A stretch of 64,000 nt of DNA from Verrucomicrobiales bacterium (GTDB taxonomy: Bacteria; Verrucomicrobiota; Verrucomicrobiia; Verrucomicrobiales; V1-33): assembly GCA_031411295.1 (NCBI GenBank), contig JANOAV010000038.1:14345-78344 (forward strand). The letters run 5' to 3'. The notes under the pieces are model-generated. The model worked only from the letters and a program-made list of their open reading frames with translations. It had not been told where the DNA came from and made no database searches. Numbering within the stretch: position 1 is the first letter of the stretch; each line of letters opens with the position of its first letter. Of the stretch, positions 1 to 64,000 are shown one piece after another. A program made the translations under genes and the position numbers.

Positions 1-732
1 AACAGCGTCTTCCGTCATGCGCAGCGGATTGTGGCGTTGGATCGTTATATGGGGAAGCATGTGGTGGAGCGGGGGGCAGCGCAGGAGGCCGTGAGCGTGC
101 TGCCAGTGTGGCCAGTAATGAGCGAGGTCTGGCGGGGAACGCGCCTCGACAATCCGTTTCGGCAGGCGCAGGGATTCGGGGATAAATTCGTCATCATGTA
201 TTCCGGCAACCACGCGGTGGTGCATCCGCTGGATACCTTGCTGCAGGCGGCGTTGCGGTTGCGCGAGGATGATCGTTTCCTGTTCGTTTTCATTGGCGGC
301 GGCGTGCGAACCAAGGACGTCCGGGAGTTCGCAGCGCAGCACCAATTGACTAACATCGTGCAATTGCCCTATCAGCCGCGGGAAATGATTCATTTTTCAC
401 TGGGGTCAGCGGACCTGCACGTGGTGATCATGGGGGATGGACAGGTGGGGCACACGCATCCGAACAAAGTTTATGGGGCCATGTTCATCGGGCGACCGTT
501 CGTTTACATTGGCCCCAGCCCGAGCCACGTGACAGATTTGATGGACGCCTGCGCGGGAAATCTACGCGTTTGCCATGGCGAAGCGGATGCTCTGGTCGCG
601 GAGTTGAGGAGATTCTGCGCTGCGGGCGAATCGCACTGGAAGCAAGTGGGCGATGGAAATGAAATTTACGCCCAAGCCAACTTAAATCCGTCCGTCCTTA
701 TTCCTGAAATGGCGCGACTGGTGGTGAATTGA
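1..732 (+). CDS. Glycosyltransferase (GT-B/GT4, WcaI-like), C-terminal portion; the gene starts upstream of the window
   Basis: The frame is open from nt 1 (NSVFRHAQRIVALDRYMG...), so the ORF-track GTG at 31 is not the true start. 'FVIMYSGNH...FLFVFIGGG...LPYQPRE' resembles the C-terminal Rossmann half of GT4 enzymes. Sits in a GT/O-antigen-ligase neighbourhood. Confidence 0.6.
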   Translation, partial: NSVFRHAQRIVALDRYMGKHVVERGAAQEAVSVLPVWPVMSEVWRGTRLDNPFRQAQGFGDKFVIMYSGNHAVVHPLDTLLQAALRLREDDRFLFVFIGGGVRTKDVREFAAQHQLTNIVQLPYQPREMIHFSLGSADLHVVIMGDGQVGHTHPNKVYGAMFIGRPFVYIGPSPSHVTDLMDACAGNLRVCHGEADALVAELRRFCAAGESHWKQVGDGNEIYAQANLNPSVLIPEMARLVVN

Positions 733-812
733 CGCCTGATTACGACCGAATCTGCTCAGACAACGAACATTTAGGACTAGCCAAGCGGCTACTCCCCAGC
801 AATATTCCGGGC

Positions 813-2933
813 ATGTCTGACCACAACATGCCCACCACTGACCAACCAGAGAGCCGTCGCTCCTCTCGGTTGGTCTTTTTTGTTCTTTGGCTACTCATCC
901 TGAGCGCCCTGCTCTTTCCTGCGGCCCCGGTGCTGGGATTGCATGGCGGATTGCTGGGTGGACTTGGCGTCTTGATGATTTTGCTCCCCCCCCAGGCGCG
1001 ACTGCCGAAATGGATGTTCGTGGTGGCCGGACTGTTTGTGGCGCTTTCGGCGGCGGCGTTTTTGCCGAAGGCTTGGTTTGCGATTAGTGCTTGGCGGCAG
1101 GGGTTGGATGCGGCGGGTTTGGATACTGGAAACAAGGTTACCGCGCATGCGGCGCAGTCTTGGTGGCAGTGGGTGCAACTCTGCGGTGTGGTGATTGGGG
1201 CAATCTACATTTTAGGGCACCGGGTGACAGATCGCGTTCACTTGTGGTTCCATTGCTTGTTTTCATCCGCAGTGGCGGTGATGGCGGTCCTCGCCATCGC
1301 AGCGCAGTCGCAGGGCTGGGAATGGCCCTGGGATAGCGATCCCAGTTTTGGGTTCTTTCCCAATCGGAATCACACTGCCACCGTCCTGGCGATGGGTGGG
1401 CTCACGGCCTTGGGAGGTTTGTTCCACTCCGTTCGTTCCAAACAACATCTCCTGGCGGGGCTGGCATCGCTTAATTTATGTTTGTGCAGCGGGGCCGCAG
1501 TGGCGTTCAGTCCCAGTCGGGCCGGCATCCTCTTGCTGGTGCTTGGGGGCCTCGTGTGGCTGGCAGGATTGGGGAAGCGCTATTTTTCCAAGAAACTCAT
1601 CGGGGCCAGCGTGGGGATCGCGGGGTTGGGGGTGGTGCTCTTCTTTATGCTGGGAGGTGAGGTCAGGGACCGGCTCGCGAAGACCGCTGAGCGAGTTCAA
1701 GTTAGTATGAACCAAGATCCGACCGCATCAGCACAGGCCAATCAGAATGATTCGACGGCGGATTTCCGCCTGCTGATTTTCAAGGACGCGTGGAGCATGA
1801 TCCGACAGGAGCCGCCGACGGGGGTGGGGATGGGCATGTTCGGCTACGTTTTCCCGCAATATCGCAACGCCTCTGCCTCGGGCGCGCTCTGCGTGCATCC
1901 GGAGAGCGACTGGCTGATGCTGGCTGGCGAGCAAGGGTGGCTGACGGCCTTGCTCTTGGCGGGTGGGGTGGTCGCGCTGCTGAGTTGGGCCGTGAGAATG
2001 GCATGGAATCGGCATGGGTGGTCGCTGCGTTGGAATGGTATCGTGGCGGCGGGGTTGCTGCCACTGCATGGCCTGTTCGATGTTCCAGGACATCGCTGGG
2101 GCATCGTGCTGGGAGCCGTGTTTTTACTTAGCCTCACTTTACGAGAGGGGCATCGCGCTGAAGCACTCGGCTCCCTGGGGAAAATGATCTGGCGTGGGAT
2201 CGGCGTGATCGTGCTCGGTTGCGGAGGCCTGTTTCTGCTGGCGCAGGGTAATGCGGCGGGCGGGAATGCGTTGACACAGCCCGAATATTTGCAGCATCAG
2301 GCTAAAGCGCTGTATGCACAAGACGTGGCTGAACGAGACATCACACCGCCGCCCGACCCCGAGGGACTGAAATTGGAAAAGGCCATCGAATTGCTGGGCG
2401 AGGCCTCGAAGATGGCCCCGCTGGACCCGGATCTCCACTACCTGCGGGGGTATTTGGCATTAAATTTTACCGATGAGAAATTCGTTGCCATGAGGGATCA
2501 GGAATTCGATTGGCAACGCCGGCTCGCTCCCTTGTGGGTGCAGATTCCAATGCGTCAGGCCGAAGTGTATGCGCCCATCGACGCAAAAAAGACAATGGTG
2601 CTATGGGAGGACGGGCTGCGCAGGGCAGAGATCATGAAGGAACTCGGGCCCGGCACGGATTGGGAACGAGTCCATGTGATCGAGCGCGCCATTTATCAAT
2701 CCTACAAAGCCGACGATACGCTGAAAGCTGCAGCTCTGGAGTTGGCCAAGACGGATGCTAGGGAGTTCGTCGTGTGGTCTCACAACGGAAATCTGGAACA
2801 GCTCAATCAATTGATTCCGGAGACCCTTGGGAAGCTGAAATTTAGTCCTGAGCAACGGGAAACATTACTCAAAATCTGGACGGATAAGGGCGGGGCCGAG
2901 GCCGTGACGAAATACCGTGCGGAGCATCCGTAA
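813..2933 (+). CDS. O-antigen ligase/polymerase family (Wzy_C-like) polytopic membrane protein with a C-terminal soluble helical extension
   Basis: About 10 hydrophobic helices, and 'HPESDWLMLAGEQGWLTALLL' matches the Wzy_C loop (H..s..L....e.G..G). The ORF track starts at TTG 729, overlapping the upstream stop; the first ATG (MSDHNMP...) is at 813. The start is uncertain. Confidence 0.6.
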   Translation: MSDHNMPTTDQPESRRSSRLVFFVLWLLILSALLFPAAPVLGLHGGLLGGLGVLMILLPPQARLPKWMFVVAGLFVALSAAAFLPKAWFAISAWRQGLDAAGLDTGNKVTAHAAQSWWQWVQLCGVVIGAIYILGHRVTDRVHLWFHCLFSSAVAVMAVLAIAAQSQGWEWPWDSDPSFGFFPNRNHTATVLAMGGLTALGGLFHSVRSKQHLLAGLASLNLCLCSGAAVAFSPSRAGILLLVLGGLVWLAGLGKRYFSKKLIGASVGIAGLGVVLFFMLGGEVRDRLAKTAERVQVSMNQDPTASAQANQNDSTADFRLLIFKDAWSMIRQEPPTGVGMGMFGYVFPQYRNASASGALCVHPESDWLMLAGEQGWLTALLLAGGVVALLSWAVRMAWNRHGWSLRWNGIVAAGLLPLHGLFDVPGHRWGIVLGAVFLLSLTLREGHRAEALGSLGKMIWRGIGVIVLGCGGLFLLAQGNAAGGNALTQPEYLQHQAKALYAQDVAERDITPPPDPEGLKLEKAIELLGEASKMAPLDPDLHYLRGYLALNFTDEKFVAMRDQEFDWQRRLAPLWVQIPMRQAEVYAPIDAKKTMVLWEDGLRRAEIMKELGPGTDWERVHVIERAIYQSYKADDTLKAAALELAKTDAREFVVWSHNGNLEQLNQLIPETLGKLKFSPEQRETLLKIWTDKGGAEAVTKYRAEHP

Positions 2934-3074
2934 CTCCTCCGCCCAATGGGTGGAGTGCGAGTTGGGCGTGGCGTAATGCGGGGTCTCCTGACGTCGCCCT
3001 CCACGTTGGAGTCCCTGAGTTTTGGTGAAAATTTGGTTGCCGCAGCCTCACTCTGCCCGCATGGAATAAATCCC

Positions 3075-3785
3075 ATGCTGCCCGTTGACGACCCACCCTC
3101 GCTTGATCTTTCCCTCGTAATTCCTCTTTATAATGAAGAGGAGAATGTAGTGCGTCTGGTGGAAGAAGTCTGTGGGGTGCTGGCCGGACGGAATTTCGAA
3201 CTGGTGCTGGTGGATGATGGCTCCAGTGATGCCACCATCGCTAACATCCCGCAACGTCCCGAGGTTAGAGTCGTGGCCTTCGCCAAGAATGCGGGGCAGA
3301 GTGCGGCCATGTATGCCGGCGTTTATTTGGCCAAGGGGCGGGTCATCGCGTTGATGGATGGGGATCTGCAGAATGATCCGGCTGATTTACCGAAGCTGCT
3401 GGATGAAATTGATAAAGGCTACGATCTCGTTTGCGGCTACCGCGCCAAACGGAAAGACACGACATTCAAACGCATCCAGAGCCGCATCGCGAACTTCGTG
3501 CGGAGTCGTTTCACAGGCGATGGGGTCAGGGATACGGGTTGCAGCTTGAAAGCAATGAGACGCGAGTGTCGCGAAGCGTTGGTGCCATTCAAAGGCATGC
3601 ACCGGTTCATCCCCGCGCTTATCAAAGGCATGGGTTATAAGATCACTGAGTTGCCCGTGAACCATCGGCCCCGCACTGCCGGAGTCAGCAAATATGGCTT
3701 TGGGAATCGCGCCTTGCAGGCCACGCGAGACATGTTCGGCGTGAAATGGCTCCTGAGCAGACAGTTCAAGATACGGCTAAAATAA
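3075..3785 (+). CDS. Family-2 glycosyltransferase (polyprenyl-phosphate sugar transferase, DPM1/ArnC-like)
   Basis: 'LSLVIPLYNEEENV', 'LVLVDDGSSD' and the 'MDGDLQNDP' DxD motif. ATG at 3075 chosen because the GT-A core begins about 10 aa later; the ORF-track start at 2946 adds a non-conserved leader. Confidence 0.85.
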   Translation: MLPVDDPPSLDLSLVIPLYNEEENVVRLVEEVCGVLAGRNFELVLVDDGSSDATIANIPQRPEVRVVAFAKNAGQSAAMYAGVYLAKGRVIALMDGDLQNDPADLPKLLDEIDKGYDLVCGYRAKRKDTTFKRIQSRIANFVRSRFTGDGVRDTGCSLKAMRRECREALVPFKGMHRFIPALIKGMGYKITELPVNHRPRTAGVSKYGFGNRALQATRDMFGVKWLLSRQFKIRLK

Positions 3786-4090
3786 CCGTGATACATGATG
3801 CCGGGCAGGCTGACCGGGTTTGGTAACACCGGGCCTCGGCTGACTTGGGCGAGACCCGCTCTACCGCGCAAAACGTATCCTAGCGATCCTTCGGAACGAC
3901 GGGAAGTTTTGGCTTTTCTTTCTTGGGCTTTTTCGTTTCCTTTTTGTGCGCGTTGTTTCCTTTGGCCATGGTAGTGTGGGATGTTAGTTCCAGCGCAGCC
4001 CTGCTCTGAGGGAAACTTTGCTGGTATGGGGGGAGTTTGTCTTATCCGAATGAGATGAGCAACTGATATCTCTTCGACTCCGCAGCCGAA

Positions 4091-4135
4091 CCTGAGCAAA
4101 ACAAATGCCCAGAACCTGACGGGCAGGCTCTGGGC
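4091..4135 (-). terminator. Putative intrinsic terminator downstream of pfkA
   Basis: On the minus strand: GCCCAGAgCCTG-cccgt-CAGGtTCTGGGC, an 11-bp stem with one internal mismatch (4107-4135 in plus coordinates), followed by ATTTGTTTTG. Lies 32 nt after the pfkA stop. Confidence 0.45.
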
Positions 4136-4166
4136 TTAAAATCAGCAGGGGCTGAAATAGTTCCCA

Positions 4167-5252
4167 CTAGTTATGGCTGTCCCCGAAGGAAATGCCGACG
4201 GCGCGCGCAGCCATGACGACTTCACTGTCGTTCTGCACTAACTTGGTTTGCTTGACCGCCTCTGCGATGGGCACGGAATCGACATGATAGGATTGGTAAC
4301 TCACCATGTGCCCGAACTTGCCTTCCTTGATAAGGTTTACAGCCATCACCCCGAAGCGCACCCCGAGGATCCGATCCAAGGCCGTGGGGGCGCCACCGCG
4401 TTGCAGGTGACCCAGCACGCAGGCCCGGGTTTGCTTGCCAGTAAGGCGTTGCACTTCATAAGCCACGGTATCGCCCGCTCCCCCCAGTTTGTTTTCCCGG
4501 GTTTCACTCACTTCTTTGTAAAATGGTTTGTTGGTGCCCGGTTGCTTCACGCCCTCTGCCACCACAATCAGAGTGCTGTGGAGTCCTTGGCTGCTGCGGG
4601 CTTTGATGGTTTCCGCCACACTTTCATAAGTGAAGGGAATTTCCGGCAATAAAATAATATCAGCTCCGCCAGCGATGCCGCCGTGCAGGGCGATCCACCC
4701 GGCATCACGCCCCATCACTTCGAGGACCATGACACGCTTATGACTATCGGCGGTCGTGTGGAGTCGGTCTAGTGAATCGACCACGCTGTGCACGGCCGAG
4801 TCGAATCCAAAGGTCATGGCGGTGGCCTGCAAATCATTATCAATCGTCTTGGGCACGCCTACAATAGGAATGCCGTTGTCCAATAACTGGAGGCCGGTGG
4901 TCAGGGAGCCATCGCCACCGATGACGATCAGCGCGCGAATTTCCAAAAGTTTCAGCGTGGCCTTCGCTTTGTCGATGTTTTCCTGGGGGATCTGATTGAC
5001 GACGCCACCGGAAGTCTTCCCGGCAAAATTTCCTTCATTGACCGTGCCCAGAATGGTGCCACCAAGTTTTAGAATTCCGGCGGTGCTGCGAGGGTTGAGC
5101 ACGGTGTAGTCGCCCGGAGGCAGCAGTCCCTCGAAACCGTCACGGAAGCCGATGACTTCCCAGCCTAGTTTATCGGCTGCCCCGACGACTCCGTGGAGCA
5201 CGGCGTTTAATCCGGGGCAGTCGCCACCGCTGTTGAGGACTCCGATGCGCAT
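4167..5252 (-). CDS. pfkA: 6-phosphofructokinase (PfkA family; ATP versus PPi specificity not resolvable by eye)
   Basis: 'MRIGVLNSGGDCPGLNAV', 'IGGDGS', 'VGVPKTIDND', 'MGRDAGWIAL'. Gly in GGDGS but Lys in PKTIDND gives a mixed specificity signature. Start set at the ATG (5252) immediately before the conserved N-terminus. Confidence 0.9.
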   Translation of the reverse strand: MRIGVLNSGGDCPGLNAVLHGVVGAADKLGWEVIGFRDGFEGLLPPGDYTVLNPRSTAGILKLGGTILGTVNEGNFAGKTSGGVVNQIPQENIDKAKATLKLLEIRALIVIGGDGSLTTGLQLLDNGIPIVGVPKTIDNDLQATAMTFGFDSAVHSVVDSLDRLHTTADSHKRVMVLEVMGRDAGWIALHGGIAGGADIILLPEIPFTYESVAETIKARSSQGLHSTLIVVAEGVKQPGTNKPFYKEVSETRENKLGGAGDTVAYEVQRLTGKQTRACVLGHLQRGGAPTALDRILGVRFGVMAVNLIKEGKFGHMVSYQSYHVDSVPIAEAVKQTKLVQNDSEVVMAARAVGISFGDSHN

Positions 5253-5309
5253 GCTGTCTTTAGTTGTAATCACGTCTAGGTTGGGGGGGTAGTCTGCCAG
5301 CATGGGCTG

Positions 5310-6341
5310 CTAGCGAGAGGGGATTGTGGTCGGTAGGGAAAGGAGTTCGCCAGCGGTGGCCACTTGGCGGCCGCCTGCCTGCCAGGCATCATAGCTGGCC
5401 CAACCTTGCTGTAGCAATTGTTGTGCCTGATTGAAGCGATCTGATGCTCCCAATTCGACCACCACGAGGCGATGCGGGACGACCAACGTGCTGCCATCCG
5501 CTTGTTTTACGACCGTGGCCGGGCGGGGAGCTGTAATGATCAGACAGGGGCCGGCGGCATTGGTGGTGCCGGTCTTAACTCCATCGATGCGATCCTTACC
5601 CAGCAACTCGTTGGTGTTGGTGACGATGAAGGACTTGGCCACTCCGCCGGTGCGATAGCTCACTTTGCGCGTCTTCTGGCCCACGAAGAAATTGAAGTCA
5701 CCCTTATTGATCGCATGCATCGTGAGTCGAGCCATGTCAGCCGCGGTTGAGGTGCCCACGCCTCCGACGTCCAAGCCATGAGGATTGGTAAACCGCGTTT
5801 GATTCATCCCCAAGGTGCTGGCGAGGGCATTCATCTGGGTGACGAAGGCTCCGAGGGGCGATCCGCCCTGGCCGGTGAGTTGCAGGATCTTCGCTCCGAC
5901 ATGCTGCGCCAGGGCCTCGGCGGCAAAATTATCGGACCCCATCAACGCGCAGTGCAAAGCGTCCCGGATGCTCATTTGGTCACCGGGTTGGAGATTCAGT
6001 GCGCTGTTGCCCAGCAGTTGCACTGTGGGCGGAACGACCAAGGCTTCATCCAACGAACCTCGGGAGGTGGCGATGGTATCCAAGACCACAATAGCTGTGG
6101 CGATTTTGGTTAAGCTGGCGATCGGACGGCGTTGATCGGCGTTATGTGAGAGCACTACTTTCCGATCGTGGGTATCACAAACGACGTAGCTCACGATACC
6201 GGGAAAAACCGGGCCGATCTCAGGGACGGAACTGCCGCCGCCAGCCAGCAAGCCTTGACAGCCAGTTCCAAGGAGGGAGAGCGCAGCAACGGCACTGAGG
6301 AGGCAGGTAGTGAAGAGTGGTTTCATAAAGGTTGGGAACAT
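5310..6341 (-). CDS. D-alanyl-D-alanine carboxypeptidase (serine peptidase S11, PBP5/6-like)
   Basis: Signal peptide plus the three class-A PBP motifs: SLTK (SxxK), 'GSDN' (SxN) and 'KTGTT' (KTG). Confidence 0.85.
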   Translation of the reverse strand: MFPTFMKPLFTTCLLSAVAALSLLGTGCQGLLAGGGSSVPEIGPVFPGIVSYVVCDTHDRKVVLSHNADQRRPIASLTKIATAIVVLDTIATSRGSLDEALVVPPTVQLLGNSALNLQPGDQMSIRDALHCALMGSDNFAAEALAQHVGAKILQLTGQGGSPLGAFVTQMNALASTLGMNQTRFTNPHGLDVGGVGTSTAADMARLTMHAINKGDFNFFVGQKTRKVSYRTGGVAKSFIVTNTNELLGKDRIDGVKTGTTNAAGPCLIITAPRPATVVKQADGSTLVVPHRLVVVELGASDRFNQAQQLLQQGWASYDAWQAGGRQVATAGELLSLPTTIPSR

Positions 6342-6609
6342 ATTCGAAGGGGCACCTTATCGAGCGATTTTCAAAAGGCAACCATCGGAAAGTCAGGATT
6401 TTGCCGAATCATCTTAGCCGAAATTTGGAGATGCCTTCATCACCAGGGTGCGGGGGCAGACCAAACCCAGTGCTCTGTTTGGGTAATGGAGGTTATTCCG
6501 GCTTTTTAGCTTTTTATATTGCAGACGGCACCCGATGGGGCCGGACGCATCCTTTTTGGGGGATGACCAAAAACTTGCACTCTGAGCAAGGCTTTTCATA
6601 GTATGATTC

Positions 6610-9609
6610 GTGCTCCATCCACTCCCGCTCCACTACGTTGCCTTGTTGTCTCTCCTGCTCTTGTTCCCCAAGAACGCGGGAGCCGGCACGATCAAATTTA
6701 ATCGCGATGTGCGGACGCTGCTGTCGGACCGCTGTTTCCAGTGTCATGGGCCGGATGAAAAGAAGCGGGAGGGGAAACTTCGCTTGGATACTTTCGAAGG
6801 AGCCACGGGCAAGGCCAAGAGCGGGGCGACGGCCATTGTGCCAGGCCAACCGGAGCAGAGTGAGTTCATGAAACGCATCCTAACGCACGATCTCGTGGAT
6901 GTGATGCCGCCTCCGAAGACCAAGAAGACTCCGTTTACCGAAGCGGAAGTGGCCACCTTGAAACAGTGGATTCAAGAAGGGGCCAGCTACGAAGGACATT
7001 GGGCCTTCCAGCCGCTGCCATCGGTGCGGGTGCCCGTCCTGGAACCGAGCTTGGCGGGGAAAAATGAAATCGATGCGTTCATCCGGGAGCGCCTGACGAA
7101 GGAAGGGCTCACGCCTTCGGCTGAGGCGGATCGCGCGACGTTGCTGCGACGTCTCAGCTTGGATCTCATCGGACTGCTGCCATCCCCGGCAGAGGTCGAG
7201 GCCTTTGTTAAAGATCAGTCACCCAATGCTTATGAGAAATGTGTTGATCGGCTGCTGGCCAGTCCCCACTATGGCGAGCGCTGGGGTCGGCACTGGTTGG
7301 ATCAGGCGCGGTATGCCGATTCGGATGGCTACAGCATTGATGCGGAACGTCCCATGTGGCCGTATCGGGATTGGGTCATCAAGGCGCTGAACGATGATCT
7401 GCCCTTCGATCAATTCACCATTGAGCAACTGGCGGGGGACTTACTCCCTCAAGCCACCAAGGCTCAGCGCGTGGCCACTGCCTTCCATCGGAACACGTTG
7501 ATCAACTCCGAGGGTGGGGTGGACCCCGAACAGTATCGCATCGAAGCGGTGGTGGATCGCGTCAATACCACGGGAGCCGTGTGGATGGGGCTGACGATGG
7601 GCTGTGCGCAATGCCATACCCACAAGTATGATCCTATTTCCCATCAGGAATACTATCAGATGTTCACGTTCTTCAACACCTGCACGGATCGCAATGACAA
7701 GGGCGCCACCCTGCCCATGGCTCCAGGGGAAGTATTCGGCACCACCCCGCCGCCCGCTGCGCTGCCCCAGACCGAGTGGGAGGCGACTGCGCGGAAGCGA
7801 CTAGCAGAGGCGATCACGCCTGGCGCTGGGGCCTTGAAAGCGGATTGGAAGGCGGTCAACCTCGTGGACTACGACACCGCCACTGGAGCGGGATTCGTCA
7901 AGCTGCCGGACAACTCGCTGCTCTCCGACGGGAAAGGTTCCTTCAATGATACCTATCGCGTTTCGTTCACCAGCAGCTTGGGCAAAGTGGCCTCCATCCG
8001 GCTCCGTGCCCTAACGCACGAATCCCTCCCCAAGCAGGGCCCGGGTCGGGCGGGGAATGGAAATTTCGTCCTCACGAAAGTGGAAGTCAGCCAGGGCGGC
8101 AAACCTGTGGCGGTGCAGGCGGCCATGGCGGATCATGAGCAACCAGAGTTTGCGGTAGCCGGTGTGCTGGACGACAATGCCCGCACTGGCTGGGCGATTA
8201 ATGTGGCCGCCGGGAGCAAGGCGCGCATGAACGCGGAGCATGAGGCGGTGTTGCTGCTGCAATCCCCCGTGGATGCGCGCAAGGAGCCGTTGGAGGTGAA
8301 ACTTTATCATGAGCTGAATCAGAATTATTTGCTGGGTCGGTTCGCACTGGAGGCAGCGGAAGATCAACCGAAATCCATCCTGTCAGCAGGCGATACGATG
8401 CTGCTGGAAGCGCTTAAAACCCCAGAAAAATCCCGCAATGCCCAGCAACGGAAATTGCTGGCTACCGCCTATGGCAAAGCCAAAAGCGAGTCCCAACCCA
8501 AAGGCACGGCTGCGCTGATGGTGATGGAGGAAATGCCCACCCCACGGCCAACGCATCTGCTGCAACGGGGTGATTTCACCCGGCCGGACCTGGCTGGAGG
8601 AGCCATGTCCCCCGGGGTCTTGGCGGCGGTGGCAAGGGCGATGCCAGCTGGCCCCACCGAGTTCAAGAACCGCCTGGACCTGGCACGATGGCTGGTCCAT
8701 CCGCAGAATCCACTAACGCCACGGGTGACGGTTAATCGGATCTGGATGCACTTGTTCACCCGCGGACTGGTGGAGACAGAAGAGGACTTCGGCACCCAAG
8801 GCACGCCCCCATCCCATCCGGAATTATTGGACTGGCTGGCGAGTCATTTCATCAAGGATGGCTGGTCGATCAAGCAGTTGCTGCGCACCATCGTGACCAG
8901 TGCGACGTATCGGCAAAGCTCCGTCGGCAGGGCAGACGTGGCGGAGCGCGATCCGCGAAATTTACTGCTAGCCCGCCAGGAGCGCACGCGCGTGGAGGCC
9001 GAGATCATTCGTGATGCGGCCTTGACTGCCAGCGGCTTGCTGGACCCCACCATCGGTGGTCCCAGCGTCTTCCCGGTGCAGCCTGAAGGCGTCTATGCCT
9101 TCACGCAAAATGCCAAGAAATGGCAGGTGAGCGAGGGCACCGGCCGTTTCCGCCGGGGGCTCTACACGACGTTTTATCGCAGTGCCGCCCACCCGCTCTT
9201 CAGCACCTTCGATGCCCCGGATTTCCAAACGACGTGCACCCGCCGGGGCAGATCCAACACCCCGCTGCAGGCGCTGATGATGGCGAACAATGGAGCCTTC
9301 CTCGAACTGGCCCGCGGCTTGGCCGGTCGTTTGCTCAAGGATCTTCCCGGTCCCTTTGCCGCGCAACTCGACGCTCGCATCAGCCGCGCTTTCCTGCTCT
9401 GCGTGAGTCGGGAACCAACCGCCGCCGAGCGCACTGCCTTGCACGAGGCGCTGTTAGGATTGCTGCAAACGTTCACCAAGAACCCGACGGAAGCCGCCGC
9501 GTTGCTGGATGCCGCCATGCCGATTGCCGCCCCTCCCGCTGAGGCGGCTGCGCTCACCAGTCTGGCGCGCATTCTTTTTAACAGCGATAATTTCCTCACC
9601 CGCGAATAG
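6610..9609 (+). CDS. PSD1-type protein: planctomycete cytochrome-c domain + DUF1549 + DUF1553
   Basis: GTG start, signal peptide, and 'CFQCHGPDEKKREGKLRLD' (PSCyt1 CxxCH). Also 'SPHYGERWGRHWLDQARYADS' (DUF1549), a second 'CAQCHTHKYDP', and C-terminal DUF1553-like 'PxxTxNRIWxxxFGxGLV'. Confidence 0.85.
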   Translation: MLHPLPLHYVALLSLLLLFPKNAGAGTIKFNRDVRTLLSDRCFQCHGPDEKKREGKLRLDTFEGATGKAKSGATAIVPGQPEQSEFMKRILTHDLVDVMPPPKTKKTPFTEAEVATLKQWIQEGASYEGHWAFQPLPSVRVPVLEPSLAGKNEIDAFIRERLTKEGLTPSAEADRATLLRRLSLDLIGLLPSPAEVEAFVKDQSPNAYEKCVDRLLASPHYGERWGRHWLDQARYADSDGYSIDAERPMWPYRDWVIKALNDDLPFDQFTIEQLAGDLLPQATKAQRVATAFHRNTLINSEGGVDPEQYRIEAVVDRVNTTGAVWMGLTMGCAQCHTHKYDPISHQEYYQMFTFFNTCTDRNDKGATLPMAPGEVFGTTPPPAALPQTEWEATARKRLAEAITPGAGALKADWKAVNLVDYDTATGAGFVKLPDNSLLSDGKGSFNDTYRVSFTSSLGKVASIRLRALTHESLPKQGPGRAGNGNFVLTKVEVSQGGKPVAVQAAMADHEQPEFAVAGVLDDNARTGWAINVAAGSKARMNAEHEAVLLLQSPVDARKEPLEVKLYHELNQNYLLGRFALEAAEDQPKSILSAGDTMLLEALKTPEKSRNAQQRKLLATAYGKAKSESQPKGTAALMVMEEMPTPRPTHLLQRGDFTRPDLAGGAMSPGVLAAVARAMPAGPTEFKNRLDLARWLVHPQNPLTPRVTVNRIWMHLFTRGLVETEEDFGTQGTPPSHPELLDWLASHFIKDGWSIKQLLRTIVTSATYRQSSVGRADVAERDPRNLLLARQERTRVEAEIIRDAALTASGLLDPTIGGPSVFPVQPEGVYAFTQNAKKWQVSEGTGRFRRGLYTTFYRSAAHPLFSTFDAPDFQTTCTRRGRSNTPLQALMMANNGAFLELARGLAGRLLKDLPGPFAAQLDARISRAFLLCVSREPTAAERTALHEALLGLLQTFTKNPTEAAALLDAAMPIAAPPAEAAALTSLARILFNSDNFLTRE

Positions 9610-9629
9610 CCTCAACGCTGATCCAAGCC

Positions 9630-11063
9630 ATGTCTCCATCACCACTCCAACAACAAACTCGACGACACTTCTTCGGTCAATGCGGCCTGGGGGTAGGCGG
9701 ATTGGCGTTGCATCAGTTACTCCAGCAGGATGGCGTAGCCGCCCCGCCAATCGATCCGAGCCGGCCACTGCGGGCCCGTAAACCGCCGAATCCGGCCCGG
9801 GCCAAGAATGTGATTGTGCTGTTCATGGCAGGTGCGCCCAGTCAGTTAGAGTTGTTCGAGGACAAACCGAAACTGCGTGAATACTCCGGCCAGAAGCCAC
9901 CGCCCTCGCTCATGGAAGGGAAACGTTTCGCGTTCCTCAAAGGAAATGAAACCCTGCTGGGAACGGTCCGCCAGTTCGCGCGCTATGGTGAGTCCGGGAT
10001 GTCCCTCAGTGCCCTGTTGCCGCACCACACGAAGATCGTGGATGAAGTCTGCTGGCTGCGTGGCATGAGCACCGATTTTTTCAACCACGGTCCGGCTAAG
10101 ATTTTCCGTAATACTGGTTTCCCGGTCCCCGGAAGACCCAGCATGGGAGCCTGGGCAACCTATGGCTTGGGCTCTGAATCGAGCGATCTGCCGGGCTTTG
10201 TGGTCATGCAAAGCGGTCCCCGGGGACCACGCGCCGGTGCCTCCCTCTGGAGCAGTGGCTTCCTGCCCACGTCTTTCCAGGGAGTGCCGTTGCGGGGCAA
10301 GGGCGATCCCATTCTGGATCTGCGCAGCCCGGCCGGATTGAGTCGGGACACCGAACGCACGCTTTATCAAACGGTGGCAGCGTTAAATCAATCACGCCTG
10401 CAGGAAACCAAGGACAACGAAATCTTAACCCGTTTGAACGCCTACGAAACAGCATTTCGCATGCAGACCAGCGCCCCGGATCTGATGGATCTGAGCCAGG
10501 AAAACCAAGCCACCCTGGATCTCTACGGCTGCAAGCGGGAGGAGGCATCGTATGCCCGGAACTGCTTGCTGGCACGCCGCTTGATTGAGCGGGGCACCCG
10601 GTTTGTCCAGCTCTATCATACCGATTGGGATCACCACGGAGATAAGATCAACAACCTGAGCGACAGCTTGGACACGCGGTGTCGCGAAGTGGATCAAGCC
10701 AGCGCGGCTTTGGTGTTAGACTTGAAGCAACGCGGGCTCCTCGAAGACACCATGGTGGTCTGGGGAGGGGAATTCGGCCGCACTCCGATGGGTGAAGTGC
10801 GGGCGACGGTGGGGCGGGACCACCATATTGATGCCTTTACGATGTGGGTGGCCGGAGGGGGCTTCAAACGTGGGTTTATCCATGGCGAGACGGATGAACT
10901 CGGCTTTGGCGTGGTGCAGGGAAAAGTCCATGTCCATGATCTAAACGCCACGATTCTGCATCAATTGGGATTTGATCACGAGCGCTTCACCTACCGCTTC
11001 CAAGGCCGGGACTTCCGCCTGACGGACATCCATGGCGAAGTGGTCCACGATGTGCTAGCCTAG
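9630..11063 (+). CDS. DUF1501 protein (sulfatase-fold, Tat-signal), the usual partner of PSD1 proteins
   Basis: 'TRRHFF' twin-arginine leader and 'NVIVLFMAGAPSQLELFD'-type N-terminus. Also 'VQLYHTDWDHH' and 'VVWGGEFGRTP'. Lies immediately downstream of the DUF1549/1553 gene. Confidence 0.85.
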   Translation: MSPSPLQQQTRRHFFGQCGLGVGGLALHQLLQQDGVAAPPIDPSRPLRARKPPNPARAKNVIVLFMAGAPSQLELFEDKPKLREYSGQKPPPSLMEGKRFAFLKGNETLLGTVRQFARYGESGMSLSALLPHHTKIVDEVCWLRGMSTDFFNHGPAKIFRNTGFPVPGRPSMGAWATYGLGSESSDLPGFVVMQSGPRGPRAGASLWSSGFLPTSFQGVPLRGKGDPILDLRSPAGLSRDTERTLYQTVAALNQSRLQETKDNEILTRLNAYETAFRMQTSAPDLMDLSQENQATLDLYGCKREEASYARNCLLARRLIERGTRFVQLYHTDWDHHGDKINNLSDSLDTRCREVDQASAALVLDLKQRGLLEDTMVVWGGEFGRTPMGEVRATVGRDHHIDAFTMWVAGGGFKRGFIHGETDELGFGVVQGKVHVHDLNATILHQLGFDHERFTYRFQGRDFRLTDIHGEVVHDVLA

Positions 11064-11110
11064 CGCGTGTGTTTGCTCGCAGCATTGCCTGCCTGCTGTT
11101 AGGAGTATGC

Positions 11111-11202
11111 GCTGGAGTCCCGCTTTTATGCGGAGCATCACGTGAAGCAACCCATGACCAGCGGCTCTCCCTGTTCCTCCGGCTAAAGCGCGGGACACCA
11201 AC
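11111..11202. repeat. Dispersed 'GGAGTCCCG...CGGGACxCC' inverted-repeat element, copy Z1
   Basis: Left arm GCTGGAGTCCCG plus mini-hairpin CCGC-ttttat-GCGG; right arm GGCTAAAGCGCGGGACACCAAC. Related copies at 45030-45116 and 58123-58150. Confidence 0.6.
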
Positions 11203-11220
11203 TCGTGTTGCTATTATTTC

Positions 11221-13257
11221 CTAGGCTGGGGCTCCAGCCAGTCCACCTGGCAAATCGTCTGGCGTTGCTTCAGCGGGGGCTGGGCGCGGGGCCACGACTT
11301 CCACGGGAGGAGCGGGTGGCTTCGTGCGCGGGGGATTGGTCATGCGGCCGTGCTCGATGATTTCGTGGATATGCGAACCGTCGAGGGTTTCATATTCCAG
11401 TAGCGCCTTGGCAATCGCATCCAATTCGGCACGATACTTCATGATCAAGGCCTTGGAGCGAGCATAGGCATTGTCGATCAGTTGCTTGACTTCGGCATCG
11501 ATCTTCTGGGCCGTGGCCTCGCTGTAGTCCCGGCCTTGCGTCATATCGCGGGCGAGGAAAACGTGTTCCTGGGCATTGCCATATTCGACCATGCCAAGGT
11601 TCTCGCTCATACCCCATTCGCAAACCATGCGTTTGGCGATGCCGGTGGCCATTTTGATATCACCTGATGCTCCGCTGGTAACGTCGCCAAAGGCGATTTC
11701 TTCGGCCACGCGGCCGCCCATGGCAACCACGAGGCTGTCCAACAGTTCGTTCTTGCGGGTGTTGTAGCGATCCTCAAGGGGCAACCACATGGTTGATCCC
11801 AAGCTGGGGCCACGTGGAATGATGGTGACCTTGTGCAGCGGTTCGGTATGCTCCAACCCAACTAAGCAGATGGCGTGACCCGCTTCGTGGTAGGCCGTGG
11901 TTTCCTTCTCCTTTTCGGACAAAGCCAGGCTGCGACGCTCTTTGCCCCAGCGCACTTTATCCCGGGCTTCTTCCAACTCACGCAAGGTGATGGCTTTCAA
12001 ATTTTTGCGGGAAGCGAGCAGGGCAGCTTCGTTGATGACATTGGCCAACTCGGCACCAGAGTATCCCGGAGTGCCCCGGGCAATGACACCCAGATCCACA
12101 TCGGCCGCCATTTTGACTTTCTTGGAATGCACTTGGAGGATGGCCTCGCGACCTTTCACGTCAGGTAAATTCACCGTGACCTGACGGTCGAAACGACCTG
12201 GGCGCAGCAACGCAGGGTCCAGCACATCCGGCCGATTCGTAGCGGCAATAATGATGACGCCTTCCTGGGTATCGAAACCGTCCATTTCCACGAGCATCGC
12301 ATTCAGCGTTTGTTCCCGCTCGTCATGCCCGCCGCCCATGCCGTGTCCACGATGGCGACCGACGGCATCGATTTCGTCAATGAAGATCAAGCAGGGAGCG
12401 TTCTTGCGGCCCTGCTCAAACATATCGCGCACCCGGGAGGCCCCGACGCCGACAAACATTTCCACGAAGTCTGATCCGCTGATGCTGAAGAACGGGACAT
12501 CCGCCTCGCCTGCAATGGCCTTGGCCAAGAGCGTCTTGCCGGTTCCGGGGGATCCTACCATGAGCACGCCTTTGGGAATCCGACCACCCAGGCGTTGGAA
12601 TTTCTTGGGATCCTTGAGGAATTCGACCAACTCCCACACTTCTTCTTTGGCTTCTTCCACGCCAGCCACTTGCTTGAACGTGATTTTGTTCTTGTCCATG
12701 GCCATCATCTTGGCGCGGCTCTTGCCAAAGCTCATCGCTCCTTTGCCAGCCATTTTGATTTGCTGACGAAAGAGGAAATATAAAATCACGAGGAGAAATA
12801 TGAACGGCAGAAAGGTCGCCACATAACTGCCCCAGACATTGCTGGGACTCGTAAATTTAGGGACGACGCCCAATTTCTTGAGGGTATCCAGCACCAGGTC
12901 GGTCGTGCCACTTTCGAGGATTACTTCGGTGCGAAACTCAATCGGTTTATTGCCCGCCGCCCGTTCATCGAACATCTGGCCCTTGATGTATTCCCGACCT
13001 TCGCTGTGGTCCCGGACGATTTCCATGCCCTTGGTAAGATCAAAGGTGGCTTTGGTTTTGTCATTGGCTTGAGCCTCTACTTTGCTGACGAAATCAGGAA
13101 ATGGTAAATCACGCGTCTGCTCACCGGATTTCCAGATGGTCCCAGCGGCCACCAAGCTCAGGGCAAACGCGATGATGACAAGCCCGCGCCAATTAAAACC
13201 AGGTTCCGGGGTGCGACGATCCGGATTGGGCGGAGGGGAGTTTTCGTTTTGAGACAT
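11221..13257 (-). CDS. ftsH: ATP-dependent zinc metalloprotease FtsH
   Basis: Two N-terminal TM helices, Walker A 'GSPGTGKT', Walker B 'IFIDEID', SRH '[20 protein letters not shown]', and zinc site 'HEAGHA'. Confidence 0.97.
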
Positions 13258-13412
13258 CAGATAATGGGGGTAAATCCAGCGATAGAGCCAGATAAGATAT
13301 GCTTAATATGACGATCCGCAAAGTAAAACGGATGCCACGTAGCACGGTGCAAAGTCCGCGCAACTGGCAGACTGGCAATGAGAATTTGCGAGAATTTGGG
13401 TAATCCGGACCG

Positions 13413-14153
13413 TTAGGAGACGGTTCTGCGTCGACGCCAGAGCCTGCTTCCCAAGGCCAGACCCACCAGTCCGCAGGCATTCGTCTCCGGCACGGCGGTG
13501 TAGTTAATCACCAAGGTGGGCTGCTGATTGAGAGGGCTTTCACTGGATCCCAGTTCGCGTGCATTAGTTTGAGTTTCCGAGGCGGCCTTCACCAGCCAAC
13601 CGAAATTAGTGGACGGGTTATTGAGCCAGCCTTGCACATCTGCCACGAGGGTGGGGGTGGAATCGAACGTATAGCTTGTGAGCGCAGAGTTGAATACAGT
13701 CGTAGCACTAGTGGCTCCAAAATCCCCCCCGGCGGTGGTCCAAGCGGTAGTGTTATAGAACCTGGAGTTCCAGGTCGCGTCACCCACCGTGGCCGCAGCC
13801 CCTCCTCCAGTGCCTGCAGAGGTGCCTTCCCCCCATCCCTGCGAGAGTGGGTGCAGCTCGAAGGTGGCGCTCACGCCCGGGCCGATTTTCACCTGCACAA
13901 ATGTCAAGGAAACGGAATCGATGATAGATCCGGACGGAATGTTGCCCAAGATGTCGAAGGCGACGAGCGCCCGTCTTGTCCATGCAGTATTGGCGGCCGT
14001 GCCAATAAACAATGCGCCTTGGCCGTTACTGTTCTGAGACTCGCTGTAAATCGTGTTATCCAGACTAGGATGCAAACTCACTGACGCGCCAGAAGCGGCA
14101 CTAGCTGACATTGCGAAAAGCCCGAAAAGACGGACTGCGGAAAACTTGATCAT
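13413..14153 (-). CDS. PEP-CTERM-anchored secreted protein with a DNRLRE-like N-terminal domain
   Basis: Signal peptide, and 'LDNTIYSES..NGQGALFIGT....RRALVAFDI..IPSGSIIDSVSL' (DNRLRE-type). The extreme C-terminus 'VPE-TNACGLVGLALGSRLW-RRRR' is the PEP-CTERM layout (motif, TM helix, basic tail). Confidence 0.7.
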   Translation of the reverse strand: MIKFSAVRLFGLFAMSASAASGASVSLHPSLDNTIYSESQNSNGQGALFIGTAANTAWTRRALVAFDILGNIPSGSIIDSVSLTFVQVKIGPGVSATFELHPLSQGWGEGTSAGTGGGAAATVGDATWNSRFYNTTAWTTAGGDFGATSATTVFNSALTSYTFDSTPTLVADVQGWLNNPSTNFGWLVKAASETQTNARELGSSESPLNQQPTLVINYTAVPETNACGLVGLALGSRLWRRRRTVS

Positions 14154-14188
14154 TTTAAAAATTATGGTAAATATAGGCTAGGCTAAGT

Positions 14189-14665
14189 TTACTCCCAAAG
14201 GTAGGAATGATGTTCAGCAAGCTCCTCCTTACCCCGCATGAGGGAAATTTTCCAAGCGGTCACATGTCCATTGGTCTTCCATTCGTCTCCGATCACAGAC
14301 ATCTCAGTAGTGTTGCTGCCCTTGATGTCGGTGATTTCGACTTCTTTGCTGTAGAGGGTTGAGCCGGTCTTGGACTGGCGGTATTGCAACTGAAGTTTCA
14401 CTGGTTGGCTGCGATCCTTGATGGCCCAGTGCACGTTGTAATAGACTCCCTCCCGGCCTTCGATCTCCTCTTGGGAGACGGCTCCATAGAGATAGAATTT
14501 TTGCTCGAAGGAAATTGATGGGTCCGCGCTGACGATGTTTTTCTTGCCGTTGAAACGGTAATAATTCACTTTGCTGATTTCCGCATCCTTGGAGGAGGAA
14601 GCACAGGACACCAGCCCGGCAGAAGCCACGGCCAAAAGAATCGAGAGAATTTTGGAGACAGTCAT
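14189..14665 (-). CDS. Hypothetical lipoprotein
   Basis: 'MTVSKILSILLAVASAGLVSCASS' is a signal peptide with a lipobox (LVSC). The ATG at 14665 is preferred over the upstream ORF-track start. No recognisable domain. Confidence 0.5.
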   Translation of the reverse strand: MTVSKILSILLAVASAGLVSCASSSKDAEISKVNYYRFNGKKNIVSADPSISFEQKFYLYGAVSQEEIEGREGVYYNVHWAIKDRSQPVKLQLQYRQSKTGSTLYSKEVEITDIKGSNTTEMSVIGDEWKTNGHVTAWKISLMRGKEELAEHHSYLWE

Positions 14666-14740
14666 ATTGAGGTAGTTAAATCGCATGGTTGGCACGCTTG
14701 TCAATCGCAGGAAATGGCTCGCAAGCGAACCTTCAGAACA

Positions 14741-15250
14741 TTATTTACCGGGTTTGGGTGCTACATAATCTATCCGGGGAGCATCCGACCACAAGTCTTC
14801 CAAGGCGTAGAGTTTCCGTTTGTCGTCCTGAAAGATGTGCACCACCACATCGAAAAAATCCACCACGACCCAGCCGCTTTCAGGGTTTCCGTCCAGACGG
14901 TTCTGCCGCACGTCGTGGTCCAACCAGAGTTTATCCGCCACTTCCTTGCGAATGGCGCGGAGTTGCGGTAGAGAATTGCCGGAGCAAATCACGTAGAAAT
15001 CGGTCACGTTGGAAATGGCACTGACATCCAGAATGACGATGTCGGTAGCTTTCTTGTCGTCGGCATAGCGGGCGGCTAGTTTGGCGAGATCCATTCCCAC
15101 GGGCTTGTAGAGCGGAGGCGCGGGCTTCTCTGGCGCAGCGGCAGTGGCAACTTTTTTAGCCGCCACCTTCTTGGCAGCCACCTTTTTGGCGGCAGCGGGT
15201 TTGGGAGCAGGGGCGGTCGCTACAGGAGCGGATTTCTTTTTGGCAGGCAT
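14741..15250 (-). CDS. rsfS: Ribosome silencing factor RsfS with a Lys/Ala-rich N-terminal extension
   Basis: Core 'ATDIVILDVS..SNVTDFYVICSGNS..QLRAI...V...GWVVVDFFDVVVHIFQ...R..Y.LEDLW'. The first ~50 aa are 'KKSAPVATAPAPKPAAAKKVAAKKVAAKKVA'. Confidence 0.85.
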   Translation of the reverse strand: MPAKKKSAPVATAPAPKPAAAKKVAAKKVAAKKVATAAAPEKPAPPLYKPVGMDLAKLAARYADDKKATDIVILDVSAISNVTDFYVICSGNSLPQLRAIRKEVADKLWLDHDVRQNRLDGNPESGWVVVDFFDVVVHIFQDDKRKLYALEDLWSDAPRIDYVAPKPGK

Positions 15251-15439
15251 GAGGGCTTGGAAAATTTACGGGGAGTGGTATGGGCTTACTGTGCCCCGAA
15301 TTTCCCTGCGGTAAAGGAAGTATTTAATATAGTGAAGATTTCCGTTTTGAGGGTGCGGTCATCCGCGCCATCTTGTGCCACCCGCTTCTGGCTGTTTGCC
15401 ATGCGGAAAACTTAAGGCTCCAGCAATTTAAAATCACTC

Positions 15440-16435
15440 ATGCATTGGCTGCATCAATCCCGCGTCCCGCTCTACCTTGCCCCCATGGCGGGAGTGACGG
15501 ATTTTGTCTTCCGCAAAATTTGCAAGGAATTGGGAGCCGATGTGATGGTGACCGAGTTCGTCAGTGCGGAGGGGATTATCCGGCGGGACGACCGCACCCG
15601 TAAATACACCGAGTTCACGGACGAGCAGCGCCCGCTGGGCGTGCAACTGTTCGGGGCGAACCCCACCGCGCTCGCAGAAGCGGCCAAAAAGGTGATCGAT
15701 TGGAAGCAGCCAGATTTCATTGACTTAAATTTCGGCTGTCCCGTGAGCAAGGTGGTTTCCAAAAATGGCGGTTCCTCACTGCTGCGGGACTGCCCCACCT
15801 TGGCCGCAGTGGCCCGCACGGTAGCACAAGCCGTGCCCATTCCGGTCACGGCCAAAATGCGCATCGGTTGGGATGCACAGAGCATTAACGCCAAGGAGGT
15901 GTGTCACATTCTGGAGGATTGCGGGATGGCCGCCATTGCCATCCACGGCAGAACCAAGGCGCAAGGCTACACGGGTGAAGCAAATTGGGACGTGATTGGG
16001 GAATGCACGGACTCGGTGAAAATTCCCGTTATCGGCAATGGTGATATTGCCAACGGAGCGGACGTAGCGCGTCGGCTGCGGGAAACGAATGTCCGCGGAC
16101 TCATGATTGGTCGGGCCGCCATGAATAATCCGTGGTTCTTCCAAGAAGCCCGCGCCTACCTGGAAACCGGCCTCATGCCGCCCCCTGTGCCCGTGGCCAC
16201 GCGCTGGAAAATGATTCGTCGCCATTGCCAAATGGCCTTGGAATCAGGTCGCTATGGTGAGGAACGCTACACGATGCAAACGATGCGGACGCGCCTAATG
16301 GCTTACACCAAGGGGCTCCCCGGCGGCAAACATCTGCGCAACCAGTTCTGCCATGTCAGCTCCATCATGGAACTGGAAGACATTGCTGCGGAGCACCTAC
16401 GATCGCTGGAGACTGGGTTGGTGGCAGTGGAATGA
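15440..16435 (+). CDS. dusB: tRNA-dihydrouridine synthase (Dus family, DusB-like)
   Basis: 'LYLAPMAGVTD..FR', 'VQLFG', 'IDLNFGCP', 'VTAKMRIGW', 'IAIHGRT', 'IGNGDI'. Confidence 0.85.
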   Translation: MHWLHQSRVPLYLAPMAGVTDFVFRKICKELGADVMVTEFVSAEGIIRRDDRTRKYTEFTDEQRPLGVQLFGANPTALAEAAKKVIDWKQPDFIDLNFGCPVSKVVSKNGGSSLLRDCPTLAAVARTVAQAVPIPVTAKMRIGWDAQSINAKEVCHILEDCGMAAIAIHGRTKAQGYTGEANWDVIGECTDSVKIPVIGNGDIANGADVARRLRETNVRGLMIGRAAMNNPWFFQEARAYLETGLMPPPVPVATRWKMIRRHCQMALESGRYGEERYTMQTMRTRLMAYTKGLPGGKHLRNQFCHVSSIMELEDIAAEHLRSLETGLVAVE

Positions 16436-16449
16436 TCCAGCAACCAAGC

Positions 16450-18078
16450 TTACCGCAAACCAGTCAGCAGCAGTTCCGCATTATTCTGCGTGGCCCGCAA
16501 ATGCTTCGTGAGCACTTCCATGGCCTCGCCCGCAGGGAGTTGCGCGAGTTGACGACGGATGGCGCTGATGCGGCGGAATTCGTCTGGATGATAGAGCAGA
16601 TCGTCCTTGCGCGTGCCGGTCTTGGAAATATTGATGGCTGGGTAAATGCGGCGTTCCACCAATTCACGATCCAGCGTGACTTCCATATTACCCTTGCCTT
16701 TGAATTCCTCGAAGATGACCTCATCCATCTTGCTTTCCGTCTCGATGAGAGCCGTGGCCAGCACGGTTAGGCTGCCGCCTTCTTCAACTTTACGCGCCGT
16801 GCCGAAAAATTTCCCGGCCTTCTGCAACGCTTGCGGAGTCATGCCGCCAGATCCCAGCGGGGTGTTACCGCGCACGCAGTTGTTATAGCCACGGCTGAGG
16901 CGGGTGATACTGTCCAACAACACGACCACGTCCCGGCCCATTTCCACGAGACGCTTGGCGCGTTCCATCACGAGTTCCGCCACTTGCTGGTGGCGCTCGG
17001 CGGGTTCGTCGAATGTGGAAGCCGTCACGTGACACGTGGGTGACTGTTGCACCGTTTCTTGGAAATCGGTCACTTCTTCCGGGCGTTCGTCCAGCAGCAG
17101 GATCATCAACTCGATCTCAGGATGATTCTGTTGAATCGATTGCGCTATATCCTTGAGCAGGACGGTCTTGCCGCCCCGCGGCGGGGCGCAAATCAAGCCG
17201 CGCTGACCTTTGCCCAGCGGCGCAATGATGTCCACGCAGCGCACACTGACGCTCTTGGTTTTGCGATTCTCCAGCACGATCCGTTCGTTAGGGAAAAGGG
17301 GGGTTAATTTATCGAAGGGCGTTGGCGGCTCCCATGTTTCGGCGGGCTTGCCTTCGATGGAGTTAACTTGATCCAGAATCATCAGGCGATCCCGTGGGTG
17401 GCTGGGCCCACGCACCATTCCAGTGAGCATTTGCCCCGGGCGCAGTTGATATTTCCGCACCACGGCCATGGGGACGAAAATATCGTCTGGATGTGGCTTG
17501 AAGTTATATTTCTCATCCCGCAGCACCCCGGAACCATCCTTGGCGATTTCCAAAATGCCCGTGGCCTCGATCACCGTGCCGCGTTTGGCGAAATAGACCA
17601 GAATGTCGAAGACCAACTGATGCTTGGATCGACTTCCGCCAACACGCAGGCCGAGCGTCGCTCCCAGATCATACAGTTGGGTCAGCGTTTGGACTTGATA
17701 CTCATTGAGGGTTACCCGCTCTGGGACGGGGGGCTCGATGACCGCAGGCGGAGGTTCTGGGGCCGGCAGCTCTGCCGCCATCGGTTCTGGCTCTGGGCTT
17801 GCCGCCGCAACCGATGTTTCCACGGGTGGTTCGGCGGCGGCCTCGGGGATGATTGCGTTTGCGACTTCTACGGCGGGAACGGGCTCGGTGCTGGTCGCTT
17901 GCTCTTGAGCCTGCGGTTTCGTTTCGGGTTCGTCTGTCTGGTGGATTGGTTCTGCTGGAGGCGCGTCCACCAAGGGAGCAGATTTCGCTGCCTTGGCCGT
18001 CTTGGCCGATGCCCGGGGCTTTTTGGGTTTCAGGGGTGCTTCTGGGAGCGCGGAGGGGAGTTCGTTAGTAGTAACCAT
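16450..18078 (-). CDS. rho: Transcription termination factor Rho with a ~130-aa Pro/Ala/Glu-rich N-terminal extension
   Basis: Rho_N '[13 protein letters not shown]', CSD-like '[13 protein letters not shown]', Walker A 'PPRGGKT', '[11 protein letters not shown]', and C-terminal '[20 protein letters not shown]'. Confidence 0.97.
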
Positions 18079-18681
18079 TTGATAAAAATATGAGTTTGTT
18101 GGGCGAGTGCCTGCGGGGTGCCACCGTTCCAGAGGACGACGGTAGCGCGATTGGCTTTCTCTAAAATTGGGATTTGGGCAGCGAGGCGGGAATCGATTTG
18201 GTGGGGAGCGTGGTTGGGGCTGCGGGCCAGGAGGCGCTCGCGTTGGGTGCGGGGGTCACAGGCGATAACGATTTGGTGGTCGGCGGCAAACGGAAATCCA
18301 GTTTCGTAAAAGAGCGGAATATCTGCCACAAAGAACCGGGCGGTGGCCTGAGCGCCCTGCTGAGCCGCAGTGCAGGCTTGACGCACGAGTGGGTGGAGAA
18401 TTTCTTCCAAGAGGCGGCGTTTGCCAGCGTCCTGAAACACCAGCGCGCTGGTGCGGTTGCGATCGAGACTTCCGTCGGCGGCTTGCAAATCAGTTCCGAG
18501 CGACGCGGAAATCTTTCCCACAATGTCTGGTCTTGTCAACTGTTCTTGCACACAAGCGTCGGCATCGAAAAAGACCCCCTCTGGCAAGTGCTGTCGCAAC
18601 AGCGCACAAAAGGACGATTTTCCCGTAGCGATCCCGCCCGTGACGAGGAGGTTAGTGAGTTTAGTTTTCAGTCAAATTCAT
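18030..18681 (-). CDS. coaE: Dephospho-CoA kinase CoaE; no canonical in-frame start in the sequence as given
   Basis: The P-loop 'LLVTGGIATGKSS' lies upstream of the ORF-track start (18599), and the frame is closed by TGA at 18672-18674 with only CTG available. An ATG at 18679-18681 comes into frame if the A4 run (18665-18668, T4 on plus) is A3, giving MNLTETKLTNLLVTGGIATGKS. The 3' end overlaps the rho start by 49 nt. Confidence 0.75.
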
Positions 18682-18723
18682 TAGAGACTGAAAACTGAAA
18701 TCTGAAAACGGAAAATTTCCCCT

Positions 18724-18963
18724 TCAAGCTGGCCATCGCCAGAACCCCGGCCAGTCATCAAAATCCAGCACCCGCCGATCCTCAATGTAAAGGCCATACA
18801 AGGCGGTCGCATCCACGGAATGCAGCACCACCCGCCAGCGCTGACCATCGACCATTGCGACACAGAGCAGGGCATCGTCCGTCGCGCTGGCACGCCAGAT
18901 AACATCCCGACAAAGTTCGGGATGGAGGTGCCATAGCGTGGAGTTTGAAATTAAAGTGGGCAT
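18724..18963 (-). CDS. Hypothetical small protein (79 aa)
   Basis: ATG-initiated ORF on the same strand as coaE/rho, filling the gap upstream of coaE. No recognisable motif. Confidence 0.3.
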   Translation of the reverse strand: MPTLISNSTLWHLHPELCRDVIWRASATDDALLCVAMVDGQRWRVVLHSVDATALYGLYIEDRRVLDFDDWPGFWRWPA

Positions 18964-19306
18964 GGTCGAGATAGCAGTGGAATCAGAAATACGTGTAGCT
19001 TATTAACGGACTTGAGACGGATTTGTTGCGCCCAATGTTCAGATTTTACGAAGGAAACACGAATTTAGGGGATTCCCCGAGCGCTAGCCACGGAATTCAC
19101 CCTGCGGGAGGTGCAAGCTTACCCAGGTCCGCCCTACCCGCAGCCAACGGTGAACCGAAAGCCGACCCAACTGCTCGGGCCAATGAGGCCAATGAGGCGG
19201 TTGCCGCAAAATGAGCTTGACGCTGCAATCTGCCACCTGTTAGCAATGAATTCACTGGGCCCGTCTCGTGGTCTCGCAGCTCATCCAACCAAACCAACAA
19301 TTACCC

Positions 19307-19609
19307 ATGCGCGGACTCATTACTCTAATTATATTAACCATCGTAGGGCCCGCACTGACCTATGTGGGACTCCAGAACAAAGCCCTGAATGAACGGCTCA
19401 ATACTGAGGGGAAAACTGCCGTCGGGGAAATTGTTGGTGGAGAATGGAAAAAAAGCCGGAAGGGCAGCAAGACCTACACCTTTGATGTGGCGTTCAAACC
19501 GGAGAGCGGCCCAGTAGTGAATAAAAAAAATGAAAGTGAACAACACTTACTTCAACGCCCACGCGGCGGGCGATGCCATTACGAACCCCGAGACCACGGT
19601 GCGCTATAA
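19307..19609 (+). CDS. DUF3592-like membrane protein, N-terminal part (frame broken at an A8 run)
   Basis: 'MRGLITLIILTIVGPALTYVG' TM helix, then a beta-rich 'GKTAVGEIVGGEW...TYTFDVAFKPE' segment. The coding signal leaves this frame at 19523-19530. Confidence 0.6.
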   Translation: MRGLITLIILTIVGPALTYVGLQNKALNERLNTEGKTAVGEIVGGEWKKSRKGSKTYTFDVAFKPESGPVVNKKNESEQHLLQRPRGGRCHYEPRDHGAL

Positions 19610-19739
19610 CCCAGCGCAGCCGGAGGAGGAATCCATCATCGAAGGCCAGGGTGAGGATTTATCATTCATGATTTATCTTGGCCCAGTGCTGGCGCTGATC
19701 GGGATAGGTGGCCTCATTTACAAATTCAAAAAGCGTTGA
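19530..19739 (+). CDS. DUF3592-like membrane protein, C-terminal part
   Basis: 'VNNTYFNAHAAGDAITNPETTVRYNPAQP' followed by the TM helix 'FMIYLGPVLALIGIGGLIY'. Joins 19307.. in one frame if A8 is read as A7. Confidence 0.6.
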   Translation: MKVNNTYFNAHAAGDAITNPETTVRYNPAQPEEESIIEGQGEDLSFMIYLGPVLALIGIGGLIYKFKKR

Positions 19740-20240
19740 TCGAGGAGCGGGCAGGGTTGCTAAAAAACGAGCGCAACACCGTAATTTTTCAGCTTGCCGA
19801 ATTCACCAGACAAGATAAACTCCACCCGTTGATCACTCCTATCCCTAGTGCAATTTCCCGTTTTGCCGCTGCTTCCGCAGCAGGCGCGCCTAACCGTGAC
19901 CCAATGTCCGGGCGCATTGCCAGGAAGGTGAATTTATAAACGCATGATTCGGACCTCCTTGTTGCGTCAGTGTGCGTTGGGATTCTCTAGCCTTGAGAGA
20001 TCTTCTGGCTCCACTGCTGTGGAATCCAATTATTTTCGTTCAAACATCAGCACCTAACTCAGTTACCCCCACCACATTATCATTACGCCTCCTCCCTCCA
20101 CCCCCAACCCTTCCACGCTTATAGCTACTCCGCCTCCTTCCAATTCCGGTCCTCCGTCGGGACCACGTCCGCCCTACAACAACAACAGTAGCGGCGGCAA
20201 TTCAGGTTATAACAATAATCGGAATCCCCGCGGGCGTGAC

Positions 20241-20912
20241 ATGACGCGTATCAATGATCGCATCCGCGCTCCGAAAGTCCGCGTGGTCGATGGTGATTCG
20301 AATCAACAGATCGGGGTCATGTCCCCGCAGGAAGCGTTAATTATTGCGCGGCAGCGTGGGTTGGATTTGGTGGAAGTGTCAGCCGAGGCCAAGCCTCCCG
20401 TGTGTAAAATCGTTAGCTACGGCAAGTGGAAGTATCAACAGTCGAAGCAAAAAGTGAAAGCCAAGAGTTCTGGCGGCAAAGTGAAGGAAGTGAAATTCCG
20501 CATCAACATTTCCCCGCACGACTACGGCATCAAACTCTCTCACGCGGAGGAATTTCTCGATCACAACAACAAGCTGCGTATTCACTTGCAATTCAAAGGC
20601 CGGGAAATGGCGCACCAGGAACTCGGATTCGAGCTGATGAAGCGGATTGCGGAGGACCTCAAAGGCATGGGCCATGTGGATCTCATGCCGAAGCAAGCCG
20701 GGCGCAGCATCAGTATGATGCTCAGCCCCCTGGCCACCCATCTGCGCCATCGTAAGTTCGCCAAGCCTGTCACAGAGTATATCGAGACCGAAGAATTCGA
20801 TGACGAAGAGGAGCATCATGAGACCCATGTTCACACGTTGAACCTGGAAGAAATTCTCGACAAAATGGAAGGCGAAGCCACCGAACGCAAAGGCAAGAAG
20901 CCCCGCGGCTGA
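20241..20912 (+). CDS. infC: Translation initiation factor IF-3 with an acidic C-terminal tail
   Basis: 'RINDRIRAPKVRVVDGDSNQQIGVMSPQEALIIARQRGLDLVEVSAEAKPPVCKIVSYGKWKY' plus the C-domain 'KEVKFRINISPHDYGIKL..AEEFL'. The frame stays open upstream to 20058, so the start is uncertain (see findings). Confidence 0.9.
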   Translation: MTRINDRIRAPKVRVVDGDSNQQIGVMSPQEALIIARQRGLDLVEVSAEAKPPVCKIVSYGKWKYQQSKQKVKAKSSGGKVKEVKFRINISPHDYGIKLSHAEEFLDHNNKLRIHLQFKGREMAHQELGFELMKRIAEDLKGMGHVDLMPKQAGRSISMMLSPLATHLRHRKFAKPVTEYIETEEFDDEEEHHETHVHTLNLEEILDKMEGEATERKGKKPRG

Positions 20913-20959
20913 ACCCTTCCATGCGGAGCGAAGTTCAACTACGCGAGGCGTTGAAGTCC

Positions 20960-21814
20960 TCAAACGAGCGCTTTCAGCGCCTCTGCAAAAGTAGGATAGC
21001 GAAATTCAAATCCGGCCGCTAAAGCCGCGCGCGGTTCCGCACGCACACTGTCCAGAAAAATGCTGCCCATGCCACCCGGCAACAGCTTCAGCGCGAACGC
21101 TGGGGTCGGAAAGATCGCTGGGCGATGCACTGCCTTCGCTAGTGCGGTCGTCAATGCTTGATTCCTCAGCGCTCCCGGAGCCACTCCGTTAATGATTCCG
21201 CTAACCTGGGCCTGTTCCACCGCAAACAAGAGCAACCGGACGGCATCCTCCACCTGGATCCACGCCACCCATTGCTGGCCGCTGCCCAAACGGCCTCCCA
21301 GTCCCAGTCGGAATACTTTGCGCTGCAGCGGCCAACCGCCGGCATCCTTGCCTAGCACCATCCCCAGTCGCACCACCACGGTGCGGGCGAAATCCCCTGC
21401 CTCCTTCACGGCTGCCTCCCAGTCTCGGACCACCTCCCCCAAAAAACCCGCTCCTTGCGGGGAGGTTTCATCCAGCACCTCATCTCCGCGATCCCCGTAA
21501 AACGAGATCCCCGAGGCGGAGACTAAAATTTTCGGCGGATCCGGCAAGGCTCGCATCGCTGTCACGATGCGTTGGGTTAGATCGATCCGACTTTCCCTAA
21601 TCCGTTGTTTCTTCGCTGCGGTCCACAAACCCAGCACGCTTTCGCCTACCAGATGCACCACCGCATCCAGGCCAGAGAAATCCAATTTGGCCACATCCCG
21701 TTGCCCTTCCCGGGGATGGCGGGAAAAGCCCACGACAGTGTGTCCGGCCGCTACCGCAAGCTTGGTGAAATGCTGCCCTAAAAATCCTGATGCTCCAGTT
21801 AGTCCTATGATCAT
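20960..21814 (-). CDS. TIGR01777/DUF1731-type NAD-dependent epimerase family protein (YfcH-like)
   Basis: 'MIIGLTGASGFLGQH' Rossmann N-terminus, 'SASGISFYGDRGD', and the C-terminal 'GFEFRYPTFAEAL' typical of the family. Confidence 0.8.
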   Translation of the reverse strand: MIIGLTGASGFLGQHFTKLAVAAGHTVVGFSRHPREGQRDVAKLDFSGLDAVVHLVGESVLGLWTAAKKQRIRESRIDLTQRIVTAMRALPDPPKILVSASGISFYGDRGDEVLDETSPQGAGFLGEVVRDWEAAVKEAGDFARTVVVRLGMVLGKDAGGWPLQRKVFRLGLGGRLGSGQQWVAWIQVEDAVRLLLFAVEQAQVSGIINGVAPGALRNQALTTALAKAVHRPAIFPTPAFALKLLPGGMGSIFLDSVRAEPRAALAAGFEFRYPTFAEALKALV

Positions 21815-21964
21815 ACCTCCAGCTTACGTCGCTCCATGGACGGGGGAAGCGAAATTTTGTTGCTGAAAAACACGTGAACCGCCCTCCATTCATCTGCTTT
21901 GATCGCAGCGTGAAGGAGGGCGGATCGTGTTTTGGGGGAGTTGCGTTTGGTGGGGGAAAACGGG

Positions 21965-23248
21965 TTACAGACTCTTCAAGAAGTCCAGCAATTGCTGCTT
22001 CTGCGTGGTGGAAAGCTTTTGATAGCGCTCACGGGAAGCTTTCGCTTCACCATCATGCGCCATTATCGCCACGTCGATGTTAGGGGCGCGACCATCGTGC
22101 AGATAGGGAGCGCTGGCTCGCAGACCCCAGAGCGGGGCGGTGCGCATTTCCCGGGCTCCGGCTTCACCCTGAACAATGCCATCGCCCAGACGGCCCATGT
22201 CATGGACTAGCAGATCAGAATAAAGATTCACCTGCTTCTGACTCAAGGCCAATACAGCGTGTCGCCCGGTGGTCATCGTGGGCACGTGGCAGACCGCACA
22301 ATTCAGTTGGCTGAAAATTTGGCGGCCCTGACTGGCTGACTGCGTTAGTGGCAACGGTTGCGGCGGAGCCAGCAAGCGCATGAAACTAGCCGCCGCATCG
22401 ATATCACCCCGTCCAGTTAGTGGATCGACGGTGTCCTCGGGATCCGCTACCAAATCGAACACCGCCAGCTTCGCCAAATCTCCGTTGGGCGCGTTCTCGG
22501 TGGGGAAGAGTCGGCTCGTAATCCCCATCTCATTGACATAGGCATCTCCTGCAAACGTCAGCAGATCCGCCTGCTGACATTTCCAGCCGAACTTTCCCAC
22601 CCGGATTTTGCCAGTGGCTACGTCCATAACTTTGACGGCATGACCTCGAATTCCGTCGCTGGGCGGACGCAGGGCATTGCGAAGGATGATTTCGTCAGGG
22701 ATCGCCTCAATTAAACCCAGCCCGAACAGGGGAGTGGATTGCCGATTTGCGGTAACGTTTGCCGCCAAGGGCACCACTTCCAAGATGGATTGGTCGATGG
22801 CGTTGTCCTGCAGCAGAGAGCCCCCCAGATCCGCCAGGGCATCAAAGTTGCCATTTTCGGTTCGTCCGAAGCGGGTCACCACAATGGCACTCGCACCACC
22901 AGTGCCGCCGCTGTTGTGACAGGCCACACAGGAAATATTGTTAAAAATTGGCCCCAAGCCACCGGCCGCATCTTCTTCATGCTCGAATTCATCGAGCCCT
23001 TCGGTAAATTCCTGTAGTTGGGTCTTCGTTAGCCCCGGCAAGGGATCGCCTAGCACTGGCAGAGGGTTGGCATTGGCAGCCAGCCTGGGTGCGGGCTTGA
23101 ATCGCTTTGCAGGAAACACTGGCGATCCATGGGGTGGTTGCGAAGCTCCCGCCGACTGCTGCGCCTGCCCCGATTCCGAGGCGGCTAACAGGCTGAAGAG
23201 CAGAGGGAGCACGATTGGGGGAATGGTATTAGTTTTCATACGCCACAA
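21965..23248 (-). CDS. DUF1111 di-haem oxidoreductase (putative peroxidase/thiol oxidoreductase)
   Basis: Signal peptide and two CxxCH sites, 'CVACHNSGGTGG' and 'CAVCHVPTMTTG'. Also 'TAPLWGL..SAPYLHDGRA'. Confidence 0.8.
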   Translation of the reverse strand: MWRMKTNTIPPIVLPLLFSLLAASESGQAQQSAGASQPPHGSPVFPAKRFKPAPRLAANANPLPVLGDPLPGLTKTQLQEFTEGLDEFEHEEDAAGGLGPIFNNISCVACHNSGGTGGASAIVVTRFGRTENGNFDALADLGGSLLQDNAIDQSILEVVPLAANVTANRQSTPLFGLGLIEAIPDEIILRNALRPPSDGIRGHAVKVMDVATGKIRVGKFGWKCQQADLLTFAGDAYVNEMGITSRLFPTENAPNGDLAKLAVFDLVADPEDTVDPLTGRGDIDAAASFMRLLAPPQPLPLTQSASQGRQIFSQLNCAVCHVPTMTTGRHAVLALSQKQVNLYSDLLVHDMGRLGDGIVQGEAGAREMRTAPLWGLRASAPYLHDGRAPNIDVAIMAHDGEAKASRERYQKLSTTQKQQLLDFLKSL

Positions 23249-23378
23249 CGTATTCCAGTTACCTGAAGTCCACGTGAAGACGTAATCTATTTGGGATTAT
23301 TTCGCCACCGCGAGAAAACTACGGGCACGGCAGCACTCCCGAGCCTGCACTGCGGGTGGTTCGTGCTCGCAGCCACTG

Positions 23379-26300
23379 CTATGGTTTCACCAATTTGAAG
23401 AAGCAACGTTGGGCGTTGGTTCCTGGAGTGGCCTTCTTTTGATCGCCCACAGTGGTCGTGGGCGCAGGGGAATCAATCCAGGTCTTCATGTCCAAGCTTT
23501 CCTTTAGCACCCAGCCGTCGGCGTTGGCAGGCCAGGTTAGAGTGAGGCCGTTGTTGCCGATGCCTGCGGTGCTGGTCATGCGCGGGATGAAGCCTGCGGT
23601 GAGGGCACGTGGTCCTGCGGCGGTAAAGCTCATGCTGGGGTTGGAGTTGACGATGACGCCATTTTCCACCCAGCCGATGAATTCCCATCCGCTGCCAGGG
23701 GTGGCTTTGAGGTTGACGTTGGCTCCTTGGACATAATTGCCTGCACCTGTTACGGTGCCGCCTGCTGCGGTGATGGAAATAGTGCTGGGCTGCACGCCTA
23801 ACGCAAAGGGCGAAAGGCTGGTGGTGCTGACGGTAAGAGTCTTGGCTACGGTGTTCACAGTGCCGGGAAGCTTCTCCCAGAGGGTGCCGTTATAGTGATA
23901 GATGGCAAGGGTGGTTTCGTCGAAGCCCGCAGGCAGCAACGACGGATTATATGCGAAGGTTAGATGAATCGCCCCGGTGTGGCTGCCATTGTATTCCAAA
24001 TGCCAGAGTTGGGTGATGCTTCCGCTGGGTTTATCAAAGGATGGTAGAGCGAAATCGCCCTCGTTCTCGCGCTCGAACATTTCTGCCTCATCGGCTTCGG
24101 CATAGTCGCCAAAGAAGGTGCCTTCGTTGGTGATGTCATCGAACTCAAAGTCCACCCCTCCGACGTGGGAGGAACCGCCATTGCAACTGCCGCCGCCGTG
24201 ATTTCCGCCGCCGCCGGTGGTGACTTTGGTGCCGGTAAGCAGACTGAGCAGGATGTCCAGGTTGGTGGATTGCCCGGGGGCCAAGTTACCCACGGACCAA
24301 CGTTGGCCACCTGCAATCCAACGGTCCGCAGGTGCGAAGCTGTCATGTCCCTGCCTTGTGGCATATGGCGCGCCCTGCCAGTTGGCCTCAATGGAAAGAT
24401 GCACGCCATCGGAGGGTTTGCCGTTGAAGTGATTATCCAAGCCATTTCCCTCGATGCCGTAATGCCCGATTTCAAAAGCGGTGGGAGCCACTTTGGAATG
24501 GAAGGCGATGCTGTCTTCCAAGCCCGCTGCGGAACTGCCGCTGCCAGTAGCGTTGGCGTCATTTCCAGTGAGCGTGGCATCGTAGTGGTATTGGCTGAGC
24601 TTGCCCGCGTAGGCCCGGTTATCATAGACCCCGCGTTGCGAAATGAGGCCGTGCAGGAGTTGGAAGAGTTGCACGCTCGTGATCGCTGAACCGCTGATGT
24701 TGCGGACGCGGAAACTTTCGTTCAGCACATAGCGGTTACTATTGATGGAGCTGCCCACACCAGCTGCGCTGGCCGCGGTGAGGCCCATGGGCGTGCCGGT
24801 CACTGTGTCTAGCATTTCGAAGTGCAGCGTGATTTCCAAGTCGTCATTCGCGATGATGGATTCCGCAATCGGCAGGCCATCCAGATTGGCTCCCACGAGA
24901 TGAATGCCCTGCACCACGCGGAAGGTGGAGTTCGTGTGCCAGTCCGGGTAGAGGAAATTGGGGTCCAGCCACGTGGGAGCCACGGCCACGCCATCCTTGG
25001 TGTAAGCTACGGCGGAGGCCCATTCGCCACTCAAATACTCGCGACCTTCGAAACCAGGAGTGTTGTCCAGCAGGTAGTCTGAGTAGCCGTAATCGGTCAG
25101 AGTGATGTTCCAGTTAGGATTCGCCAGCTGCATGGATCCACCGGTGCTGCCAGCGGGGCTGGCAATGAGATTGTCGATGAGGAATTTCTGCGCTCCGGCG
25201 GGGAAGGTGGCGAGTTCGATGCGGATATGATCGAAGCTCACTCCGGAATTGAACGTCATGGTCCCAGTGGGATAAGTGTCACCAAACATGCTGGAACCAT
25301 GTCCCAAGGAGGAACCCACGACGACGGGGAGTCCTGAGCTATGATCGCTGGCCGTGACTAAAAGATTGGATCCAATGTTGGTGGCGGTTTCCACGGTGGC
25401 GAAGTTAAACGAAACGCCAGTGATGGCTTGATCAAATTGCACTTCGATCACGGTGCCAACACTGGCACCAGGAGCTACGAAATGAGCGGCAAACTTGGTG
25501 AGCGTGAAACTAGTGCTGGCTTCCGTTTCCACCGTCGGCGGGGAAGTATCGGATGAGGAAAAGTCAGCCGTGACGCCACCTACAGTCTGACTGAACGGCA
25601 TGGGCGCATGCAAGGCCAGCGCAGGGATGCCGGTGTCGAAGGTGAAATGAATTCCCGCCAGACCAGCGGAGAAATTGGCGGTGTAGTCACCACTGGCGGT
25701 TGGCGTGAAGGTATAGCTGGGGCTGGTGCTAACTTCATTGCCCAGACTGTCCGTCCAGTTGATAAATTCATATCCAGCAGTGGCCGCAGCCACCAAAGTG
25801 AGACTGGCGCCCGGAGAAACACTGCTGGCTCCTAGCACCGTGCCGCTGCCCGTGGGCCAAGCGGAGGCGGTGATGGTATAAGCAGGCGAGAAGTTCGCGA
25901 CCAGCGTGCGGGGCGTGCTAACGGTGAACGTGTAGGCTACAGCGGTGCTGACGATGGTCCCGCCATCGGTCCAATTTCTAAAGACGTAATCTGGGTTCGA
26001 TACCGCTTCCAAGGTGGCGCTGGCACCGCTGGGATAGGCTCCTGCGCCTACCACAGAGCCACCAACCGCAGGCACGGCACTGGCAGTAATGGCGATCGCT
26101 GGCGCAAAATTGGCGACCAGCGCACGATTGGCACTGGTGGTGAATGTATAGTCTGCATCTGCGCTCACCACCGCTCCGCCAACCGTCCAATTGCTAAAAG
26201 CGAAGCCTGGATTCGGCAGGGCGGAAACCGTCACGTCATCGCCAATGGCATATGCTCCATCGCCCGAAACCGTGCCTCCAAGGGCTGGAGCGGCGGAGGT

Positions 26301-27995
26301 CGTAATGGTGATGCCGGTGTCGGAGAGAAAGTTTGCCACGAGCGTGCGGGGACCAGTGGCGTTGAAACTGTAGGTGGAATTCGTGCTGACAATGACACCG
26401 TTTTCCGTCCAGTTAGCAAAGGTATAGCCAGCGTTGGGGAACGCCTTAGCTTTAGCGTTGTCGCCTGTCTTGTAAGTTAGACTGTCCATTTCCGTCGTGC
26501 CGCCAACGCTGGGGGAAGAGGATGCCGTCATACTGAAAGTGAACTTGGCCACCAACGTGCGATTGGTGGTCACGGTAAAGGTATAGCTCGCATTTGTGCT
26601 CACGGTGGTGCTGCCTTCCTGCCATTTGGAGAATTGGTAATTCGGATTGGCGGTAGCGACCACGGTCGCGCTATCACCTGTGGCATAAGCCCCGCCTCCT
26701 GTAATGGTTCCCCCTGGGATTGGACTTGCGCTGGTGGTGATGGTCTTGGCAACGCCCGTCAATACGAAATTCGCGACCAGATCTTTGTTCGCATTCACTG
26801 GGAAAGTGTAGCTGGCCGCGGTGCTCACCTGACTGCCGCCCACGGTCCATTTCGTGAAGACATAGCCTGCGTTCGCTGTGGCCGTGACAGTGGCGCTCGC
26901 CCCGCTGAGAAAGGATCCCCCGCCGGTGGTCGTGCCGCCAGCCACAGGGTTGGCACTGGTGCTCACGGTGTAAGTTGGTAGCGCAGTGAAATTTGCTACC
27001 AGCACGCGGTCAGCATTGGCGCTGAAGGCATAGGTGGTCAGGGTGCTAACCACGACGCCCGCTTCCGTCCAGTTGGTGAAACCGTATCCTGCATTCGGCG
27101 TGGCCACCAGGGAGAGGGGCGATCCATCATCCACCGTGCCAGCACCGGTCGTGGTGCCACCAGCCACGGGATTGGCGCTGGAGTTGATGGTCCATTGCGG
27201 GACATCCAGTGCAAAATTGGCCACCAGCGAATGATTCACATCCAAGGTGAAGGTGTAGGTCGCTACATTACTAACTACGACCGCATTGTCCGTCCAACTC
27301 ACGAAGCGATAGCCTGCATTCGGTGTGGCCACCACAGTGACCTCGGCACCTGGGGCGAAAGATCCATCGCCCGTGGTCGTTCCGCCATCGATTGGCATCG
27401 AAGTGGTATCGACTAAATTGGCCGCTGGCAAAGCCGCCACTGCTGAGGCGATTTTAAGCGTGTAGTTTTTGGAAACATCGGGGTTCCGACCATCGGTGGC
27501 CATGATCTTGAAATTGAATTCCCCACTCACCGTCGGCGTGCCGGACAGCACGCCATTCACCGCATCGAAGGCCATGCCTGCAGGCAGTGGACCGTCTTTG
27601 ACGCAAAGGAAGGGCAGCGCGCCTTCCACCACCAACGTGCGGGCGGCATAGGGTGTGTTGATTTTCCCCTCGCTCACGTGATCGATCAACCCCACGGCTG
27701 CTTCCACATCGACCGCGGCCATTTGCGCACCAGTGTATTCGCCCACAATGACCAAGGTCGAGAGATCCACCTCAACGCCATTGACCGTCTTCGTTCCGGT
27801 GCCATGCAGACCATCGGGGCCGACGTTCTCCGCCATCGCTTCGCCTGTTTCATTATCCATGGGCCCGATGTATTTGTAGAACTCGTAGCGACGCGTCACG
27901 ACTTCATTTCCCCCGGCAGGTCTTCGGGAGCAGCCGCCTTCTTGGCGTTCAAGCCGCCATCCACCTTGCCGTAATCCTTTTGCAGGATCTGCCAT
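23379..27995 (-). CDS. Giant secreted repeat protein: 8 tandem + 1 C-terminal InlB-B-repeat-like units, a large uncharacterised central domain and a C-terminal 'W...W...FFKL' tail; probably continuous with 27896..28723
   Basis: Units of ~80 aa ending in 'G[YF]xFxxWT..G..VST...YTF.....R.LVANF'. No signal peptide at its own N-terminus. The first ~28 codons overlap the upstream ORF in another frame, and the first internal ATG is at 27860. Confidence 0.8.
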   Translation of the reverse strand: MADPAKGLRQGGWRLERQEGGCSRRPAGGNEVVTRRYEFYKYIGPMDNETGEAMAENVGPDGLHGTGTKTVNGVEVDLSTLVIVGEYTGAQMAAVDVEAAVGLIDHVSEGKINTPYAARTLVVEGALPFLCVKDGPLPAGMAFDAVNGVLSGTPTVSGEFNFKIMATDGRNPDVSKNYTLKIASAVAALPAANLVDTTSMPIDGGTTTGDGSFAPGAEVTVVATPNAGYRFVSWTDNAVVVSNVATYTFTLDVNHSLVANFALDVPQWTINSSANPVAGGTTTGAGTVDDGSPLSLVATPNAGYGFTNWTEAGVVVSTLTTYAFSANADRVLVANFTALPTYTVSTSANPVAGGTTTGGGSFLSGASATVTATANAGYVFTKWTVGGSQVSTAASYTFPVNANKDLVANFVLTGVAKTITTSASPIPGGTITGGGAYATGDSATVVATANPNYQFSKWQEGSTTVSTNASYTFTVTTNRTLVAKFTFSMTASSSPSVGGTTEMDSLTYKTGDNAKAKAFPNAGYTFANWTENGVIVSTNSTYSFNATGPRTLVANFLSDTGITITTSAAPALGGTVSGDGAYAIGDDVTVSALPNPGFAFSNWTVGGAVVSADADYTFTTSANRALVANFAPAIAITASAVPAVGGSVVGAGAYPSGASATLEAVSNPDYVFRNWTDGGTIVSTAVAYTFTVSTPRTLVANFSPAYTITASAWPTGSGTVLGASSVSPGASLTLVAAATAGYEFINWTDSLGNEVSTSPSYTFTPTASGDYTANFSAGLAGIHFTFDTGIPALALHAPMPFSQTVGGVTADFSSSDTSPPTVETEASTSFTLTKFAAHFVAPGASVGTVIEVQFDQAITGVSFNFATVETATNIGSNLLVTASDHSSGLPVVVGSSLGHGSSMFGDTYPTGTMTFNSGVSFDHIRIELATFPAGAQKFLIDNLIASPAGSTGGSMQLANPNWNITLTDYGYSDYLLDNTPGFEGREYLSGEWASAVAYTKDGVAVAPTWLDPNFLYPDWHTNSTFRVVQGIHLVGANLDGLPIAESIIANDDLEITLHFEMLDTVTGTPMGLTAASAAGVGSSINSNRYVLNESFRVRNISGSAITSVQLFQLLHGLISQRGVYDNRAYAGKLSQYHYDATLTGNDANATGSGSSAAGLEDSIAFHSKVAPTAFEIGHYGIEGNGLDNHFNGKPSDGVHLSIEANWQGAPYATRQGHDSFAPADRWIAGGQRWSVGNLAPGQSTNLDILLSLLTGTKVTTGGGGNHGGGSCNGGSSHVGGVDFEFDDITNEGTFFGDYAEADEAEMFERENEGDFALPSFDKPSGSITQLWHLEYNGSHTGAIHLTFAYNPSLLPAGFDETTLAIYHYNGTLWEKLPGTVNTVAKTLTVSTTSLSPFALGVQPSTISITAAGGTVTGAGNYVQGANVNLKATPGSGWEFIGWVENGVIVNSNPSMSFTAAGPRALTAGFIPRMTSTAGIGNNGLTLTWPANADGWVLKESLDMKTWIDSPAPTTTVGDQKKATPGTNAQRCFFKLVKP

Positions 27996-28723
27996 TCCGT
28001 TTCCACTTCATCAGGCTCCCCATTTTTCCAGTTCTTCTTTTCCGGATGATCCGGATCATTCGAGACCAGTTCGCGCAATTTTACTTTCTCGGCATTATGG
28101 GAGGTGGTGCGAATCTCTTTCATCCAGACCGCCTTACCGAATTCCTTCGGCTCCACAATCTTCGGTGGTGGTGGGGCAATCACCGCCTGCACCTGCGCCA
28201 CTCCGCCATTGACGGGCGGATAGTAAGTAAATGAAGGCGTAGAAACTTGCACGGCTCCGCCGGAAACCAGCGTGCCAGATCCATCGTCGATCAGCCAATT
28301 ATAACGCACCGCACCTACCGCAGCATTGTAGCCTGCGCCAAAGTGTTCGCCTCCGAAGTTCACGGCGGGATTGGTAAACATGTGGCCATTGGTCGGAGAA
28401 ATGGGACCGCTGGGGATGGCGGTGTAAGCGGCCCACGTGCCATCGGGTTTCTTCTTGCTATCCCAACGAATGCGGCACTTCGGATGTCCCGCCACCGAGT
28501 TGTCCTCCGTGATATTCGGCACTCCGTAGTGGTTGTAGTTGTAAGTATAAGTGATCGAGGTGCTATGACAATCTTCGATCTCAATCTCAAAGCCATGACA
28601 CTCATGACCCGTGTCATTGACCGTGTCGAAGTTATTGATGGAGCCATAAGCGATGCTGGCCTGGGCCACAGGGGAGGCGGCTAGGAGCGTGGTAAGCAGG
28701 GGTAGGAGGAAAGGTAGTTTCAT
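27896..28723 (-). CDS. Secreted N-terminal segment (signal peptide + Cys/His-containing beta domain), likely the true N-terminus of the giant repeat protein
   Basis: 'MKLPFLLPLLTTLLAASPVAQA' signal peptide. The ORF ends 'PEDLPGEMKS*' at a C5/G5 run (27910-27914). One extra G gives '...PEDLPGGNEVVTRRYEFYKY...', which is the frame of 23379..27995. Confidence 0.6.
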   Translation of the reverse strand: MKLPFLLPLLTTLLAASPVAQASIAYGSINNFDTVNDTGHECHGFEIEIEDCHSTSITYTYNYNHYGVPNITEDNSVAGHPKCRIRWDSKKKPDGTWAAYTAIPSGPISPTNGHMFTNPAVNFGGEHFGAGYNAAVGAVRYNWLIDDGSGTLVSGGAVQVSTPSFTYYPPVNGGVAQVQAVIAPPPPKIVEPKEFGKAVWMKEIRTTSHNAEKVKLRELVSNDPDHPEKKNWKNGEPDEVETEWQILQKDYGKVDGGLNAKKAAAPEDLPGEMKS

Positions 28724-28908
28724 AGGCAGCGGGATTCGCTACCAGAGTAACCTCCATCGCACTGACTACAATCTAACCACCGTAACGGAACGGTTGGATT
28801 AACGAGTTGTCACCTTGGGCATCTTCCGCCCCCTTGTCGCAACGCGATTAAACGTCCCGGACCCCACAGACTTGACCGTTGCGAATTCCAGAGCGTTCAT
28901 GAGAAACC

Positions 28909-30981
28909 ATGCGCCTGCACCATCTAGCTCTCTTGAAACTTACGACCCTGATCTGTCTGGGCAGCGGTGGACTGAATGCTCGTGAGTTGACGCTGCTGCC
29001 TACCGCTGAGATCATCGCTAACCCGGAGCGGGGTTTCTATTCAGCCTCGGGTTTGGATACTGGAACGCTCCAGACGAATGCGGCGGCGGGCATTCGTCTG
29101 TGCATCCATGAAATCATCCTCCAGGAGTTTCTCACCGTCCCAATTACGCCGGATAAGCTGGAGGCGATTCGGCAGGATTTCTTAAGGGTGCGGCAGGCCG
29201 GGCTGAAGTGTGTGGTGCGAGTGGCCTACAACGACGACGCGAACCTTCTAGATGCACCATTGTCGATCGTGCAAATGCATCTGGCGCAGCTGAAACCAAT
29301 CTTTGCCGAGTTCGATAGTGTGATTGCCTTTTACCAGGCAGGCATCATTGGCTCCTGGGGCGAGTGGCATGGATCGACAAATCTAACGACGGCGGCAGCT
29401 CGTCAGGCGGTGGTGACAGCGTTGTTGGCTACGTTACCGGCAGGCCGCTTCATTCAAGTGAGGACCCCGGATTTCGTCAATGAACTCAACCAGGGCGCAA
29501 TCCCATTGACCGCCGTTACGGCATTTCAGAATACCCAGCGCGCCCGCTTGGGGCACCACAATGATTGCTGGAGAGCCAGCGCTACGGACTTCGGCACCTA
29601 TTCCTCAGATGCGGTGGTTCAGGAAATCGCGAAAGCCTTCATCGCCAGTCAGACGAAATTTCTACCATGGGGAGGGGAGACGTGTGACTTGGCCCCACCC
29701 TACTCGGACGCTGCGCCCAGCTTGGCGGAGGCGGCCCGTTTCCATGCGACCTATCTCAACAAAGACTATCACCCAGATGTGCTCGAGGCTTGGGAGGGAG
29801 ATGGAACAATGAATGAGCTGCGCAGACAGTTGGGATATCGCTTTGAGTTGCAGAACGCCACGCTGCCGGACAATCTCGGGATCGGGACTTCCTATCCCTA
29901 TCAAATCAAACTTCGCAACCGCGGTTGGGCTCCAGTTTACAATGCGCGTCCGGTATTCCTGCGGGTCATGGCAGGGGATCAGGTCATGTTTGATCTACCG
30001 ATTCCGAACGCCGACCCCCGTTTTTGGACTCCCGAGGCCGGGGAAATCGTGCTGCAGGGGGCGTTTGTGGCCCCGGTCAATGTGGCTGCGAACACACTGG
30101 GTTTCGCGTTTTGGCTGCCCGATGCTGATGAATCGTTGCGAGCCCGGCCAGAGTATTCCATCCGTTGTGCTAACGACTCCGTGTGGTCGGCAGATCAAGG
30201 ACACAATAGCTTGTTCGCAGGAGGTCGCACCCTCGCCAATAAAGTTCGCGTGGATGGTAACTTTGCCGACTGGGCGGGCCGCACCTTTACAGCAGACCCA
30301 GTTGGGGATCACTCGACTGCGATAACAGACTACATTGAGGCCAGTGTTGCGAGCGACCGTGATCGTCTCTACCTCAGGCTCAAATTTCAGCAACCCGTTA
30401 ACTGGGCCGCCAACTCGCACAACAACCTGTATGTGGACACCGACAATAACTCGTCCACGGGCTATCAGGACTCGGGGTTCGGGTCTGACCTGCTGATTCA
30501 GAGCGGGATCGGTTATCGTCAGGTGGCGGGGGTTTTTAACCATGGTTTGATCACCGGCTTGGACTTTCGGATCGCTCCAGCGGGGATCGCCAGCGAGATT
30601 GAAATGTCCGTATCACGCGACGCCATGTTTGCAGGACAACCAATCTTTGCCCGCACCGGCAGCATCGCATTGCTGCTGACAAGTGAGAGCAACAACTATG
30701 TCACTCGTGAGCGACTGCCGGATGCACCAGGTAAATGGATTCACTCATGGCCCTTGGCTGGCCGCACGCTGGCCAGTAACTGGAGTTCAGCCCAAGGGTT
30801 CTCGATAACTGGTGGTGGCAGCGCCAATACCTTTTACCAAGTCTCGTGGAGTAATACCCTCAACGGAGATTGGAAACCCGCTGCCCTCTCCTTAACCGAC
30901 GCTCAGAACCAATCTTATTTCCTGGATCCTGCAGCAGCCACGGTGCCTCGCAGGTTCTATCGCATCTCTGAAGCGCCTTGA
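28909..30981 (+). CDS. Secreted DUF4874/DUF4832-like putative glycoside hydrolase with a C-terminal 'RRFYRI' tail
   Basis: Signal peptide, 'NPERGFY', 'LKCVVRVAY' and 'FYQAGIIGSWGEWHGS', as recalled for DUF4832 TIM-barrel proteins. The family assignment is from memory only. Confidence 0.55.
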   Translation: MRLHHLALLKLTTLICLGSGGLNARELTLLPTAEIIANPERGFYSASGLDTGTLQTNAAAGIRLCIHEIILQEFLTVPITPDKLEAIRQDFLRVRQAGLKCVVRVAYNDDANLLDAPLSIVQMHLAQLKPIFAEFDSVIAFYQAGIIGSWGEWHGSTNLTTAAARQAVVTALLATLPAGRFIQVRTPDFVNELNQGAIPLTAVTAFQNTQRARLGHHNDCWRASATDFGTYSSDAVVQEIAKAFIASQTKFLPWGGETCDLAPPYSDAAPSLAEAARFHATYLNKDYHPDVLEAWEGDGTMNELRRQLGYRFELQNATLPDNLGIGTSYPYQIKLRNRGWAPVYNARPVFLRVMAGDQVMFDLPIPNADPRFWTPEAGEIVLQGAFVAPVNVAANTLGFAFWLPDADESLRARPEYSIRCANDSVWSADQGHNSLFAGGRTLANKVRVDGNFADWAGRTFTADPVGDHSTAITDYIEASVASDRDRLYLRLKFQQPVNWAANSHNNLYVDTDNNSSTGYQDSGFGSDLLIQSGIGYRQVAGVFNHGLITGLDFRIAPAGIASEIEMSVSRDAMFAGQPIFARTGSIALLLTSESNNYVTRERLPDAPGKWIHSWPLAGRTLASNWSSAQGFSITGGGSANTFYQVSWSNTLNGDWKPAALSLTDAQNQSYFLDPAAATVPRRFYRISEAP

Positions 30982-30995
30982 GCGCCTGCGGCAGT

Positions 30996-33533
30996 TCAAG
31001 GCCGCACCAGACGCAGGCGGATGAACCTGCGGAGGCCGCTGCTGAGCGGGATGTTATCGCGCGCTTGTAGCCAAGTTGGCGTGTCTTGGAGAATGGTCGT
31101 TTCTAGATCGCTCCAGTCGGTGAGATCACTGCCGACTTCTATGATGTAGTTTACATCGGTGGCGGCGGGATTGCGCTGCACATCGAGGGTAAGGTAGTCT
31201 GGGGAGCCGATCAGGCCTGGCAGGCCGTTGAGAGATGGGATCAGGGGTTCCAGACCCAGCGCGTATTCAGTTAGATTATCACAGCCATCGAAATCGGGAT
31301 CAGCATTATCTCCGCGGATGAGGTCGTTGTTCGCATCGGGGCCAAATTTATCCAACTGCCAGAGTGCGATGGGTGGACTTCCTTCCGGGGTGTCTAGGAT
31401 CGTCACGCTGCCGCTTGATAACACCCCAAGACGATATTCAACGTTGGGATTGCCAGTCAAGGTGATGGTCTCTGCGCCTTGTCGCAGGCTGTCTGGCTGC
31501 GGCGTGACATTAATCGTCTGGCCGGAAGCTCCGGCGGGAATGGTGACTGGCACCGTGATGGGTGCATAGCGCGAACCTGCGGCAGTCCCGCCGAGCGTAG
31601 CCTGGACGCTGAGTGGATTGATGGTGGGACCACTGCGCGTTATGCTGAATTGTCCGGCCACTGGACCGTATTCTGCGGCGGTCGGCTGCGGAGTGCTAAC
31701 CGTAATCAGCGGACCTTTATCGATGCTAAAATAATCATCCACCGTTCCGGTGCTGGTGATGAACTTGGCATCGAGCCGATTCCCGTCAATATCCAAGACC
31801 AGTGACCCTAACCGCAGCTCTGAATGATGCATGACGGGATGCGGGTGTGGGTTAAATTTCACCGTGCTGTTGTCCGTCCAATACGTTGCTTGGCCGGAAC
31901 TTCCGGCAACGACATAGACCACGCCCGCATGCGGCCCGTAGTCTTTACCGTAACCACCGTCTCCATCTCGTTTCCCGTCGCCTGCATCCTTGAAGGTTCC
32001 GCTGGTGGCGAGTGTGGGAGTGGCATAGAAGCCTTCGATTAAACGAGATCGCTCGTAGCAATGACTGTGGCCGCAGAGCACGAGATCCACTCCTGCGTCA
32101 TCCATTATTGGAACCAGAGTCTGGCGCGCCCAGGTGGGTTGGGATTCGACATCGGAATCATGGCTTCCCTTCGTATAGGGCGGGTGATGCCAAATGGCGA
32201 TGGTCCAGCGTCGGGTATTCGCAGCCAGATCATTGTTCAACCATGTGAGCATGTTGCTGCGCAGGGTGGCATTATTGGTCTGCACGTCCAGGCTGATGAA
32301 ATGCACATTTCCGAAATCCCACGAGAAATAGCGCTCCGTGCCGGAGGCATAGCCGCCACATTCAGCAGCGGTGGGGAAAGTGAAAATATCGAAGTAGGGC
32401 ACTCCGGAATAACTGCCAGTCCTAACTTGGTCCGTCTCGTGATTCCCCAGGCAGGACCAAACGGGGCTTTGCTGCAGCACCGCCGGATAGGTATCAAAGA
32501 GCGCGCTTTGGTATTCGGAATCAGTGCCCGCGTTGTAAGCGTTATCCCCTAGCAGCAAAATCATGTCGTTGAACTTGTAAGTGCTGCTCAGATAGTAAGC
32601 ATCGCGCACGGCTCGCTGACCGGTGTTGGCGGTGCCTGAATCTCCCAGTGCCCAGAGGCGCATGGGGCGGTCAGTGCCTGGAATCGGAGCCGTCCTGAAA
32701 TAATGCTCCGCATCCTCACCCACCATCGTCTTGGTGGTGGATCCGATGGAGTAGAAATATTTCGTGTCAGGCTGGAGTCCTGTCATCCGCACTTCATGCT
32801 CCATGGTGACAGTCGCGTCTCTGGTAATGCTAGTCAGCGCCCCCAGAGCCGTGCCGATGCGGACCACGCTGTCAGAGTCTGTGCTGGTCCGCCAACGCAG
32901 CGTCATGCCGGAGTCTGTATTCATCAGTAAATAAGGCCCCCGCGTCACCTCGGAAAGCCCCGCCAACTGAAGGTCGAAAGCGATGTCCGAACTCGCAGCA
33001 GAGGACTGATGAATCTCGACCGCGATGGTGTTCAAGCCAGTGACAAAGGTGCTGGTTGGCAACGCCCAAGACTTGCTGGCATTGTCTGCGCTGGCGGAAG
33101 TGGCGAACGTATCGAAGGCCGCGGCCGCAGGAAGATTCGCGGTTCGCGCAGCTTCCACGCCATTGATGAACACCGCTGCGGAGTCATCATACGTCAGCGT
33201 GAGCCGAATCGCGTTGAACTGACTGGGATCGATTAGGTTCACCGTTGCACGGAAATAAGTCGTCGCGTTTTTCTGCGTGCCAGCCGCAACGGGATCGGTG
33301 TCGATGTAACCAACCACGGTTGTTTCGGTTCCGCCGCCATAGCCCAGTTGAGCAGGACCCGAGGCCCACGCGGTGTCATCAAACGCTGGAGCCCGCCAGG
33401 CGATGCCCTGATCGCTGCCGTCATCCAGATAACGCCACGTGGAGCCACTGGGAAGGAGTGTGGTCGTTTGCGCCTGCAACTTGGCACTCAGGCTCAGACA
33501 AGCGTAGAGCAGCATAAACGGAATGAATTTCAT
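30996..33533 (-). CDS. Secreted metallophosphoesterase (purple-acid-phosphatase-like) with an N-terminal CotH-associated beta-sandwich module and the C-terminal DxDxDG...RRFIRL module
   Basis: Signal peptide and calcineurin-like motifs 'LWALGDSG', 'LLLGDNAY', 'CLGNHE', 'IWHHPPY' and 'LCGHSHCYERS'. The ATG overlaps the stop of the upstream TPR gene (ATGA). Confidence 0.8.
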   Translation of the reverse strand: MKFIPFMLLYACLSLSAKLQAQTTTLLPSGSTWRYLDDGSDQGIAWRAPAFDDTAWASGPAQLGYGGGTETTVVGYIDTDPVAAGTQKNATTYFRATVNLIDPSQFNAIRLTLTYDDSAAVFINGVEAARTANLPAAAAFDTFATSASADNASKSWALPTSTFVTGLNTIAVEIHQSSAASSDIAFDLQLAGLSEVTRGPYLLMNTDSGMTLRWRTSTDSDSVVRIGTALGALTSITRDATVTMEHEVRMTGLQPDTKYFYSIGSTTKTMVGEDAEHYFRTAPIPGTDRPMRLWALGDSGTANTGQRAVRDAYYLSSTYKFNDMILLLGDNAYNAGTDSEYQSALFDTYPAVLQQSPVWSCLGNHETDQVRTGSYSGVPYFDIFTFPTAAECGGYASGTERYFSWDFGNVHFISLDVQTNNATLRSNMLTWLNNDLAANTRRWTIAIWHHPPYTKGSHDSDVESQPTWARQTLVPIMDDAGVDLVLCGHSHCYERSRLIEGFYATPTLATSGTFKDAGDGKRDGDGGYGKDYGPHAGVVYVVAGSSGQATYWTDNSTVKFNPHPHPVMHHSELRLGSLVLDIDGNRLDAKFITSTGTVDDYFSIDKGPLITVSTPQPTAAEYGPVAGQFSITRSGPTINPLSVQATLGGTAAGSRYAPITVPVTIPAGASGQTINVTPQPDSLRQGAETITLTGNPNVEYRLGVLSSGSVTILDTPEGSPPIALWQLDKFGPDANNDLIRGDNADPDFDGCDNLTEYALGLEPLIPSLNGLPGLIGSPDYLTLDVQRNPAATDVNYIIEVGSDLTDWSDLETTILQDTPTWLQARDNIPLSSGLRRFIRLRLVRP

Positions 33534-34354
33534 GGAGCTTTGGTGCGGACAGCATTGCGTGCGGTTTCGATTTGTTTCGCCAGGGCGAGGTTGGCTTTGG
33601 TTTCCCGCTTATGCCCCGGAAGCTTGGCAAAGGCCGTGGCGGCTTCATCCCAAGCGGTGCGCGCCTCATCCAAGCGGCTGCATTTTTCCAGCAAGCAGGC
33701 TTTGCGCACGAGCCAAATGTCCGGCCGAGGCTCGCGCGCGATAAAGTCATTTAGCCGAACCAATGCCCCTTCGGTTAGCCCTGCACGCTCCTGAATTTCC
33801 AAAGCCTGCTGCTCCAGCACCGGCACGCGTCCATGGGCTTTACTGGCTGCATCCAGGCTCCGCACAGCCTCGGCCGCCTGACCATGACGCACCAGCAATT
33901 GCGCATGCTCAGTAGCATACTGGGGCTCAGGCGAAGCGGCTATCGCTGCGCGCAGATCCACTTCCGCTTTCCTCCACTCGCCTTTCTTTTCGAGTAATCC
34001 AGCTCGCAACACACGGCCAACTGCGTGGTCAGGATTCCTTTCCAGAAACAAGTCCAACAACTGGAACGCATCCTTCTCGCGACCCTGCGCAAGCCTCACC
34101 CGAGCCAAACTCAAGTTTACGATCTCCATGCTAGGCTGGAGTTTGCGGGCTTGAAGAAAGTCCGCTTCCGCGGCACCCAGATCTCCATGGGCGAGTTGCA
34201 ACTCCGCCCGCCGAAAGAACAACGCCGCATCACCCGGCGTTTCCGCAATGAGCGCTGACACCGCTGCAATGGCTTCATGTGAGTCACCATGGGCTTGCAC
34301 GCTCATTGGCAGCGCCCAGATGGCGGCTGAAATTAGCAGATGAAATCGTTTCAT
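33530..34354 (-). CDS. Secreted TPR-repeat protein (mature N-terminus 'HGDSHEAI')
   Basis: Signal peptide 'MKRFHLLISAAIWALPMSVQA' followed by ~6 TPR-like helical pairs. Translationally coupled to the phosphoesterase gene. Confidence 0.7.
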   Translation of the reverse strand: MKRFHLLISAAIWALPMSVQAHGDSHEAIAAVSALIAETPGDAALFFRRAELQLAHGDLGAAEADFLQARKLQPSMEIVNLSLARVRLAQGREKDAFQLLDLFLERNPDHAVGRVLRAGLLEKKGEWRKAEVDLRAAIAASPEPQYATEHAQLLVRHGQAAEAVRSLDAASKAHGRVPVLEQQALEIQERAGLTEGALVRLNDFIAREPRPDIWLVRKACLLEKCSRLDEARTAWDEAATAFAKLPGHKRETKANLALAKQIETARNAVRTKAP

Positions 34355-34402
34355 GGAGTGGATTAATTAATGGGTCAGGGGCGTGCCTATTCCGGGTTCG
34401 AT

Positions 34403-37400
34403 TCACGGTTTCTGCGAGACCCCAAGCCTGTAGAAACGATGCACCTGGCTGGAGGCAGGCTCCACATAGGTGCGCGTTTGTTTGCCTGCTGTCAGGGAGA
34501 TGGGGGGCGCGTCCACGCGGGTCCAAGCCGCCAAATCAGAGGAAGCCTCCAGGAAATAGTCCACGTCTGGCATCAGCATATTCACTTCAAATGTGGCCAC
34601 AAATTCCCCCGAGCCGAGCGAGTAGGTCAGTGGAAGCATGCGCGTGCTCAAATTTGGATCCGTGCCCAGTGCATACTCCATCAAGTTAGTGTAACCGTCA
34701 CTATCTGAATCCGCTAGCATTCCCGCCACGCTGTGGGCCGTGGCCCAGTCTGCGAAGCGATTCCCCGGTGCCGCCGTGCCGGGCGAGGCATTTGCGGCCA
34801 TCCAGTTGATGTAGTCATTGCCGTAGTCCTTTTCGGAAAGTTTCGTCAGTGACGGACCGTCGCCATCCGGTGTCGTGGGCCATGGCGCAGCATCCTCGAA
34901 ATTCACCCGATCCTGCCGCACGTATTGCAGCACGTTCAAGGCATCCACTGCGCCTGGACGATCCAGTTGCAGCGACTCTCCACCGTTGGCCAATCCTCCC
35001 GTCAGCCATTCGTAAACTCTGGTTCCCGCAGGCGCCAGCGCGCCATAAGCCGTCGTGAATTGAGGGATATTCTTGGTCAGGATGATGCGCTCGCCTGGGA
35101 GCATTGTGACCGGAGTGACTGAGGGGAATTCGAAATCAATGCCATCGCTCAAGCGCCAAGCCTTGGCCTTTACGCTGTCAAAGAGAGTGACGGAGGCATT
35201 GCTGACGTTGAGCAGTTCGATATACTCGGAGTCTCCGTTGCCAGCAGGATGATACATGACCTCGGAAATCACGATCGGCCCCACGCGCGGCCCGCTGTTG
35301 GTGGCATTGGGTGTCGGGCTGGCCATGGCCACGAAGTTGTAGGAGTCGCTACTAGGTTTGTAGTAGGCTCCCAGCGATTCGCCTTCCGTGCTGGGGCCGA
35401 AGTCTTCCTTGGACTGGTAATCAGTGAGTTGATCATTGGCAGCGGAACTGAGATAGACCGTCTCACCCACATCGCTCAGGGCGAAAGGAGTTACTTTGTT
35501 TACGTCCACGCTGGTGGCTCCGAAGTTGGTGCTCTCATAAAATGTCACGAACCCATCAGCAGGAATCACCGTGCCAACGGGGATGCGATAACGCAGCAGG
35601 TCAGAACCACTATCACTGAGGAACCACCCGCCGATGTTCATGGGATTGCCCGTGCGGTTGTGCAGCTCGATCCAATCGCTGGCGGCCCCGGAGTTGGACA
35701 GCACTTCATTGATCACCACCGTTTCCCCGATGGTGTAGGGATAATGACCCACGTTATAAACATACTGGGCCCCACGATCCACCACCGTCGCATCCGGGTC
35801 CAGGGCATGAGCAGGATCGCCCGAATTGATCACTGGGGATTCAGGACGCACTTGGAAATTCAGCGTCACAGGATCAATGAACATTGGATCCGCCAGCATG
35901 TTTTCCGTCCCATCAATGGCCAAGTTATCGCTGAGGCAATACGCCGTGCTGACAGTCGAGAATCCATCCACCGTTACTGGCGGAGTGATGGACTTGGAAA
36001 TGATGGTGTTGGTGATCACAGCAGAGCCGCCCCCATCACCAAAGTTCTTTTCATAGATGGCAACACCCGTGCCACAGGAGGCGAAGGTGTTCTGATCAAT
36101 CGTCGCGAACGAGCCTGTATCCTTGATGCCAACCCCAAGCACGCATCCCACCACCAAGTTTTTGCGAATGATAACAGTGGACCCCTGACCGACGGAGAAG
36201 CCTTTGTCAGAGTTGTAGTAGATCAGATTCCCCTGAATTAATACATTCGTGCAGGCTTCACCAATGTCGATCCCATCGCTGTTGGAGCCTTGGAAACGAT
36301 AGATGTGGCAGTCTTCAATGAGTCCATTCGTCACGCCGTCGTAGTCGATGGCATCCGTGTCGGGCGCATTATTGCCGGGGAAAATACAGCGCTGGGTGGT
36401 GGCCAGGCCCTGCTTCACATTGATGCAGTCGCCCGTGTAGGGATTGTAAAGTCGGCTGTCGCGCAAGGTGGTATTGCCGCCGCGCGCAAACACTGGACCT
36501 TCCGAATCAGCAACATCAATGTAATCCAGAATCAGCGTGGCATTGAGCCCGGAGATGGCCGAAGGATACTTCGTGGCATCGAATCCCTTGGTGGCTTGGC
36601 GAATGAACACGTGATTCAGATGGGAGGGGCCGCTGGGATTTTCAAAACTGATGCCGCCCCACCGTTCGCCATTTCTTCCCACGATGGAGACCGGCTGCGC
36701 AGTCGTTCCATCAATGTTCAGCACGCCCTGCACGCGAATGTTGCGGAGTGCTGTCATCCGAATTTCCACGCCTGCTGGAACAGTCAGCGTGATGCCGCTT
36801 GGGATGATGAGATCCCCACTCAGCACGTATGGCGAAGCCGCTGCGCTCAGCGTAGTGTTGCTGGCCAGAGTTCCTCCAATCACAGTCTCCGTGGCAGGAA
36901 CAAAATTTGCGGTAATGGTCTTCGCAGCCGTAATCGTGACACTGATGCTGTCCCCCCCGGTGGCTCCAGTCCAACCGCTGAAAGCATAGCCCGGGGCGGG
37001 CTGCGCCTTGAGCGTGAACGGAACATTGGGGAACATTTTGAACGTCGAGGGATCGACCGGGACCCCCTGCACCAACACCTTGCCTTGTTCAGTATTGTTG
37101 ACTGCGAGGGTGAAATTGACCGCAGTGCCCACGCCAAGCTGCGTGGTGGCTTCGCCATAGAAATTTGCCGTCCGTTGCACCGCATAATCTTTGATGTTTT
37201 GAATATTGCTCGCCCGGGTGGCAACGGTGGTCCCATTGGGTGCCCAACGTGTGACATGGCGTGGAATTTCGGCTGCGATCTCCGTGTCCATGGCCGAAAT
37301 GATGGCATCCACCCGGGAGGCTTTAAATGTCCCCGCCACGTGTGCGGCATAACGCTGAGCCAGGCGACCTTTGAATGGAACGTTAAGCTTCAGACGTTTC

Positions 37401-39649
37401 AGCACGTCCTCGCTCGTGAGCATGTCCGCCAACACACCTGTCAGACTGCTGGTCGAGAAGGTCCGGTCCATGTCGGTCAGAAACCAGCGCCAGCGGGCTC
37501 CGGGCTGTTTCGCTTTCCAGAATTCGCGGTTGTGCAACCAACTGATATTATTGCCGTAAGATTCAGAAATCACAAAATCCATGAAGCTCTCCACATCGAT
37601 CTTCGATTCCACGTAGTCCCAATTTGCCTGCACCGTGAGGTCCGCCGTATTGATGAAATTCATCAGGTCCAGCCAGTCTTTGTTATCTCCCTTGTCCACC
37701 CCCAAAGTGACAGCAGCGCTGCTGATGTGGCCATAGAGCAAGTGATCAATTTTGTCTGACGGCAAATGGAATTGCTGTGCGAACCACATGTCATCCCAAC
37801 GCTGGCGGATATCGTGCACGCCGAAGTAGGCTCCGTTGATAAACACCACGCTGGGCCGGTAATCCGCAGTGTCCACATTCAGGAAACCATGCGCCAGCTT
37901 GGGATAGAGCGCATCCCGCAGCATATCCCTATCCCAATTGTCCCCGCCATCCCGCAGGGTGAAGGCACTGTGCAGCGGGATCTGCGTCCCTGGAAACAAA
38001 TCGTATTTGATTTCCGTCTCACCATAACTGCCGCGCATGGCCAAGTTCAGCGCCTTCTGCGGGTGCACCCAGTTATTCTCACCACCGATGCGGATGCCGC
38101 AATTGGCCCTAAAACCACCGCCGCCGGGCGCGAAGAATTCCACATGTCCGGGTGCATCCTTGCCTTTGTAAACGTCGTTTAATCCGTAGCTGCCAGTCAC
38201 GCTTTCATGCTGGTTGGCATAGATTCCGATGGTATTGCCAAACATGGTCACTGGATCTGCCACCACGGAAATGTAAGGAACGGTTCCCTGCGTTTCCCCA
38301 CGGAAATACGTCCGCGTGAGGATCGGACCCGGAGTGCGTCCGGCCTCGAAACAACGTGCCCGCAGCACGGTTGTGGCTGTGATGCTGATGGGGCCGGAGT
38401 AGAGCGGGGAGGTGCTCTTGGGGTTGCTGCCATCAAGCGTGTAGCGAATCTGCCCGCCAGCACTGGAGAGGCTCACTGTTTGATTCGCGGCATAGATTCC
38501 GCCCGCCAGCGAGGCCGTCACCTCGCGGCCATCCACCCGCACGTCATCCACGCCCGCCGTGGTATTGTCCGCGCCCGGTGTGGGTTCGGCAAATTGCTTC
38601 CACACCGTGGGGTTCGTCGCATCCCGTCCATAAGAAACATCAGTGACCTGGGTGGTGAAATCCACCGTATCCACCGTGGTGGCGGAAGTGTGGGAATAAC
38701 CCACCAAACTGAGATCCATGTCCAAGTCCACGCTGGTCACCACGCCTTGGTGAACTTCCACCGCCAACACATTCTCTCCAGCCACCAAGGATGAACTGGG
38801 AACGTAGTAGGGATTATAAACAGTAGGCGCACCACTCAATGGTAATGCGGCGGGAGTGCGATATCCGATGTCTCCGGTCGGCATGTTATAGCGGGCAATT
38901 TCACTCCCATTCAGATAAACTACGGCCCCGTCATCAATCAGGATTTTCAGCAACAGGCTGTGGTAAACCGAAGGATCAGCGACGTTGAACGCATGGCGAA
39001 AATAGGTCGTGATGTAGCGATTATTATTCACTGGCCCCCAGCCAACGGTTGTCGCTGGCGAATTGCCGTAGCCTAATTTTGCGGGTCCAGCCGCCCAGGC
39101 AGTGTCATCGAAAATGCGGGCTCGCCACTGCGTGCTTTGATCTGATCCATTGTCCAAATATTTCCACACGGCCACCGTCTGCGGGGCCACCGGAACCGGG
39201 TTGGACGCATTTACCAACGGCACGGTGACAATGCCCGTGGCCTGCGTTAATACCACGGATTCGCCATCCGCACTGAGTCCGAAGTTCGTGTGATATCTCT
39301 CCGTGACAAAACTTTTCCAAGGCCAGTAACCCCGGGGAAACGTCTGCCCGGGAGCCGCATCATGACTATCCGCCATGAACAGCAAATGCCCGCCCGCAGG
39401 GATGGTAGCGGTGGACGGAATGGCCCACTTGTAGGGATTGGAAGGATCGTCACTCAGGAAATAGCCGTCCAGACTGGCCGTAGTGGCACCGGCATTTTTC
39501 AATTCAATCCAATCCGGATAATCTTCAAAATCCGTAATGTCCGGAAAACAGCGGGCATTTGAAGCCACAATTTCATTGATCTGAACTTGCGCTGCGGCCA
39601 CGGTGAGCCCGCAGCAGAGGCTGCAGGCGAGAGTTAGGATTTTATTCAT
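34403..39649 (-). CDS. Giant secreted CotH-kinase-family protein with three lamin-tail domains (LTD), a right-handed beta-helix region, one InlB-B-like unit and the C-terminal DxDxDG...HRFYRL module
   Basis: 'MNKILTLACSLCCGLTVAAAQ' signal peptide. LTDs: 'VQINEIVASN...DWIELKNAG...LDGYFLSDD', 'VINEVLSNSG..SDWIELHNRTG' and 'IVISEVMYHP...EYIELLNVS'. CotH core: 'RDALYPKLA...YRPSVVFINGAYFGVHDIRQRWD'. Start moved from the ORF-track GTG (39754, which reads through a C12 run) to the ATG at 39649. Confidence 0.85.
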   Translation of the reverse strand: MNKILTLACSLCCGLTVAAAQVQINEIVASNARCFPDITDFEDYPDWIELKNAGATTASLDGYFLSDDPSNPYKWAIPSTATIPAGGHLLFMADSHDAAPGQTFPRGYWPWKSFVTERYHTNFGLSADGESVVLTQATGIVTVPLVNASNPVPVAPQTVAVWKYLDNGSDQSTQWRARIFDDTAWAAGPAKLGYGNSPATTVGWGPVNNNRYITTYFRHAFNVADPSVYHSLLLKILIDDGAVVYLNGSEIARYNMPTGDIGYRTPAALPLSGAPTVYNPYYVPSSSLVAGENVLAVEVHQGVVTSVDLDMDLSLVGYSHTSATTVDTVDFTTQVTDVSYGRDATNPTVWKQFAEPTPGADNTTAGVDDVRVDGREVTASLAGGIYAANQTVSLSSAGGQIRYTLDGSNPKSTSPLYSGPISITATTVLRARCFEAGRTPGPILTRTYFRGETQGTVPYISVVADPVTMFGNTIGIYANQHESVTGSYGLNDVYKGKDAPGHVEFFAPGGGGFRANCGIRIGGENNWVHPQKALNLAMRGSYGETEIKYDLFPGTQIPLHSAFTLRDGGDNWDRDMLRDALYPKLAHGFLNVDTADYRPSVVFINGAYFGVHDIRQRWDDMWFAQQFHLPSDKIDHLLYGHISSAAVTLGVDKGDNKDWLDLMNFINTADLTVQANWDYVESKIDVESFMDFVISESYGNNISWLHNREFWKAKQPGARWRWFLTDMDRTFSTSSLTGVLADMLTSEDVLKRLKLNVPFKGRLAQRYAAHVAGTFKASRVDAIISAMDTEIAAEIPRHVTRWAPNGTTVATRASNIQNIKDYAVQRTANFYGEATTQLGVGTAVNFTLAVNNTEQGKVLVQGVPVDPSTFKMFPNVPFTLKAQPAPGYAFSGWTGATGGDSISVTITAAKTITANFVPATETVIGGTLASNTTLSAAASPYVLSGDLIIPSGITLTVPAGVEIRMTALRNIRVQGVLNIDGTTAQPVSIVGRNGERWGGISFENPSGPSHLNHVFIRQATKGFDATKYPSAISGLNATLILDYIDVADSEGPVFARGGNTTLRDSRLYNPYTGDCINVKQGLATTQRCIFPGNNAPDTDAIDYDGVTNGLIEDCHIYRFQGSNSDGIDIGEACTNVLIQGNLIYYNSDKGFSVGQGSTVIIRKNLVVGCVLGVGIKDTGSFATIDQNTFASCGTGVAIYEKNFGDGGGSAVITNTIISKSITPPVTVDGFSTVSTAYCLSDNLAIDGTENMLADPMFIDPVTLNFQVRPESPVINSGDPAHALDPDATVVDRGAQYVYNVGHYPYTIGETVVINEVLSNSGAASDWIELHNRTGNPMNIGGWFLSDSGSDLLRYRIPVGTVIPADGFVTFYESTNFGATSVDVNKVTPFALSDVGETVYLSSAANDQLTDYQSKEDFGPSTEGESLGAYYKPSSDSYNFVAMASPTPNATNSGPRVGPIVISEVMYHPAGNGDSEYIELLNVSNASVTLFDSVKAKAWRLSDGIDFEFPSVTPVTMLPGERIILTKNIPQFTTAYGALAPAGTRVYEWLTGGLANGGESLQLDRPGAVDALNVLQYVRQDRVNFEDAAPWPTTPDGDGPSLTKLSEKDYGNDYINWMAANASPGTAAPGNRFADWATAHSVAGMLADSDSDGYTNLMEYALGTDPNLSTRMLPLTYSLGSGEFVATFEVNMLMPDVDYFLEASSDLAAWTRVDAPPISLTAGKQTRTYVEPASSQVHRFYRLGVSQKP

Positions 39650-39718
39650 AGTAAGGAGGGACGCATCTCCGAACTGCTGGGGGAGCTTTGGTCGAAATTG
39701 CTGGTTTGGGATGGAATT

Positions 39719-39730
39719 GGGGGGGGGGGG
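39719..39730. repeat. G12 (C12 on the coding strand) homopolymer, 70-81 nt upstream of the CotH/LTD start codon
   Basis: Direct reading: ...ggaattGGGGGGGGGGGGcgtgac... On the minus strand, TTGTCA lies 2 nt 5' of the tract. Confidence 0.9.
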
Positions 39731-39802
39731 CGTGACAATTCTGTAACAGAACACTCAGGCTGTGAATCCTAAAATGGTAACTGTTTGGTTGGATTTGAAT
39801 TT

Positions 39803-40006
39803 CTACTCGTCGTCCTTGCGATGCCCTTTCCTCTCTGGGGATTTCTTTTCCCCAAGTTGGAGCGTTACACCTGTTTCCGGCAATGTGACCGTTGCTGTTT
39901 GTGAGTTGTGATTGGCAAAGAGGGCTGCAATCCACCATCCCGCCATGATTGCGATAACGGCCCCCCCACAACCAATGAGCGGATGCGATCTGATCATCTT
40001 GCTCAC
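39803..40006 (-). CDS. Hypothetical small single-pass membrane protein (67 aa)
   Basis: 'LIGCGGAVIAIMAGWWIAALF' TM helix followed by a basic tail. Same strand, directly downstream of the cytochrome-b-like gene. Weak support. Confidence 0.3.
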   Translation of the reverse strand: MSKMIRSHPLIGCGGAVIAIMAGWWIAALFANHNSQTATVTLPETGVTLQLGEKKSPERKGHRKDDE

Positions 40007-40053
40007 CTGACTTCCTGCCCGTGATCATTGCCAGGGAGACGTTCTCCCGATGC

Positions 40054-40521
40054 CTATACGTGTGCCAAGCCAAGCCAGCCAAATGGGAGCGCAATCAGAA
40101 CGACCAGTCCCCAAGCGAAGATTTCATGCAGTTCCCTGACGATTTCTCCGCCGAACCCAATGCCTGAAATGAACAGCGCAGGCACCAGCAGAAACATCAG
40201 CACAGCAGCCATGGCTGAGCCAGGATTATTCCCCGCGTAGAGTTTTGTCTTGGAGAAAACTGCACTCAGTAAATACTCCCGCACCTCGCGCGGTCGCACG
40301 GGAAAATTGGCGAAACGTGAGTATCGCGACCCTACGAATCCCATGACAACCTTAGCCACCAGCAGGGACAATGCGACAATCCCGCAGAGCATGTGCAGTT
40401 GAAATAACGGGTGATCGTCATCCAGCAAATATCCGATCCCCAGAGCCAGGGAGAGAGAAATGGCAAACGCCCAGTGGAACAGGCGGGAAGGAATATCCTA
40501 AACGAGAATTGGGCGCTTCAT
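40054..40521 (-). pseudogene. Cytochrome b561-family (Ni/Fe-hydrogenase b-type cytochrome-like) membrane protein interrupted by an in-frame TAG at codon 8
   Basis: Minus strand from ATG 40521 reads MKRPILV*DIPSRLFHWAFAISLSLALGIGYLLDDDHPLFQLHMLCG... The 'vWD.P.RLFHW' N-terminus is characteristic, and the stop (40498-40500) sits where Trp (TGG) is expected. Confidence 0.6.
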
Positions 40522-40769
40522 ATTCGTCGGAGGGTAACCAACTGTGCGGAATGTCATAAGCTACGAACGTGGCTATGGTAAATTAGGAGCACGGCTAAGA
40601 TTTTCCCATCACGCTACCGTAACAGTTTGGCAGGAATACCGATCATTCCGACCTACCGCAAACCAGAAGTGCCTCTAACCTGCCCAGAGTCTCCGTTGTG
40701 ACGGCAAATGGAACAACAACTCAGGCCCACTCTACGCAAAGCAACTCCGCCTTCGGGCGACGGTCAGGA

Positions 40770-40870
40770 GTTGGCTGCGGGGCGCTGCCGACTGGGGACA
40801 GTCGGCACACGTTCCTAGGAATGTGTCCTGACTGTCCTCAGCCAGGAACGATGGCGGAGCGGATCATGCT
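40770..40870. repeat. Repeat X, copy 1 (three adjacent hairpins)
   Basis: Nearly identical to 44906-45006. Hairpins TGCCGACTG-ggga-CAGTCGGCA (40786-40807), CACGTTCCTAGGAATGTG (40808-40825) and TCCTGACTG-tcct-CAGCCAGGA (40826-40847). Confidence 0.75.
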
Positions 40871-40878
40871 TTTTCCAC

Positions 40879-41031
40879 TTTAGTCTGCCAGCCATCGCGC
40901 AATCAAAGCGGACGACCTTTTCTGTCAGTCAGCTTCGTTTGCCGAATCTGCCTCTTGAGCGTTCTGGGGTGGAGTGGTGTTAGCGGACTAACAGTCTGGG
41001 ACTACTCGGCATGAATTTTCGTAAATCGTAT
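40879..41031. repeat. Repeat Y, copy 1
   Basis: 'tttagtctgccagccatcgcg ... ttcgtttgccgaatctgcctcttgagcgttctggggtggagtggtgttagcggactaacagtctgggactactcggcatgaattttcgtaaatcgta' matches 44715-44880 with a few substitutions. Confidence 0.75.
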
Positions 41032-41066
41032 TTCGTCAGTCGTTAATCGTAAATCCTTCGGGATCG

Positions 41067-41621
41067 TTACGGTGTGGTCACCCTAAGTTGCAGGAAACGT
41101 CGTTGGATGCCGATGTTAGTCAGGTCTCCTGAGTCGGTGAAATTTACCACGCCTGCGGTTTCGGTGAGGGTGGTGCCGGGCGCGTTGATCCAGCCGGTGG
41201 CATCGGTCCAAGTGGCTAACGTGGTCCAGTTGACGGGCTGTAAATCGGTGGAGGTGAGGATTGTCAGGGTAACATCGGTGGCTGCTGGGTTGCGGGGGAA
41301 TTGCAGCGTCATGAAGTTTCCGCCGTGTCCGCCCACCGGGTGGGTGGTGGGGTTCGGGAGGGTAGGGTTGGTGCCCAAGGCGTATTCGTAGAGGTTGGTC
41401 CGGCCATCGTTGTCTGGGTCCGCCAAGTTTGCTGCGTTACCCGTGTTAGTGGCGGTGGGTCCAAAGAAGCTTTGCCGCCAGGTTTCGATGGGCACAGGGG
41501 GCGTGCCGGTGATGAACACGAGGGTATTGCCGGTGATTTTGAATACACCGGTTACGCCTGCGGCTAAATTGGTGGCCGTGAAGTCCGCAGTGGTGCAATC
41601 CGTGCTGCCAAAGCTGATCAA
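41067..41621 (-). CDS. C-terminal part of the PATR protein, carrying the DxDxDG...RRFLQLRV module
   Basis: The frame is open further upstream (...KYRQPHTFDFTGTGANGFTYPLISFGSTDCTTADF...) to about 41695. It overlaps the end of ORF 41618..44392 in another frame and has no signal peptide of its own. Confidence 0.65.
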   Translation of the reverse strand: MISFGSTDCTTADFTATNLAAGVTGVFKITGNTLVFITGTPPVPIETWRQSFFGPTATNTGNAANLADPDNDGRTNLYEYALGTNPTLPNPTTHPVGGHGGNFMTLQFPRNPAATDVTLTILTSTDLQPVNWTTLATWTDATGWINAPGTTLTETAGVVNFTDSGDLTNIGIQRRFLQLRVTTP

Positions 41622-44392
41622 CGGATAGGTGAATCCATTGGCTCCGGTGCCCGTGAAATCAAAGGTGTGCGGCTGCCGATACTTCCTTTCCGCAATGGAC
41701 CTGCGCCCAAGACTACCTTATCGGCACTGGCCGAGGCTGCGCTTAAATTATAGACCATGGTGCCGCCGCCGTGCCACGTGCAACCCGCTGCGCTCAGTGT
41801 GCCGATTCCGCCCTTGCCGGGTGAAACTTTGCCGCCGTTTTCCAAGATGATGTGGCTGGTGGCTCCTGCTCCGGCCAGGGTGGCTCCAGTTAGGACTTCC
41901 GTGGCGATGCCAGTGATGGAGCCAGTAACCAGGAGAGTTCCATTCTGCACCCAGGTGCCGCCCTGGTAGGTGTTGGTGCCGGTGAGTTCCAGAGTGCCAT
42001 CCCCGGACTTCAGGAGATCATTGTAAATCGTGCCGCTGAGCAAGCCTGACATGATGGCGGAGTCTGTGGTAACGGCGGGATTATCAATCACGCGGATTTC
42101 GCGATAGCTAAATTTCACCGTGGCTTCGGTCGAGTTCAGTTGGAAATCATCTATCAGTGTCACGACGCGATCCGCCCGCGTGCTGCCAAGGATCAAGGCG
42201 GCATTGGATTGCACGAAGCCAGGATCTTCCCATGGGATCAAGGTGGCTCCGGGGGATTGCAGATCCACCGTGACATCGGCCCCGATGGCTGCGAATCCGC
42301 CGCTGCCACGGTCCTCGGAAATGGCTGCGGGTGGCACGGCAGTGTCGAACTCAGACCAGTTGATGGCACCAGCCACGAAGCCCAAGGGCCGGGAAAAGGT
42401 GCCGCCACCGGTCAACTCTAACACGCCACCGCGAAACTTTATTTCGCCCCCGGGCAATGAACTGCCTGCCTGGGCGCGCACGGCTCCGCCTTGGATAATC
42501 AAGGGCTGGGTCAGCGCGCTGTTGGCTCCGGTGAGCGCCAGCACGCCGTCACCTGCTTTCACAAGCACCTGATTCGGCATGGCGGCACTAACGGTAAGTT
42601 TCGCCTGGGCCACATGATAGTAGTGTGTCCCGGTCCCACCCAGCAGACCGGGGCCCGCAATGGTGAAATCATTGTTGCCCGCTAGAATCATGGCGGGAAC
42701 GATCAAGGTGCGGCCACTATTCAGAGTTAGCGTGGAGCCCGCTGCCGTGGGGGCAAGCTTGAGAGAGTTCAGCGTGATATTTGCCGCCATGGCCGTGGTG
42801 GCGGTGAGCAGCGCATTGGCTGTGGGTGCAGTAGCCGCGGGGAATGCGGTGGTGGTGGCTGCCGTCACTCCATTGGTGACATTGTAACCGGCAAAGTCGG
42901 TGCCGTTGACCGTAGCAAAGCCCACGGGTCCTGTGCCCAGGCTGTTTGTGATCAGCGTATTGAGCAACACCGGGGCGGTGGTAAACATGACGCGGGGAGT
43001 ATTCCCTGGGGAGCCCAACGCCAGGGCGGCACCAGCTGCATTGCTGGCGCTAAAGTCAATCGTAGCCGTCTGGGCCACGGTGGTAACATCACGACTTATG
43101 GAGCCACACGTCAGCACGGTGGGCGCGCTGGTGGATGCATGCGCCAGGGCAACTCTAACCTGGCCGCTGCGACCTTTGCTGGCGGAACCTAACTGCACCC
43201 GACCGATCGTTTCCGTGGTGCCAGCGGCATTCCCGACCAAGCGGAAGGTCCCGCCGCCGTTCGTGTCCAGGCCAGTGGAGGTGCCGGAAGCATCCCGCAG
43301 GCGATTCGTGTTATTCACAGCAGTGTTGTCCAGTTTCAGGGTGCCGCCATCCAGCGTAATGGCCCCCTGCGTTTGACTACCCAACGAGGCCGCTCCGCTC
43401 AACGTTAGTTTACCACCCACTACCACATCCTTGTTCAGGTCCAGCGTGCCGCTCAGGATTTGCTCCCCCGGTCCGCGCACCACCAGGGCACCACCCGTGC
43501 CGCCCGTGCCCGTGGGCGGTCCCAGCCTGATCCCGCCAGCATAGGTGCCACTGCTAATGGCTTGGATGACGATGTTTTCCGTGGAGGTATTTGTGCCAGT
43601 GACTTGTGACTGCACCAGGCCAGCGTTTCCGGTTAGGGTTCCGACACGCAATTCCGAAGAACAGGTGAGTAGCGCAGTGGGATCAGTTAGGGTGACAGGA
43701 TTGAGCCGCAGGGCCGTGATGCCTGAGAAGGCGTTGTTGTTAAATCTCACCGTGCCACCATTGATCGTCAGTCGCCCCATCCACGTATTGTCCGAGGGCA
43801 CACCCGTGGCTGGCAGAACGGGCACTGGCGTTCCGAAACGAAACGTGCTGGCCCCATTTTTCGTGATGTCATACAGTCCACTGATGCCCAGGTTCATTGT
43901 CACCGGCCCCAACCCATCGCCCTGCAAGGTCAGCGGAGCCTTGAGGTCGAAAGGGACGTCCATCGTGATGGCACCCGCATTGAGTTGACGCAGACTGGGC
44001 GCAATTCCACCAAACGCGAGTTGGGACCCGGGAGCACTGCTCACGATCATCGGAGGATCCGTCGCCAGCCCAGCCACGTCGGTTAAATTAAACTGCAGGG
44101 CGTTCAGCTTAAAGCTGCCCGCCACGTCGCTTGTAGAGGTATAGTTAGGGGCAGTCCCTGCGGTGATCCCCACATCTCCCGAGAATTGCAGCAAGTCCGT
44201 GAAATCATTGCCCAGTGGAGCAGTGCCACCCCACGCGCTGGGATCACTCCAAGCAGCGGTGGTGTTATTCCAAGTAAACGTCCCGCCGTGGGAAATGTTG
44301 GGCAGGAAGCCATGCAGCGCAAAGCAAGCAGTGGCGAGTGGTAGGAAACTGACGCGATGTGAGGGAGGGAATGAAGCGGGCACGGGAAGCAA
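41618..44392 (-). CDS. Autotransporter-associated beta-strand repeat (PATR) protein, N-terminal ~920 aa (frame broken near the 3' end)
   Basis: TTG start and a hydrophobic leader. Many 'G.GTL.L.G.NTY.GGT.V..GTL' units, for example 'GDGTLELTGTNTYQGGTWVQNGTLLVTGS'. The last ~20 aa (RKGSIGSRTPLISRAPEPMDSPIR) look out of frame. Confidence 0.75.
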   Translation of the reverse strand: MLPVPASFPPSHRVSFLPLATACFALHGFLPNISHGGTFTWNNTTAAWSDPSAWGGTAPLGNDFTDLLQFSGDVGITAGTAPNYTSTSDVAGSFKLNALQFNLTDVAGLATDPPMIVSSAPGSQLAFGGIAPSLRQLNAGAITMDVPFDLKAPLTLQGDGLGPVTMNLGISGLYDITKNGASTFRFGTPVPVLPATGVPSDNTWMGRLTINGGTVRFNNNAFSGITALRLNPVTLTDPTALLTCSSELRVGTLTGNAGLVQSQVTGTNTSTENIVIQAISSGTYAGGIRLGPPTGTGGTGGALVVRGPGEQILSGTLDLNKDVVVGGKLTLSGAASLGSQTQGAITLDGGTLKLDNTAVNNTNRLRDASGTSTGLDTNGGGTFRLVGNAAGTTETIGRVQLGSASKGRSGQVRVALAHASTSAPTVLTCGSISRDVTTVAQTATIDFSASNAAGAALALGSPGNTPRVMFTTAPVLLNTLITNSLGTGPVGFATVNGTDFAGYNVTNGVTAATTTAFPAATAPTANALLTATTAMAANITLNSLKLAPTAAGSTLTLNSGRTLIVPAMILAGNNDFTIAGPGLLGGTGTHYYHVAQAKLTVSAAMPNQVLVKAGDGVLALTGANSALTQPLIIQGGAVRAQAGSSLPGGEIKFRGGVLELTGGGTFSRPLGFVAGAINWSEFDTAVPPAAISEDRGSGGFAAIGADVTVDLQSPGATLIPWEDPGFVQSNAALILGSTRADRVVTLIDDFQLNSTEATVKFSYREIRVIDNPAVTTDSAIMSGLLSGTIYNDLLKSGDGTLELTGTNTYQGGTWVQNGTLLVTGSITGIATEVLTGATLAGAGATSHIILENGGKVSPGKGGIGTLSAAGCTWHGGGTMVYNLSAASASADKVVLGAGPLRKGSIGSRTPLISRAPEPMDSPIR

Positions 44393-44714
44393 TGGTTACA
44401 ACTTTGTTTCCACCTCTTTGTCATAATTTGCCATTTATGTCACGTTGCAACGCTCTAATGTAACTGAACTGTTACTAAAATGGCTCCGGCCTAGATTATT
44501 CGTCTGACAAATGTAAATGATCGGCCCAATGGGTGAAGTTTCCGCGCAGTAACTCATTGACGCCATCAACACCACTTCCGCCAGCAGCAACGGTGTGCCG
44601 CTGCTGCTCCCAGCGCAGCCGAATCCCACGATCCTGGATGTGGCGGCCAAGCTGGATGAGTTGATTCAGGCGCTGCGGAGGTAGCGACGGGCTGAGGGCG
44701 GAGGACAGCGCTGT

Positions 44715-44880
44715 GTAGTCCCGGACTTTAGTCCGCCAGCCATCGCGTCCTCCATGTGGACCAGATTCTTTGTCTGGCGGTTTCGTTTGCCGAATCTGCC
44801 TCTTGAGCGTTCTGGGGTGGATTGGTGTTAGCGGACTAACAGTCCGGGACTACTCGGCATGAGTTTTCGTAAATCGTATC
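44715..44880. repeat. Repeat Y, copy 2 (with ~22-bp terminal inverted repeats)
   Basis: Left end GTAGTCCCGGACTTTAGTCCGC; right end GCGGACTAACAGTCCGGGACTAC, its reverse complement with one bulge. The interior matches 40879-41031. Confidence 0.75.
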
Positions 44881-44905
44881 CTTCGGGGCTTTCGTCCCTC
44901 GGCGG

Positions 44906-45006
44906 GTTGGCTGCGGGGTGCTGCCGACTGAGGACAGTCGGCACACGTTCCTAAGAATGTGTCCTGGCTGTCCTCAGCTGGGAACGATGGCCAGTGGGAT
45001 CATGCT
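44906..45006. repeat. Repeat X, copy 2
   Basis: Matches 40770-40870 in the same orientation, and the three hairpins are retained (44922-44983). Confidence 0.75.
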
Positions 45007-45029
45007 TGTTCAACATGAAAAGAACATCC

Positions 45030-45116
45030 GCTGGAGTCCCGTCTTTAGACGGTGGATCATGATGGGCTCATACTGCGGGCTGGGCGGGGGGCTCCGGTTG
45101 AAGCCGGGACTCCAAC
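45030..45116. repeat. 'GGAGTCCCG...CGGGACTCC' inverted-repeat element, copy Z2
   Basis: GCTGGAGTCCCG plus mini-hairpin CCGTC-ttta-GACGG ... GGTTGAAGCCGGGACTCCAAC. Confidence 0.6.
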
Positions 45117-45252
45117 GAATGTTGCGGGCTTGAAATTTCGTAAACCGATCTGCCGCCAGAGCGAAAAGCTTGCAGCATTCTCGCTCTACAAATGCGCGAA
45201 CGCCCATTCTACCAGGCATGGCGCGGGTCTCGTTACCTGCTCGCCCTCTACG

Positions 45253-46644
45253 TTAGTAATTTCCCAAGCGCTTCACGACTTGTAGTGGCAACTGGGCGGA
45301 GACGGTTTGGTAGTAGGCTTGGGCGGCTGGGGCGTCGAACTCTTTCCAGCGGCGGAGCAAGGCGGTTAGACTGTCGGTGAGGGCGTTGGGGTCGGTTATT
45401 TTGGAGGCGATATCGAGGGCCTTGAGGGGTTCGTTCTCGACGATCATTTCACTGGCATCGGTGCGGATGCGGTCGGCATCCGGGCCGGCGGGTTGTTGCT
45501 CGACCCATTTAGTTAAATTGGTGGGGGAAACGGCGGCCCAGGTGCGGACGACGTTGTCCAGGGCATCGCTGGATTCCTTGGTGGTGGGCAAGCCAACAAC
45601 CCATGTTAGTGCTTTCTCGGGTTCCAAGCCTGCCCAAGTCTCGGCAATGGCAGGGATGGCGCTGGCGCGTGTTTCCCCTGCGGGAAATTTGGCCGCCCAG
45701 GCAGCGGTAACTTCGGGCGCGCTGGTGGCCCACATAGATAGCAGTGTGGCAGCCGCTTCGGGTTGATGCTTAGGATCAAGAGACTTCACCCAGGTGGAGG
45801 CCGCAGTGGGATCCTGGGCCCCCCAAGATTGGATCAAGGCATCTACAATCTCTGGCGCATCTGTGGTGTTGAGCTTCGTCTTCACCCAGGCGGCGGCCTC
45901 GGTGCGCGCTTGTTCGGTCCATTCCGTGGCGAGGCGTGAGAGGGCGGAGTTGCGGCGGTTTTTATCCGGGAAGGCTTCCGCCCAGTGTGCCGCAGCAGCG
46001 GGATCAATGGCGGCCCAGGAGCTGAGCACTTTGCTGAGAGCGGCATCGGACAAGGTGCCGCCGGGGAGCGAGGCAACCCATGCAGAAGCGGCTTGGGGAT
46101 CGCGTGCGGCCCAGAGTTCGGCAATGAAGGCATTGGATTCGGCGGCTACCGGGCCGTGAAGATTGGTAGCGACAAATTTGCTAGCAGCAGCAGGATCCTT
46201 TTCCGCCCAGCCGGCACAGGCGGCGGCAATGGTAGTCTTCTGCTGATCTCCCACGGGCAGGGTTTGGGCTTGAGCCAGGGCGGCAGCGGGATCCTGCTGG
46301 GCCCAGGCCTTCATCAAGGCGCGGAGAAATTCGGTGCGGTCTGCGTAGTTAGTAATGCCCATGCCAACTTCCCATGCGTGCCGGGGATCCTTGGCTGCGA
46401 GTTGGCGCGCAAGATCACCCAGCGCACGGGAGCGATCTTCAAAGGAAACGGTCTCCAAAGCAGTCTTTAAATTTGGCTCCCCTGCGGAGACAACGGCAGG
46501 CTGCGGGGCAGGCGAGGTGCTTGCTGCTGGAGGAGTCTGCTTGGTGGAAGAAACAACAGTTGCCGCTGGCCAATAGCGCATGGCGAGCGCGCCTGCGGTG
46601 GTTCCGAAGACAAGGACGAGCAAATGGGTGGCGGCAGATTTCAT
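45253..46644 (-). CDS. Membrane-anchored alpha-helical repeat protein (9 or more 'WxxxDPxAAxxW' HEAT-like units)
   Basis: N-terminal TM helix, then ~36-aa units: 'AWAQQDPAAALAQAQTLP', 'GWAEKDPAAASKFV', 'LWAARDPQAASAWVASLP', 'SWAAIDPAAAAHWAEAFP', 'SWGAQDPTAASTWVKSL' and more. Paralog of 56630..58086. Confidence 0.65.
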   Translation of the reverse strand: MKSAATHLLVLVFGTTAGALAMRYWPAATVVSSTKQTPPAASTSPAPQPAVVSAGEPNLKTALETVSFEDRSRALGDLARQLAAKDPRHAWEVGMGITNYADRTEFLRALMKAWAQQDPAAALAQAQTLPVGDQQKTTIAAACAGWAEKDPAAASKFVATNLHGPVAAESNAFIAELWAARDPQAASAWVASLPGGTLSDAALSKVLSSWAAIDPAAAAHWAEAFPDKNRRNSALSRLATEWTEQARTEAAAWVKTKLNTTDAPEIVDALIQSWGAQDPTAASTWVKSLDPKHQPEAAATLLSMWATSAPEVTAAWAAKFPAGETRASAIPAIAETWAGLEPEKALTWVVGLPTTKESSDALDNVVRTWAAVSPTNLTKWVEQQPAGPDADRIRTDASEMIVENEPLKALDIASKITDPNALTDSLTALLRRWKEFDAPAAQAYYQTVSAQLPLQVVKRLGNY

Positions 46645-46792
46645 GGCAAAGTAGGGGAAATGAGAAGGATACGGCTTGGGGAGGGATCAATGAGGAGGAA
46701 CCCTTGCGAATTGCTGGGCACCGCCTGGTCGAGGCGGTGCCCAGCTGGAGTGCTAGCTCCGAGGCGCAAATCAGGTCTGCGACCAGATTAAC

Positions 46793-47731
46793 TTAAGGGA
46801 CGGTGGGAGGAACAACTACGACATCGTCGTCGTCGTCTTCTGTTTCGTCGTCATTGTCACCATTGTGGCCACCGTCGTGGTTGCCGTCATGGTGGTGTCC
46901 GTCGTCGTCGATGCCGTCATGGTCATCGTCGTCGTCGTCGTCGTTATCGGCGGTGCCGTCATGATCGTCGTCGTCATCTGCATCGGCAGTGCCGTCGCCA
47001 TCATCGTCGTCATCCACGCCATCTTTGTGGCCGTCACCATCGGTGTCGTCTTCGTCAGCGTCAGCGTTTAGTTTGCCGTCGCCATCAACGTCGTCTTCGG
47101 CCACGGCATTATCTGCCAGACCGTCTCCGTCGATGTCGTCTTCGGCACTGGCGTCATCGGCCTTGCCGTCACCATCGATGTCGGTTTCCGTGGCGGAGTC
47201 GTCGTCTTTGCCGTCGCCATCGATGTCGGTTTCGTTGAGGCTGTCGTCTTGGCGGCCATCACCATCTTCGTCAGTTTCCGTAGCGGCATCGTCGGCTTTG
47301 CCGTCACCATCGATGTCGGTTTCGTTGGCCGCGTCATCAGCCTTGGCATCGCCATCGATGTCGGTTTCCGTGGCGGCGTCATCTTTCTTGCCATCGCCAT
47401 CGATATCCGTTTCAGCGAGGGAGTCGTCCTTCAGGCCGTCGCCATCGATGTCCAATTCCTTGGGGTCATCGTTGTTGAGACGGTCTCCGATGAAGCGGCC
47501 TTTGAAGGGGCCACTGCGGGCGATGCCGCCATCGACATTGGGATCACGGCCATTGGGGATGCCGTCATTGTCCACGTCTGGATCGACGATGTTGGCGATA
47601 CCATCACCATCGAGATCGTCAGCGGGGTTCACTTTGGCTTGGGCTTTGCCAAGTCCCAGAGCAACGGTCACAGCAGCCAGAATGACTGCGGAGCGGAAGC
47701 CCTGTGCGGGTTTGAGTAGTTTGGTTTTCAT
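46793..47731 (-). CDS. Secreted Asp-rich Ca-binding protein with thrombospondin-type-3-like repeats and a poly-Asp/His tail
   Basis: Signal peptide and ~10 tandem 15-aa units 'ETDIDGDGKxDDxxx' (DxDxDGxxDxxD). C-terminus 'DDDDDDDHDGIDDDGHHHDGNHDGGHNGDNDDETEDDDDD'. Confidence 0.75.
   Translation of the reverse strand: MKTKLLKPAQGFRSAVILAAVTVALGLGKAQAKVNPADDLDGDGIANIVDPDVDNDGIPNGRDPNVDGGIARSGPFKGRFIGDRLNNDDPKELDIDGDGLKDDSLAETDIDGDGKKDDAATETDIDGDAKADDAANETDIDGDGKADDAATETDEDGDGRQDDSLNETDIDGDGKDDDSATETDIDGDGKADDASAEDDIDGDGLADNAVAEDDVDGDGKLNADADEDDTDGDGHKDGVDDDDDGDGTADADDDDDHDGTADNDDDDDDDHDGIDDDGHHHDGNHDGGHNGDNDDETEDDDDDVVVVPPTVP
47012..47458. repeat. 45-bp coding tandem repeat array (about 10 units) inside the TSP3 gene
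   Basis: Period-45 repetition visible in the DNA ('gccgtcaccatcgatgtcggtttc...'), corresponding to the 15-aa protein units. Confidence 0.7.
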
Positions 47732-47947
47732 GTGGTTTATTCGGTTTGTTTTTTCCCACTGGGGTTTATACTGTCATAGTTTCTAGCGAAACAGGCGGGG
47801 CTTCGGCTTAGTCTTTTGGACTAGCCGGGGCTCCGTCGTTGATCTCAGTAGCGAATCTGAGATCTTTTTCCGCCCCTGCTGCAGTGGGAACCGGCAGAAG
47901 CGAGAAAGGGTGATGATGGAACAAGAAATTTGCATCAGAAGACGTGC

Positions 47948-49612
47948 TTAAGATTTTGTTAGTTGCAGGCGCGCGAAGCGACGCATGGTGGAAGGAGCCG
48001 GATCCGTGGCCTCGACCCATTCCCATTCCGCGGTGAGCGGCGTGATCGTGAGGGAGGCACCGACCGGAGTGTCCCAGGAAGTTAAATCGGAGCTGAACTG
48101 CGGGGCATAGGTCACACCTCCAGCATTCAGGCCACGGCGGCGGAGGAAACGGAATTTATAGACGGGTGGCTGGCTGTCATGATTCAGTGTTTGATAGGGC
48201 AGCATGCCGTTGCCAGACTGGGTGGTGGTGACAGCATTGGTGCCGGGGATGAACTCTGGCCGGGCATTGCTCTGGGGATCCAAGTTGAGGGCAAATTCCA
48301 ACAAGTTATTCAGGCCGTCGCCATCCGCATCAGCCGTGGGGAGCGCATCCGGTCCGACGAGCAAATTATCAACTGCCCAGCTCGCGAAGGCGTCTTTCGT
48401 GATGCTCACGGTGGCGGTGGAAACCACGCTGACGCTATTGCCCACGGCGTCTGTCAGATCCAGTAAGATCGTGGCTACTCCTGCGACGGAATTCGTTGGC
48501 ACCGTCAGGGGGATTTTGTAAGTTCCGTTGGTGGCAGAACCACTGGTGCGCTGGTTCAGCAGGAAATCGCTGGTGGCGACAATTTCCACCTGATTAGGAC
48601 CGGCTGGCAGCGCCAGGGAAATCGTGCCAGCCTTGAAGCCGCTGAGGTTATCCGCAATAATCAGGGTGGTATTAAATGTTGCGTCAGCGCTGGTCACGTC
48701 CACCGTCGCAAGTGCCGGAACGGCCGATATTAGGGTGGGCGCTGCGAGGTCAACGCTGCCCGTATTGGTAACGGGAAGACCAGCCCCCAAGGCTGCGGGA
48801 AGGCTCTGCCAGCCGAACCCTCCAACCACGAAGACATAATCGGGATCACTTACTGTCGTGGCTAAAGAAATGGCAAACGGCAGCGTCCCTGGCGGGGTAT
48901 ACCGCGGCACGGTGAATCGAAGTTGATAGGTGCCAGCGGTGGTCGTGCCGGAAATGCGATCAGTATCAGAAAACGGGGAGACTGTCAGCAGGGCGCCTTT
49001 CGGGGTGTAGAGTTCGAAAAGCCCCGTGCTCAGCGGATTGCCACTGGCAATGGTAAACTGCACCGTAACGTTGACGTTGGCGGAGGTTACGTTGGCTGGA
49101 GTTGCGCTGTAAGTTACATTGGTAACTAAATTTGCCGGTGCGCCCACGCTCTGTAGATTCAAGGAAATATTTCCCGTCGCCCCCTGAAATCCCTGCACCG
49201 CAATGGCATAAACCACGCCCGCCGTGGCCTCGAAGCGCACTCGACTGGTGGACACCTGACCAGGGAGCACTGGGTCATCATCATCTGCTGCCACCCGCAC
49301 CAGAGCGGTCATCGCAGCTGACTTATAAACTGCCAAAATGGTATCGAAATCACTGCCCGTTGTCGCCAGTTCGAACCAGCCCGTGGCAGGCGCTGTCCAC
49401 GACCACCAGACGGAGGCCCCCGCAGCATCATTCGGCAGAGGTGCGGGCTCGCCCACTTCTGCGGTAGCGCCAAGATTGTTGCCCGTCGCATTGATGGGGG
49501 CCCCTGTGAGAGCTGTGGCACTTGCCAAACCGTCATTTGCCGGAACCGCCACGGCGCTTGTGGAAAGCGCTAAGGAAAACAATGTAAATATTATAATGTG
49601 GGAGAGGCTCAC
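47948..49612 (-). CDS. Secreted protein: N-terminal 'ND..A.A...GEP...VWWxWTAP...FDTxLAVY...DDD' beta domain, Ig-like middle, C-terminal DxDxDG...RRFARL module
   Basis: Signal peptide 'MSLSHIIIFTLFSLALSTSAVA'; motifs as quoted. No enzyme signature recognised. Confidence 0.6.
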   Translation of the reverse strand: MSLSHIIIFTLFSLALSTSAVAVPANDGLASATALTGAPINATGNNLGATAEVGEPAPLPNDAAGASVWWSWTAPATGWFELATTGSDFDTILAVYKSAAMTALVRVAADDDDPVLPGQVSTSRVRFEATAGVVYAIAVQGFQGATGNISLNLQSVGAPANLVTNVTYSATPANVTSANVNVTVQFTIASGNPLSTGLFELYTPKGALLTVSPFSDTDRISGTTTAGTYQLRFTVPRYTPPGTLPFAISLATTVSDPDYVFVVGGFGWQSLPAALGAGLPVTNTGSVDLAAPTLISAVPALATVDVTSADATFNTTLIIADNLSGFKAGTISLALPAGPNQVEIVATSDFLLNQRTSGSATNGTYKIPLTVPTNSVAGVATILLDLTDAVGNSVSVVSTATVSITKDAFASWAVDNLLVGPDALPTADADGDGLNNLLEFALNLDPQSNARPEFIPGTNAVTTTQSGNGMLPYQTLNHDSQPPVYKFRFLRRRGLNAGGVTYAPQFSSDLTSWDTPVGASLTITPLTAEWEWVEATDPAPSTMRRFARLQLTKS

Positions 49613-49759
49613 GAGAGTTCGGATGTGGAATAATCTGGCGCTCAGCAGAGTAGCAGGGGAATGCTCTTGGGGCTGTGCGAAGATCGTTTTGGAGTGACAG
49701 TTCGACTCTCTCAGAATCTGCTGAAATTACAATTTATGTAGCGTAACCAAACGGTCAGA

Positions 49760-51118
49760 TTATGCGTGTGCACCTGCGATCAAGCGGAGTTCAAACTCCG
49801 TGCCTTGATCATCGGATCGCAGCAGCCCTAACGTGCCGCCTTGGGCTTCGGCCAGGCTGCGGGCGATGTTGAGGCCGAGGCCGTGGCCTTTGATGTTTTC
49901 TCCCACATCACCCCGATAGAAGCGCTCGAAGAGATGCTCCTGGCTGCTGGGAGAGATCGGGGTGCCAGTGTTGGCAATGCGGATCCACGGGCCTTGGGGA
50001 TCGGTGCCGGCTTTGATCCAGATGTGACCGCTTTCCGGGGCGTATTTGACCGCGTTCTCCGTGAGGTTTTGTAAAATGATATTCACCCGCTTGGGATCTG
50101 CCAGAGCAGTTAGGGTGGGCGGAACGTCGGTTTCCAAAGTGAGTTGTTTGCTTTGGCAAAGGGCCGCGACATCGTCTGCGGCAGCCAGCACACTTTCTGC
50201 CAGATCCACGTTGCTGGGTTCTACGCTGAGTCGGCCGGCATCGATCTGCGCCAGCAAGAGCAGGTCTTCGACCAAGGTGGACAAGCGGCGGGTTTGTTTG
50301 CGCAGTTCCGCTACTTCGGTTTGTTCTTCCGAGGTTAGATTGGCGGATTTTCCCAGCGAGTCCAAGCCGGCCCGCAAAATGGTGATGGGCGTCTTGAGTT
50401 GATGCGAGGCGTCGGCGGAGAAGCGGGCAGCGGCACGGTAGGCTTTCTGCAGGCGGTCAAATGAAGCGTTCAACACGTGGGTTAGTTGAAAGATTTCATC
50501 TTTGGCCTTGGGCAACGGAAGCCGCTCCTCGGGTTGGGAGGCGCTGATCTTCTGGGCCGCAGCGGAGAGGACACTAACGGGTCGCAAGGCACGCACTCCC
50601 AGCAACCATCCGCCAAGGAAAACGAAGACCCCTGTCAGCGGAATCAAGAGAATCACCGACTGCATGAGGTCGTGCTGCATCTCTTCAATGGTGCCGAGCC
50701 GGGTTCCCAGATGGATCGTTAGGTAACCGTGGCCGAAACTGCCGATGCGGCAGTTGCGGCCGGAAATTTCAATCGTCTGGCTCCCTAGCGGCAGCGAGGA
50801 AAGGTCGTTTTTACCGAGATTGGCGGACTTCCGCAAGGTCTGGCCTTCAGGTCCGAGGATTTGATAGTAACGCCGCCGGAGCGCTTCTGGGATGAAGCGT
50901 TCATCAATGGGTTTGCGGATGTAATCGGTGGGTGCATTGCTGAAGTTCGTGATGTCCCGAATGATCTCCCGGGCGTTCTCTTCCAGTTCGCGATCCAGTT
51001 CCCGAATCTGATAGCGATAAACCAATGGTCGCACTGCCAGCAGACTCGCGACGAGCGCCACCATGGTGAGCACAGCGGCATAGGCCCCAAATTTCTGCTT
51101 CAGCGGCCAACTTCTCAT
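49760..51118 (-). CDS. Sensor histidine kinase (2 TM, HAMP, HisKA, HATPase_c)
   Basis: H-box 'FSADASHQLKTPIT', N-box 'ILQNLTENAVKY', G-boxes 'GHGLGLNI' and 'GGTLGL'. Start set at the ATG at 51118 (MRSWPLKQKF...), which forms ATGA with a TGA in a third frame. The ORF-track start at 51334 reads through the regulator gene. Confidence 0.85.
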   Translation of the reverse strand: MRSWPLKQKFGAYAAVLTMVALVASLLAVRPLVYRYQIRELDRELEENAREIIRDITNFSNAPTDYIRKPIDERFIPEALRRRYYQILGPEGQTLRKSANLGKNDLSSLPLGSQTIEISGRNCRIGSFGHGYLTIHLGTRLGTIEEMQHDLMQSVILLIPLTGVFVFLGGWLLGVRALRPVSVLSAAAQKISASQPEERLPLPKAKDEIFQLTHVLNASFDRLQKAYRAAARFSADASHQLKTPITILRAGLDSLGKSANLTSEEQTEVAELRKQTRRLSTLVEDLLLLAQIDAGRLSVEPSNVDLAESVLAAADDVAALCQSKQLTLETDVPPTLTALADPKRVNIILQNLTENAVKYAPESGHIWIKAGTDPQGPWIRIANTGTPISPSSQEHLFERFYRGDVGENIKGHGLGLNIARSLAEAQGGTLGLLRSDDQGTEFELRLIAGAHA

Positions 51119-51797
51119 GTGCGGCAGGATTGAGGCGGTAGCCGACGCCACGCACGGTCTCGATGAGGGGCTGGGGCCGACCTTCGTCCAGTTTCTTCCG
51201 CAGTCGCATGATAAAGATTTCCACGGTGCGGGTATCGTATTCGTGTTCGCGTTGCCAGATGCGTTCGCAGATTTCGTCGCGACTGAAGGTGCGGCCTGGC
51301 TCCTTGAGGAAGAACGTGAGCACTTCGAATTCACGTGGGGAAAGACTAATCACTTCAGATGCGCGCGTCACCTTGCGTTGCAGGATGTCCATTTTGATAT
51401 CGGCCACCTGCAATGTTTGGCTGGCAACGGGCGCGCTTTGGCGGCGGCCTAGGGCTTCGATGCGGGCCAGCAGTTCGTCCATGGAGAAGGGTTTGGTGAG
51501 GTAGTCATCAGCCCCACTTTTGAGTCCATTGATGCGATCCGCCACTTCTCCGCGGGCGGTCAACATAAGCACGCGAGTGTCATCGCCCGTCTTGCGCAGT
51601 TGGCGCAGGACTTCGAAGCCATCATAGCCACCGGGCAGATTCACATCCAGCACGATCATGTCCAAGCGCTCCTTCTGCGCACACTCCAAGCCTGCGGGAC
51701 CATTGGCTGCCGTATAAACCTCATGCCCCGCGTTTTTCAGCGCCTTCGCGATTTGTTTGGCGAGTTGAGGTTCGTCTTCGACGTTGAGGATGGTCAT
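50904..51797 (-). CDS. OmpR-family response regulator; the ORF as written runs ~70 codons past the normal end into the kinase gene
   Basis: 'ILNVEDEPQL...DMIVLDVNLPG.DG...ADDYLTKPF' receiver domain plus the winged helix 'LSPREFEVL...VRGVGYRL'. The expected stop is the TGA of the ATGA at 51115-51118, reachable only with a 1-nt insertion in 51115-51134. Confidence 0.8.
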   Translation of the reverse strand: MTILNVEDEPQLAKQIAKALKNAGHEVYTAANGPAGLECAQKERLDMIVLDVNLPGGYDGFEVLRQLRKTGDDTRVLMLTARGEVADRINGLKSGADDYLTKPFSMDELLARIEALGRRQSAPVASQTLQVADIKMDILQRKVTRASEVISLSPREFEVLTFFLKEPGRTFSRDEICERIWQREHEYDTRTVEIFIMRLRKKLDEGRPQPLIETVRGVGYRLNPAAHEKLAAEAEIWGLCRCAHHGGARRESAGSATIGLSLSDSGTGSRTGRERPGDHSGHHELQQCTHRLHPQTH

Positions 51798-51930
51798 GGC
51801 AGCAGGGAGTTCGGAGGGATGATAAGGGAGAAATGGATTGCAGGCAATGATTGCTTTCCTGCCTGGGTTCCTACAGAAATCCCGTGTTGTGGGGAGCACA
51901 GCACGGGATTTCGCAGAGTTTAAATGATTG

Positions 51931-53703
51931 TTAGCTGGGCGGTGCTACCGGAGCGGTGCCTGTGAAGAAAATAACTTCCCCCTGACTGAGGCTGACGGGG
52001 AGTCCGGCTACGGCAAAGTCTAACAAGAGTTCTGCGGGATCGTTGGGGTTAAGTTCGAAGCGAATTTTACCCTCGCCAGCCACGACGATAATCATTCCGC
52101 GCGCAGTCCCGCCTACGTTTAGGGTGTAGGTGCCAGCGGCCAGATGTTCTACCTCCACTTCCATGGAGACCACGCCTGCGATGCCGAACTGCACTTGGAT
52201 TTCGCCCTTGGCGGTCAACGGAGCGCTGGCCGTGGGACTTAGAGAGGAAACGATGGCTGCGCCACCGCCGTTATCTCCACCAGTTCCAGCGCCACCATCT
52301 CCCGGAGCGATTGGCAGCGTGCCTGTGAAGAAGATGTTGGCACCTTGAGCGATGACCACCGGCAGTCCTGAGATCGGGAAATTCAGTCCCAGTTCACCTT
52401 CGCTAAGGGTGGGGGAAACATCAAATTTCAATTCTCCTTCGTTTCCACTAACAATGATGGATCCGCGCACGGTGCCATCCACGAGGAAACTGTAAGTGCC
52501 GGCGGGCATGGATTCCAATTCCACCTGAAGTTTCTTGGCTCCGGTTAGGCTCCATTCCACTTCGATCTTGCCTTTGGCTGCTACACTGGCAGCAGGTCCA
52601 CGGAGGAGGCTGACGTTCCCGGGAGTCGTGGTGGTGCCGCCACCGGTGTAGGTAGGCGGAGTAGGAACGATGCCCGTGAAATAGGTGATGCCATTGCGGC
52701 TGATGATGATGGGTTTACCGATGACTTCAATGGTGAGGTTGATCTCGTTGGCCGCGTTGGCATTGGTTTCCCATTCCTGTTCGCCTTCCAGATCGCCCCC
52801 GTCCTGGATCATATTGAGCTGGCCGATCAGCGTTCCGTCCACGGTTACATCGTAAGCCCCAGCGGGGAAGTCCCGGCCGTCCACCTCCATTTCGATCTTA
52901 CCGGTCGCCATGCGTTGGATTTTGACCTGGGCCCGGCAGCCAGAGGGAGCGTTGGCGGTCTTCGTCAGGGTGATTTGCACTTCCTGTTCGTCGGCTTCCT
53001 CGTGGTGGTCGGCATCGTTATTGTCGTCCTCGCCATCGTTGTCGTCATCGTTGTCGTCGCGATCCTTCATGCCGTCGCCATCGTCATCGTCCTCGTCCGT
53101 GGCAGCATTTAGTTTACCATCGCCATCAATGTCTTCGTCCACGGAAGCGGAGTTGCCATTGTTGTCGCCATCAATGTCGTCGTCCGAACCATCGGAGTTG
53201 CCATCACCATCAATGTCCATTTCAGAGTCATCGTCATCGCTCAGACTGTCGCCATCGATGTCGTCTTCCGAGAGATCGTCGTCCTTACGGCCATCGCCAT
53301 CAATGTCCATTTCAGCGGCGGAGCTATCGAGGCGACGATCGCCATCGATGTCCAATTCCAGTGCATCGTCATCCCTCTTTCCGTCACCATCGATGTCAGA
53401 CTCCGCCAGGGAGTCATCATCCTGCCCGTCGTCATCAATGTCTTTTTCCGCCGGGCTGTCGTTGTTGACGTGGTCTCCGATGTATTTCCCGGCAAAAGGA
53501 CCGTATTTGCAAATGCCGCCATCGACGTTGTCGTCCAGCGCGTTGGGGATGCCGTCATTGTCGATGTCAGGATCCACGATGTTCGGGATGCCGTCGCCAT
53601 CGAGATCTGGAGCCACCCCGGCAGACATCGCAGGCGCACCGAAGCACAGGACCAGGAGGGTCGCTGCGGTGGCTGCGGATTTGGTAAGGGATTTTTTAAT
53701 CAT
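51931..53703 (-). CDS. Secreted Asp-rich TSP3-repeat protein (paralog of 46793..47731) fused to three ~105-aa uncharacterised beta repeats
   Basis: Signal peptide, and an N-terminal 'DLDGDGIPNIVDPDIDNDGIPN...NVDGG' nearly identical in pattern to the paralog. C-terminal repeats '...KG.IEVE......L.VE.E..PAGTY...VDGT.RG.I.V...EGELKF.....E..L.F...GLPV...QG..IFFTGT.P'. Confidence 0.75.
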   Translation of the reverse strand: MIKKSLTKSAATAATLLVLCFGAPAMSAGVAPDLDGDGIPNIVDPDIDNDGIPNALDDNVDGGICKYGPFAGKYIGDHVNNDSPAEKDIDDDGQDDDSLAESDIDGDGKRDDDALELDIDGDRRLDSSAAEMDIDGDGRKDDDLSEDDIDGDSLSDDDDSEMDIDGDGNSDGSDDDIDGDNNGNSASVDEDIDGDGKLNAATDEDDDDGDGMKDRDDNDDDNDGEDDNNDADHHEEADEQEVQITLTKTANAPSGCRAQVKIQRMATGKIEMEVDGRDFPAGAYDVTVDGTLIGQLNMIQDGGDLEGEQEWETNANAANEINLTIEVIGKPIIISRNGITYFTGIVPTPPTYTGGGTTTTPGNVSLLRGPAASVAAKGKIEVEWSLTGAKKLQVELESMPAGTYSFLVDGTVRGSIIVSGNEGELKFDVSPTLSEGELGLNFPISGLPVVIAQGANIFFTGTLPIAPGDGGAGTGGDNGGGAAIVSSLSPTASAPLTAKGEIQVQFGIAGVVSMEVEVEHLAAGTYTLNVGGTARGMIIVVAGEGKIRFELNPNDPAELLLDFAVAGLPVSLSQGEVIFFTGTAPVAPPS

Positions 53704-53869
53704 GGGGTGCTGTCATTTGAAGGATTCAATGGCGCTCGCAACTATACTAGGCTGCCAGGGGCATTTCTGCAAAATTTCTAGGGTAACGAGTTGGTTGGAA
53801 TTTACGCAGGCTTGATAAATCAAGGATTGGGCGGGACGGAAATTTCGAAAAAATGCGTTCATCTGGCTG

Positions 53870-56518
53870 TTAGTGGGTGGCGGTTAAGCGGTAAAATTGA
53901 TGTCCGGGGCTGAACGGCACCGTGAGTTGCAGGGTGCAAATGGGGCCCTCAGTGGCGATCACTTGCGGCGTGATGGGCGTGGGCGTCCAGTTGCCAGCCA
54001 GGGTGGGGCTCTGTTGCACGCTAAGCACCACATCGCCTGCTCCCAGGCACTTTTGAAACGTCAACTGTAGGTCATTCCCGGCTTGGGCCACCTTCATGCC
54101 GCCGCCGGGGTCGGCCACCGTGGGCAGGGTGCCCTGGGCATACTCCACGAGATTCGGGATGCCATCTCCGTCCGCGTCCGCGCTGTCGGCCGCCAGGGCT
54201 GATCCCAAGTGCGCCAGTTTCCATCGGCTGTAGGCAGGCATGGCATCAGCCACGCGGAAGACCACCCCGCCGCCGTTGGTGCCACCAGCAGCAGTGAAGC
54301 CGAGCAGTTCCCCACTCGGGGTGAAGGACAGACCGCCAGCCACAGGATTACTTCCAACGCTGGTGGCAGGCCGCCCCGGGGCGTTGCCGCCATTTCCCGT
54401 GAAGGAAATGAGAGTCGTTAGTCCCGTCAGCGCCTCGTAGCGAAAGACCGTGCCCATCCCGCCGGTCCCGCCTGCCGCCGTCATGCCGTAGAGCGCGGCA
54501 TCTGGTCCCACCGTGAGCGTGCCCACGGGCTGGGTGCCCGTGAGTGAGGTAAATTCTGCCACGGCACTCCAGGTGTTGGTGCTGGGATCCACCCGCAGCA
54601 GAGTGCCTCCATTGGTCGTCCCGCCGAGGCTGGTGGTGCCATAGAGAAATCCATCCGTGCCCGTTACCAAGCCGCCCAAGGGCGTGCGTGGACCGCTCGC
54701 AGTAAACTCTGCCAAGACCGTGGGCGTGCCCGCTGCGCTTAGACGGAAGAGCGTGCCGGCGTTCGCGCTGCCGCCGGATTCCGTTAACCCATAGAAGTAG
54801 GTATTGGCCGCCAAAGCCAGCGGTCCCCGCGGGCGCTGGCCTTTCACCGCTCCCGAACTTCCCGTGAACGAAACCAGCCGCGTCCGACCTCCGGCGGTAG
54901 TAACGCGCGTTAGAGAACCCAGCGAAACCGACCCGCCCTCCCGACTCGATCCATACAGCGCCCCGTCCTGCCCCCGCACCAACGGACCTTCTGCCGCCGA
55001 ACCAATCCCCACGCTGTGATTGGCCACCAGGTTCAACCCGCTCGCATTGTAAATGTAAGTTGTGCCCCGATTCGACCCGCCACCTGCAGTCGTGACTCCA
55101 TAAAAATCAGTCCCCACTTTCAGCAAACCACCGCTGGGAGCTGCGCCCGCCGCGCCACCGAAGTCCGCCACCGCAGCCACGCTGGCAACGGCATTCGTGA
55201 ACGTCAGCCGCACCATGGTGCCAGCTCCCGCGCCCCCGCCTTCCAGCAACGGGCAGAGCCACGTGGTGGCGGATTCAGCCACTGGGGCTCCGGCCGGATT
55301 CCAACCTAAGGCAGTGGAGAAGTTCCCCAAATTCGTGAATCCACCAGCGGGAGTGACTTTGTAAACATTTCCCCGATTCCCCCCGCCGCCGGCACTCGTG
55401 GCCCCCCAGAAATTTCCATCCGTGCCCAGCACCAACCCCGCCCTGCTTGCGGCACCAGTAACCAAGCCAGAAGCGCCTGTGAAATTCACCAGCACCGTCG
55501 GCACGCCCCCGGTCGTCATTTTAAAGATCACCCCGGAACCATTGGTGCCGCCCCCGGCCGTAGTGCCATAGAATAAACCGTCCGCGCCCTTTACCAGCGG
55601 CCCCATCGGCTGCGAACCCGTGGCATCGGCAAAATTCCGCAGCGTCGTAAATACCGGGGATGCCGCCGTCGTGATCTTGAACGCCGTGCCGAAATCCGTA
55701 TTCGATCCCCCATATTCCGTCGTGCCATACAAGGCCGTGTCCGCCGCATTGTAAAACAAACCGGCTGCGGGAGCTGAGCCCAGTCGGGTGCCCGTGGTGC
55801 CGGTAAACTCCGTCATCAACGTGTAGGCGCCAGCCGTCGTGAGTTTGTAAATCACCCCCAGGCCATTCGCCCCGCCCGCCTTCGTCACGCCATAGAGCGT
55901 GCTCCCGTTAAACGTCAGCGCCCCCACCGGTTCTGCGCCCTTGGCGACTCCCGTCGTCCCGGTGAATTCCAGCAACGTGGAAAATAGACCGGCCGAAGTC
56001 AGTTTAAACACCGTGCCGAAACCACCCGTGCCACCCGCCTGAGTCAGCCCGTAGAAATTGCCATCGGAATGCTGCACCAGGCCAGCAGGGATGGATCCCT
56101 TGGCCGCTCCGGCAGTGCCGGTGAAATTTACCAAACTCGTGAATTGCCCCGTCAGCGAAATGCTGAACACCATCCCGAATCCATTCGTCCCGCCCGCCGA
56201 AGCCGTCCCGTAGAGCAAGCCATCCGTGCCCCGAATCAGACTCGCAGCCGGACCTGATCCAGTCGATGCGGTGAAGTTGTAAATGGTCGTCAGCCCCCCC
56301 GCGGGAGTCATCCGATAAATCGTGCCCGCATCCTCCGGACCGCCGGCCACCGTGGTGCCATAGAAATTTCCATCGGATCCTTCCACCAACGCCGTCAGCG
56401 GTTGGGCGCCCGGCAGCACGAATTCGTGGAGCGACTCGAACGTAGCCGCCCCTGCCGCCTGCCATGACCGACAAACCGCTAATACCACCAGCAAAAAAAG
56501 CTTCACCTGAAAATGCAT
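53870..56518 (-). CDS. Choice-of-anchor tandem-repeat GloVer (Gloeo_Verruco repeat) protein ending in the DxDxDG...HQFYRL module
   Basis: Signal peptide and ~18 units of 'G..P...L..G.DG.LYGTT..GG..G.GTVFK.T..G..T.L..FTG'. The C-terminus is not PEP-CTERM. Confidence 0.8.
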   Translation of the reverse strand: MHFQVKLFLLVVLAVCRSWQAAGAATFESLHEFVLPGAQPLTALVEGSDGNFYGTTVAGGPEDAGTIYRMTPAGGLTTIYNFTASTGSGPAASLIRGTDGLLYGTASAGGTNGFGMVFSISLTGQFTSLVNFTGTAGAAKGSIPAGLVQHSDGNFYGLTQAGGTGGFGTVFKLTSAGLFSTLLEFTGTTGVAKGAEPVGALTFNGSTLYGVTKAGGANGLGVIYKLTTAGAYTLMTEFTGTTGTRLGSAPAAGLFYNAADTALYGTTEYGGSNTDFGTAFKITTAASPVFTTLRNFADATGSQPMGPLVKGADGLFYGTTAGGGTNGSGVIFKMTTGGVPTVLVNFTGASGLVTGAASRAGLVLGTDGNFWGATSAGGGGNRGNVYKVTPAGGFTNLGNFSTALGWNPAGAPVAESATTWLCPLLEGGGAGAGTMVRLTFTNAVASVAAVADFGGAAGAAPSGGLLKVGTDFYGVTTAGGGSNRGTTYIYNASGLNLVANHSVGIGSAAEGPLVRGQDGALYGSSREGGSVSLGSLTRVTTAGGRTRLVSFTGSSGAVKGQRPRGPLALAANTYFYGLTESGGSANAGTLFRLSAAGTPTVLAEFTASGPRTPLGGLVTGTDGFLYGTTSLGGTTNGGTLLRVDPSTNTWSAVAEFTSLTGTQPVGTLTVGPDAALYGMTAAGGTGGMGTVFRYEALTGLTTLISFTGNGGNAPGRPATSVGSNPVAGGLSFTPSGELLGFTAAGGTNGGGVVFRVADAMPAYSRWKLAHLGSALAADSADADGDGIPNLVEYAQGTLPTVADPGGGMKVAQAGNDLQLTFQKCLGAGDVVLSVQQSPTLAGNWTPTPITPQVIATEGPICTLQLTVPFSPGHQFYRLTATH

Positions 56519-56629
56519 ACCGCGGAGGCTACCACTTTTCCCAAAGAAAGCACCAGAGTTTCATTGTAACCGAGTAGTTACGTTTATTCATTTTCCAAAA
56601 GCCACCGCCTCGTGCATGCTTCGGGGTCT

Positions 56630-57211
56630 ATGTTCCCTCCGCTCCGAAACGGTTCTCTCCTGACCAACTGCCTGCTCGTGCTGAGCGGAGCGGTGCTGGG
56701 GTCAGTGGGCACCCTCGTGCTGTGGAAGCAGTTCGGCAGCACCCCATCCCTTTCCACTGCGGCCGTATCCGCAGAGGAATCCAAAAAGTCGCCACCCCGG
56801 AACTCGGCGCTTCACCGCCGGGGTGGCGATCCTTTGATCAAGGAGGAGCAAATTTTAGCCGCAAACGATCCTCGGCACAAGTCGGATGATTTGCGAAATC
56901 TCGGGCAGGAAGTGGCCGATCAAGACTTGGCCCAAGCCATCGCCATGGCAGATGCGTTGAAGAACGAGGATGACCGCCTGAGCTTTTATCGGGGCATCAT
57001 GACCGCCTGGGCCGCGCGCGATCCCCTGGCCGCCGCTGCCTATGCGAAGGCCAATTTCCACCCCGGCAGCCTGCAAAGCGAGTCGCTCAGCATCGTGTTA
57101 GGGAAATGGGGGGCGCCGATCCCCAAGCCGCCTACCTCTGGGCGGAAAATAATCTATCCGGGCCGGTCAAAGACGAGAGCATTAACTCGCTGGTGCAGAA
57201 CTGGGCGCTAA
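56630..57211 (+). CDS. 'WxxxDPxAAxxW' helical-repeat protein, N-terminal part (frame broken at a G6 run)
   Basis: TM helix 'LLTNCLLVLSGAVLGSVGTLVLW', then 'AWAARDPLAAAAYAKANF...LGKWG'. After 57108-57113 the translation turns to noise (APIPKPPTSGRK...). Confidence 0.6.
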   Translation: MFPPLRNGSLLTNCLLVLSGAVLGSVGTLVLWKQFGSTPSLSTAAVSAEESKKSPPRNSALHRRGGDPLIKEEQILAANDPRHKSDDLRNLGQEVADQDLAQAIAMADALKNEDDRLSFYRGIMTAWAARDPLAAAAYAKANFHPGSLQSESLSIVLGKWGAPIPKPPTSGRKIIYPGRSKTRALTRWCRTGR

Positions 57212-58086
57212 CCGCCCCGCAGGCCGCCGCCAAATGGTATGAAGCCACCGGCAACACCAATCACGGGCTGCTCAACTCGCTCGCAGGAGCTTGGGCCAGC
57301 AATGATCCCGTAGCCGCCGCCAAGTGGGTTGAGAAACTGCCTGATCCCAAGAATCGGGAAATTGGTCAAGTAGCCGTCGCTGGACGCTGGGCTGCGCAGA
57401 ATCCAGAGGACGCCGCCGCCCACTACACCCCGGTCATTGCCGCCGCCAAGACCTCGGGCGACAAGAGTTCCACCGCCATCAACCTCGCCACCGTTCTCAG
57501 CGATATCTGGGGCACCACCAACCCCAGCGCAGCCGCCGACTGGGTGCAGAAGCTCCCCAACGGACCAGGCCGGGAAGAAGCCGCCAGCACCCTGGCCACC
57601 GTCTGGGCCGCGCAAGATATTCAGGCCGCCCTGAAATGGAGCGAAACGCTGGACGCAGGTGTGCGCAGCCAAGTGGTCGAACATTTGGCCACCACCTGGG
57701 GAGCCATCGAGCCCGACAAAGCCGTCGCTTGGGTGCAAACTCAGCCGGTCAATTTCCAAAAAGATGCCGCCGCCGGAGCCTATAATTCATGGGCCGGCAC
57801 GGATCCCGTGGGCCTCCAGGATTGGATCGACCACGATTCCGCCGGCCCTTACAGCGACACCGCCCGCCACAGCCTGGCCGATGTTTACAACGACACCAAT
57901 CCCACCCAGGCCATCAACTTGGTCCTCGGCCTCAAAGACGCCAACACCCAGGCCGACGTCATCGGTCGCTACTTCCGCAAATGGCGCAGCACCGACAACG
58001 CCGCCGCTCAAGACTGGCTCCAAACCGAATGGCCCACCCTGCCCACCGGAGTGCAACGGAAGCTAGCTGAAGAGCAGAAACGCTAA
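57106..58086 (+). CDS. 'WxxxDPxAAxxW' helical-repeat protein, C-terminal part
   Basis: 'GGADPQAAYLWAENNL', 'NWALTAPQAAAKWYEA', 'AWASNDPVAAAKWVEKLP', 'RWAAQNPEDAAAHY', 'IWGTTNPSAAADWVQKLP' and more. In frame with 56630.. if G6 is read as G7. Confidence 0.65.
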   Translation: MGGADPQAAYLWAENNLSGPVKDESINSLVQNWALTAPQAAAKWYEATGNTNHGLLNSLAGAWASNDPVAAAKWVEKLPDPKNREIGQVAVAGRWAAQNPEDAAAHYTPVIAAAKTSGDKSSTAINLATVLSDIWGTTNPSAAADWVQKLPNGPGREEAASTLATVWAAQDIQAALKWSETLDAGVRSQVVEHLATTWGAIEPDKAVAWVQTQPVNFQKDAAAGAYNSWAGTDPVGLQDWIDHDSAGPYSDTARHSLADVYNDTNPTQAINLVLGLKDANTQADVIGRYFRKWRSTDNAAAQDWLQTEWPTLPTGVQRKLAEEQKR

Positions 58087-58199
58087 AGCAGTCAACCTGA
58101 CCAGCGCACCGCTGCACCATGAGCTGGAGTCCCGCCTAGGCTGAACAACACGAAAAGCGCTACAGGCCAGGACGCTGAGCATGATCCTTCGCCTGAAGG

Positions 58200-59644
58200 C
58201 TCAGACATCCTGACCTGGCCGGAAAATCGATGATCTGATGGTTTGAAAAACGAGGGTTAGGTCCGTGCCTGGGTAGGTGGTTTCGGTCTCGTTGAGTTCG
58301 GCGCACAGGTGCTCCACCACAGTGTCGTGCATGGGGTTGGTTTGGCCGTGGAGTTCTACGATAAGCTGCTTTTGCTTTGGCTCAGAGCGCAGGTTGATGG
58401 TGGTTCTAAAGAGTCCCCGCACGAAGCTCCTGGCGTCGTCGTGGCGCTGGAGTTTCTCCCGCGCTAACTGCACGAGGCTGCTCTCGGCTCGGTAGGCGAT
58501 GAGTTTGATGCTGTCCATGAACTGTTTTCGCGCTGGGGCTAGTTGCTCCACTTTTTGCCCCGCTGGCAGCTCGGCTAGGGTGATGTGATGGGAGGGGTGA
58601 GTAGCCTTCCCGGTCGAAGACGAGGGTGAAGCGGTGCAGGTGGGGTTGGGCGCTGAGTTGCTCGTCACTGGGTTGGCCGGGCAGCTCCATGAGGAGGCGT
58701 GGGACGATGTCGTGCTCGAGGGTCTGTTGCAGGCCGGGGTCGATGGGTTTGGTCACGCAAAACAAGGGCGCTCCGTCCAGCGCGTTGACCCAGTAGTCGG
58801 TGGTGGCGCGCAAACATAGGCGCTCGCGGCTGATGTAGCGCCGGGGCAACTCGGCGAGCGCTCCATGATAGACGCGGGTGTGACCGTCGATGAGCAGGGT
58901 GCCTATGCTTTGGCTCTCGTCTCGGCCCATCCAAGCCTGAGCTAAGCACGCAGCCCAGCGTGCGGTGCGCTCGGGCGAGTCGGCCAGCAGGCCAATCTTG
59001 TGACGCAAGGTTCGCACCTCTGGGATGCGATCCATGCCAATGAGCTTGCCCCACTCCCCCGGCGGTTGGTAGCGCAACTGCTCGAGGCTCGACACACGCG
59101 CCAGCGCCAGCAAGGCGAGTAGCAAGAAGATGCAATCCATCTGATAGTAGCCCTTGGGCAGGCTAAAGCCCACCTCCTGCTGATGCCGCAGCAAGCCAAA
59201 AGCCAGCAGAGCAGGCAGGGCACAAATAGTGCCGCCATTGGCGATGTCGTGAGCGGCTTCAAACTCAAGCGGTGCACCATCAAGCAAGCCCAAAGCCGCA
59301 GCCATGCGCTCACACTCACGCGTTGTAGCAATGCCGAAGAGCGCCTCACCATCAGCCACACTGGGCTCACTGGCGCTAGTCGCGCTGCTCGGAGCCATGA
59401 CCTCTACAGCAACCTCCCGAGGGGCCGATGAAGCTGGCGCTAGCGCAGCGGAGGCGACAGGCTTTTTTTAAATCGCCCAGCAGTGATGGCCTTGTGCAGC
59501 GTCGTTTGCAGCACACCCATGGCCGCGCTGATCTCTGGCACCGCAGCGCCATCATCGAGCATCCCCTGAGCTTGGAGGATGCGTTCAGGCGTGAGCTTGT
59601 GCCCTTTGACAGGTTGTCACTACGTCCGCAGGTCAGGATGTCTG
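58200..59644 (-). mobile_element. Decayed insertion sequence (~1.45 kb) bounded by perfect 18-bp terminal inverted repeats
   Basis: CTCAGACATCCTGACCTG at 58200-58217 and its exact reverse complement at 59627-59644. The interior holds an HTH ORF, an A7 run and a fragmented transposase. No target-site duplication was recognised. Confidence 0.75.
58201..59398 (-). pseudogene. Transposase fragments (family not assigned): two overlapping frames, 58406..59398 and 58201..58668
   Basis: 'LLIDGHTRVYHG..AELPRRYISRERLCLRATTDYWVNALDG.PLF' then '...FTLVFDREGYSP'. The coding signal then moves to another frame ('KLIAYRAESSLVQLAREKL...LCAELNETETTYPGTDLTLVFQ'). The stop codon lies inside the left IR. The length is short for such an enzyme, so an internal deletion is likely. 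Confidence 0.6.
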
Positions 59645-59684
59645 AGGCTAGACCAGATTCCTCACCACCTGAACCAACGCAGTG

Positions 59685-60353
59685 CTACACAAACAGCGCG
59701 CGCAACTGCGGCAGGGTAATTTCCTCCAGCGTCTGCACCTTCAAATGAGCCGTGAGAAAGGATTCCAGCGGATGAGTGGTGCCCACGGCAATGGCTTTGG
59801 CTCCGGCGGCCAAAGCGGCGGCAATCCCCACGTGGGCGTCCTCGAAGACCACGCATTCAGATGCGGGGCGGCCGATCTTCTCCGCCGCCTTGAGGAATAC
59901 TTGGGGATCCGGCTTGCCCCGCGTGACATCCCGTTCGGCGGTGATGGCTGCGAAGTAGGGAGCCAGTCCCGTCATTTCCATAATGGTTAAAATATTCTCC
60001 AGCGACGTGGATGAACCCACCGAGCACGGGATTCCATCCGCCTTGAGGGCCTCCAGTAAGGTGATGACACCGGGCAACGGTTCGATTCCATCCCGCCGGA
60101 GCACCTCGCGATAAAGGGCTTCCTTGCGGTCTCCCAGTTGGGAAATTTTCTCCGTCTCCCCGGCCTTGGCCCAGGACGTGAATTCGGGAATGATCTTGTC
60201 ATTTCTCATGCCGAACGTGGCCTTGAAGAAGCCGTCCGGCAACGGTTGGTCCAACTCATCCGCCATGAGATCCCACGCGATTTCATGCGCGTGATGCGAA
60301 TCGATAATAACCCCGTCCCAATCAAATATGGCTCCTGTAAACATAGCGTCCAT
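59685..60353 (-). CDS. HAD-superfamily hydrolase (beta-phosphoglucomutase-like subfamily IA)
   Basis: Motif I 'AIFDWDGVIIDS', motif II 'CSVGSSTS', and motifs III/IV 'GKPDPQVF...VVFEDAHVGIAAALAAG'. Start set at the ATG at 60353 (MDAMFTG...), although ATG 60344 is also possible. Confidence 0.8.
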   Translation of the reverse strand: MDAMFTGAIFDWDGVIIDSHHAHEIAWDLMADELDQPLPDGFFKATFGMRNDKIIPEFTSWAKAGETEKISQLGDRKEALYREVLRRDGIEPLPGVITLLEALKADGIPCSVGSSTSLENILTIMEMTGLAPYFAAITAERDVTRGKPDPQVFLKAAEKIGRPASECVVFEDAHVGIAAALAAGAKAIAVGTTHPLESFLTAHLKVQTLEEITLPQLRALFV

Positions 60354-60482
60354 CCTTCCGATACTGTAGCCAGTTTGCAAGGAAAGTGCTGACACCGTGG
60401 GCGGATTTTCTGCGGGAGCATAAAATATTGTTTGCACATTGTCAGGTGTTCCAGTATTACTGGCACACAACGAACACATAGC

Positions 60483-60866
60483 ATGTTACCCTTCCAAATC
60501 AAAATCGTCGATGGCGTGCCTCCTTCGGACCAATTGGTCCTGGCGGTGCGGCGGGCGATTCTTACGGGGTTCCTACGGGATGGTCAGGAGTTTCCTTCAG
60601 TGCGCACGATCAGCCAGGAACTGCAACTCTCCCCCACCACGGTGCATAAGGCCATCGGGCAACTGCGGGAATCCGGTTTGTTGGCCTCGCGCCCGGGCGT
60701 GGGGATGGTGGTGCGCACGGACGCGATGCCTAGCAATGCGGATCGTCTGCTGCTGCTGAAGCCTGCGATGGAGGCCTTGGTGCGGGAAGCCGTGGCGCTG
60801 CATTTGCCGCCGGAGGAAGTCGCCAAGGCCGTGGAGAAAGCCATCACCAAGGCGCGCAAAATTTAA
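60483..60866 (+). CDS. GntR-family transcriptional regulator (short YtrA-like subtype)
   Basis: 'QLVLAVRRAILTG.LRDGQEFPSVRTISQELQLSPTTVHKAIGQLRESGLLASRPGVGMVV' winged HTH with a short C-terminal helix pair. Confidence 0.8.
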   Translation: MLPFQIKIVDGVPPSDQLVLAVRRAILTGFLRDGQEFPSVRTISQELQLSPTTVHKAIGQLRESGLLASRPGVGMVVRTDAMPSNADRLLLLKPAMEALVREAVALHLPPEEVAKAVEKAITKARKI

Positions 60867-60899
60867 CTGCTTTCATTATCATCTCAACTCCAGCACCCC

Positions 60900-61847
60900 A
60901 TGTCAGACGATCCCATCCGCTTTGAAAATGTGACCAAAAAGTATGGTCGCAAAATTGCTCTGTCCGATCTCACTTGGAGCGTGCCGCAGGGAAACATCAC
61001 TGCGCTGCTGGGACCCAATGGAGCCGGTAAGACCACTGCGATCAAGCTCATGGTGGGGCTGCATGATCCGGATCAAGGGAATGTCCATTTGCTGGGGCGC
61101 AATACCCGTAAACTTCGCACCAAGGAATTCGCGCAGTTGGGTTACGTCAGCGAGAATCAGAAGCTGCCAGATTGGATGACCGTAACGCAGTTTCTCGACT
61201 ACTGCCGTCCGCTGTATCCCACGTGGGATAAGGATTTGGAGCGGCAGTTAGTGAAACAATTTGCCCTCCCGATGCATCAGAAATTGAAGCAACTTTCACG
61301 CGGACAAGCGATGAAAGCTTCGCTGCTCTCCAGCATGTCTTACCGGCCACGAGTGTTGATTCTGGACGAACCCTTCAGCGGTCTGGATGCGCTGTCGCGC
61401 GATGAATTTATCGGTGGATTGCTGGAGTTGATGACGGGCGACGGTTGGACGGTTTGCATTTCCTCACACGACTTCTTCGAGGTGGAACGCTTGGCGGATC
61501 ATCTCGCCATTCTGGATCAAGGAACGCTCCGCGTGGATGAGCCAGCCAGTCAGTTGCAGGAACGGATGAAGCGCATCGTCCTCAACTTACCAGCCCAGGA
61601 ACCATTACCGGAGCACCTGCCGGTGACATGGCAGCGGGTCGAACGCAGTGGGGACTTGGTGCGCTTCGTGGACACGGCTTATGCTGCGGATGGCCATGGG
61701 GAACGTTTATCGGCACTGTTGCCGATGGCCCAGTTGATGGAAGTAAACGCGTTGAGTCTGCGGGAAATTTTCGTCTGCTTGTCGCTGCAGTTTCGCTGGG
61801 AACAAGCCACTGGCATCACTGCTGAAACCATCTCTGCCGCCTCATGA
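60900..61847 (+). CDS. ABC transporter ATP-binding protein
   Basis: Walker A 'GPNGAGKTT', Q-loop, signature 'LSRGQ', Walker B 'VLILDEP' and an H-loop 'SSHD'. Confidence 0.9.
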   Translation: MSDDPIRFENVTKKYGRKIALSDLTWSVPQGNITALLGPNGAGKTTAIKLMVGLHDPDQGNVHLLGRNTRKLRTKEFAQLGYVSENQKLPDWMTVTQFLDYCRPLYPTWDKDLERQLVKQFALPMHQKLKQLSRGQAMKASLLSSMSYRPRVLILDEPFSGLDALSRDEFIGGLLELMTGDGWTVCISSHDFFEVERLADHLAILDQGTLRVDEPASQLQERMKRIVLNLPAQEPLPEHLPVTWQRVERSGDLVRFVDTAYAADGHGERLSALLPMAQLMEVNALSLREIFVCLSLQFRWEQATGITAETISAAS

Positions 61848-63820
61848 AACGCGCCCTCCATCTCCTGCGTCATACCGTGCGTCCTCTCGCGGGTTTCCTG
61901 TTGGCACACTGGATCTGCTGCTGGCTGGATTTCTTTTCTGCTGAAGATTGGAAAGAGCAGATGGCTAGCAACCGCACGAGTGTCCACCTCTCTCTGCTCA
62001 CTGGCTGCGTCGTCGCGTGGATGGCAGGGTATGCCGTGCGATTCCGTCCGCGGGAATCGAGTTATTTTGTGCAGCCAGTTTCCTATGTTGAACGTCTGGG
62101 GATTCAGGTGGTTACGGTGTTGGTGATCGCCATCCTTGGGCCTTTGATGGTTCAGTGGATGGTGATTGGTGGGGCGGACGTAAGCGGCCTTTGGTGGCGG
62201 TTGCGTTACGCCCTGCACCATGGGTTAAAGGATTATCTGCTGGTGGGGACTTTTTTCATAACCGGTCTGCTGGGGCTTTCCTGGCTGCGGGCGCTCTTGT
62301 TGACAGGCATCAGTTATTGGTTGGCATATTCGTGCCTGTTGGTATTCGAGTTCCTCGACCTTAAGCGAGTGGACATCCTTTTGCATTGGGGATTACTCTG
62401 GGGCCTTGGATTGGTGGGCTTTGCAGTCTGGAAACAACGCGTTGAGTTGACGGGATTTAGACTCTCGATCCTTGGTGCGCTCAGTGTGATTGGAATTTCG
62501 ATGGCTCTTACGTATGGCGATCACCTTTGGCTCGATAAGCAAGTTAGCGCACTCGTGGAGGAAACCTTTGAGAAGTATCCTCAAGAAAATGCCTACACGA
62601 TGCGAGTGGTTAGCTCTACTGAGGTGATTACGATTACAACGTCTGAGAAAGTTACCTCCGGTGTGCTCAAGTTGCTGCCGAAACGGGACCGGCTAATGTT
62701 TCCCGAAGGTGCGGTGCAGCAGCCCACATGGGCTTGGCGCAGTGGGACTGACCAACCTTGGTCCGCTACTGATACATCCGTTTTGGAGGCCAAACCATTT
62801 GATGATTTCTATCAACTCCGCTTAAATAACACCAGAAGTGAGCCCGTTCAACTCCAGGATGGCCAGATCAAGTTGAAAATGCTCGTGGAGTTTTCGCTTT
62901 TCACACACAAAACAGATTCGGAAACGGAGACGCAATACTATGCCAAGCGGATGGTGGAGGGGCCATGCCGCCGCGCAAGTCGCTGGTTAGACTTCGTCAT
63001 CGATCATGTAACGATCACCCTTCCGGGCATTGCCCAAACGGGCCCAACTATGACCAAGAACGCTTTCAAATCACGTTCTTGGAACGACGGGGTGAAGCTC
63101 CGTTTAGCCGCTGTTGACCCGAACCATCTTCCCGAAAATGTCATTGAACTGGCAGATTACGTCCAGCATCATTCCGCAGAAGAAATTGCGCCACTGGTAA
63201 CCAAATGGCTGCCAGAGCTTTTGCAGTTGCTGGAAATGGAAGTCGGGATTGATCAAATCACGCCAGCAATAGAAAAAGCGGCAACTGAGGAGCACAAGGC
63301 GCAGATCATCGCCAAGGTTCCATTGGTGCCACAGTTGACTTCAGTGCTGCTTGCAAAGGGGTGGTTGATGGAGGCGAAACGTGAAGTTATTGCGAGCACG
63401 GAACTGATCCCTTCCCGATCCCCAGGGCTGCTAAAGGCGCTTATCGCGGCTGGTGACAAAGATTTCTATCCCTTGATTCATCGGATTCTGCTACAGGATG
63501 AACGCAGGCCGGATGGGGTCCCTGATCTGATCGCGTGGCCAGGCTTGCGGGATTACCTTTGGGAGCATCGATCGAAACGTTTTGAAATCCGTGAAGGACA
63601 GCGGATCTGGTCTTTGTTGCTCAAGTCTGGCTCCCTCCCAGCGCTGATCGAATGCCTGCGGCAACGGTCTTTCTGGGCGGGCGAGTTCCTGCGAGACGAT
63701 CATTTGCAGCCGCTCCAGCTCGATAAGTCAACCATCGAGGAAATCCAAAAGCATCAGGATCGGCTGTCTTTTCATCCTTCGCTGAAGATTTTCATCTATA
63801 CCAAACCTGCAGTGCCATGA
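61844..63820 (+). CDS. Hypothetical polytopic membrane protein (~6-7 TM) with a ~400-aa soluble C-terminal domain; putative permease-like partner of the ABC ATPase
   Basis: The start overlaps the ATPase stop (ATGA). The N-terminal third is hydrophobic. No recognisable motif in the C-terminal domain. Confidence 0.55.
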   Translation: MKRALHLLRHTVRPLAGFLLAHWICCWLDFFSAEDWKEQMASNRTSVHLSLLTGCVVAWMAGYAVRFRPRESSYFVQPVSYVERLGIQVVTVLVIAILGPLMVQWMVIGGADVSGLWWRLRYALHHGLKDYLLVGTFFITGLLGLSWLRALLLTGISYWLAYSCLLVFEFLDLKRVDILLHWGLLWGLGLVGFAVWKQRVELTGFRLSILGALSVIGISMALTYGDHLWLDKQVSALVEETFEKYPQENAYTMRVVSSTEVITITTSEKVTSGVLKLLPKRDRLMFPEGAVQQPTWAWRSGTDQPWSATDTSVLEAKPFDDFYQLRLNNTRSEPVQLQDGQIKLKMLVEFSLFTHKTDSETETQYYAKRMVEGPCRRASRWLDFVIDHVTITLPGIAQTGPTMTKNAFKSRSWNDGVKLRLAAVDPNHLPENVIELADYVQHHSAEEIAPLVTKWLPELLQLLEMEVGIDQITPAIEKAATEEHKAQIIAKVPLVPQLTSVLLAKGWLMEAKREVIASTELIPSRSPGLLKALIAAGDKDFYPLIHRILLQDERRPDGVPDLIAWPGLRDYLWEHRSKRFEIREGQRIWSLLLKSGSLPALIECLRQRSFWAGEFLRDDHLQPLQLDKSTIEEIQKHQDRLSFHPSLKIFIYTKPAVP

Positions 63821-64000
63821 ATTACATTCTCCATCAATTCCGCTGGACCCTCCGCCGGAGGTATCGTGAGATCATTGGTTTGTGGCTGCTTTGGATGGGG
63901 CTATTACTCATGCCGCATCGGGCGGAACACATGGAGGATATGGTCTTGGCGCACGGGTTGTCGTTGATCGGTGTCATTGCAGTGTTGGGGGTATTGCTTG
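63817..64000 (+). CDS. Hypothetical membrane protein, N-terminal fragment (runs off the window)
   Basis: ATG at 63817 overlaps the preceding TGA (ATGA). 'MNYILHQFRWTLRRRYREIIGLWLLWMGLLLM...' is open to the end of the window. Confidence 0.45.
   Translation, partial: MNYILHQFRWTLRRRYREIIGLWLLWMGLLLMPHRAEHMEDMVLAHGLSLIGVIAVLGVLL

Follow-up and report, generated by a model that had tools for sequence, protein, structure and literature searches.

Seven otherwise unrelated exported proteins encoded in the window, by which we mean the entire 64-kb stretch of DNA analyzed here, terminate in the same small folded domain. These seven tails are members of a single family of small extracytoplasmic domains, which hardly occurs outside Verrucomicrobiota, and the module terminates thousands of exported proteins in this phylum. 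Verrucomicrobiota include Akkermansia, marine degraders of fucoidan and sulfated glycans, and abundant soil and freshwater lineages, and they export very large enzyme sets as well as giant repeat proteins. To our knowledge, little has been described of how these exported proteins cross the outer membrane or stay on it.

Seven exported proteins with one C-terminal domain

Five proteins in the window carry the full module, and all five are encoded on the minus strand. Models built from any four of the full tails find the fifth among the six-frame ORFs of the window (leave-one-out E 5e-10 to 9e-22). Furthermore, all five are recovered (E 1e-19 to 6e-41) by an independent profile derived from 240 database sequences, which has no other match in the window. 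These E-values exclude chance or low-complexity similarity.

The metallophosphoesterase, an 845-aa protein (gene 30996-33533) with Metallophos and Pur_ac_phosph_N domains and the signal peptide MKFIPFMLLYACLSLSAKLQAQ, ends in a W-helix, a Ca loop (31260-31301), and a beta-sandwich that together span 30999..31370 (independent profile E 6e-41; leave-one-out E 3.5e-18). The tail of a CotH/LTD/beta-helix giant occupies 34406..34759 and has its Ca loop at 34670-34711 (E 2e-26 and 2.2e-17, respectively); the host ORF spans 34403-39754, with a probable ATG at 39649 and a signal peptide after Met36. The PATR protein carries its module at 41070..41489 and its Ca loop at 41379-41420 (E 3.5e-32 and 8.8e-22). 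This gene is split by a frameshift into an upstream ORF that holds the PATR (TIGR02601) match (41618-44392) and a second ORF (41067-41621), and the frame changes within 41621-41717 (about 41671-41700), in the middle of a PATR-type segment. A 554-aa DUF7035 protein with a signal peptide (gene 47948-49612) has its tail at 47951..48391 and its Ca loop at 48290-48331; this tail includes an insertion of ~20 aa, and the independent profile matches it in two pieces that flank the insertion (E 1e-19; leave-one-out E 6e-14). The fifth full module (53873..54232; Ca loop 54137-54178) closes an 882-aa GloVer repeat protein (gene 53870-56518, with a TIGR03803 match) and is found at E 5e-28 by the independent profile and 4.9e-10 in the leave-one-out search.

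The remaining two proteins carry a beta-only tail. Protein A, an InlB-B-repeat giant encoded on the minus strand (23379-28723), has such a tail, without the Ca loop, at 23382..23612, as recognized by hhalign and AlphaFold. Its gene is frameshifted at a G5 run (27910-27914), and the upstream ORF (27896-28723) encodes the signal peptide. Protein B, a 690-aa DUF4874/DUF4832 protein encoded on the plus strand (28909-30981), has its beta-only tail at 30784..30978, as recognized by hhalign and phmmer. Among the window ORFs, both tails fall below simple HMM thresholds with the leave-one-out models and the independent profile, and a word-index homologue search with the 66-aa tail of protein A returned no candidates. 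Regardless, the view that A and B are unrelated tails is overturned by profile comparisons. When compared with the module by hhalign, tails A and B score 26.8 and 24.7. Of 400 control C-termini, 399 reach no more than 18.3, and the sole control above this value is itself a beta-only tail. An alignment of A, B, and eight beta-only tails from GloVer homologues matches the module profile over 61 columns (94.4% probability, E 8.7e-8), in register with the C-terminus. In addition, the best non-self phmmer matches of tail B are module proteins (E 1.4e-4 and 2e-3), again with the C-terminus in register.

The first-pass annotation had described seven shared tails, and all seven were recovered where it had placed them, each protein ending 0-2 residues after the last beta strand. 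Its claim of a shared module agrees with the homology of the five full tails, and the profile-profile comparison confirms its view of A and B as relatives that carry only the distal half.

Domain architecture and comparison with described families

The core of the family is an FN3/Ig-like six-strand beta-sandwich of about 75 aa. Most members, including the five full tails of the window, add a helix-loop-helix cap (about 50 aa) in front of the sandwich, and this cap holds a conserved Trp and a single loop, DxDxDGxxNLxEYAxGxxP. The full module measures 113-141 aa in these five tails and is composed of the W-helix, one EF-hand/TSP3-like Ca loop, and the six-strand sandwich. The last strand reads (R)(R)F-h-R-[LV]-(R/K)-[VI]-(T/S)-x-(P) with the stop codon directly after it, and the five full tails close with RRF-x-R-L-x-V-x-x-P-stop. 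This extreme terminus is tightly constrained across the family.

AlphaFold predicts that the full module of the phosphoesterase forms one compact domain (pLDDT 95.7, pTM 0.87), with helices at residues 6-20 and 22-25, a loop at 26-37, a helix at 38-44, and then six strands. The beta-only tail of protein A is likewise predicted to form six strands whose order and spacing are as in the full module (pLDDT 78.8). Conservation in the family is complete or at least 90% at D30, D32, D34, G35, N38, and E41, and these residues fall on EF-hand positions 1, 3, 5, 6, 9, and 12. Thus the ligand positions (1, 3, 5, 9, and 12), the Gly at position 6, the placement of loop 26-37 between helices 22-25 and 38-44, and the exiting helix all follow the EF-hand pattern, which is indicative of a Ca site. 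Many different folds bind Ca2+ through a Dx[DN]xDG motif (PMC3123361). The loop positions and the AlphaFold model, with its predicted Ca site, therefore bear out the earlier proposal of a Ca-loop element joined to a small beta domain. The nearly invariant residues of the module are W10, the Ca ligands, W92, F122, R124, and L125. All of these could be fold determinants, and so they do not demonstrate a distinct binding surface.

No named family in Pfam-A 2025 or NCBIfam 20.0 covers the module, no PDB match covers it, neither sequence nor fold gives a significant match to a named CBM or FN3 family, and a description of it is absent from the literature searched. These comparisons uphold the initial impression that the module belongs to no recognized family. 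The only PDB signal comes from weak profile matches to the FN3 domain 1wf5 (E 0.056) and the CBM32 domain 4a42 (E 0.52), which have an 'S-D-x-x-W ... RF-x-R' pattern in common with the module. Among the top 50 fold matches listed, cytokine-receptor FN3 domains align with TM scores of 0.36-0.57.

The proximal half of the tail resembles TSP3_bac (PF18884) in that DxDxDG is followed by G-T-x-P. The PF18884 model matches one of the five full tails, and weakly (best E 0.012), and precomputed PF18884 matches are present in three database homologues (P0005, P0013, and P0103). Unlike TSP3_bac, however, the tail has a single loop rather than an array, a beta-sandwich is joined to this loop and supports it by packing, and NLxEYA takes the place of the usual acidic TSP3 continuation. 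A dockerin lacks a sandwich and comprises two F-hand repeats, which in type I are tandem Ca loops about 22 aa long, whereas the tail has one loop per module. This single loop, together with the lack of any match to Pfam Dockerin_1 in the five full tails (E up to 10), rules out a dockerin. The Amuc_1099 family of pilus-like system proteins (NF042425) was also rejected. Its model reaches 14.9-16 bits against a cut-off of 50 and covers only 20-27 residues of the Ca loop, with the overlap restricted to model positions 128-154 of 321.

Taxonomic range, position, and passengers

An exhaustive search returned 34,825 cluster representatives, some of which match the Ca loop alone, and it also drew in multi-repeat TSP3-type proteins via profile positions of about 9-55. 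A position-blind genome sample comprised 118 loci chosen solely by a degenerate DNA pattern of the Ca-loop core. According to the record titles, about 109 of these loci are labelled Verrucomicrobiota or Kiritimatiellae and none is labelled Bacteroidota, and two module-carrying MAGs in this sample are labelled outside the phylum. The carriers come from soil, freshwater, marine, and gut habitats.

The first-pass annotation had described a module that always lies near the stop codon. This holds for the seven tails of the window, and of the 123 modules in the position-blind sample, 119 finish no more than 10 residues before the stop codon. Among the top database matches, 196 of 247 modules stay within the same 10-aa limit. 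Family-wide, however, about 97% rather than all of the modules are C-terminal, and tandem, internal, and rare N-terminal copies exist. In a few carriers the module is located just after the signal peptide or ahead of an esterase domain, and therefore a free C-terminus is not required. Such copies argue for a binding domain that tolerates different positions and against a secretion signal that must lie at the C-terminus, and the tandem and rare N-terminal copies indicate that the module works as a free-standing domain.

The passengers are diverse. A total of 60 Pfam families are represented in 53 carriers, including PATR (7 of the 53), LamG, LTD, CotH, GDSL, glycoside hydrolases, and propellers, and many carriers are hydrolases, esterases, or lectin-like proteins. 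A crude test detects a signal peptide in 44 of 64 carriers versus 88 of 409 control ORFs (Fisher p 2e-13). By eye, a signal peptide can be seen in the majority of the carriers that fail this test. This enrichment and the 60 families are as expected from the earlier description of the tail on signal-peptide proteins of differing architecture. Lipoprotein-like proteins account for 3 of 66 carriers, which indicates that most lack an N-terminal lipid anchor. Upstream of the module there is no conserved linker or cleavage motif, the composition being that of the passenger, and no neighboring gene recurs across the 118 loci, where the largest non-module cluster is present in 6 and no partner or processing gene emerged.

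The GloVer family (TIGR03803) is named 'choice-of-anchor' by NCBI. The gene at 53870-56518 matches TIGR03803 with 13 repeats at E 7.4e-154 and 499.5 bits, against a curated cut-off of 44, and its product has its closest homologues in Verrucomicrobiaceae, Luteolibacter, and Prosthecobacter. Of the nearest 120 homologues, 101 have the full module at their C-terminus and 8 have the beta-only form (109 of 120 in total). Judging from these sequences, the tail appears to fill the anchor position on GloVer proteins and to replace the usual anchor. The PATR repeat (TIGR02601), another passenger, is normally associated with autotransporter domains.

Possible roles at the cell surface

The proposal that we favor, tentatively and as a possible rather than a probable one, is that the tail is a Ca-stabilized module that retains exported proteins at the cell surface or directs them there. 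Every functional step of this proposal is inferred. The distribution of the module has the features expected of a sorting or anchoring tag: it is 97% terminal, promiscuous, restricted to a phylum, and found at the anchor position of GloVer proteins. A host protein would leave the cytoplasm by Sec via its N-terminal signal peptide, and outside the cytoplasm the loop would bind Ca2+ and thereby lock the cap onto the sandwich. The folded tail might then serve as a non-covalent, lineage-specific targeting or retention module that binds a component of the verrucomicrobial envelope, such as an outer-membrane protein, LPS, or exopolysaccharide. This binding would keep on the surface those enzymes and repeat adhesins that have no anchor of their own. 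The tail would remain uncleaved, unlike PEP-CTERM or LPXTG signals, and perhaps additional tandem copies add avidity. Lineage restriction across habitats is easier to explain with a self-envelope ligand than with an environmental substrate, and the tandem copies and the tolerance of position fit a binding module.

As a mark on thousands of exported proteins, the module offers a way into the question of how these proteins cross the outer membrane or stay on it: a predicted surface or secreted proteome can be drawn up from sequence alone, the module can be used as bait for a receptor or machinery, and it could be turned into a display tag. With no database model for the module, the C-termini of a large protein set are now unannotated, and for this reason a curated model is deserved even if the tail is a mere binding module.

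It is conceivable, although rather unlikely, that the tail is instead a lineage-specific FN3-like or CBM-like module with no sorting role, whose ligand is an external substrate or surface (polysaccharide, host, or prey) or which simply stabilizes and spaces its passenger, and that its terminal position reflects ordinary domain shuffling. Secreted enzymes commonly end in FN3/Ig-like accessory domains or CBMs, sometimes in tandem, that have no sorting role, and the predicted fold of the module is a generic FN3/Ig-like sandwich whose weak PDB profile matches are to domains of these two kinds (1wf5 and 4a42). The frequency of hydrolases, esterases, and lectin-like proteins among the carriers, the CBM-like occurrence of tandem, internal, and N-terminal copies, and the failure to find a dedicated partner gene in the 118 loci are also in keeping with such a role. 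However, a substrate-binding module would be expected to track habitat and enzyme class and to cross phyla, whereas the tail tracks phylogeny, being bound to one phylum and independent of enzyme class. Its 60 unrelated families include the non-enzymatic PATR and GloVer repeat proteins, its placement at the extreme terminus (97%, 0-2 residues past the last strand) is stricter than CBMs usually show, and the CBM and FN3 structure matches are not significant. We regard as still less likely the idea that the tail is a functional analogue of the T9SS CTD, namely a signal for outer-membrane translocation, belonging to a verrucomicrobial pathway of secretion or attachment yet to be discovered, that is recognized by a translocon in the periplasm and then possibly removed and replaced by a covalent anchor. 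T9SS cargo is described as diverse, as carrying a small C-terminal beta-sandwich, as belonging to one phylum, and as unlinked to the machinery genes (PMC4804311, PMC5445135). The tail matches in its extreme C-terminal position, Sec signal peptides, variety of cargo, large number of genes in each genome, confinement to a single phylum, and lack of linkage to machinery genes, and its predicted small Ig-like sandwich is also CTD-like. Moreover, the invariant terminal strand, always spaced alike from the stop codon, hints at a role for the free end. A terminal export signal does not readily account for tandem copies, for copies that directly follow the signal peptide, or for those that precede other domains, and the tail differs from T9SS CTDs in these tandem, internal, and N-terminal copies as well as in the EF-hand/TSP3-like helical cap that most of its members add. 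The CTD models in Pfam and NCBIfam (TIGR04183 Por_Secre_tail and the type B CTD) do not match the five full tails at E up to 10, and no CTD structure is among the top 50 Foldseek matches of either AlphaFold model. No candidate translocon or peptidase came to light, and the region upstream of the module has no conserved linker or cleavage motif. Membership in the T9SS CTD families was rejected given the lack of a model match and the wrong phylum (none of the 118 record titles is Bacteroidota), T9SS being reported solely from Bacteroidetes (PMC5445135). It would similarly be a long shot for the tail to be the cargo tag of an undescribed, Verrucomicrobiota-specific pathway for outer-membrane translocation and/or covalent surface attachment in which the Ca-loaded cap acts as an extracytoplasmic folding checkpoint; if true, such a pathway would parallel the Bacteroidota T9SS and its CTD and would explain the export and display of the large sets of glycan-degrading enzymes and repeat adhesins in this phylum.

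Type I substrates lack an N-terminal signal peptide and carry GGxGxD repeats. That the tail is a type I secretion signal with Ca-binding repeats, or a tripartite signal of the PEP-CTERM/exosortase type, is extremely improbable, even though it is C-terminal, has basic residues near its end, and contains a predicted Ca-binding motif. The carriers in the window have Sec signal peptides and a single DxDxDG loop, unlike type I substrates, and the Sec signal peptides rule out a type I/RTX signal. PEP-CTERM systems do occur in Verrucomicrobiota, and the tripartite signal consists of a signature motif, then a transmembrane helix, and then an Arg cluster (10.1101/2023.06.07.544157). However, none of the seven tails has an uncharged stretch of more than 8 residues among its last 40 (the longest per tail measures 4-8), the full tail is a folded domain of 113-141 aa, and the PEP-CTERM models (PF07589 VPEP and TIGR02595) match neither the whole proteins at E up to 0.01 nor the five full tails at E up to 10. 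A tripartite signal is ruled out by the lack of a transmembrane segment in the tails. Like PEP-CTERM, LPXTG, and MYXO-CTERM signals, the tail is C-terminal, occurs on many unrelated carriers per genome, and is present on 'choice-of-anchor' families such as GloVer. It differs from them in having no transmembrane helix or short signature motif, in being a folded domain of 75-140 aa, and in that no sortase-like partner was found in the 118 loci. The lack of a transmembrane stretch sets the tail apart from PEP-CTERM-type signals, as the first-pass annotation had supposed in calling it a second tag. That annotation had also listed a true PEP-CTERM protein at 13413-14153, in which a DNRLRE domain is confirmed by a model match, whereas the PEP-CTERM tail has been seen by eye only.

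Relationship among the seven tails

Large exported proteins are encoded in succession in the window (GC ~0.57), and five of them, all on the minus strand, end in a full module comprising a W-helix, one DxDxDG loop, and a six-strand beta-sandwich. They are a phosphoesterase (30996-33533), a CotH/LTD giant (34403-39754), the tail of a PATR protein (41067-41621), a 554-aa protein (47948-49612), and a GloVer protein (53870-56518). ORF translation gives tails identical to those quoted in the first-pass annotation. When every six-frame ORF of the window is searched, leave-one-out models built from four tails recover the fifth with E-values of 5e-10 to 9e-22. Furthermore, a profile built from 240 database sequences alone matches all five tails (E 1e-19 to 6e-41) and finds no further module copies in the 64 kb. 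These values rule out chance similarity, and thus the resemblance of the five tails reflects homology.

Two additional proteins, the InlB-B-repeat giant A (23379-27995, minus strand) and the DUF4874/DUF4832 protein B (28909-30981, plus strand), carry a beta-only tail that lacks the loop. Both tails fall below ordinary HMM thresholds with the leave-one-out models and the database profile, and our first view was that they are unrelated to the others. Several observations overturned this view. When the module profile was compared by hhalign with the last 149 residues, A scored 26.8 and B 24.7, and both alignments keep the C-terminal register. Of 400 C-termini taken as controls from verrucomicrobial loci, only one exceeds 18.3, and that one (33.6) is a Ca-loop-less tail ending PRFYRVEIPQ. 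In the corresponding position, close homologues of the GloVer passenger carry the full module in some cases and a 75-aa beta-only tail closing with FYRL, FYRV, or FFRV in others, and A and B align well with these shorter tails. The beta-only alignment in turn matches the module alignment with 94.4% probability (E 8.7e-8, 61 columns). Finally, an AlphaFold model of the A tail (pLDDT 78.8), computed from an alignment that excluded all full-module sequences, has six strands whose order and spacing are those of the full module's beta portion. Therefore, the seven tails are members of a single superfamily, with the cap present in five and absent from the two beta-only ones, and the original proposal that they share a module is confirmed in full. 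A weak match to the module beta half inside B (30223-30393, plus strand; iE 0.21; ending ...RLYLRLKFQQ), ~195 residues ahead of the C-terminal tail, may be a second, degenerate copy.

Two of the host genes are frameshifted. The gene for A is split on the minus strand into ORFs 27896-28723 and 23379-27995, with a G5 run at 27910-27914. The upstream ORF has a clear N-terminal signal peptide (MKLPFLLPLLTTLLAASPVAQA) and meets the frame of A at CCGGGGGAAAT. Gain or loss of one base in the G5 run would join the two ORFs into a ~1,790-aa protein; sequencing error, pseudogene formation, and slippage are all candidate causes of the split. The PATR gene (minus strand; ORFs 41618-44392 and 41067-41621) is frameshifted within 41621-41717, most likely at ~41671-41700, midway through a C-terminal segment typical of PATR proteins (...TFDFTGTGANGFTYPLISF...), and no obvious homopolymer is present at the site. 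Public annotation lists the 184-aa PATR tail as a separate protein (P0001).

Domain anatomy and family status

The module has a median length of 126 aa (5th and 95th percentiles, 113 and 141) and the consensus W-x4-F ... ADPDGDGxxNLxEYALGTxP ... yLtLTf.R ... DvtY.VEvS.DL..W ... vtvRD.vP ... rRFiRLrVt. AlphaFold2, given a 70-sequence alignment, predicts one compact domain (pLDDT 95.7, pTM 0.87) with helices at residues 6-20 and 22-25, a loop at 26-37, a helix at 38-44, and then six beta strands. Residues D30, D32, D34, G35, N38, and E41 are invariant or nearly so and occupy loop positions 1, 3, 5, 6, 9, and 12, with the exit helix beginning at position 9. This is the EF-hand pattern, and the loop is probably a calcium site. 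It also fits the Dx[DN]xDG calcium motif, described as used by many folds (PMC3123361), and is similar to one bacterial TSP3 repeat (PF18884; E 0.012, in one of the tails). The loop pattern and the model support the earlier proposal of a calcium-loop element joined to a small beta domain.

The extreme terminus is fixed as (R)(R)-F-h-R-[LVI]-(R/K)-[VI]-(T/S)-x-(P)-stop, and R-L is in most cases followed by 5-6 residues. Uncharged runs of more than 8 residues are absent from the last 40 residues of all seven tails, which excludes a tripartite PEP-CTERM-type signal. A type I secretion signal is likewise excluded, given that carriers show signal peptides.

Matches for the passengers exist in Pfam-A (2025) and NCBIfam 20.0 (Metallophos, CotH, LTD, beta-helix, InlB B-repeats, PATR, DUF4832/DUF4874, DUF7035, and GloVer TIGR03803). 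Neither library holds a model covering the five full tails at E up to 10, and the beta-only form is covered by none in Pfam (E up to 1) or NCBIfam (E up to 10). The only NCBIfam signals, an overlap of Amuc_1099_fam with 20-27 residues of the Ca-loop and an overlap of CglD, lie far under cut-offs. Thus, within these two collections, the tail is indeed outside any named family, as the first-pass annotation suspected.

Distribution, position, and carriers

Exhaustive HMMER searching across 1.84 billion cluster representatives returned 34,825 proteins at E ≤0.001 and 8,887 at ≤1e-10, part of which are TSP3-repeat proteins aligning over the loop region only. Among 268 of the top-scoring proteins there are 247 full-length module matches, and in 196 of these no more than 10 residues separate the module from the C-terminus. 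A further 120-155 residues come after some 26 of them, in many of the listed cases the start of another copy, and about 20 are internal or N-terminal. One protein has five tandem copies. Because top-scoring matches are biased toward multi-copy proteins, we drew a position-blind sample instead, searching a 596-Gb one-genome-per-species collection with degenerate DNA for D-x-D-G-x-x-N-L-x-E-Y-A-L-G (~43 bits; by our estimate, <1 chance match expected). At least 118 loci were found. Among modules in the listed loci whose ORF ends inside the locus, 119 of 123 end no more than 10 residues before the stop codon. The claim that the module is always C-terminal therefore holds for about 97% of this sample, and internal, tandem, and N-terminal copies exist. 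Two or three module genes lie within 8 kb in 15 of 103 loci, a clustering like that in the window.

The family is nearly restricted to one phylum. Some 109 of the 118 listed loci are labelled Verrucomicrobiota or Kiritimatiellae, spanning Verrucomicrobiae, Opitutia, Chthoniobacterales, Limisphaerales, Akkermansiaceae, and Pontiella, with cultured Haloferula, Luteolibacter, and Pontiella strains among them. Two MAGs with other labels contribute four loci, and the remainder are unclassified. The Candidatus Limnocylindrales MAG SMAG_U15479 (L075, L116) and the 'uncultured Enterobacteriaceae' MAG SRP344714_co1_412 (L043, L104) each hold the module on two contigs. Mis-binning is likely for the latter because study SRP344714 also yielded Luteolibacter MAGs, and horizontal transfer is a possible alternative. 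The beta-only form recurs in other Verrucomicrobiota (L014, an 837-aa ORF ending ...PRFYRVEIPQ; L004, ...AYYRLQIQ; L117, ...AFYRVQAVQP) and on GloVer homologues (P0294, P0301, P0346, P0347, P0349, P0351, P0375, and P0377), and its taxonomic range is possibly wider than the phylum.

The 53 complete carriers contain 60 different Pfam families, among them PATR (7), Laminin_G_3 (5), LTD (4), GSDH, Glyco_hydro_cc, GDSL lipases, CotH, F5/8, Ig/PKD, Calx-beta, Metallophos, and RCC1. A deliberately strict signal-peptide rule accepts 44 of 64 carriers versus 88 of 409 control ORFs (Fisher p 2e-13). Of the 20 carriers that fail it, most show a signal peptide by eye. Only 3 of 66 carriers have a lipobox-like N-terminus. 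The 30 residues upstream of the module match the passenger in composition, and hence no conserved linker or cleavage motif is found there. When the passenger of GloVer, a family named 'choice-of-anchor' by NCBI, was used as query with the tail removed, the best 120 homologues included 101 that ended in the module, 8 that ended in the beta-only form, and none with a hydrophobic stretch plus Arg cluster at the end. Two tails given the latter label by an automated rule had been misassigned, since one is beta-only and the other lacks such an ending by eye.

Candidate roles and neighboring genes

The domain family is extracytoplasmic, overwhelmingly terminal, promiscuous, and without a database model. 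This distribution pattern is the one that identifies sorting and anchoring modules such as T9SS CTDs (PMC4804311, PMC5445135), dockerins, and PEP-CTERM. Moreover, the distribution is phylogenetic rather than ecological, which points to a ligand belonging to the cell itself. We tentatively favor a role in which the tail would retain or target the exported protein at the verrucomicrobial surface, non-covalently and with Ca2+ stabilization, and the surface-retention or secretion role first suggested is plausible. An ordinary ligand-binding or structural accessory domain ranks second and is a somewhat doubtful reading. A T9SS-like export tag is an unlikely third. Some copies directly follow the signal peptide or precede an esterase domain, and together with the tandem copies they show that a free C-terminus is not required. 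This is easier to square with a binding module that tolerates different positions than with a translocation signal, and it is the reason for preferring retention or targeting at the surface.

No recurrent partner gene appears in the neighborhoods of the sample loci. This result carries no weight either way, since known sorting systems likewise have scattered cargo genes. We conclude that the tail is a candidate C-terminal domain-type tag or anchor, a member of no described family, that merits a curated model and experimental follow-up.

Several other genes in the window deserve mention. Adjoining the genes for the 554-aa and GloVer proteins, 46793-47731 and 51931-53703 (minus strand) encode secreted proteins with Asp-rich DxDGDG-type repeats by eye (DLDGDGIANIVDPDVDNDGIPN...); they have no Pfam match at E ≤0.001, no match to the module profile, and only weak sub-cutoff NCBIfam noise (E up to 1). 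The proteins of 45253-46644 (minus) and 57106-58086 (plus), which flank the module-gene cluster, share similar Trp/Ala-rich segments by eye (...TWAGLEPEKALTWV..., ...AAAQDWLQTEW...) and lack Pfam matches at E ≤0.001. The DNRLRE-domain protein at 13413-14153 (minus; NF033679, E 9e-16), earlier called a true PEP-CTERM protein, is plausibly one, with a PEP-CTERM-like tail by eye (VPE, a hydrophobic stretch, and RRRR), and is matched by no PEP-CTERM model. The stop codon of a secreted TPR-repeat protein (33530-34354, minus) overlaps the phosphoesterase gene where the latter begins (33530-33533), an arrangement suggestive of co-transcription. Lastly, a PSCyt1/PSCyt2/PSD1 protein (6610-9609, plus) is followed by a DUF1501 protein (9630-11063, plus), a gene pair typical of Planctomycetota and Verrucomicrobiota that fits the phylum assignment of the window.
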